From contig DATFEW010000163.1 of assembly GCA_035250805.1 (NCBI GenBank), positions 1-29,072 on the forward strand: a DNA stretch of 29,072 nt, read 5' to 3'. Positions 1 to 29,072 of this stretch are shown here, piece after piece (position 1 is the first letter of the stretch; each line of letters opens with the position of its first letter). The DNA comes from Pyrinomonadaceae bacterium (GTDB lineage Bacteria; Acidobacteriota; Blastocatellia; Pyrinomonadales; Pyrinomonadaceae). The translations under genes were made by a program, and so were the position numbers. The notes beneath the pieces are model-generated. The model had not been told where the DNA came from. It saw only the letters and a list, made by a program, of their open reading frames with translations, and made no database searches.

Positions 1-20
1 GAAGTCTTGCGCACTCCAAA
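1..20. repeat. Possible 3' tail of a REP-like palindromic repeat (…TTGCGCACTCCAAA), cut by the window edge
   Basis: The window starts GAAGTCTTGCGCACTCCAAA. From memory, GCACTCCAAA ends a family of intergenic palindromic repeats in Acidobacteria/PVC genomes. Only 20 nt are visible and there is no second copy in the window. Confidence 0.25.
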
Positions 21-358
21 AATATTTCACTTAAATAAGACATCGCATCGGAGCGGTCAAGAAACGCAGCAGTGATCCGGGCATGAAGATACTCCGGATG
101 CTCTTTGAACTCTAGATCGTGCGGTCTCGGTGAAGGATTCACGGATAGTATGAACCAGCATAAACAAATTCTTGACTCGAGTTCGTGCAAAACTATGTAT
201 CAGAAAAAGAACATCCATACAAGCAGAGAGTGAGCGGTTATCATCATCCGTCCAATCATATAGTCCTATTACGCTTGCTGTGTGATCGGTCGAGTCGTTG
301 TCCAGCTAAAAGTGATAAGTTCTATTTTTGACGATATAAGTTAAATGGAGTGATCAAA

Positions 359-1258
359 ATGAAACTCGGTTCGGTGTTTTTTGCGTTTTTGCTGTTCGGT
401 TTTGCCGTAACGGTCACCGCACAGCAAAAGAAAATGAAAATCTATATCTCCGCCGACATGGAAGGAGTTGTCGGGGCTGTTACGGGCGATCAACTCGGAC
501 CAACCGGCTTTGAGTATCAGCGCTTCAGGGAATTTATGACGCAGGAAGTAAACGCGGCGATCGAGGCGGCGTTTGAGGCCGGGGCGACGGAAATACTGGT
601 CAGCGATTCGCACGGCAATGCGCTGAATTTGCTGATCGAGAAGCTTCCCCGGAATGTTACGGTCGTACGCGGCTTTCCGCGGCCTTTGATGATGATGCAG
701 GGCATCGACGAAACCTTCGACGGTGTTATTTTCCTTGGTTATCATTCGAGTACGACGAACGCGCAGGGCATTCGCGCCCATACAATTTCAAGCGCTCGGT
801 TGGCAGACGTCCGGCTTAATAACATATCGATGCCTGAAGGCGGCATCAATGCGGCGATCGCGGGCCACTTCAACGTGCCGGTCATAATGGTCTCTGGCGA
901 CGACGCAGCGGTGAAGGAAGTTTCGGCTATTGTAGGCGATATCGAAGGCGCGGTCGTGAAATGGAATTACGGGTTTCACTCGGCTAAAACGATGACCCCG
1001 GAAGCGGGTTATGCCCTCATTCGCGAAAAAGTCAAAAAGGCCGTAGCCCGGATCGCACAGTTCAAGCCGTATAAACTTAGAACACCTGTTCAATTGGACG
1101 TTCGCTTTAAGAGTTACCGTCCATCGGAGCTTTTGAGCTACTTGTCCATCGTCGAACGTACCGATGCTCACAGCATCCGCTTTACGGGTAAGGACATGAT
1201 CGAGGTATCAAAGTTTATTGAATTTATCGTATCGTACGAACCAGGATTGGAGCCTTGA
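359..1258 (+). CDS. dppA: M55 family D-aminopeptidase (DppA-like) with N-terminal signal peptide
   Basis: M55 motifs: YISADMEG (SxDxEG), DSHGN, GYHS, AHTISS, PEGGINA, SGDD. ATG at 359 has GGAG (347-350) 8 nt upstream; the ORF track starts at GTG 350. Hydrophobic leader MKLGSVFFAFLLFGFAVTVTA|QQ. Confidence 0.9.
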   Translation: MKLGSVFFAFLLFGFAVTVTAQQKKMKIYISADMEGVVGAVTGDQLGPTGFEYQRFREFMTQEVNAAIEAAFEAGATEILVSDSHGNALNLLIEKLPRNVTVVRGFPRPLMMMQGIDETFDGVIFLGYHSSTTNAQGIRAHTISSARLADVRLNNISMPEGGINAAIAGHFNVPVIMVSGDDAAVKEVSAIVGDIEGAVVKWNYGFHSAKTMTPEAGYALIREKVKKAVARIAQFKPYKLRTPVQLDVRFKSYRPSELLSYLSIVERTDAHSIRFTGKDMIEVSKFIEFIVSYEPGLEP

Positions 1259-1260
1259 AA

Positions 1261-1722
1261 ATGACCGGCGAGCCAGATCTATCGACTCCTGCTGTTTCCG
1301 CTTGGCGGGTTTGGCTGCCGGCCGTTTTGATGACTGCCGTGGCTGTCATTCAAATCGTCCTCGCGACGACCGCGGATATTAGTGCGTGGAAAGGCGGCGG
1401 TTTTGGAATGTTTGCGACGATCGATGGACCCTCAACACGCCGCGTACGCGTACTGGTCGAGGGACACGGCCGATCCGGGGAACTCGGGATCGCACGGTCC
1501 CAACAAATTCTCGAGAAACGGGTCCGGCTCTTTCCGTCGGACGTGTTCCTTCGGAGCCTCGCTAAGGCGGTATCAGAGCGCGAAACGCGAGTCGGACGCC
1601 CGGTTAAGGCCGTAACGATCGAGGTCTGGCGTGCGGACTACAACGAAAAACTGGAAGGCACAGATCGCCCGCTTCGCACCTTTACTCTAAATGTGGATCA
1701 AAAAGCTTACGACGCCCGCTAG
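1261..1722 (+). CDS. Small membrane-anchored hypothetical protein, copy 1 (SdpA-like / partner of HTTM protein)
   Basis: One N-terminal TM segment (VWLPAVLMTAVAVIQIVLA) followed by WKGGGFGMFATID. Clear paralogue of 2769-3230. ATG 1261 chosen by alignment with the paralogue N-terminus; it lies 2 nt after the dppA stop. Confidence 0.75.
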   Translation: MTGEPDLSTPAVSAWRVWLPAVLMTAVAVIQIVLATTADISAWKGGGFGMFATIDGPSTRRVRVLVEGHGRSGELGIARSQQILEKRVRLFPSDVFLRSLAKAVSERETRVGRPVKAVTIEVWRADYNEKLEGTDRPLRTFTLNVDQKAYDAR

Positions 1723-2587
1723 CGATCCGCGGGCCGCTTCGCTCGTGCTGCGCCTGACCGTGATCATTCTGCTTTTGCGGCCTATGGGTCCTTGGTGGAT
1801 AGGTCCCTTCCTTTTGGCTGTTGCAGTACTTGCTCTGGTATTTCCTCGCGTCCTATTTGCCCCGGGTACGTGGTTTGGTCTAGCGTTTCTTACCGTCGTT
1901 CGGATAATTGAAGATTGGCCCTTGGCCGATAATCATATCTATCTTCTCGCTTATTGGTGCCTGGCTATCGGCCTTGCCCTTGGATCACGAAACGCGATCT
2001 CCGTACTTGGACGTTCAAGCCGGCTCCTTATCGGTCTTGCTTTTCTCTTTGCGGTTATTTGGAAGGTCGTCTTGTCGCCAGACTACCTCGACGGTCGGTT
2101 TTTTCGCGCGACCTATCTGACAGAGACGCGATTCGAGAACATCACACTGTTCGTTGGCGGCTTGACACCCGATCAGCTCGCCGAATCGCGGGAGTACCTG
2201 CGACCCCTTCCCGAAGGGTCCGTGCGGGCGGAAGTGCCGAGGCTGCACGATACTCCGTCCTTTACGGCACTCGTATACTTTTCGACCTGGGCGACTGTGC
2301 TCCTCGAAGCGCTCTGCGGCTTTTTCTTTCTCTTCCCGTTTCGAAACCGTTCGAGCATCGTGCCGCATGTCCTTCTTCTGTTGTTTTGTGTCACGACGTA
2401 TGCCGTTGCAACCGTACCGGGTTTTGGTTGGCTCTTGTTAACGATGGGACTCGCCTCGGTCGACGCTGAGAACCGCCGGCTTCGAACCGCTTATCTCCTG
2501 GCGTGGCTGCTCGTGTTGGCTTATTTCGTGATGGTGTGGACCGGGTATTTTATAGATCGGGTTGACCACCAGTTGTTGGGCACCTGA
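1691..2587 (+). CDS. HTTM / vitamin-K-dependent carboxylase-like (SdpB-like) polytopic membrane protein, copy 1
   Basis: Several hydrophobic segments. DNHIYL resembles the GGCX/HTTM NHxYL motif, FLFAVIWKVVLSPDYLDG resembles the A-x-x-x-K-L…W-x-x-G motif, and there is a late LxE-x(n)-F helix. Paralogue at 3199-4089. Family assignment is by eye. Confidence 0.65.
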   Translation: MWIKKLTTPASDPRAASLVLRLTVIILLLRPMGPWWIGPFLLAVAVLALVFPRVLFAPGTWFGLAFLTVVRIIEDWPLADNHIYLLAYWCLAIGLALGSRNAISVLGRSSRLLIGLAFLFAVIWKVVLSPDYLDGRFFRATYLTETRFENITLFVGGLTPDQLAESREYLRPLPEGSVRAEVPRLHDTPSFTALVYFSTWATVLLEALCGFFFLFPFRNRSSIVPHVLLLLFCVTTYAVATVPGFGWLLLTMGLASVDAENRRLRTAYLLAWLLVLAYFVMVWTGYFIDRVDHQLLGT

Positions 2588-2768
2588 CTATAGAGACGGC
2601 GATCGATTTTTGCCTCTTTTGATGCTCCATGACGAACCAATTAATCGAAAGGTCATCGGTTCAAATCGATGGGTCGCTCCCGTACATTAGAACAGCAGTC
2701 GCACCATGAAACAGAGTGTGCGAGAATCATTCCAGTCTCGCGATCCTCCTGAGAACTAGGACCAGAAA

Positions 2769-3230
2769 ATGATTGACGAGCCGATCTCATCAACTACTCG
2801 TTTTGCGGCTTGGCGCGTTTGGTTGCCGGCCGTTTTGATGTCCGCTGTAGCGATCGTGCAAATAGTACTTGCCGCAACGACGAACATTAGTCCGTGGAAA
2901 GGCGGCGGTTTCGGGTTGTTTTCGACTCTTGATGGGAAGCTGGAGCGCCGTGTGCGGATCTTCGTCGAGTCCCCCGGCCGGTCCGAGGAACTCGAGATCG
3001 CTCCCTCTCAAAAAATACTCGCTGAGCGGGCCCGCCTTTTTCCTTCAGATTCAATGCTTCTAAGTCTCGCTCAAGCGGTGTCGAGGCATGAGACAGAATT
3101 CGGGCGACCGATAGACGCCGTCACAGTTGAGGTTAGGCGTACTGAGTTTAGTAGCGAACTCGCGGTCACTGATCGCCCTCTTCGCACCCTTTCCTGGAAT
3201 GTGGATCAAGAAACTTACAACTCCCGCTAG
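2769..3230 (+). CDS. Small membrane-anchored hypothetical protein, copy 2
   Basis: 153 aa, collinear with 1261-1722: shares AWRVWLPAVLM, WKGGGFG[M/L]F, RLFPSD and TDRPLRT. Confidence 0.75.
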   Translation: MIDEPISSTTRFAAWRVWLPAVLMSAVAIVQIVLAATTNISPWKGGGFGLFSTLDGKLERRVRIFVESPGRSEELEIAPSQKILAERARLFPSDSMLLSLAQAVSRHETEFGRPIDAVTVEVRRTEFSSELAVTDRPLRTLSWNVDQETYNSR

Positions 3231-4089
3231 CGATCCGGGCGCTTTGTCCTTCGTGTTGCGCCTGACCGCGATCATAATTCTCCTGAGGCCGATGGGCCCT
3301 TGGTGGATATCTTTTCTCCTTTTGGGCATCGCTGTCTCGACCCTCATCTTCCCCCGCATCCTCCACGCGCCCGCTACATGGTACGTGTTGGCATTGCTAG
3401 TGGCAGGTCGAATAATCGAAGACTGGCCATTAGCGGACAATCACATCTATCTTCTCGCGTACTGGTGTTTGGCGATCGGACTTGCTCTTGGATCCGGCAA
3501 CGTGATCACTGTTCTCGGTCGTTCAAGCCGGCTCCTCGTCGGACTCGCGTTTCTTTTCGCAGTTATCTGGAAAGGCGTATTGTCCCCGGACTACCTTGAC
3601 GGACGGTTTTTTCGTGTCACTTATCTGACGGACCCACGTTTCGAAAACTTAACAACGGTGGTTGGCAACTTCACGATCGATCAGCTTGCGGAAGCGCGGG
3701 AGTACTTAAAACCTCCGTCCGATGGGGCGTTGCCGAGATTACACAATACTCCGTCATTTACGGCACTCGTGTATTTTTCAACCTGGTGGACGATATTGAT
3801 CGAGGCTCTATGCGCCTTTTTCTTCCTCGTCCCGTTCCGGGGCCGCTTTGGCATCGCACGTCACGTACTTCTTCTAACGTTTTGTGTCACCACGTATGCT
3901 CTTGCTCCTGTGCTTGGGTTGGGTTTGATCTTGTTAACGATGGGGCTCGCATCGGTTGATCCCGAGAACCATTTGCTGCGAACGACTTATTTCACGGCGT
4001 GGCTGCTCGTGTTGGCTTACTACATGATACCGTGGGTCGGTTTCGTTATAGATGGGGTCGGCTACCAATGGTTCGCGACCGCACCTTAG
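3199..4089 (+). CDS. HTTM / vitamin-K-dependent carboxylase-like (SdpB-like) membrane protein, copy 2
   Basis: Start reassigned from TTG 3127 to ATG 3199 because MWIKKLTTPASDP is identical to the N-terminus of copy 1. Shares IIEDWPLADNHIYLLAYWCLAIGLALGS, FAVIWK and SPDYLDGRFFR. Confidence 0.7.
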   Translation: MWIKKLTTPASDPGALSFVLRLTAIIILLRPMGPWWISFLLLGIAVSTLIFPRILHAPATWYVLALLVAGRIIEDWPLADNHIYLLAYWCLAIGLALGSGNVITVLGRSSRLLVGLAFLFAVIWKGVLSPDYLDGRFFRVTYLTDPRFENLTTVVGNFTIDQLAEAREYLKPPSDGALPRLHNTPSFTALVYFSTWWTILIEALCAFFFLVPFRGRFGIARHVLLLTFCVTTYALAPVLGLGLILLTMGLASVDPENHLLRTTYFTAWLLVLAYYMIPWVGFVIDGVGYQWFATAP

Positions 4090-4154
4090 ATGCGACCGAC
4101 GTGACCTCCGTCGTCAAACTCTAGACACGCACAATTTACGGTGAATCTTGCAAT

Positions 4155-4181
4155 AAAAAAGGGTACCGCTAGCCGGTACCC
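4155..4181 (-). terminator. Intrinsic terminator of the Fis-like gene
   Basis: GGGTACCG-CTAGC-CGGTACCC perfect 8-bp stem (4161-4181), preceded on the + strand by AAAAAA, which is a U-tract on the - strand. It lies 24 nt past the stop at 4206. Confidence 0.75.
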
Positions 4182-4205
4182 AGATCCGTCATTTTAGGTT
4201 TCCGA

Positions 4206-4607
4206 CTAATGTTGATTCGCCGGTTCCAGCCTCAGATCGTCGGTGTAATTTCCCCAGTCATTTTCTGAAGAGTCGTGCTGAAGAATACCATACCGCTTCA
4301 TCTTTGCGTGGAGCGTCGTCGGCTTGATGTGAAGAAGACGAGCCGCCTGTCGCTGTCGACCTCCCGTACGAACTAGCGCACATTTGATTATGTTGGTCTC
4401 AAACCGCTGAACTTCATCGGAAAGATCGATGTCCGGCTTTGCCATGATATCGCGATCCTGTTCGAGCGAAGCGACCTCTGTCAAGATCGAATTTGCCAGG
4501 ACCCGCAGCGCTTCAAGCTTATTATTCATCACCGCCGGCGTATTGGCACTTCGATTGAATTCACGTATTGCGTTTTGACGTTTTCGATATAAGAGCATTG
4601 GGTTCAT
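4206..4607 (-). CDS. Stand-alone Fis-type (HTH_8) DNA-binding protein
   Basis: DLSDEVQRFETNIIKCALVRTGGRQRQAARLLHIKPTTLHAKMKRYGI is the NtrC/Fis C-terminal HTH. No AAA+ (GAFTGA) or receiver domain. ATG 4607 has GGAGG 7 nt upstream; the ORF track extends to 4649. Confidence 0.8.
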   Translation of the reverse strand: MNPMLLYRKRQNAIREFNRSANTPAVMNNKLEALRVLANSILTEVASLEQDRDIMAKPDIDLSDEVQRFETNIIKCALVRTGGRQRQAARLLHIKPTTLHAKMKRYGILQHDSSENDWGNYTDDLRLEPANQH

Positions 4608-4971
4608 AACAACACCTCCCATTAAAATTCGTGAGCCGTTTCCCGGCATCGTCGAAAATAGTACGCGCTAGCCAAGGCAAAAATCTTCAATTTTGGAACT
4701 AATTCAATAAATTTTGCCGTTGAGAAATATCAATTTTTTCGAACATCTGTTCAATGCCGGATGGGGTTTGGCATATTCTCGCGTTTCGTCACCAAAATAA
4801 TGCAATTCAAAATATTGCACATTTTTTCGTCCCGATCGGGAACGAAAGATGCAGATTCTTCGAGGTTTCCTCACAACAATCCGAAAATCTAAAGACTTGG
4901 CGCGAAATTGGCCTCTTACCAAAAATGAAAACACCAGCAAACGGTTAAATCTGACCGACAGGCCGCATAGG

Positions 4972-4986
4972 TGGCATATTTCTTGC
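4972..4986 (+). promoter_or_regulatory. Sigma-54 -24/-12 promoter of TonB-dependent receptor 1
   Basis: TGGCATATTTCTTGC matches TGGCA…TTGC with exact GG-N10-GC spacing, 110 nt upstream of ATG 5097. Confidence 0.75.
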
Positions 4987-5024
4987 CGCTCACAAAGCGG
5001 ACCATCCTCCAAAAAAACGCAAAT

Positions 5025-5040
5025 GTCCAATATTTTGAAC
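5025..5040 (+). promoter_or_regulatory. Conserved 16-bp box in the 5' UTR of receptor 1
   Basis: GTCCAATATTTTGAAC is 14/16 identical to GTTCGATATTTTGAAC at 9353-9368. Both start 52 nt after the -24 GG. Confidence 0.55.
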
Positions 5041-5096
5041 AGGTCTGTTCCCACAGAATTGCCGATTTCGATTCCAAACAGAGAGGTTACGAAAAC

Positions 5097-8000
5097 ATGA
5101 GAAAAGTATTAATTCCCGTTTTGGCCATTTCGGTGTTCGCCCTGGTGGCGTTCGGTCAGACGCCGACCGGTAGTTTGGTCGGCACTGTTGCAGGGCCAGA
5201 CGGTGTATTGCCGGGGGCCACCGTCGAGATCAAATATGACCTTACAGGCAAGACCCAAACTGTCACAACAAATAGCAGTGGCGGTTTCAGTTTTGTTCAG
5301 CTTGAGCCGGGAACGTACACGGTCAAGATCACAGCTCCCGGTTTCAAAGGATTTATCGCCAATGAGGTCAAGGTCGACGTTGGGCGCGAGTTCAACATGT
5401 CCCCGGTACTTCAGGTCGGCGGAATTGAGGAAAGCGTGACGGTGACCACCGGAGCCGACATTATTACATCGACTACCGGCCAGATAAGTAATACGGTAAG
5501 TCCGCAGCAGATCCTCTCAATGCCGCTTCTGACCCGTAATCCGCTCGACCTGACCACCCTCCAGGCGGGGGTGCAGAGTAGTGCAAACGGTGGCGTCGCT
5601 CCATTTCAGCTTACGACGATCAACGGGATGCGAACTTCCGCGACGAACATCACCCGAGACGGTATCAGCATTAACGACCCGTTCATCCGCGCCAACGCTA
5701 CCGACTTCGCCCCGGGACGACCATCTGTCGATGACACAGGTGAGTTCACGATCATTACCGGTGCACAGGAGGCCGACTCGGGCGGCGGCGCCCAAATTCA
5801 GGTGGTAACGCCACGCGGGACGAACGAGTTTCACGGTGCTCTCTTTGAATACAATAGAAACTCTGCGCTTGCCGCGAACAATTTCTTTAATAATCGTTCA
5901 GGAACTCCAATCCCATACCGCAACCGTAATCAATATGGCGGCAAGGTCGGCGGGCCGTTTCCTGTTCCGCACTTCGGTGAAGGCGGTCCCATCATCGATA
6001 TGGGAAAGGGATTTTTCTTTTTCGCGTATGAAGCAGTCAAGGACCCGGTGAGCCAACTTTACACCCGAACTATCTTAACGCCCGCCGCTCGCAGCGGTGC
6101 ATTCTCATTCCTTCGGGCCGCCGCAGGTTCCCCCTTCAACGCCAACGGCATTTCGTGCCCTTCGGGGGCAGTTGCCAGCACGTGCACCGTTGCTAACGTT
6201 CTAACATTTGCACAGGGCCAGGGCCTGCCGGGCATCCCGTCCACGATCAATCCGCTCATTCAAAGCCGAATCCTCGACCTGATGCCGGAGACGGGTAATT
6301 TCACCGGGCTCGGTGACGGGGTCAATACAACCGGATTTTCGCTGGACAGACAGTTCAATACTACAAGGGATACATATACGACCCGGATCGATCTGGACGC
6401 AACGGACAAGGATTCGTTCAATTTCGTCTATAGCTGGAACAGAGAAGATGTTCTTCGGCCGGACGTTGACGATACCGGATTTACACCGTCGCCCGACGTT
6501 ACGCAATTTTCGGAGAATCTTCAGTTGTCATTCGCTTACCGGCGAATGATCACCAGTAATATCGTAAACGAATTCCGGTGGGGCCGGTTCACTAACGAAG
6601 TTCCGTTTGACCGGATCAGTGAATACCCGGATTTTTACATCAACTCCCTCCCCACGAATGGAACCATACCGACAACGACACTTCAATTCCCGCTTGGAAC
6701 GTTGTTGGGGGGCCTAATCACAAATCCGATCAATGTGTTCATGGACCAGGGTCGAAACAATGAGGTAATGACGTTTGCGGACAATGCGACATGGGTGATG
6801 GGAAATCATTCGTTCCGGTTCGGCGGCCTTTATCAAAAGTATGAGGTGAATTCCTACAACGATTTCGGAATTGTTCCGCATTACTATATAGGAAATACAA
6901 CAAGCACAACCTTAACCGGCAACAACTTCGCTAATGTCGGTGGTAGTGGCAGCGTCATCAACAATACCCAGCTAGCACAGGTTAACGGACTTTTGGCTCT
7001 TTTGGGAGGGTTGGTAAATGCTGAACAACAGGCCTTCAATATGAAGGACATCGAAACCGGCTACGTTCGCGGCGAACGGCAACTGGCGCCGTTCATTAAC
7101 TGGAACCACGCTTTGTACTTTACCGATCGGTGGCAGATTCGTCCCGGTTTGACATTGAATGCCGGCGTTCGCTGGGAGATCTATCCGGCCCTACGACTGG
7201 ATAACGGACTGGCGCTGGAGGCCGTGATCACAGATCCGGACGATCCGGCGGCGTCACTTCTTGCAGGAAACGGCAGCTTCAATACCGTGGGAACAAATGC
7301 CGGACAGGAATTCCGATTCTATAAGACAGACTGGAACAACTTCGCTCCGTCTGTAAGTATAGCCTGGGCCCCCAATTTCGACAGTGGGATCGGCGGATTT
7401 CTCTTTGGTAAGGAGGGCCGCACCGTGATTCGTGCAGGATACAGCCACGTTTACGCAAACGACCAGATCATTACGTCGCTTAATGCCACGATCACATCGG
7501 CCGGTACCGGGAACGTAGGGCTTGGCCGTCAAACCATAAACGCGATCGGCCCGGCGGGCACCACCCAGTTGAATCTGCGGGCGGGACAAACTCAGGATAT
7601 TCCAACTCCGCTCTTCACCGGTCCGAACCGGACGTTTCTGCAGAATAGCGGTGCAGCACAGAACTTCTTTGGAAATGCCGGTGCGATCGATCCGAATCTG
7701 CAGATCCCGATGATCAGACAATATACGGTCGGTATCCAAAGGGAATTGCCGTGGGACATGGTTTTCGAGGCTCGATACGTTGGTACCAGCAGCGGTAATC
7801 TTCTGCGAAGCATTAACCTGAATGAGATCGACGTTATCAACAACGGATTTCTGGCTGATTTCCAGCGTGCCCAAGCCAATCTTGCACTAACCGGAACGAC
7901 GGCGTTCTGCAACCCGGCGACGGTCACCGGATGTCAAACGCTTACGCTTTTCCGAAACGTTGCTGTTGGTCCCCAACCCTTGAGGGTGGGTACTTCAGCA

Positions 8001-9005
8001 CTTACGGAAGCTGCGTTTATTACGCAACTACGAAACGGAACGGTTGCCGATCTGGCTCAATTGTTTGTTACGGGTAATTTGAATAATCATCCGACATTGG
8101 CAAGTCCGGGTAACACGCCGTTTGTCAAGTTTTATCCGAATCCTAACAGCGGAAACATCACACTCATGATGAACGATGCGAGCTACAACTACAACTCGCT
8201 TCAGTTAGACCTCCGTCGCCGGTTTACCGGAGGATTGCTGTTGGGTGCGAACTACACCTGGTCAAAGAACTTGACCAACGGTCAGGGAACAGCCCAGGCG
8301 TTGAATGAGACGTATTTGCAGCTAAACGATAAGGAACGCGATTATCAGCGGGCTGATTTCGATATTGCACATACCTTCAACTTCAACGGAATTTATCAGT
8401 TCCCGTTCGGCAAGGGCAGAAGGTTTCTGAACGACAATTCGTGGCTCAATTACATTATCGGCGGTTGGGAGATCTCAGGTATCGTTCAGATACGGTCGGG
8501 GGTGCCGATCACCTTCGTCGACAATCGGGGAACGCTGAACCGAGGCACGTTCTCGGGACGCCAAACGCCGAACAGCACGCTGACCACGGACCAGATCCAG
8601 GATCTTACCGGTGTGTTTGAAGCCAACGGAAAAATTTATTGGATCGATCCGTCGATCATTTGCTCCAACGGAACAGGCAGCGGAGGGTACATTCACCCGT
8701 CTAATGCCAACACGGTCTGCCCGGGACAGATATTCTTTAATCCAGGTCCCGGCGAAACAGGAACGCTCCCACGTGCCTTTATCGACGGACCGGGTTACTG
8801 GAATGCGAATGCGGCACTACTGAAAAACTTCCAGTTTACTGAAACGATGAAACTTCAGTTTAGAATGGAGGCATTCAATGTGTTCAACAACGTCAACTTC
8901 CAGAACAACTTCCAATTGGCGAACATAAACGGAACTACATTTGGGCAAATTATCGCTTCCTATCCGTCGCGGGTCGTGCAGCTTGCCCTTAGATTTGAGT
9001 TCTAA
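5097..9005 (+). CDS. TonB-dependent receptor 1 with N-terminal carboxypeptidase-regulatory-like domain (Oar-like, Acidobacteria type)
   Basis: Signal peptide MRKVLIPVLAISVFALVAFG|Q. Motifs G-x-Y-T-V-K-I-T-A-P-G-F, LPLLxRNPLDL-type plug, RGTNEFHGALFEYNRN, D-x-W-x-I-R-P-G-L-T-L-N-A-G-V-R-W-E, N-N-F-A-P-S-V-S-I-A-W, F-R-M-E-A-F-N-V-F-N. C-terminal LRFEF. Start moved to ATG 5097 (RBS GAGAGG at 5081-5086). Confidence 0.9.
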   Translation: MRKVLIPVLAISVFALVAFGQTPTGSLVGTVAGPDGVLPGATVEIKYDLTGKTQTVTTNSSGGFSFVQLEPGTYTVKITAPGFKGFIANEVKVDVGREFNMSPVLQVGGIEESVTVTTGADIITSTTGQISNTVSPQQILSMPLLTRNPLDLTTLQAGVQSSANGGVAPFQLTTINGMRTSATNITRDGISINDPFIRANATDFAPGRPSVDDTGEFTIITGAQEADSGGGAQIQVVTPRGTNEFHGALFEYNRNSALAANNFFNNRSGTPIPYRNRNQYGGKVGGPFPVPHFGEGGPIIDMGKGFFFFAYEAVKDPVSQLYTRTILTPAARSGAFSFLRAAAGSPFNANGISCPSGAVASTCTVANVLTFAQGQGLPGIPSTINPLIQSRILDLMPETGNFTGLGDGVNTTGFSLDRQFNTTRDTYTTRIDLDATDKDSFNFVYSWNREDVLRPDVDDTGFTPSPDVTQFSENLQLSFAYRRMITSNIVNEFRWGRFTNEVPFDRISEYPDFYINSLPTNGTIPTTTLQFPLGTLLGGLITNPINVFMDQGRNNEVMTFADNATWVMGNHSFRFGGLYQKYEVNSYNDFGIVPHYYIGNTTSTTLTGNNFANVGGSGSVINNTQLAQVNGLLALLGGLVNAEQQAFNMKDIETGYVRGERQLAPFINWNHALYFTDRWQIRPGLTLNAGVRWEIYPALRLDNGLALEAVITDPDDPAASLLAGNGSFNTVGTNAGQEFRFYKTDWNNFAPSVSIAWAPNFDSGIGGFLFGKEGRTVIRAGYSHVYANDQIITSLNATITSAGTGNVGLGRQTINAIGPAGTTQLNLRAGQTQDIPTPLFTGPNRTFLQNSGAAQNFFGNAGAIDPNLQIPMIRQYTVGIQRELPWDMVFEARYVGTSSGNLLRSINLNEIDVINNGFLADFQRAQANLALTGTTAFCNPATVTGCQTLTLFRNVAVGPQPLRVGTSALTEAAFITQLRNGTVADLAQLFVTGNLNNHPTLASPGNTPFVKFYPNPNSGNITLMMNDASYNYNSLQLDLRRRFTGGLLLGANYTWSKNLTNGQGTAQALNETYLQLNDKERDYQRADFDIAHTFNFNGIYQFPFGKGRRFLNDNSWLNYIIGGWEISGIVQIRSGVPITFVDNRGTLNRGTFSGRQTPNSTLTTDQIQDLTGVFEANGKIYWIDPSIICSNGTGSGGYIHPSNANTVCPGQIFFNPGPGETGTLPRAFIDGPGYWNANAALLKNFQFTETMKLQFRMEAFNVFNNVNFQNNFQLANINGTTFGQIIASYPSRVVQLALRFEF

Positions 9006-9027
9006 AACTTTCGACAAATGTCCTTAG

Positions 9028-9056
9028 GGCTGCCTGAAATGGCAGCCTCTTTTTTT
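9028..9056 (+). terminator. Intrinsic terminator after receptor 1
   Basis: GGCTGCC-TGAAAT-GGCAGCC stem followed by TCTTTTTTT, 22 nt after the stop. Confidence 0.8.
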
Positions 9057-9299
9057 GAGTTGTGCAAAAGAATTCGGTCCTCTCGATGTCGAGCAGAGCT
9101 ATGCATCAGCGCTTTATCGTCGAATTCAATATTTTGAAGTTTTTGAACGGGACCCAACGCTTTTTGAACCGCAAAATCTCCGAGATTTCCGATAAAGCAA
9201 GAATTTCCGAAGAACTAAAACTAGCGTGACGAATGTACCTGGCCGGGATGCCTGCGTATTCTCTCGCGTATAAATCGGTTTTCCCTCTATATACAGAAA

Positions 9300-9314
9300 A
9301 GGCACGCATATTGC
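9300..9314 (+). promoter_or_regulatory. Sigma-54 -24/-12 promoter of TonB-dependent receptor 2
   Basis: AGGCACGCATATTGC matches GGCACG…TTGC with exact GG-N10-GC spacing. Confidence 0.7.
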
Positions 9315-9352
9315 CCTTTCAACCACGACAGGCGAGACGTGAATTTCGATCT

Positions 9353-9368
9353 GTTCGATATTTTGAAC
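9353..9368 (+). promoter_or_regulatory. Conserved 16-bp box in the 5' UTR of receptor 2
   Basis: GTTCGATATTTTGAAC has outer arms GTTC/GAAC that form an inverted repeat. Same offset from the sigma-54 site as 5025-5040. Confidence 0.55.
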
Positions 9369-9488
9369 AACCCCCATGCAAAGGCCAGTCGGCATATTTT
9401 CCCTCTCAACACGCTGGCGGAAAATATCGAAAGTGCTGCAACGTCCCGCTTCTGAACCCATGATAAAGAGTTCGAATCAGGAGATAAT

Positions 9489-12400
9489 ATGAGATCTTTA
9501 AACCTTTCAATCGTTATATTTATTTTGATAGCCGCGATGAGCTTTGCGGTGTCCGGACAGGCGACCGGCGGAGCCGTCACCGGGACGGTCGTCGATCCCA
9601 ACGGCGCGGTTGTTCCCAACGCCACGATCAAAATGTCAAACCGGGAACGCGGCCAGGAATTTACGGGCCAGACATCAGCGGACGGGATCTTTCTGTTCCC
9701 GAACGTGCCTGTAGGAAACTATACCGTAAAGATCTCTGCACCCGGGTTTGGGGAATCGACCCGTGAGGCCGTGGTTACGTTGAATCAAACCGCAACGGTG
9801 GATACTATCCTCCAGGCGGCAGGAGCAACAGGTGTGGTCGACGTGGTGGCCGGCAGCGAGGTCGTTGTCCAAACCGAAACATCGCAGGTCGGGAAAACTT
9901 TTGAAACCCGAAAGGTGTTGGACCTGCCGATCAACAATAATGTCAACAACCTCGCTATCCTCGCACCGAACGCGATCCCTTCAGTGAACGGAACCGCGGG
10001 TGACGGAACCGCCAGCGCCAGTGCTGTGATCGGCGGTGTTCGCAGCCGCGGCAACGGGTTTAACATCGACGGTGTTGATAACTATGCTCCGGACGTCGCC
10101 GGGCCTTCAACAGCGCCGATACAGGATGCAATTCAGGAATTCACGCTTTTGCAGAACAACTTTAATGCGGAATTCGGCGCGGGTGCCGGAGGTATGTTCA
10201 ACACGATCACAAAGTCGGGCACGAATGACTACCACGGCAGTGTCTTTACATACATCAATAGCCAGCGCTTCAACGCCGCCGGGACAGATGAGTCAGAACA
10301 AGGATTCAAAAACTTCCTCAAGGAGGTAAGATGGGGCGGTACTTTCGGCGGTCCGCTGCCATATCCACACTTCGGTGAAGGGGGTCCGATCTTCAACTCC
10401 GGGAAGAACAAGCTGTTCTTTTTCGCGGCGTTCGAAAAATATTACCAGACCGGGTCCACCGCGGCGGATACGAGAAACTTCATTGCTCCGACAGCTGCGG
10501 GACTCGATCAGCTTGCCGCAATGCCGGGTGTGAGCCCCTTTGCGATCAATATACTCAGGAATAACGTTACGCTTGCGCCAAATGCAGATTATTTGAGCGG
10601 CATAACCACCGACGAAGAGGGCAATGTGGTCATTCCCGCGATAAACACATTTGGAGTCACGGGGATTCCGTTTGGCGAAGTTATCCTTCCGATACCAGCT
10701 TTCCAGGACCAGAACTCGTTCCAATTTAACGTAGATCACACGCCGAACGATAAAAATCAGTTCCGGTATCGCTACAGTCGGACAAGGTATCTGGCCGAGC
10801 AGGCCGGATTCGGATCAATCGAGTTCAACAACAATGCGACGTACGATACTGATCTTTTCTCGTTCAATTACATAAAAACCTTCTCGTCGTCGGTGGTCAA
10901 TGACTTGCGGCTGTCGTACCTTCAAACTGCCGAGAATTTCCCATTGAAGGACCCCTCCTTTTCGGAGTTTCCGAACATAGAGATCGATGCCCTTGCCCTT
11001 GCGATCGGGCCGGGAGGAAATTTACCGCAAAATGGATACGTTAAGAACTACCAGGTTTTCGATGCGCTTACGGTTGTATCGGGCCATCACGTTTTCAAGT
11101 TCGGAGGTGACTGGCGGCGCGGTCTCAACGGTGGGAACTTCCTTCCGCGCGAACGCGGCGACTACGGTTACACGAGGCTCGACATTTTCCTTCGGGACGA
11201 TATTCCTGACAACGTGAATATACGCGGTGTCGGCTCAGGGGCGTTCATTGGCGATAATCACAGGTTCTTTACCTTTTTCCAGGACGACTGGAAGGTGAGA
11301 CCCAATCTAACACTCAATCTGGGAGTCAGATATGAGTACCAGGGGCTATTCAGGGACGCGGCGCTGCAGGCGACCGCCGCCAACGCAAGTGTGCCCGGCG
11401 TGATCGAATTCGGTGTGCCGCAAGCAGACAAGAATAACTGGGCCCCTCGTATCGGGTTCGCGTGGGCCCCGAACTTCAAGGGCTCCGTCGGAAGATTCAT
11501 ATTCGGTGAGGCCGGTGAAAGTTCGATCCGCGGAAATTTCTCGCGGGCGTTCTTTGCTAACTTTACCAACCTGGTTTCCATCAGCTTGCCACCAACATTA
11601 CAGGGGGAACTTCATGACACGGGCTCGGCGACGAATTTTCTATTGAATGGAGGCGCCGCAAACGATCCCTTCATCCCGGACCTGTCGCCGGAATTCCTTC
11701 GTGCAAATGCCGGGTCGTACATATTCGATCAGATCGTTCCATATACTGATTCGTTCGCATTCTCGTTTCAACGGCAGATCGGATCGGACAACGCGCTCGA
11801 GATCAGGTATTTGCGAACGCGGTCTAAGCAGATGCCCGTTCAGGTTCAGTTGAATGGCGGTCAAACCCCTGATTCGGCATATGTGATTCCCACGTTTCTT
11901 ACTACTCCGACGGCGGCGGACGTTGCCGGACTACCGACGATCGATCAGGTGATCGACAATAATCCGACTCTCGGCGTGGGCCCGTTGGATGAATTCGGAT
12001 TCGGGGGAGTACTTACTGGGTTCCCGCCGATCGGCAAGTCGAATTACGACGGTGTGTCATTCAGTATGACACGTCGATTCGCCAATAACCTCGGCTTTAC
12101 CGCGGCCTATACGTTCAGCAAAACGGAAGACAATTCGACTAACGAATTGAACACGAGCGCGCTGAACCCACGCAGGCCTCAGGACGCCGGGAATTTTTTC
12201 TCTGCCGAAGGATTGAACATCGACGCCGAATGGGGGCCGTCACCTCTTGATGTGCCGCATCGATTCGTTGCTTCCTTCAATTATGAACTGCCGTTTTTTA
12301 ACAACAGCTCAAATGCCTTTTTGAAAGCGGTCTTTGGCGGATTTTCATTAAACGGTATATTCCAGGCGCAGTCGGGTCAACCTATAACGATCCGTTCCGG

Positions 12401-12920
12401 GCAAGACTCGAATTTAAATAACGACGCTGCCGGGGACAGGGCGCTCTTCAATCCGGAAGGCGACCCGACGCTTAGCAGCGGAATCTACGCGGTCAATGCC
12501 GCCGGCCAACGGATCCAGGAGCTTGTCAATGGACAAATGGTAGATGTGCTGGACTCGGGTGATACGGTAGCGTGGGTTGCCCTCAATCCAAGTGCCGCCT
12601 GGATCACTACGGGATTCCTCGCCGAAGAGCTTGCCGGAAACGGCGCCGGGACTTCCAGACGAAATGCATTCCGCACCAACGGGTTCAATCAAACCGATCT
12701 CGTTGTGCTGAAGAACACTCGATTTGGGCCGGACGGCCGCTTCAACTTCCAGATAGGCGCTGAGATCTTTGATCTGTTCAACCAGCGGCCAAAAACCCTG
12801 ACCGGTGTGGGAGCCCAAACCGGTGCTTTCGCCATCGCAGGAAATACCAATTTCAATAACTATGAACTCGGCGCGTACATCGGCCGGAAGATCCACCTGC
12901 GAGCTAAGTTCATTTTCTAA
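9489..12920 (+). CDS. TonB-dependent receptor 2 with N-terminal carboxypeptidase-regulatory-like domain
   Basis: AGGAG RBS. Signal peptide ending AVSG|Q. Motifs GTVVDPNGAVVPNA, DAIQEF, AEFG, TKSGTNDYHGS, QDDWKVRPNLTLNLGVRYEY, NNWAPRIGFAW. C-terminal AKFIF. Confidence 0.92.
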   Translation: MRSLNLSIVIFILIAAMSFAVSGQATGGAVTGTVVDPNGAVVPNATIKMSNRERGQEFTGQTSADGIFLFPNVPVGNYTVKISAPGFGESTREAVVTLNQTATVDTILQAAGATGVVDVVAGSEVVVQTETSQVGKTFETRKVLDLPINNNVNNLAILAPNAIPSVNGTAGDGTASASAVIGGVRSRGNGFNIDGVDNYAPDVAGPSTAPIQDAIQEFTLLQNNFNAEFGAGAGGMFNTITKSGTNDYHGSVFTYINSQRFNAAGTDESEQGFKNFLKEVRWGGTFGGPLPYPHFGEGGPIFNSGKNKLFFFAAFEKYYQTGSTAADTRNFIAPTAAGLDQLAAMPGVSPFAINILRNNVTLAPNADYLSGITTDEEGNVVIPAINTFGVTGIPFGEVILPIPAFQDQNSFQFNVDHTPNDKNQFRYRYSRTRYLAEQAGFGSIEFNNNATYDTDLFSFNYIKTFSSSVVNDLRLSYLQTAENFPLKDPSFSEFPNIEIDALALAIGPGGNLPQNGYVKNYQVFDALTVVSGHHVFKFGGDWRRGLNGGNFLPRERGDYGYTRLDIFLRDDIPDNVNIRGVGSGAFIGDNHRFFTFFQDDWKVRPNLTLNLGVRYEYQGLFRDAALQATAANASVPGVIEFGVPQADKNNWAPRIGFAWAPNFKGSVGRFIFGEAGESSIRGNFSRAFFANFTNLVSISLPPTLQGELHDTGSATNFLLNGGAANDPFIPDLSPEFLRANAGSYIFDQIVPYTDSFAFSFQRQIGSDNALEIRYLRTRSKQMPVQVQLNGGQTPDSAYVIPTFLTTPTAADVAGLPTIDQVIDNNPTLGVGPLDEFGFGGVLTGFPPIGKSNYDGVSFSMTRRFANNLGFTAAYTFSKTEDNSTNELNTSALNPRRPQDAGNFFSAEGLNIDAEWGPSPLDVPHRFVASFNYELPFFNNSSNAFLKAVFGGFSLNGIFQAQSGQPITIRSGQDSNLNNDAAGDRALFNPEGDPTLSSGIYAVNAAGQRIQELVNGQMVDVLDSGDTVAWVALNPSAAWITTGFLAEELAGNGAGTSRRNAFRTNGFNQTDLVVLKNTRFGPDGRFNFQIGAEIFDLFNQRPKTLTGVGAQTGAFAIAGNTNFNNYELGAYIGRKIHLRAKFIF

Positions 12921-12940
12921 ACGGAAATGGATTTGTAGTG

Positions 12941-12976
12941 ATGTGTGCCATCTTAATCAGGGTGGCACACATTTTT
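12941..12976 (+). terminator. Intrinsic terminator after receptor 2
   Basis: ATGTGTGCCATC-8 nt loop-GGTGGCACACAT 12-bp stem (one G-U pair) followed by TTTT. Confidence 0.75.
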
Positions 12977-13216
12977 CATTAAGTAATAAGGGCAGGCGCC
13001 GGATCGCTTGTGAAGCTTTTTTCTTATCGGTCGTTGAATCCGGCCCGCGTACAAAGTCACAAACCAGAAACCCGCGGTGTTTAATTTAATGTGCTTCTAT
13101 TCCAAAGATTGAAACCTTGAAGCGCCGGAAACCGTACGGATTGTCAGCACAAGTTGGAAAATTAGGATACGGAAACAGCAACACGATTAATTTGGGGTGC
13201 ATCGTATTGAATTACT

Positions 13217-15370
13217 TTGACAGCAGATAAGGCGAACATTCTTAAATTGCCGGTGCGCGAAGCGATCTCCTATGTGTTCGATGACTTCCGTCTTGATGTA
13301 GAACGGCAGGAATTACAGAAAAAAGGCCAACCTGTCCCGTTAACCCACAAGGCTTTCCAGGTCCTGCTTATACTTATCCAAAATTCAGAACAAACGGTCG
13401 AAAAAGAGTACATATACGAGCAACTCTGGGGCGACAGTTTCGTTGAAGATGCGAACCTCACGCAGCACATATACATTCTTCGCAAAACACTCGGTCAGAT
13501 GCCCTCCGGCGACTCTTATATAGAAACTGTCGCAAGGACCGGATATCGATTTTCGGCCAAGGTGCGCCCGATTTATTCCCCGACGGTCATCGACGGTTAC
13601 TTTGCACCGAACCACCCCGCCGAACCTTCGATGCAGCGGGAGTCGCTGCCTGCCGACGGACAACATCTGGGATGGGCCGAGCCGCCGGCACCAACAAGTT
13701 CGCAACCGCAAGTTTCCGAACGGGCCTCTAATGTTGGTGATACGACGCGACCCGAGACGCGAAAGCGAGGACGAAAACGAGGCATCCTGGCAGCGGCGGC
13801 CCTCGTAGGACTTTCAGTCGCGGTCATTGTCCTGGCCGTATATTTTCGTCCGCAGAGTTCCCCGGTCCCCGGCGGTAGGGCCCGCTCTCTCGCGGTACTT
13901 CCATTCAAAGCGATAGGCGGGAACGGAAACAATGACAAGCTCGGTCTCGGCATGGCGGACTCGATCATTACGCGGTTGAGCAAGCTCCAACATATACCGG
14001 TCCGCCCGACCAGTTCGGTCGTTCGGTACACGGACGCTCCGGCCTCAAATTCTATGGTCGCCGGACAGGAAATGGGTGTCGAAACCGTTCTTGAGGGTAC
14101 GGTGCAGCACGAAGGTGACCGCATTCGAGTGTCTGTACAGCTAATCGATGTTTACACCGGGCGTTCGCTGTGGGCAGAGAACTTTGACGAAAGTTTTACA
14201 AACATATTTTCGGTGCAGGATTCGATCTCGCATAAAGTAGTAAGCGCGCTGGCGATCAATCTTACCCAACAACAGGAACAGCTCCTTAGCCAGGATGCGA
14301 CCAACAGCGTGGACGCCCTTCAGGCATACCAGATGGGCGTTTACCTTCACAGTACCCGGACGAAACAAAATATGCTTCGAGCCATCGATTATTTTGAAGA
14401 AGCGATCGGCCACGACCCGAACTATGCGAAGGCTTATGCAATGGAGGCCGACGTTTACAATATGCTTCGATACTATCGCTACGCCGACCCGAACGAGACA
14501 CGGGAGAAGGCCACGGTGCTTGCAAATAAGGCGTTGGAACTCAATAAAGATATACCCGAGGCGTACATCGCACTTGCAAATCTGCAGGACACCGGGAAGG
14601 ACGGGGCGGCCGGGGCCAAAAAGCTTCTTGAAAAGGCGATCGAGCTTTCTCCTTACAATTCTACGGCACGCCTCCGCTACGCATGGATCATTGCTGACGA
14701 TGATCTCGACGCGGCCTCGGAACAAATGCGGCTTGCACAGGAATACGATCCGCTTTCCGGGCTTACTAACGGGGCCTATTGCAACATTCTGATATTTCAA
14801 AAGCGCTATAAAGAGGCTATCCGATTTGGCGAACGTTCGGTCGAATTGACATTTGATTCGCCAACAACACGCATTCTGCTTGCCGATGCATACTTTCTCG
14901 ATGGTCGAGTTGGAGATGCGATCGCGCAGATCAATAGACGGATCAGCGAGACAGAGGGGACAGAAAAATTAATGGCGGAAGGGTCACTCGGATACTACCT
15001 CGCCAAATCCGGCAGGACACAGGAGGCAGCTTCGATCTATACGCGCTTGAAAGCTGCTCTAGAGGCACATGCTCAGGTTATTAACGACCTTGTCCTGATC
15101 GCTTACGCCTTAGGACGTATCGACGAAGGCCTCCGGTATTTCGAACGCGCTTTTAAAGAGAGCCGGGTTCCGATGCTTATGTTCGATCACAGCCCGATCT
15201 GGGAGGACGTGCGCGGCGACAAGCGTGTTTATGATGTGATCGAACGGTTGAGAACTGACCGCTTTACCGGACAAGTTTGGCCGGAGCCGAAAAGAGCTCC
15301 AAACTTCCGTGAGCAAGGAGATATGTTCCCACCAAACGGCCGTCCCGATCTCGCCGTACGAAGTCTATAA
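13217..15370 (+). CDS. Membrane-anchored winged-helix (CadC/OmpR-type Trans_reg_C) regulator with TolB-like and TPR periplasmic region
   Basis: N-terminal FDDFRLD…LLILIQNS…LWGDSFVEDANLTQHIYILRKTLG…YIETVARTGYRF, then a Pro-rich linker and one TM helix (GILAAAALVGLSVAVIVLAVYF). These are followed by SLAVLPFK…LGLGMADSIITRLSKL and TPR-like helices (AIGHDPNYAKAYA, AIELSPYN, AQEYDPLS). Start codon (TTG) is uncertain. Confidence 0.85.
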   Translation: MTADKANILKLPVREAISYVFDDFRLDVERQELQKKGQPVPLTHKAFQVLLILIQNSEQTVEKEYIYEQLWGDSFVEDANLTQHIYILRKTLGQMPSGDSYIETVARTGYRFSAKVRPIYSPTVIDGYFAPNHPAEPSMQRESLPADGQHLGWAEPPAPTSSQPQVSERASNVGDTTRPETRKRGRKRGILAAAALVGLSVAVIVLAVYFRPQSSPVPGGRARSLAVLPFKAIGGNGNNDKLGLGMADSIITRLSKLQHIPVRPTSSVVRYTDAPASNSMVAGQEMGVETVLEGTVQHEGDRIRVSVQLIDVYTGRSLWAENFDESFTNIFSVQDSISHKVVSALAINLTQQQEQLLSQDATNSVDALQAYQMGVYLHSTRTKQNMLRAIDYFEEAIGHDPNYAKAYAMEADVYNMLRYYRYADPNETREKATVLANKALELNKDIPEAYIALANLQDTGKDGAAGAKKLLEKAIELSPYNSTARLRYAWIIADDDLDAASEQMRLAQEYDPLSGLTNGAYCNILIFQKRYKEAIRFGERSVELTFDSPTTRILLADAYFLDGRVGDAIAQINRRISETEGTEKLMAEGSLGYYLAKSGRTQEAASIYTRLKAALEAHAQVINDLVLIAYALGRIDEGLRYFERAFKESRVPMLMFDHSPIWEDVRGDKRVYDVIERLRTDRFTGQVWPEPKRAPNFREQGDMFPPNGRPDLAVRSL

Positions 15371-16130
15371 CAATGAAACCGGCTGCGAGCGCTTCTGAAA
15401 AAATCCGTCGAGTTTCTTCGCGCCACAGCCGGGCTCGGTTCGGATCAATAGAATTAATGTCGTCGGGAATTTCGATCGCAACGGCACCTCCGGTCTCGGG
15501 AATCGACGCGACGGTTTCAGGCGCATTCCCATCTGTGCAGCGGATCAAAATGTTCTGATAAGTATCTGTAAATTCGGGCGGCGAATTTTGCTGGACCCTG
15601 TTCTCTACGCGCGCGCTGTCCAGAAGCCATGTGACCCAGAGCCGGTCGGTACCTGTTTGATGGAGCGGACTTGAAGTAGTTTCTCCGTAGAAATCGATCT
15701 TGTACTTGTCCGCAAGGACACCAAGCTTCCCGAAATTGAAGTGTGCGTTCATGCTCTGAAGCGGGTCAAACGTCCATGTCATCCTTTTAATGCCTTGTTC
15801 AAGAGCTCGATCACGCTGGGCCATTTTCAGTCGGTAACCAAGGTTATGGCGGCGATATGATGATCGGACGGCAAGCATATGAGAGTGATGAACTATCGCC
15901 CCGTCTTCCCGGCCAACAAATCCAAAAGCAAACCCGACGAGTGAAGAGCCTTCAAATGCGCCGATCAGAATTCCGCCAGACTCTCGTGCCGCAACGAGCA
16001 TCGTCAGTGGGACGATGTCGCGGTCGTCGCAACCCCAAACCTCCTTCTCCAGGGTCTCGACCACGCGCATCTCCTGAATGCTCTCTATGTCGCGGATAAT
16101 AATGTTCGCTGTTTCCGTTGCACGGGACAT
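15264..16130 (-). CDS. GNAT acyltransferase, likely D-amino-acid N-succinyltransferase type
   Basis: HSHMLAV…YRRHNLGYRLKMAQR…MTWTFDPLQSMNAHFNFGKLG…FYG…TDRLWVTW is the GNAT subfamily found beside NSAR/OSBS genes. No signal peptide. Confidence 0.75.
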   Translation of the reverse strand: MSRATETANIIIRDIESIQEMRVVETLEKEVWGCDDRDIVPLTMLVAARESGGILIGAFEGSSLVGFAFGFVGREDGAIVHHSHMLAVRSSYRRHNLGYRLKMAQRDRALEQGIKRMTWTFDPLQSMNAHFNFGKLGVLADKYKIDFYGETTSSPLHQTGTDRLWVTWLLDSARVENRVQQNSPPEFTDTYQNILIRCTDGNAPETVASIPETGGAVAIEIPDDINSIDPNRARLWREETRRIFSEALAAGFIVIDFVRRDRDGRLVGTYLLAHGSLELFSAPAKLVR

Positions 16131-16144
16131 GCAGAAAGTGTAGA

Positions 16145-17098
16145 TCAGGAGCCGTTGTTATCAGAATCTTTCGGCTCCCGGTACCAGCGGGGCCCGGCCG
16201 CGTACTCCCGGTCGGTCGGCCTCAGTCGATTCAGCGAACGCTTTGGATCGATATGCGCGCATGCTACGTGGATGGCGCTGATCAGCGCGGTGGGTGCTAC
16301 ATAGGAATTTAGAAATGAAGGGCTGACCACCGAGGCGATAAGGTGAGAGTCGCAATAGCGCGCTATCGGCGTCGAATCGCTGTCAGTGATACCAAAGGTT
16401 GGCACGCCTTGTTTTTTTGCCTGAAGCACGGCCTCTACGGTATCCCTGAGACACTGGCCGAAACTGATAGCTATCAGAACGTCCTTCGATGTCAGAACTT
16501 CGACTTTGTATTGCAGGGATCCCGTGCTTCCGACCGGCGCCTCGGCGTCGAAACCAAGACTCGAAAGTCCGTAGGCCAGACATGTAGCAAGCGAAGATGC
16601 GAAATCTATTCCTATGACAAGAACTCGCCGCGAGCGCTTGATGGCTTTCGCAAGTTCGATCACGCGCGGCCGGTCAAGCTCAGATTTCAACGCGTTTAGA
16701 TTCTCCAGTGATTTGTCCAGGGCGTGATCGACATGATCGGCGACGCTGCGCTTTTCCTTCGTTGCGGCCTTCAATGCCGCATAAGGTGTGATCCGCGCGA
16801 CGAAATGCTGGCGAAGGTCGGCAGCAAAGTCGGCATAGCTTTCGTAACCCATCACCTGGGTTGCCCGCAGGATGGTGCTGGCGTCGACGTTGTACCGTTT
16901 CGCGAGCTCTCGCGAGGAGAGAAAATAAGTCTCGTCAGCGGAATCAAAAATGGCGCGGACCAGCTGCCAGCGGCGTGGATTAAGCCGGGATTGAGCCTCG
17001 GCAAAGCGGGTTTCCAGCGCGGTCGGCGGGATCTTTCCATCTGCTTCGAGTAGGCCGCGGGAATTTCGTGGTCTCTTGCGCGAAATGGAGCTCATCAA
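16145..17098 (-). CDS. MurR/RpiR family transcriptional regulator (HTH + SIS domain)
   Basis: FLSSRELAKRYNVDASTILRATQVMGYESYADF is the RpiR HTH. VLVIG…LAYGL…DVLIAISF…T…AK…GVPTFGITDS…PIARYCD is the SIS domain. Confidence 0.88.
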   Translation of the reverse strand: MMSSISRKRPRNSRGLLEADGKIPPTALETRFAEAQSRLNPRRWQLVRAIFDSADETYFLSSRELAKRYNVDASTILRATQVMGYESYADFAADLRQHFVARITPYAALKAATKEKRSVADHVDHALDKSLENLNALKSELDRPRVIELAKAIKRSRRVLVIGIDFASSLATCLAYGLSSLGFDAEAPVGSTGSLQYKVEVLTSKDVLIAISFGQCLRDTVEAVLQAKKQGVPTFGITDSDSTPIARYCDSHLIASVVSPSFLNSYVAPTALISAIHVACAHIDPKRSLNRLRPTDREYAAGPRWYREPKDSDNNGS

Positions 17099-17110
17099 TT
17101 TCTACCTCCG

Positions 17111-18283
17111 CTACATTTTGCCGTTTCGTTCAATTCGCTCCAGGGCCTGTGTGTTCGCCTCAATATGATCGAGATCTACCTTGAATCCCAAACCCGGTTT
17201 TAGGGGAACGTCCACCGTGCCTTTATCAGAAACACTCACTTCCGGCTCGATCACATCTTTGGAAAAATAACGAGAGCTTGCGGAGATGTCGCCCGGGAGC
17301 GTGAACCCGGGCAAACTTGCAAGTGCGATGTTATGTGCGCGCCCGACACCTGATTCGAGCATGCCGCCGCACCAGACAGGTACGTTTCTCGAATGACACA
17401 GATCGTGGATCGCCAATGCCTGCGAGTAGCCGCCTACCCTTCCGATCTTGATATTGATCATCCTGCAGCTTTCCATATGGAGTGCCTGCTCGGCTCGTCG
17501 TAAACCAGTGATGCTTTCATCCAGGCAGATCGGTGTCCGCATCTTCGATTGAAGTTCTGCATGATCGATCAGGTCGTCATGATCGAGGGGCTGCTCGAGC
17601 ATAAGAAGCTCAAGTTCGTCAAGCCCCAGCAGATGATCGGCGTCGCCGATCGTGTAAGCCGAGTTTGCATCGACCGAAAGTAAGATATCAGGATGTCGCT
17701 GCCGCACCTCTCTGACAATATCCACATCCCAACCGGGTTTGATCTTGAGCTTGATCCGTTGATAACCCAGTCCCAGGTACAGGTCGATGCGTCTCAGTAA
17801 TTGATCAAGCGAAGGTTGGATCCCGAGGCTCACTCCTACCGGAACACTCTCGCGCGTACCTTCGATCAACTCGGATAAGGACTTACCCTCCACCCGCGCG
17901 AGAAGATCCATATAAGCGAGTTCCAATCCGGCCTTGGCCATATTGTGTCCGCGAAACTGTGCGAACCGTCCTGCGAGGTCATCAAGATCTTCGATCGGAC
18001 GCGACAGGACAGCGGGTGCCAAATGGTCTTGAATGACTCGGTGGGCAGTGCCGACGGTTTCGTAGCTGTAGCGCGGTTCTTCCTCCGCGACGACCTCGCC
18101 CCACCCGGTAAACCCTTCGCCGTCAAGTCTGACAAGAAAGATCAACCGCGAGTCGATCCGGCCAAAACTTGTTTCAAATGGTTCAATCAATGGAAGGCGG
18201 ACAAGGCGGATCTCGGCTCGTTCGATCTCGACCGTTCTCGCTGCAAATGATCGGCTGTTCACAATTTTGGAGGATGGCTGCAC
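17111..18283 (-). CDS. menC: N-succinylamino-acid racemase / o-succinylbenzoate synthase (NSAR/OSBS, enolase superfamily)
   Basis: PFETSFG, KLKIKPG (KxK), DANSAY, EQPL, DESI, NIKIGRVGG, WCGGMLESGVGRAHN, PGDISASSRYF. There are no men genes nearby and a GNAT is in the operon, which favours the racemase role over menaquinone synthesis. Confidence 0.88.
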   Translation of the reverse strand: MQPSSKIVNSRSFAARTVEIERAEIRLVRLPLIEPFETSFGRIDSRLIFLVRLDGEGFTGWGEVVAEEEPRYSYETVGTAHRVIQDHLAPAVLSRPIEDLDDLAGRFAQFRGHNMAKAGLELAYMDLLARVEGKSLSELIEGTRESVPVGVSLGIQPSLDQLLRRIDLYLGLGYQRIKLKIKPGWDVDIVREVRQRHPDILLSVDANSAYTIGDADHLLGLDELELLMLEQPLDHDDLIDHAELQSKMRTPICLDESITGLRRAEQALHMESCRMINIKIGRVGGYSQALAIHDLCHSRNVPVWCGGMLESGVGRAHNIALASLPGFTLPGDISASSRYFSKDVIEPEVSVSDKGTVDVPLKPGLGFKVDLDHIEANTQALERIERNGKM

Positions 18284-18335
18284 GACCGATAAGATAGCAA
18301 ATCAAAACCTGCGAGGCAAGAAAGAATGCAGTATG

Positions 18336-18361
18336 TGTTGCACTATTGACATTGTGCAACA
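18336..18361. promoter_or_regulatory. Inverted repeat (candidate RpiR operator) enclosing a TTGACA -35 hexamer in the divergent promoter region
   Basis: TGTTGCAC-N10-GTGCAACA perfect 8-bp arms. The spacer contains TTGACA (18346-18351). Imperfect -10 TAAATA at 18369. Confidence 0.5.
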
Positions 18362-18438
18362 TTTGCGGTAAATATCGTCTGTCAGTTTAAACGATCCCCA
18401 ACCGATCAATAAATAACAAGGTTATTTTCTATCTTACT

Positions 18439-19968
18439 ATGCGACAACGAATGCTTGGCTTGGCCACCTTTACGCTCCTTTTCCTGCTGCTCTCGCAACT
18501 TGTACACGGACAACTAAACGGATTCGACGAATACGTCACCAAAGCTATGCGCGATTGGGAGGTTCCGGGCATCGCAATAGCAGTTATTAAGGACGATAAG
18601 ATCGTGCTTGCCAAGGGGTATGGAGTAAGACAGCTTGGTGCAGAAGCGCCGGTCGACGAGCGGACGCTGTTCGCTATCGGATCCTCGTCGAAGGCATTTA
18701 CCGCAGCGGGACTTGCGATGCTTGTGGATGAAGGCAAGATCAAATGGGACGATCCGGCGGTCAAACATTTACCGGGCTTCGAAATGTTCGATCCCTATGT
18801 CACCCGCGAATTAAGGATCCGTGATCTTTTGACACATCGCAGCGGTCTGGAACGTGGGGATTTTCTTTGGTACGGGTCGGAGCTAGACCGCGATGAGATC
18901 CTGCGGCGCACCCGCTATCTGAAACCCACCTGGAGCCTTCGGAGCAATTTCGGTTATCAAAATCTTATGTACCTTGCCGCGGGACAGGTCGCCGCGAAGG
19001 CAACAGGGAAAAGCTGGGACGAATTCATAAAAAGCCGAATTTTTACCCCCCTGGGCATGACCGCGAGCAACACGAGCATCAAAGATTTTAAGAATGGAGA
19101 TAATGTTGCGACGCCGCACGCCTCGGTCGAGGATAAGGTCCAGCCGATCGCCTGGCGTAACATCGACAATATTGCGCCGGCGGGTTCAATAAATTCGAAT
19201 GTCCTGGACATGGCCCAATGGGTTCGTCTGCAGCTTGGACAGGGCACCTTTGAGGGTAAGAAACTCATCAGTCCCGCTGCGATGAGGGAGATGCATATGC
19301 CGCAGACTGTTATGCGGCTAGAGGGTGCGTATACGATGTTCTATCCCGAGGCGCACTTTCTTACTTATGGGCTCGGGTGGTTCATGCATGACTACAAAGG
19401 CAAGAAGGTCGTCGAGCACGGTGGAGCGATCGATGGCATGCGTGCCGGGGTGGCGATGATACCGGAGGAAAAACTTGGTGTCGTCATTTTGACAAACATG
19501 AACGGCTCGCTGCTTCCCATACCGCTCATGTTCAAGGTATTTGATGCCTATCTGGGCGGCACCCAAAAAGATTGGAGCGCGGATATGCTCAAAGCGCTCA
19601 AACCATTGCAGGAACAGGGAAAGGCGGCCGAAAAGAAAGCGGAATCGGAACGCGTCATGGGTACCAATCCGTCACTGGCGCTTGAGAAGTATGCAGGCAC
19701 CTATAAGAACGATCTGTACGGTGAGGTTAAAATAAATAACGAAGGCGGCAAATTAAATATTAACTTTGGCCCGGCGTTTAAGAGCGACCTTCAGCATTGG
19801 CATTACGACACCTTTAGAGCACAGTTCAATGGACCGGTCGCCTCGAAGGTACTTGTTGCGTTTGGGCTAAATCCGCAGGGAAAAGCAGATACGGTAACGT
19901 TAGGTTTATTTTCGGACTATCCATTCAAGCGTGTCCCGGATCCACCGCTTGCGAAGGCTGCACAATAG
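18439..19968 (+). CDS. Secreted beta-lactamase-family serine hydrolase (D-peptidase/AmpC-like) with DUF3471-like C-terminal domain
   Basis: SxxK (GSSSKAF), LLTHRSG, YQN, EHGG. C-terminal LEKYAGTYKN…YG. Signal peptide ending LVHG|Q. Confidence 0.88.
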   Translation: MRQRMLGLATFTLLFLLLSQLVHGQLNGFDEYVTKAMRDWEVPGIAIAVIKDDKIVLAKGYGVRQLGAEAPVDERTLFAIGSSSKAFTAAGLAMLVDEGKIKWDDPAVKHLPGFEMFDPYVTRELRIRDLLTHRSGLERGDFLWYGSELDRDEILRRTRYLKPTWSLRSNFGYQNLMYLAAGQVAAKATGKSWDEFIKSRIFTPLGMTASNTSIKDFKNGDNVATPHASVEDKVQPIAWRNIDNIAPAGSINSNVLDMAQWVRLQLGQGTFEGKKLISPAAMREMHMPQTVMRLEGAYTMFYPEAHFLTYGLGWFMHDYKGKKVVEHGGAIDGMRAGVAMIPEEKLGVVILTNMNGSLLPIPLMFKVFDAYLGGTQKDWSADMLKALKPLQEQGKAAEKKAESERVMGTNPSLALEKYAGTYKNDLYGEVKINNEGGKLNINFGPAFKSDLQHWHYDTFRAQFNGPVASKVLVAFGLNPQGKADTVTLGLFSDYPFKRVPDPPLAKAAQ

Positions 19969-20031
19969 AGTTTGGGCATCAGGATCTTTAGACTATTTCA
20001 AATAATTTTCTTGAGGAAAGGAGCATTAGTT

Positions 20032-23000
20032 ATGAAAGCGTTACATTGTCGATTTCTCGTTGATCTTGGAGGGGCAGCGGGAAAGGCTGCGCGAAGCAGA
20101 TATTCCTCTTCGCTGATAATCCTTTCCTTAATGCTCGTTTTTGCTTCGGCCTCGAGTGCCCAGACGACAACGTCTACAATTCAGGGCGTAGTCACCGATG
20201 CGAACGGAGCTATCGTAGCCGGTGCAACCGTTAAGGTAACGAGTCCGGTTCTCGGGTCTGAGCGAACGGTCACGACCGACCAGGAGGGCTTGTATCGGAT
20301 CGCGGCACTGCCGGCCGGAACCTACACGGTTACGGTTACCGGGAAGGGATTCGGTGAGAAAGTCGCAACAATCGAACTTACGCTGAACCGAGTGGCGACA
20401 TATGATGTACAGCTTGCGGTAGGAGCCGTGGGCGGTAACGTCGTCGAAGTCACTGACGCTCTGCCCCTGCTTGAACCGAATACATCCTCTACTGGTTCTA
20501 CGATCACACCAAAACAGATCCAGGATCTACCAGTCAGCGGACGCGACTATCTCGATCTGATGCAGCTTGTTCCGGGCGTTGCCATAAATCGGCAATCTTC
20601 CGGCGACAACGCAAACCCGGTGCTCGGCGAACGCAGCGGCAACAATAATTTTTTCATTGACGGACAGCCGAACAAAGACACCGTAAACGGCGGACCGGCG
20701 GCGCAGTTCAATCAGGAAACTATCGCAGAATTTCAGGTTCTGACGACCGGTTATAAAGCCGAGTTCGGACAGGCGTCTGGGGCGATCATAAATGTTATAT
20801 CGCGCAGCGGCGGAAACCAGTTCCACGGAGTGGGCTCATACTTCCACCGCAACGACGCACTCGATTCGAGCAATTCGCTGGATCCAGCGGTTACTGAGGC
20901 GCCGGAGCTGAGTAGACACGACTACAGCTTGGCGTTAGGCGGCCCTATTTGGAAAGACAAGATCTTCTTCTTTGGCTCGATGGAGCGGATAACTGAGGAC
21001 CGCGGGGTTAACTTTACTTTCCCGCAGAATTTGCCGCCAGTGCTTGCTGATCTTATTCACGCTCAGGAGGATCCGTTTGACGGGCCCCAGATGTCGCGCG
21101 AGACCCGAGCCTTTCTTAAATTTAACCAGCACTTCGGAAATCATCAGTTGGTTCAGGAAATGAACTACACGAATGAACACATCACCGGCCAAGGTGTTGG
21201 TTTTCCGTCGAGCCGGACCAACTCAAGTGGACGAAGGTTAATGTTAGCTTTTGGCGATACGATGCTGTTGGGAGATCAGGCCAATCCGTGGATAACTACG
21301 CTCCGCGCCGCGTTTCGAGACGAGCCGTCCGCGCAAGGGCCTACGAATCCTGACATAGTAGGAGCCATCGTATTCGTACCTTTTACCGCGACCGTCCAAT
21401 TGCCGCCTTTTAACTTTTCTAATCTACCGGTCGCCGGGGATCTGGGCATCCTTCAATTTGGTAGTGCTGCAACTCCGTCCCATCTAACGCAGAACTACAG
21501 TTCGTTTGGGGCAAACACCAACAAACTTTTTGGCGATCACGACATAAAGTTCGGGTGGCAGTACCTGCGAACCAAAGTTGACGGTATCGATTCCTCAACG
21601 TTGGCAATACAGCGGTACACTACGGTTGCCGACTATGTAAATTTCGGGCCTCAAAACAGCGGCGTCATGTTAATTGGTGAGAGCGGCGCTCCAACACCGG
21701 AGGCGGGTGAGATCCATTTGCTAAATCACTATAATGGCCTTTATGTGCAGGACGACTGGAAAATCCGCAAGAACCTGACGATCAATCTTGGCCTGCGCTG
21801 GGACCACGATTCCGAGTTCGAAGCAAATACCAACTTTTCGCCGCGGCTGGGTGTCGCGTGGGCGGTAACGCCGAAAACCGTTATACGCGCTCATTTCGGA
21901 AAATTTTATGATCAGTTCCGTCTTGGGCTTGTGCGCCAGGTTCCCGCTTTCGGGGGCAGCGACAACAGATTTGTTCAATCTATTTATTTACCGAGAGGGT
22001 TTTACGGTTCACCGAATATCGTTACAAATCTTGCCTGGTTGAGCGGTCTTCCAGGTCCGTGTGTTTCCAATACGCTGACTGATGCCCAAATTGCCGCTAA
22101 CCCCGGAACTCCTCAAACTACATGCCCCTTTGGCCTTCCCATCGTGGGTGTTGACCGGCTCAACCGGGTTGTTGCTCCCAACCACGCGGTAATTCCCGCT
22201 AATACGCCGTTCAACAGAGATAACATTCAGGACCTTTCTGGTCTGTCGCCGGAAGATTGGCTTGTACAAGCAGCCGCAGCCATCGGGATGCCCGCAGGCT
22301 ATTTTAATTGGGGGGCGTTCGGGATGTTGAATAACCCGATCATTCCTCCGCGACAATTGCCCACTACGGTTGACAGCACATTCAGGACCCCCCACACGAT
22401 CGGATTCAGCGTAGGTGTCCAGCGCGAATTGACGCCTGACATGGTGCTCGCGGTGGATTACCATCACCGCGAAATGAAAAATCTGCTTGGCATCCGGACA
22501 AGTAATCTAGCATTTGAGTCCCGCGTTCTCGGCAGGCGCTTCTTACCCCCAAATACTACGGGAGAGATCCAGACATTCGGCCCGTTCTTTGAGGGCCGGT
22601 ATGATGCGTTGGTCGCGAGCTTCAATAAGCGGCTAAGCAATCGCTATATGTTGGGCGCGAATTACACGTGGGCGAGCGCCACTGACAATTCTCGCGGTAT
22701 CTTCACCACCCCATCTGATAACTTTATTGGGACTGTGCCGCTAGTTACCGATCCGGGAAGGGTCGCTACCGCGACGACTCCCGCCTGCCCGAGTCAAAAC
22801 AACCAGAACGCACCGTTTACCGCTTGTAATGGTAAATTCGTGGCACAAGCGGGAACATTTCTGAACGGCCCTGATCTGGACAAGGGGCCGTCGAGTTTGG
22901 CACTTAGTCACATATTTCAGGTCTTTGGTCTGGTGGACCTTCCATGGCAATTTCAGATCAGCGGGATCTTTCGGGCACAAAGCGGATTTCGCTTCAGCCG

Positions 23001-23298
23001 ACAGGACTTGACGCAGGACGCTGACGGAAACAGCAATTTCAATGGCGTCGATGTAATTGCAGGAAGAAATGCATTTACGGCGGAGCCGTTTATTAATACC
23101 GATATTCGGTTTTCGAAGCGATTCAACCTCGGCGAACGCGTAAAGCTGCAGGTCTTGCTTGAGTTCTTCAATCTTTTCAATCGTCAAAACCCGGCCCAGG
23201 CACAAGGTCTTGACACTGTGCCGGCTCAACCTTTTGGATCGACACTTCAGGTGTTGCCGGGAAGAGAGGGACAGATCGGATTTAGAATTGAGTTTTAG
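20032..23298 (+). CDS. TonB-dependent receptor 3 with N-terminal carboxypeptidase-regulatory-like domain
   Basis: ATG 20032 follows AAAGGAG; the ORF track starts at 19972. Motifs GVVTDANGAIVAGA, LPVSGRDYLDLMQLVPG, ETIAEFQV, AEFGQASG, YVQDDWKIRKNLTINLGLRWD, NFSPRLGVAW, LEFFNLFN. C-terminal FRIEF. Confidence 0.92.
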   Translation: MKALHCRFLVDLGGAAGKAARSRYSSSLIILSLMLVFASASSAQTTTSTIQGVVTDANGAIVAGATVKVTSPVLGSERTVTTDQEGLYRIAALPAGTYTVTVTGKGFGEKVATIELTLNRVATYDVQLAVGAVGGNVVEVTDALPLLEPNTSSTGSTITPKQIQDLPVSGRDYLDLMQLVPGVAINRQSSGDNANPVLGERSGNNNFFIDGQPNKDTVNGGPAAQFNQETIAEFQVLTTGYKAEFGQASGAIINVISRSGGNQFHGVGSYFHRNDALDSSNSLDPAVTEAPELSRHDYSLALGGPIWKDKIFFFGSMERITEDRGVNFTFPQNLPPVLADLIHAQEDPFDGPQMSRETRAFLKFNQHFGNHQLVQEMNYTNEHITGQGVGFPSSRTNSSGRRLMLAFGDTMLLGDQANPWITTLRAAFRDEPSAQGPTNPDIVGAIVFVPFTATVQLPPFNFSNLPVAGDLGILQFGSAATPSHLTQNYSSFGANTNKLFGDHDIKFGWQYLRTKVDGIDSSTLAIQRYTTVADYVNFGPQNSGVMLIGESGAPTPEAGEIHLLNHYNGLYVQDDWKIRKNLTINLGLRWDHDSEFEANTNFSPRLGVAWAVTPKTVIRAHFGKFYDQFRLGLVRQVPAFGGSDNRFVQSIYLPRGFYGSPNIVTNLAWLSGLPGPCVSNTLTDAQIAANPGTPQTTCPFGLPIVGVDRLNRVVAPNHAVIPANTPFNRDNIQDLSGLSPEDWLVQAAAAIGMPAGYFNWGAFGMLNNPIIPPRQLPTTVDSTFRTPHTIGFSVGVQRELTPDMVLAVDYHHREMKNLLGIRTSNLAFESRVLGRRFLPPNTTGEIQTFGPFFEGRYDALVASFNKRLSNRYMLGANYTWASATDNSRGIFTTPSDNFIGTVPLVTDPGRVATATTPACPSQNNQNAPFTACNGKFVAQAGTFLNGPDLDKGPSSLALSHIFQVFGLVDLPWQFQISGIFRAQSGFRFSRQDLTQDADGNSNFNGVDVIAGRNAFTAEPFINTDIRFSKRFNLGERVKLQVLLEFFNLFNRQNPAQAQGLDTVPAQPFGSTLQVLPGREGQIGFRIEF

Positions 23299-23317
23299 CT
23301 TTGCCTGTCAGAACGGC

Positions 23318-23362
23318 CTGCGATCCGCTCTCGTTTTTGGAGATGCGGATCGCAGTTATTTT
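23318..23362 (+). terminator. Strong hairpin (terminator or mRNA-stabilising stem) between receptor 3 and the next hydrolase
   Basis: CTGCGATCCGC (23318-23328) pairs perfectly with GCGGATCGCAG (23345-23355), with an inner TCTC/GAGA stem, followed by TTATTTT. Confidence 0.6.
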
Positions 23363-23379
23363 CAGTAAACGGAGTATTT

Positions 23380-24756
23380 TTGATGAGAATTTCTAGGTTT
23401 GTAATATTTACCGCTTTGTTCGTCTCGTTCGTTCATGTGTCGGTCGCACAGCAGCCGGCACCGCTGGATCCGAGCCAGATCATCCCGAAGATCGAAGAGT
23501 ACATGGGTGCTGTCGAGAAGATCGACCGCTTTAGCGGCACCGTTCTCGTTGCGAAAGATGGAAAGCCGATCTTTAGCAAAGGGTACGGAATGGCTAATAA
23601 GGAATGGGACATTCCTAATTCGCCGCAGACCGCCTTTCGTCTTGGCTCGATCACAAAACAGTTTACGTCGGCGGCGATAATGCTTCTGCAGGAGCGCGGC
23701 AAGCTCAATACAGCCGATCCGGTTTGCAAGTACGTTGCAGAATGCCCGGCGACCTGGGAACCGATCACTATCCGTCACCTGCTGACCCACACCTCGGGAA
23801 TCGCAAATTACACGGATTCGCCTGACTTCGCAAAAAAGGCAATTCTGCCGATCTCGGTCAATGACCTGCTAGCCGACTACAAAAGCAAACCGCTCGATTT
23901 TGCTCCGGGTGAGAAATTTAACTATAGCAATTCCGGTTATCACCTACTTGGCGTGATCGTAGAAAAGGCATCTGGTCAGTCGTACAAAGACTTCCTACAG
24001 GAGAACATTTTCACGCCGCTGGGTCTTAAGGACACGGGCTACGATAGCCACCAGAACATCATTAAGCGCCGTGCGGCCGGATACAAGCGAAACGGCGACG
24101 GCTTCGTCAACGCTGCGTATATGGACATGCTGATACCTTATGCGGCGGGCGCATTGTATTCGACCACGGAAGATCTTCTAAAGTGGGAACAGGCTCTCTA
24201 TACCGAAAAGCTGCTGACGAAGAAATCTCTCGATGAAATGTTTACTCCTTTAAAAGGCACTTACGCATACGGCTGGAATGTGGGTAAGCGTGGGAATCGA
24301 AGGTCGATCTCGCACGGCGGCGGCATCTATGGGTTTGCGACGCAGTTAGCTCGATTTCCTGACGATAAAGTTACGGTCGTGGTATTGAGCAATGTCGAAG
24401 GGGCCTCGGCAGGAGCGGTTGCGAACAATCTTTCGGCGATCGTCTTTGGAGACCCGGTTACGCTGCCGAAGCAACGCACGGCGATCACGCTGCCCGCGCA
24501 GGCCTTTGAAAAATATGTGGGTGACTATCAGCTTCTGCCTGCGGTGGTTCTGACGGTATCGACTGAAGGCGGAAAGATCTTTATGCGGATCACCGGACGC
24601 GAAAATATGGAGCTGTTTCCCGAGACCGAGAAGGACTTTTTTCTCAAGGTCGTCGACGCGCAGCTAAAATTTGAAACCGATGCGTCGGGCAAGGTTACGC
24701 AGCTCATTTTCAAACAAGGCGCCGGCAACGGAATAACCGCTCCCAAGATCAAATAA
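23380..24756 (+). CDS. Secreted beta-lactamase-family serine hydrolase with DUF3471-like C-terminal domain
   Basis: SxxK (GSITKQF), HLLTHTSG, FNYSNSGY, SHGGG. C-terminal FEKYVGDY…ELFPETEKDFF. Signal peptide ending VSVA|Q. Start is TTG 23380 or ATG 23383. Confidence 0.88.
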   Translation: MMRISRFVIFTALFVSFVHVSVAQQPAPLDPSQIIPKIEEYMGAVEKIDRFSGTVLVAKDGKPIFSKGYGMANKEWDIPNSPQTAFRLGSITKQFTSAAIMLLQERGKLNTADPVCKYVAECPATWEPITIRHLLTHTSGIANYTDSPDFAKKAILPISVNDLLADYKSKPLDFAPGEKFNYSNSGYHLLGVIVEKASGQSYKDFLQENIFTPLGLKDTGYDSHQNIIKRRAAGYKRNGDGFVNAAYMDMLIPYAAGALYSTTEDLLKWEQALYTEKLLTKKSLDEMFTPLKGTYAYGWNVGKRGNRRSISHGGGIYGFATQLARFPDDKVTVVVLSNVEGASAGAVANNLSAIVFGDPVTLPKQRTAITLPAQAFEKYVGDYQLLPAVVLTVSTEGGKIFMRITGRENMELFPETEKDFFLKVVDAQLKFETDASGKVTQLIFKQGAGNGITAPKIK

Positions 24757-24773
24757 GTCCGTAGTAAACGTAT

Positions 24774-26438
24774 ATGAATTGCAAACGTCACCTCACTTTT
24801 CTGGTGTTGATCGGCCTGATGCTGTCAGGCCTTTTGCCGCAACACCTTGTCGCGCAAACTCCCGAAGGCGCCTACGATATTGTGATCCGCAACGGCCGCG
24901 TGCTCGATGGAGCAGGCAATCCGTGGATACTCGCCGATGTTGGGATCAAGGACGGCCGCTTTGTGAAGATCGGCAAGGTCGACGGAAAGGGCAAGCGCGA
25001 GATCGACGCTGGCGGGAAGTACGTGTCGCCCGGCTGGATCGATATGCTGGATGCGTCTGGCGGCGTTTTGACACGAAACCCACTGGCGGAAAGCAAGCTG
25101 CTGATGGGCGTGACGACAGGCATCGGCGGTGAAGGCGGCACTCCGGTGCCGGCTGAGAAACTCTCAGAATATTTCGCGGGTCTCGAGAAAAGCGGCATCA
25201 GCATGAACTTCGGCACCTACTACGGTGCTACGCAGGCGCGCGTAGCCGTCATCGGGTCAGAAGCTCGCGACCCAAATGCCGAAGAGCTTTCAAAAATGAA
25301 GTCCATAGTTGAAACGGCAATGAAAGGCGGTGCGCTTGGAATATCGACAGCCCTCATCTATCCTCCGGCAAGCTATTCAAAAACAGAACAGCTAATTGAA
25401 TTAGCAAAGGTTGCCGGTCGCTACGGCGGGGTTTATTCGAGCCACATCCGCGGAGAAGGGAAAGAGTTGATCGAGTCTATCAACGAAGCAATTACGATCG
25501 GCGAAAAGGGTGGACTGCCGGTCGAGATCTATCATCTCAAAGCGGCCTATCAGCCCGGCTGGGGAACGCTGATGCGTCAGGCCGGCGAGACGATCGAAAA
25601 AGCACGCAGCCGCGGCCTCGATGTTGCCGCGGATATGTATCTTTACACCGCTGGCGGGACGTCGTTATCTGCCGTTGTCCCGTCGTGGGCGGCGGACGGC
25701 GGTCGAGAAAAGATGCTGGAGCGCCTCAAGGATCCGGCCAATCGCGCGCGGCTCAAGAATGAAATAAAGACCGGCTCACCCGGATGGTGGAATATCGTCG
25801 AAGCTGCCGGGGGATGGAAACAGGTCGTGCTTGCCTCGTCCGGCAATCCGGAACATAAACGATTTGAAAACAAAAATATTGAGCAGATCGCAAAGGAATG
25901 GAACAAAGATCCGGCGGACGCTGCCTTCGACCTCATAACAGAGAGTAACAACCGGGCTGGGGCGCTTTATTTCATGATGTCGGATGCGGATGTTGAAACC
26001 GCGATCAAGTATCCGTGGATCAGCTTCGGCAGCGATGCGGCTGCGTCTCCGCAATTGATGGATCCGAACACGGTCGGCAACGGGCACCCTCGTGGCTATG
26101 GAAATTTTCCGCGGGTGATCGCAGAATATGTTCGTAAGAAGAAAATAATTACTCTTCCTGAAGCGATCAGGAAAATGACCTCATGGCCGGCGACACGTCT
26201 GCGGCTCCCGTCGCGCGGAACTATAAAGGAAGGCAACTGGGCGGATGTTGTTATTTTCGATTATGACAAGATCCAGGACAACGCCACTTATGAATATCCC
26301 TTCCGTACACCGACAGGCATAGATCAAGTACTCGTGAACGGCCAGATCGTGATCGAGAACGGAAAGCACACAGGAGCCCGGCCCGGACATGTTCTGTACG
26401 GCCAGGGTCGTGTCGTTCCGACAATGGCCGCAAATTAG
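24774..26438 (+). CDS. Secreted N-acyl-D-amino-acid deacylase (D-aminoacylase)-like amidohydrolase, paralogue 1
   Basis: YDIVIRNGRVLDGAGNP, SHIRGEG, EIYHLK, FGSDA, HPRGYGNFPRV, EAIRKMTSWPA, ADVVIFD, VLVNG. Signal peptide ending HLVA|Q. Confidence 0.85.
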   Translation: MNCKRHLTFLVLIGLMLSGLLPQHLVAQTPEGAYDIVIRNGRVLDGAGNPWILADVGIKDGRFVKIGKVDGKGKREIDAGGKYVSPGWIDMLDASGGVLTRNPLAESKLLMGVTTGIGGEGGTPVPAEKLSEYFAGLEKSGISMNFGTYYGATQARVAVIGSEARDPNAEELSKMKSIVETAMKGGALGISTALIYPPASYSKTEQLIELAKVAGRYGGVYSSHIRGEGKELIESINEAITIGEKGGLPVEIYHLKAAYQPGWGTLMRQAGETIEKARSRGLDVAADMYLYTAGGTSLSAVVPSWAADGGREKMLERLKDPANRARLKNEIKTGSPGWWNIVEAAGGWKQVVLASSGNPEHKRFENKNIEQIAKEWNKDPADAAFDLITESNNRAGALYFMMSDADVETAIKYPWISFGSDAAASPQLMDPNTVGNGHPRGYGNFPRVIAEYVRKKKIITLPEAIRKMTSWPATRLRLPSRGTIKEGNWADVVIFDYDKIQDNATYEYPFRTPTGIDQVLVNGQIVIENGKHTGARPGHVLYGQGRVVPTMAAN

Positions 26439-26455
26439 CAATCGCCGAAGTAATT

Positions 26456-28111
26456 ATGATTAAAGTTCGACGCAGTATTTCGGGGATCCTGCTTTGCGTC
26501 CTCGCGCTGAGCCTTTCACCATTACACCTATCGGCGCAGACGGCTGAACCTAGTTACGACATCGTGATCCGCAACGGGCGTGTTCTGGACGGCGCGGGCA
26601 ATCCATGGATCCTCGCGGACGTCGCAATAAACGACGGCCGCTTCGTAAAGATCGGCATGGTGGACGGAAAAGGCAAGCGCGAGATAGACGCGCGCGGCCA
26701 ATACGTCTCGCCGGGTTGGATCGATGTGATGGATCAATCAGGAAGCGTCCTGCCGCAAAACGGCTTGGCGGAAAACAAGTTGATGATGGGCGTCACTACC
26801 GCGATCGGCGGTGAGGGTGGAACGCCTGTTCCCGCTGAAAGGGTTGCGGAATATTTTTCCGGACTTGAAAAAAGCGGCATCAGCATTAATTTCGGCTCCT
26901 ATTTCAGTGAGACCCAAGCCCGAGCCGCGGTCCTTGGAATGCAGTCGCGAGGACCGAATGCTGAAGAACTCGCGCGAATGAAGGCGATCATGGAAACAGC
27001 CATGAAAGCCGGTGCCATGGGAATGACCACGGCTTTAATTTATCCGCCGTCCAGCTACGCGACGACCGAAGAACTGATCGAAATGGCGAAGGTCGCGGCT
27101 GCACACGGCGGCATCTACGCCAGCCATATTCGCGGTGAGGGTAAGGAGCTTGTCCAGGCGGTGGAAGAGGCGATCACGATCGGAGAGAAGGGCGGATTGC
27201 CGGTCGAGATCTTTCACCTTAAAGCCGCTCATCAGCCCGGATGGGGAAAACTCATGCGTGAGGCGGGTGAGAAGATCGAGCAGGCACGTGCCAGAGGGGT
27301 TGATGTCGCGGCAGATATGTATCTCTATACTGCCGGAGGCACCGGACTGGAGGCCGTAATTCCTTCCTGGGCGTTCGAGGGCGGTGAGCAGAAGCTGCTC
27401 CAACGCCTCAAAGACCCAGCTACGCGTGAGCGGCTAAAGAACGAGATCAAAACTGGTTCGCCAGGGTGGTGGAATATTGTCGAGGCATCGGGCGGCTGGG
27501 AAAACATCGTCCTCGTAAACGCGCAAAATAAGGATAACGCGCGGTTCGAAGGAAAGACGTTGGCTGCGATCTCAAAAGAGGTGGGCAAAGACCCGGCAGA
27601 TACCGCATTCGATCTGGTAATGCAGGGTAGCGGCCGTGTGTATGCGATCTATCACATGATGAGTGAGCAGGACATTACGACGGCTCTGAAGTTTCCGTGG
27701 ACCAGCATTGGGAGCGATGCGGGTGCGGCGCTAAAGCCGGGGGCGGTAGACGGTTTAGGCCTTGCCCACCCACGAAGCTACGGGAATCATGCGCGGCTTA
27801 TTGCGCGTTATGTCCGCGAGCAAAAAGTGATCACGCTCGAAGACGCGATACGCAAAATGACGTCGTGGCCCGCGACCCGAATGCGGCTTGCGTCCCGCGG
27901 CATGATCAAAGAGGGGAACTGGGCAGATGTGGTGATATTCGATTACGAAAAGATCCAGGACCGGGCAACGTATGAGAAACCGCTGCTTAACCCAGTCGGT
28001 ATCGATCATGTTCTCGTAAACGGCCAGGTCGTAATAGAGAATGGGAAACACACGGGCGCGCGTCCGGGTCACGTCCTCTACGGGCCGGGCCGCAAGACAT
28101 CGTTAAATTAA
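26456..28111 (+). CDS. Secreted N-acyl-D-amino-acid deacylase-like amidohydrolase, paralogue 2
   Basis: Collinear tandem paralogue of 24774-26438: SHIRGEG, EIFHLK, IGSDA, HPRSYGN, RKMTSWPA. Signal peptide ending HLSA|Q. Confidence 0.85.
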   Translation: MIKVRRSISGILLCVLALSLSPLHLSAQTAEPSYDIVIRNGRVLDGAGNPWILADVAINDGRFVKIGMVDGKGKREIDARGQYVSPGWIDVMDQSGSVLPQNGLAENKLMMGVTTAIGGEGGTPVPAERVAEYFSGLEKSGISINFGSYFSETQARAAVLGMQSRGPNAEELARMKAIMETAMKAGAMGMTTALIYPPSSYATTEELIEMAKVAAAHGGIYASHIRGEGKELVQAVEEAITIGEKGGLPVEIFHLKAAHQPGWGKLMREAGEKIEQARARGVDVAADMYLYTAGGTGLEAVIPSWAFEGGEQKLLQRLKDPATRERLKNEIKTGSPGWWNIVEASGGWENIVLVNAQNKDNARFEGKTLAAISKEVGKDPADTAFDLVMQGSGRVYAIYHMMSEQDITTALKFPWTSIGSDAGAALKPGAVDGLGLAHPRSYGNHARLIARYVREQKVITLEDAIRKMTSWPATRMRLASRGMIKEGNWADVVIFDYEKIQDRATYEKPLLNPVGIDHVLVNGQVVIENGKHTGARPGHVLYGPGRKTSLN

Positions 28112-28130
28112 CCGAACAGGAGAAACGATA

Positions 28131-29072
28131 GTGAAAAGACTGACAGCGCTGGTCATGATCGGCCTGATCCTTTTATCAATTGTGGCGGGTCAGGTTCCGC
28201 CTGCGCCTAAAGCCGATGAACCGCAGCCTGCGGACAAACCCGCCGTTGGCGCATTCTCGATGACTGCCGCTGATGTCGAAGCGTTTCTCGACGGCGTACT
28301 GCCCCAGCAACTCGAACGCGAGAATATCGCGGGCGCTACGGTAGCTATTGTTAAGGACGGAAAGCTCTTGTTTTCAAAAGGTTACGGCTACTCTGATGTA
28401 GCGAGTAAAAAACCTGTCTCCCCGGAAGAAACCTTATTCCGTCCCGGTTCGGTTTCCAAGCTGTTCACTTGGACCGCTGTGATGCAAATGTATGAGCAGG
28501 GCAAGCTCGATCTTGACGCCGACGTGAATCAGTATCTCGATTTCAAGATACCCGATGCGTTCGGTGCGCCGATCACATTAAAGCACATCATGACGCACAC
28601 GCCCGGGTTCGAGGAGCAGGTAAAGGATCTTTTCGCGGTCAGTGACGTGACGCCGAACCTTGGGGAGTATCTAAAGACACACATTCCCACTCGTATTTTT
28701 CCGCCGGGTACCACTCCGGCGTATTCAAACTACGCAACAGCTCTCGCTGGCTATATTGTTGAGCGGGTTTCGGGGCAGCCGTTCAATGACTATGTGGCTG
28801 AACACATCTTCAAACCTCTGCAGATGACCCGTTCGACGTTTGCTCAGCCGCTCCCTGAAGAGTTCAAACCCAATATGTCTTCGGGATATCGGCTCGCGTC
28901 TGATACAGAGACGGTTCCTTTTGAGGTGGTCGTTCCGTTTCCCGCGGGCAGCCTGAGTAGTACTGCGGTCGATATGTCGCAGTTCATGCTGGCCCATCTC
29001 CAGGAAGGACAACACGGCGGGGCTCAAATCCTAAAGCCGGAAACCGTGCAACTTATGCACACCCGGTTATTT
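28131..29072 (+). CDS. Secreted beta-lactamase-family serine hydrolase, 3'-truncated by the window edge
   Basis: Absent from the ORF track because no stop lies in the window. My translation from GTG 28131 (AGGAG RBS): MKRLTALVMIGLILLSIVAG|QVPP…FSKGYG…FRPGSVSKLFTWTAVMQ…HIMTHTPGF…AYSNY…PAGSLSSTAVDM. It is open to 29072. Confidence 0.88.
   Translation, partial: MKRLTALVMIGLILLSIVAGQVPPAPKADEPQPADKPAVGAFSMTAADVEAFLDGVLPQQLERENIAGATVAIVKDGKLLFSKGYGYSDVASKKPVSPEETLFRPGSVSKLFTWTAVMQMYEQGKLDLDADVNQYLDFKIPDAFGAPITLKHIMTHTPGFEEQVKDLFAVSDVTPNLGEYLKTHIPTRIFPPGTTPAYSNYATALAGYIVERVSGQPFNDYVAEHIFKPLQMTRSTFAQPLPEEFKPNMSSGYRLASDTETVPFEVVVPFPAGSLSSTAVDMSQFMLAHLQEGQHGGAQILKPETVQLMHTRLF

Follow-up and report, generated by a model that had tools for sequence, protein, structure and literature searches.

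A gene cluster on a 29,072-nt contig of a Pyrinomonadaceae bacterium (hereafter the window, which comprises the whole contig) probably belongs to a conserved accessory system of Acidobacteriota for using D-amino-acid-containing peptides or N-acyl amino acids. Judged from its gene content, it is a strong candidate for a route by which debris of bacterial cell walls or peptide antibiotics would serve as food, with the peptidoglycan stem peptides of dead bacteria and non-ribosomal peptides as the likely substrate sources. The cluster is accessory: roughly one in three species of the genus has it. No description of such a gene cluster was found in the literature searched, although the novelty claimed in a preliminary description of this DNA has to be tempered for two pairings: an S12 D-peptidase gene adjoining those for a D-aminoacylase and a peptide transporter was reported in 2009 (PMC2651629), and a TonB-dependent transporter (TBDT) adjoining a D-aminoacylase was predicted from genome context in the gammaproteobacterium NOR5-3 in 2012 (PMC3400609).

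Organisation of the locus

The locus consists of a cytoplasmic operon and an exported operon that diverge from a common control region (Table 1). The open reading frames were found where the preliminary description had placed them, and its spacings (minus-strand genes 12 and 14 nt apart, plus-strand genes 17-81 nt apart, 155 bp between the operons) and domain contents were likewise recovered, the latter by profile searches (Pfam, NCBIfam). It had also assigned signal peptides to the plus-strand products, and this holds: all of them exhibit signal-peptide-like N-termini (basic n-region, hydrophobic core and an A-x-A/Q-like end, as read by eye), which the three minus-strand products lack. For the transporter, the ATG at 20032 is the probable start codon. 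The last 64 bp of the window recur without mismatch at the end of contig C355, and across this exact overlap the SH3 reading frame runs on unbroken: the complete protein has 650 aa with approximately 4 C-terminal membrane helices, and the operon extends on C355 with a Tat-signal M19 dipeptidase gene 11 nt after SH3 (M19 model, 255 bits). The locus encodes no SusD, desuccinylase or inner-membrane transporter.

Table 1. Features of the cluster within the window.
Feature	Position	Strand	Evidence
GNAT acyltransferase, 288 aa, no signal peptide	15264-16130	-	PF00583 30.8 bits (cut-off 20.7)
RpiR/MurR-family regulator	16145-17098	-	Pfam HTH_6 + SIS
N-succinylamino-acid racemase (NSAR; NSAR/OSBS subfamily, enolase superfamily)	17111-18283	-	MR_MLE_N/C; TIGR01928 342 bits (cut-off 200.65)
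Divergent control region, 155 bp	18284-18438		26-bp palindrome inside
SH1, exported S12 serine hydrolase, Pab87/CubicO-like	18439-19968	+	Beta-lactamase 227.8 bits + DUF3471 64.6 bits
TonB-dependent transporter, Oar-type architecture	19972-23298	+	CarboxypepD_reg 67.7 bits, Plug, OMP_b-brl_4 241.5 bits, TonB_dep_Rec_b-barrel
SH2, exported S12 serine hydrolase	23380-24756	+	Beta-lactamase 261 bits + DUF3471
DAA1, exported D-aminoacylase-family amidohydrolase, variant metal site	24774-26438	+	Matches to solved D-aminoacylases 1RJP/1M7J (E 2e-64)
DAA2, exported tandem paralogue of DAA1, same variant site	26456-28111	+	1RJP/1M7J matches (E 1e-64 for the DAA1/DAA2 pair)
SH3, S12 hydrolase, N-terminal 314 aa in window	28131-29072	+	Beta-lactamase 188.5 bits; contig end cuts gene

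Conservation of the gene set

We compared 80 species-level loci: 11 whose NSAR is at least 61.5% identical to that of the window, and 69 more distant ones. The former together with the window form one clade (SH-aLRT 95), within which a TBDT and S12 hydrolases are each present in 9 of the 11 loci, with both loci that lack the transporter ending at a contig edge; of the 69 distant loci, 4 have a TBDT within 10 kb. The synteny test proposed in the preliminary description gave a positive result, as other Pyrinomonadaceae/Blastocatellia and Thermoanaerobaculia have the gene set (NSAR, RpiR, GNAT, TBDT, S12 hydrolases, D-aminoacylase-like amidohydrolases and M19 dipeptidase) again, with its members rearranged. 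Four Thermoanaerobaculia loci (L008, L009, L011 and L012) are co-linear, with the order NSAR-RpiR-M20-GNAT-TBDT-S12-DAA: cytoplasmic and exported genes stand here in one string that includes an M20 desuccinylase. Loci from the same genus as the window (L096-L101) contain these families too, differently ordered, and here GNAT and NSAR stand between exported hydrolase genes. GNAT orthologues occur in 8 of the 29 published species of this genus, all 8 being among the 9 with hydrolase genes and the GNAT gene always lying on the contig of the hydrolase cluster; presence and absence of the two arms match. The NSAR type of the window was not found in these 29 species, whose clusters use another NSAR lineage and add general peptidases (tricorn/S41, S15). 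Because the gene set recurs shuffled across two acidobacterial classes and presence/absence matches within the genus, the two operons are functionally linked, as had been supposed.

NSAR and the proposed D-to-L conversion route

The NSAR/OSBS assignment of the preliminary description could be resolved in favour of NSAR. The enzyme matches the NSARs of PDB entries 2ZC8 (E 1e-106) and 1SJA (E 1e-100), and K178/K180, D205, E230, D255, K279 and R282 are equivalent to K161/K163, D189, E214, D239, K263 and R266 in the Amycolatopsis enzyme; none of the catalytic and second-shell residues, R266 included, is lost. No MenB above cut-off was detected in the bacterium's own genome or in 20 relatives (21 genomes; 14 of the relatives at least 90% complete), and there is thus no menaquinone route here that would require an OSBS; since MenB is absent and the NSAR residues are kept, the predicted activity is that of a racemase rather than of the menaquinone enzyme. 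The GNAT has no NCBIfam match, no close PDB match and none to any characterised enzyme. Its homologues (28-55% identity) adjoin NSAR in approximately 60 of the 80 loci, from Acidobacteriota, Chloroflexota (including Roseiflexus) and Bacillota, those of Roseiflexus and Bacillota falling below the Pfam GNAT thresholds, and we regard it as a candidate D-amino-acid N-succinyl/acyl-transferase.

The pathway of GNAT, NSAR and M20 is established in Geobacillus (2006 paper, as outlined in bioRxiv 10.1101/2022.03.03.481873), and the claim that the locus encodes such a route stands for the racemase with its full residue set, but not for the M20 L-desuccinylase; the GNAT beside the racemase is a putative equivalent of the Geobacillus succinyltransferase. 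As far as that outline goes, the window shares with Geobacillus the NSAR subfamily and the adjoining GNAT, and the Thermoanaerobaculia version also the M20; the window differs in lacking M20, and its NSAR route is coupled with a transporter of the outer membrane, exported hydrolases of D-peptidase families and an RpiR regulator. M20 is absent from the window and from the same-genus clusters, and the candidates in the bacterium's own genome are one protein of 28-31% identity and one 45-residue fragment at a contig edge. An inner-membrane transporter is encoded in no version of the cluster. The D-glutamate route of DgcN-DgcA (Yu et al. 2023, as summarised in PMC12363236) follows a common logic, namely acylation of the D-amino acid (N-acetylation), racemisation of the N-acyl form (N-acetyl-D-Glu) by an enolase-superfamily enzyme and deacylation (deacetylation); however, the window racemase reaches 83 bits against a DgcA model cut-off of 400, and its acyltransferase is a GNAT in place of the DUF1611 protein of that summary.

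Exported hydrolases

All three S12 enzymes carry the SxxK/YxN/HxG motifs (SH1: S82-x-x-K, Y173-x-N, H327-G-G; SH2: S90-x-x-K, Y182-x-N, H312-G-G; SH3: S107-x-x-K, Y198-x-N, H340-A-G). The top PDB match of SH1 is 2QMI (Pab87), followed by ClbP, whilst SH2 matches Pab87 (3e-40), alkaline D-peptidase 4Y7P, R61 DD-peptidase, D-amino-acid amidase and D-aminopeptidase 1EI5. Against the class C beta-lactamase model, SH1 stays below the cut-off (100.6 bits, cut-off 415). Pab87 from Pyrococcus abyssi, an S12 enzyme with shown activity on D-amino-acid peptides and muropeptides, is the best solved relative of SH1 and SH2, to which they are likened by sequence and by their common build of a penicillin-recognising domain and a C-terminal domain; Pab87 itself forms octamers. 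Its gene neighbours the D-aminoacylase PAB0090 and a dipeptide ABC transporter (PMC2651629), so that both systems combine an S12 enzyme, a D-aminoacylase and peptide uptake, and the Pab87 system, like the window cluster, was proposed for using environmental D-peptides (PMC2651629). Unlike the exported window enzymes, Pab87 is archaeal, cytoplasmic and paired with an ABC importer, in a system that has neither an NSAR/GNAT route nor an outer-membrane step. The M19 dipeptidase is conserved within the cluster, its adjacency to SH3 being found also in L004, L096 and L097, and the clusters of relatives add VanX-type D-Ala-D-Ala dipeptidases, M19 and M20: L007 contains an S12 + VanX (M15) fusion, and in L099 a VanX gene follows NSAR.

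The two proteins named D-aminoacylases in the preliminary description do belong to that family, but lack its defining HxH and Cys ligands: in DAA1, L92/A94 replace HxH and G-E120-G replaces G-N-C-G, with the substitute Glu aligned one column ahead of the bridging Cys (Cys96), whilst H224, H254 and D421 are retained. This variant site (no HxH, no bridging Cys) defines a conserved subfamily with both DAA1 and DAA2 as members, whose closest relatives include S12+DUF3471+DAA, S12+DAA and S13 (PBP4-type)+DAA fusions, all with the same site. Activity has been proven for D-acylases without the bridging Cys (PMC12149444); the substrate of DAA1/DAA2 could nevertheless differ from N-acyl-D-amino acids. 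The D-amino-acid theme as such was upheld by the kinship of the S12 enzymes to D-stereospecific Pab87, by the VanX, M19 and M20 enzymes of relatives and by the fusions of DD-peptidases with the DAA variant.

Transporter and regulator

Transporter orthologues (53-66% identity) lie within the same cluster in other Pyrinomonadaceae; the transporters of the Thermoanaerobaculia clusters are only approximately 30% identical to that of the window and are putative orthologues. As in SusC/SusD polysaccharide utilisation loci (PULs) and Oar-subclass transporters, a TBDT with a CarboxypepD_reg-type N-terminal extension stands amid exported degradative enzymes with a dedicated regulator. The locus, which the preliminary description had called built like a PUL, does not qualify as a strict PUL, because a SusD partner is absent; in addition, its transporter falls well short of the SusC/RagA model (20.5 bits, cut-off 368), and PUL substrates are glycans whereas those proposed here are peptides. 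In NOR5-3 a D-aminoacylase likewise stands beside an outer-membrane transporter, read as serving uptake of N-acyl-D-amino-acid derivatives, but that case comprises two adjacent genes, with neither peptidases nor an NSAR route or regulator, and included no analysis of conservation (PMC3400609).

Within the NSAR clade (identity of at least 61.5%), 10 of the 11 loci have RpiR adjoining NSAR, against none of the 69 more distant loci. The divergent region contains a 26-bp palindrome, TGTTGCAC-N10-GTGCAACA (18336-18361), which occurs once in the window where 0.02 matches would be expected and is a candidate operator; the Thermoanaerobaculia loci exhibit a single conserved palindrome upstream of the gene string. 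A sigma-70 consensus scan gave no site in the 155 bp. That a sugar-phosphate-type SIS regulator should stand over an amino-acid route counts against our main reading.

Proposed function and alternatives

On the basis of homology and gene context, the substrate would cross the outer membrane via the TBDT, for which the import direction is assumed. In the periplasm, three penicillin-binding-type S12 serine peptidases, two soluble and Pab87-like and one tethered to the inner membrane as ClbP is, would cleave at D-residues, and the Tat-exported M19 enzyme together with DAA1/DAA2 would act on dipeptides or N-acyl-D-amino acids to release D-amino acids, as family membership and the fusions suggest. 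These would reach the cytoplasm through a putative transporter encoded outside the cluster, where the GNAT would N-acylate (succinylate) them, NSAR racemise the N-succinyl derivative and an M20 desuccinylase free the L-amino acid; the latter, in-cluster in Thermoanaerobaculia, must then lie elsewhere in this genome. The RpiR/SIS regulator may act at the common promoter region to govern both arms. D-stereospecificity of the hydrolases and co-induction of the operons are predicted. The preliminary interpretation is partly supported: operon linkage, the D-amino-acid theme and the racemase stand, whilst a strict PUL, typical D-aminoacylase sites and an M20 in the locus find no support.

The gene content can be read otherwise. 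The ong cluster (PMC9537276) also combines a TBDT, a MurR/RpiR regulator and a D-aminoacylase homologue, OngB, which matches DAA1 (9KB1/9KB3, E 1e-50), and a sugar-like effector would suit the SIS regulator; an analogous amino-sugar-acid route for oxidised chitin, with the DAA paralogues deacetylating N-acetyl-glucosaminic acid, is nonetheless very improbable given that no GH20, KdgK, RidA, deaminase or SSS transporter occurs in the window or any related cluster, OngB is cytoplasmic whereas DAA1/DAA2 are exported, and the conserved partners are all peptidases, NSAR and GNAT. Equally slight is the chance of D-amino-acid synthesis through a natural dynamic kinetic resolution from L to D by GNAT, NSAR and D-aminoacylase: NSAR with a D-acylase is an industrial route (PMC12149444) and the window contains all three without an L-desuccinylase, but the DAAs and NSAR lie in different compartments (exported and cytoplasmic, respectively), the Thermoanaerobaculia version carries M20, and the transporter and many peptidases would be left without a role. 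A housekeeping role, in which the cell recycles or remodels its own peptidoglycan and NSAR balances the D-amino-acid pool, would account for the DD-peptidase-like S12, VanX and M19 families and the S13 fusions. We consider it highly unlikely, as the cluster occurs in only 8-9 of the 29 published same-genus species (DNA or GNAT searches), few near-complete ones among them, an outer-membrane transporter stands at its centre, and the window has no MurNAc, anhydro-muropeptide or Mpl/Ldc-type recycling genes.

For the same class of substrates, transport could also run in the opposite direction, with one or more of the cluster hydrolases exported over the outer membrane, digestion outside and small products entering via porins. 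The Oar-subclass architecture (CarboxypepD_reg extension, Plug and barrel) and the missing SusD-like partner would fit this, Oar itself being an exporter required for secretion of the protease PopC in Myxococcus xanthus (PMC6434023); however, a related extension is found on SusC-type importers, nearly all characterised TBDTs import, and the membrane anchor of SH3 and the Tat signal of M19 suit periplasmic work, such that export appears unlikely. Somewhat less probable again is defence, in which the S12 enzymes would be D-stereospecific resistance peptidases that inactivate D-residue-containing peptide antibiotics and the other enzymes would detoxify the freed D-amino acids: the S12 peptidases BogQ and TriF cut non-ribosomal peptides at D-residues (PMC9541196), SH1 resembles ClbP, SH3 is membrane-anchored as ClbP is, and the cluster's accessory distribution agrees with such a role. 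Resistance would not require the transporter, both deacylases, the dipeptidase and the complete D-to-L route, and the tricorn/S41 and S15 peptidases of the same-genus versions look catabolic. Defence and nutrition are mutually compatible readings.

Layout of the locus

An open reading frame list and profile searches bore out the gene layout claimed in the preliminary description of the locus at 15264-29072: a cytoplasmic arm on the minus strand, encoding an enolase-superfamily enzyme (NSAR), an RpiR-type regulator and a GNAT protein, and an exported arm on the plus strand, encoding three S12 serine hydrolases (SH1–SH3), a TonB-dependent transporter and two D-aminoacylase-family amidohydrolases (DAA1, DAA2). 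The claimed spacing was likewise found (minus-strand gaps of 12 and 14 nt, plus-strand gaps of 17–81 nt), as was the split between compartments: by inspection, signal-peptide-like starts are present on all plus-strand products and on none of the three minus-strand products. The window is an entire contig (C210) of a 77%-complete genome in 413 contigs, and its best relatives lie in the Pyrinomonadaceae/Blastocatellia of the Acidobacteriota.

The locus could be followed past the contig edge through an exact 64-bp overlap, by which C210 joins the reverse complement of contig C355 (L092) from the same genome. The SH3 frame runs on into C355 to 650 residues in all, with about four C-terminal membrane helices, and an M19 dipeptidase gene with a twin-arginine-type (Tat) signal and a convergent esterase-family gene follow. 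Since related clusters show the same SH3-M19 neighbours, we consider this join credible. At the other end of the locus, the GNAT gene and an OmpR-type/TPR regulator gene overlap by 107 nt at their 3' ends; the last 12–16 GNAT residues are not conserved in orthologues, and thus one of the two overlapping tails may not be real. Further upstream the window holds two more Oar/OMP_b-brl_4-type TonB-dependent transporters, with a Fis-type HTH gene and the OmpR/TPR regulator nearby, and, 14 kb upstream of the locus, a further member of a D-peptide family: a Peptidase_M55 (DppA-type D-aminopeptidase) enzyme scoring 317.7 bits, whose N-terminus resembles a signal peptide. Neither the Rfam nor the tRNA scan of the window gave a match.

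Features of the locus, its neighbourhood and related loci (window positions unless a locus is named)
Feature	Position	Strand	Basis or remark
Peptidase_M55	350-1258	+	
Fis-type HTH gene	4206-4649		
Upstream transporter	4971-9005		
Upstream transporter	9489-12920		
OmpR-type/TPR regulator	13217-15370	+	
Overlap of GNAT and OmpR/TPR genes	15264-15370		
GNAT	15264-16130	-	ORF list and profile searches
RpiR-type HTH_6+SIS regulator	16145-17098	-	ORF list and profile searches
Enolase-superfamily enzyme (NSAR)	17111-18283	-	ORF list and profile searches
Divergent region	18284-18438		155 bp, between minus- and plus-strand genes
Window palindrome	18336-18361		
SH1, S12 hydrolase + DUF3471	18439-19968	+	ORF list and profile searches
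TonB-dependent transporter	19972-23298	+	likeliest start: ATG at 20032
SH2, S12 hydrolase + DUF3471	23380-24756	+	ORF list and profile searches
DAA1	24774-26438	+	
DAA2	26456-28111	+	
SH3, S12 hydrolase	28131-29072	+	ORF list and profile searches; ends at contig edge
Contig overlap	29009-29072 = L092:3825-3888		
M19 dipeptidase, Tat-type signal	L092:1616-2827	-	11 bases past SH3
Esterase-family gene	L092:283-1380		convergent; beyond M19 on C355
Second NSAR of own genome	L095:1827-2948		contig C205
Start of transporter gene after second NSAR	L095:2896-3597		contig C205
S12+VanX fusion	L007:7426-9858	-	
SH3 counterpart, Thermoanaerobaculia	L011:17043-19049		
Tricorn-like S41 protease	L096:4224-7517		same genus
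S15 family enzyme	L096:7521-9395		same genus
TGCAAC-N4-GNTGCA sites	L007:9964, L008:3880, L009:1731, L010:9803, L011:9930, L012:9827		

Conservation of the gene cluster

All window proteins were mapped onto a sample of 80 species-level loci around NSAR homologues, in which a single clade (SH-aLRT 95 in a quick IQ-TREE search) unites the NSARs with identities of 61.5% or more. Within the 11 loci of this clade RpiR is adjacent in 10, and a TonB-dependent transporter and an S12 hydrolase are each present in 9, both transporter-less loci stopping at a contig end; among the 69 more distant loci RpiR is found in none, and there are four with a transporter no more than 10 kb away. Four Thermoanaerobaculia-type loci are co-linear, with the order NSAR-RpiR-M20-GNAT-transporter-S12-DAA, and here too M20, GNAT and NSAR are without signal peptides and the transporter, S12 and DAA proteins have them. 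One Thermoanaerobaculia-type cluster, L007, encodes divergently from NSAR a single 811-aa frame in which an S12 beta-lactamase-fold domain (61-388) is fused to a VanX-type M15 D-Ala-D-Ala dipeptidase (623-790); a VanX gene also follows NSAR in L099, from the window's own genus.

Parts of the hydrolase arm were detected at DNA level in 9 of 29 same-genus species (counts that leave out the unpublished genome G031), and GNAT orthologues in 8 of the 29, all within those nine and always on the hydrolase contig. The DNA-level search of the genus did not find the NSAR-RpiR-GNAT arm, because, as a protein search revealed, the same-genus clusters carry a different NSAR lineage (47–51% identical to that of the window). 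Six fetched same-genus regions hold the same families in other gene orders, for example transporter-tricorn/S41-S15-S12-DAA-SH1-GNAT-M19-SH3-NSAR on one strand, or RpiR-transporter-DAA-GNAT-M19-SH1-SH3-NSAR. The synteny across Acidobacteriota that the preliminary description had proposed as a check holds for the loci of the NSAR clade and the same-genus regions, as gene families that recur together in shuffled order, and such interleaving of cytoplasmic genes with those of exported enzymes is hard to explain without shared function. Chance clustering is ruled out by the synteny counts. The same-genus locus L096 has two further genes between those of the transporter and the D-peptidases: one for a tricorn-like S41 protease with PD40 repeats and tricorn C1/PDZ, the other for a member of the S15 X-Pro-dipeptidyl-peptidase family.

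The cytoplasmic arm

The enolase-superfamily enzyme falls into the NSAR/OSBS subfamily (TIGR01928, 342 bits against a curated cut-off of 200.65): solved N-acylamino-acid racemases match it at E-values of 1e-106 to 1e-97, with similarity over the full length to the NSARs 2ZC8 (4.5e-106) and 1SJA (1.2e-100). The functional residues are retained, with K178/K180 and K279 aligning to the acid/base lysines of KxK and K263, D205, E230 and D255 to the metal ligands D189/E214/D239, and R282 to the second-shell R266, which has been tied to racemase activity by the Glasner laboratory (bioRxiv 10.1101/2022.03.03.481873). MenB (TIGR01929), the only step of the men pathway used as a test, scored above cut-off in none of 21 genomes (the window's own plus 20 relatives, of which 14 reach a completeness of 90% or more), with control genomes giving a signal. 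With no MenB over its cut-off in these genomes, OSBS activity is not needed for menaquinone synthesis, and this role is rejected; the enzyme is likely to act as a racemase, with N-succinyl amino acids as predicted substrate class.

The preliminary description had paired NSAR and GNAT as in Geobacillus, where the pathway consists of a GNAT succinyltransferase, NSAR/OSBS and an M20 L-desuccinylase (bioRxiv 10.1101/2022.03.03.481873). This stands in part: the GNAT gene lies two genes from NSAR, but profile searches found no M20 L-desuccinylase in the window or in the fetched same-genus clusters. M20 is present in five Thermoanaerobaculia-type clusters (L007-L009, L011 and L012), and the M20 elsewhere in the window's own genome is only 28–31% identical. 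GNAT itself lies weakly over the Pfam threshold, with no NCBIfam match, a best PDB match of only E 0.002 and no characterised relative. It is 40% identical to a GNAT-like gene adjoining NSAR in a locus of Roseiflexus, a genus with an NSAR operon that the literature places in the Geobacillus-type pathway, and GNAT homologues directly adjoin NSAR in about 52 of the 69 distant loci (Acidobacteriota, Chloroflexota including Roseiflexus, and Bacillota). The window's own genome encodes a second NSAR paralogue of 51% identity on the short contig C205, with a 593-aa ORF without Pfam match before it and, directly after it, the first part of another CarboxypepD_reg+Plug transporter gene.

Exported hydrolases and a variant D-aminoacylase branch

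The S12 motifs SxxK, YxN and HxG are present in all three hydrolases (SH1 S82/Y173/H327, SH2 S90/Y182/H312, SH3 S107/Y198/H340). In case of SH1 and SH2, the best solved relative is Pab87 of Pyrococcus abyssi, with which they share a two-domain build of a penicillin-recognising and a C-terminal domain, in SH1 and SH2 matched by Beta-lactamase and DUF3471; the alignment of SH2 to 2QMI pairs 54-424 with 23-415 of 447 and so enters the C-terminal domain. Further relatives are alkaline D-peptidase, R61 DD-peptidase, D-amino-acid amidase, D-aminopeptidase and ClbP. The hydrolases stay far under the equivalog cut-offs for class C beta-lactamase (NCBIfam bla_class_C, 95–104 bits against 415), for AmpH and for D-aminopeptidase, and have HxG as third motif in place of the KTG of class C beta-lactamase; model scores and motif together rule out a true AmpC beta-lactamase. 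SH3 departs from the Pab87-type build in its membrane-anchored C-terminus: the roughly four helices, and even the last residues (ending S-Y), are kept between Pyrinomonadaceae and Thermoanaerobaculia, a conservation that suggests a role for the membrane domain beyond anchoring the protein.

The naming of DAA1 and DAA2 as D-aminoacylases can be kept at the level of family homology, which spans the full length (DAA1: 1RJP 2.2e-64, 1M7J 3.2e-64, 3GIP 1e-58) but not of the metal site. While His220, His250 and the catalytic Asp366 are retained (H224, H254, D421), L92/A94 in DAA1 and M/Q in DAA2 take the place of the HxH ligands His67/His69, and G-E-G-G stands in place of G-N-C-G, so that the bridging Cys96 is lost and a Glu (E120 in DAA1) lies one column before it. 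Among about 125 family representatives (50% clustering) both His and the Asp hardly vary, and of the roughly 21 without HxH every one counted has the Glu and none the Cys: this retained pattern marks a variant site and not decay. The DAA orthologue of the Thermoanaerobaculia cluster shares it, a third paralogue elsewhere in the window's own genome is canonical, and a 95%-identical DAA1 homologue sits on a 1-Mb contig. D-acylases lacking the Cys bridge have been reported as active (PMC12149444), and the literature searched contained no characterised member of the HxH-less branch.

Natural fusions occur among the closest DAA representatives, of the types S12+DUF3471+DAA, S12+DAA, S13 (PBP4-type DD-carboxypeptidase)+DAA and class-A-like+DAA, an alpha/beta-hydrolase-domain fusion and a tandem DAA-DAA protein (P0139, P0252, P0132, P0126, P0123 and P0122), with the same variant metal site in the fusions to serine-hydrolase domains. 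Tentatively, and with slightly less than even confidence, we propose that this Glu-containing branch teams with DD-peptidase-like S12/S13 enzymes, to which it is sometimes fused, and that NSAR/GNAT then converts the released D-amino acids. If true, this would give a physiological role to NSAR as well as to D-acylases, both of which are best known from industrial work. To our knowledge, little has been established about what N-succinylamino-acid racemases and D-aminoacylases do in nature, although both are in industrial use.

Transporter and possible function of the cluster

The locus was originally likened to a polysaccharide utilisation locus, a comparison that fails for the transporter: it scores 20.5 bits on the SusC/RagA model TIGR04056, whose cut-off is 368, and no window ORF contains a SusD-like domain. 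Instead, it displays the architecture of the Oar subclass (PMC6434023), with a CarboxypepD_reg N-terminal extension, Plug and beta-barrel (PF13620 67.7, PF07715 28.7, PF25183 241.5 and PF00593 45.8 bits). The Thermoanaerobaculia transporters have the locus transporter (TBDR_c) as best match in the window's own genome, but at only about 30% identity, and may or may not be its orthologues.

From gene content, compartment split, motifs, linkage and the absence of MenB, the locus is best read as a putative scavenging route for D-residue-containing peptides or N-acyl-D-amino acids. These would cross the outer membrane, in the direction of transport that we infer, and in the periplasm the S12 enzymes, M19 and DAA variants may trim them, each on a predicted substrate. 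In the cytoplasm D-amino acids would be N-acylated, by the reaction presumed for GNAT, racemised and deacylated, with the SIS-type RpiR protein as probable regulator of the cluster. An inner-membrane transporter is encoded in no version of the cluster. Since the locus transporter has the Oar architecture and Oar is needed for export of a protease (PMC6434023), a transporter that, by analogy, exports the hydrolases of the cluster is a live alternative to uptake. The gene set agrees less well with other explanations: BogQ/TriF-like S12 enzymes that confer resistance to peptide antibiotics with D-residues (PMC9541196), reuse of material from the cell's own wall, D-amino-acid synthesis, and an amino-sugar-acid route like the ong cluster for oxidised chitin (PMC9537276). 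With the last the locus has only TBDR, RpiR and DAA-like (OngB-like) genes in common, whereas GH20 hexosaminidase, KDG kinase, RidA, the D-amino-acid-deaminase-like OngC and SSS transporter are missing from the window and related clusters.

Each part of the proposed scavenging route has a known counterpart, in the Geobacillus NSAR pathway, in Pab87-type D-peptidases, in D-aminoacylases or in TonB-dependent nutrient loci. Related ideas have been published on the gene neighbourhood of Pab87 and, as an analogous route, on DgcN-DgcA, from which the locus differs in its racemase (NF042940, 83.4 bits against a cut-off of 400) and in having no DUF1611 (DgcN) in the window. The claim of novelty is thus narrowed: the literature searched contains no description of an NSAR route linked with both exported D-peptidases and an outer-membrane transporter, but a TonB-dependent transporter adjoining a D-aminoacylase had been published (PMC3400609). 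As a whole, the conserved acidobacterial cluster is apparently undescribed, and it draws attention to a D-aminoacylase branch that is uncharacterised and differs in its metal site, as well as to candidate D-stereospecific peptidases that might serve in biocatalysis.

D-amino acids and peptidoglycan remnants make up a large, slowly turning-over share of soil organic nitrogen, and how the Acidobacteriota, among the most abundant soil bacteria, use them is poorly known. The association of NSAR and D-aminoacylases with an outer-membrane transporter and D-peptidase families offers a concrete, testable pathway.

Regulatory sequence

Scans for sigma-70 and terminator consensus sequences showed no excess of sites over shuffled sequence, and the divergent region had none. 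The window has a palindrome of its own, TTGCAC-N8-12-GTGCAA, found in no related locus and different from a 16-bp palindrome of the Thermoanaerobaculia-type clusters, TGCAAC-N4-GNTGCA, which neither the window nor other Pyrinomonadaceae contain; the two palindrome searches thus yielded no operator common to both groups. Within the Thermoanaerobaculia-type clusters, TGCAAC-N4-GNTGCA occurs exactly once per locus in all six (L007-L012), 37–208 bp upstream of NSAR and against a background of 0.007 per kb, which makes it a candidate RpiR operator.
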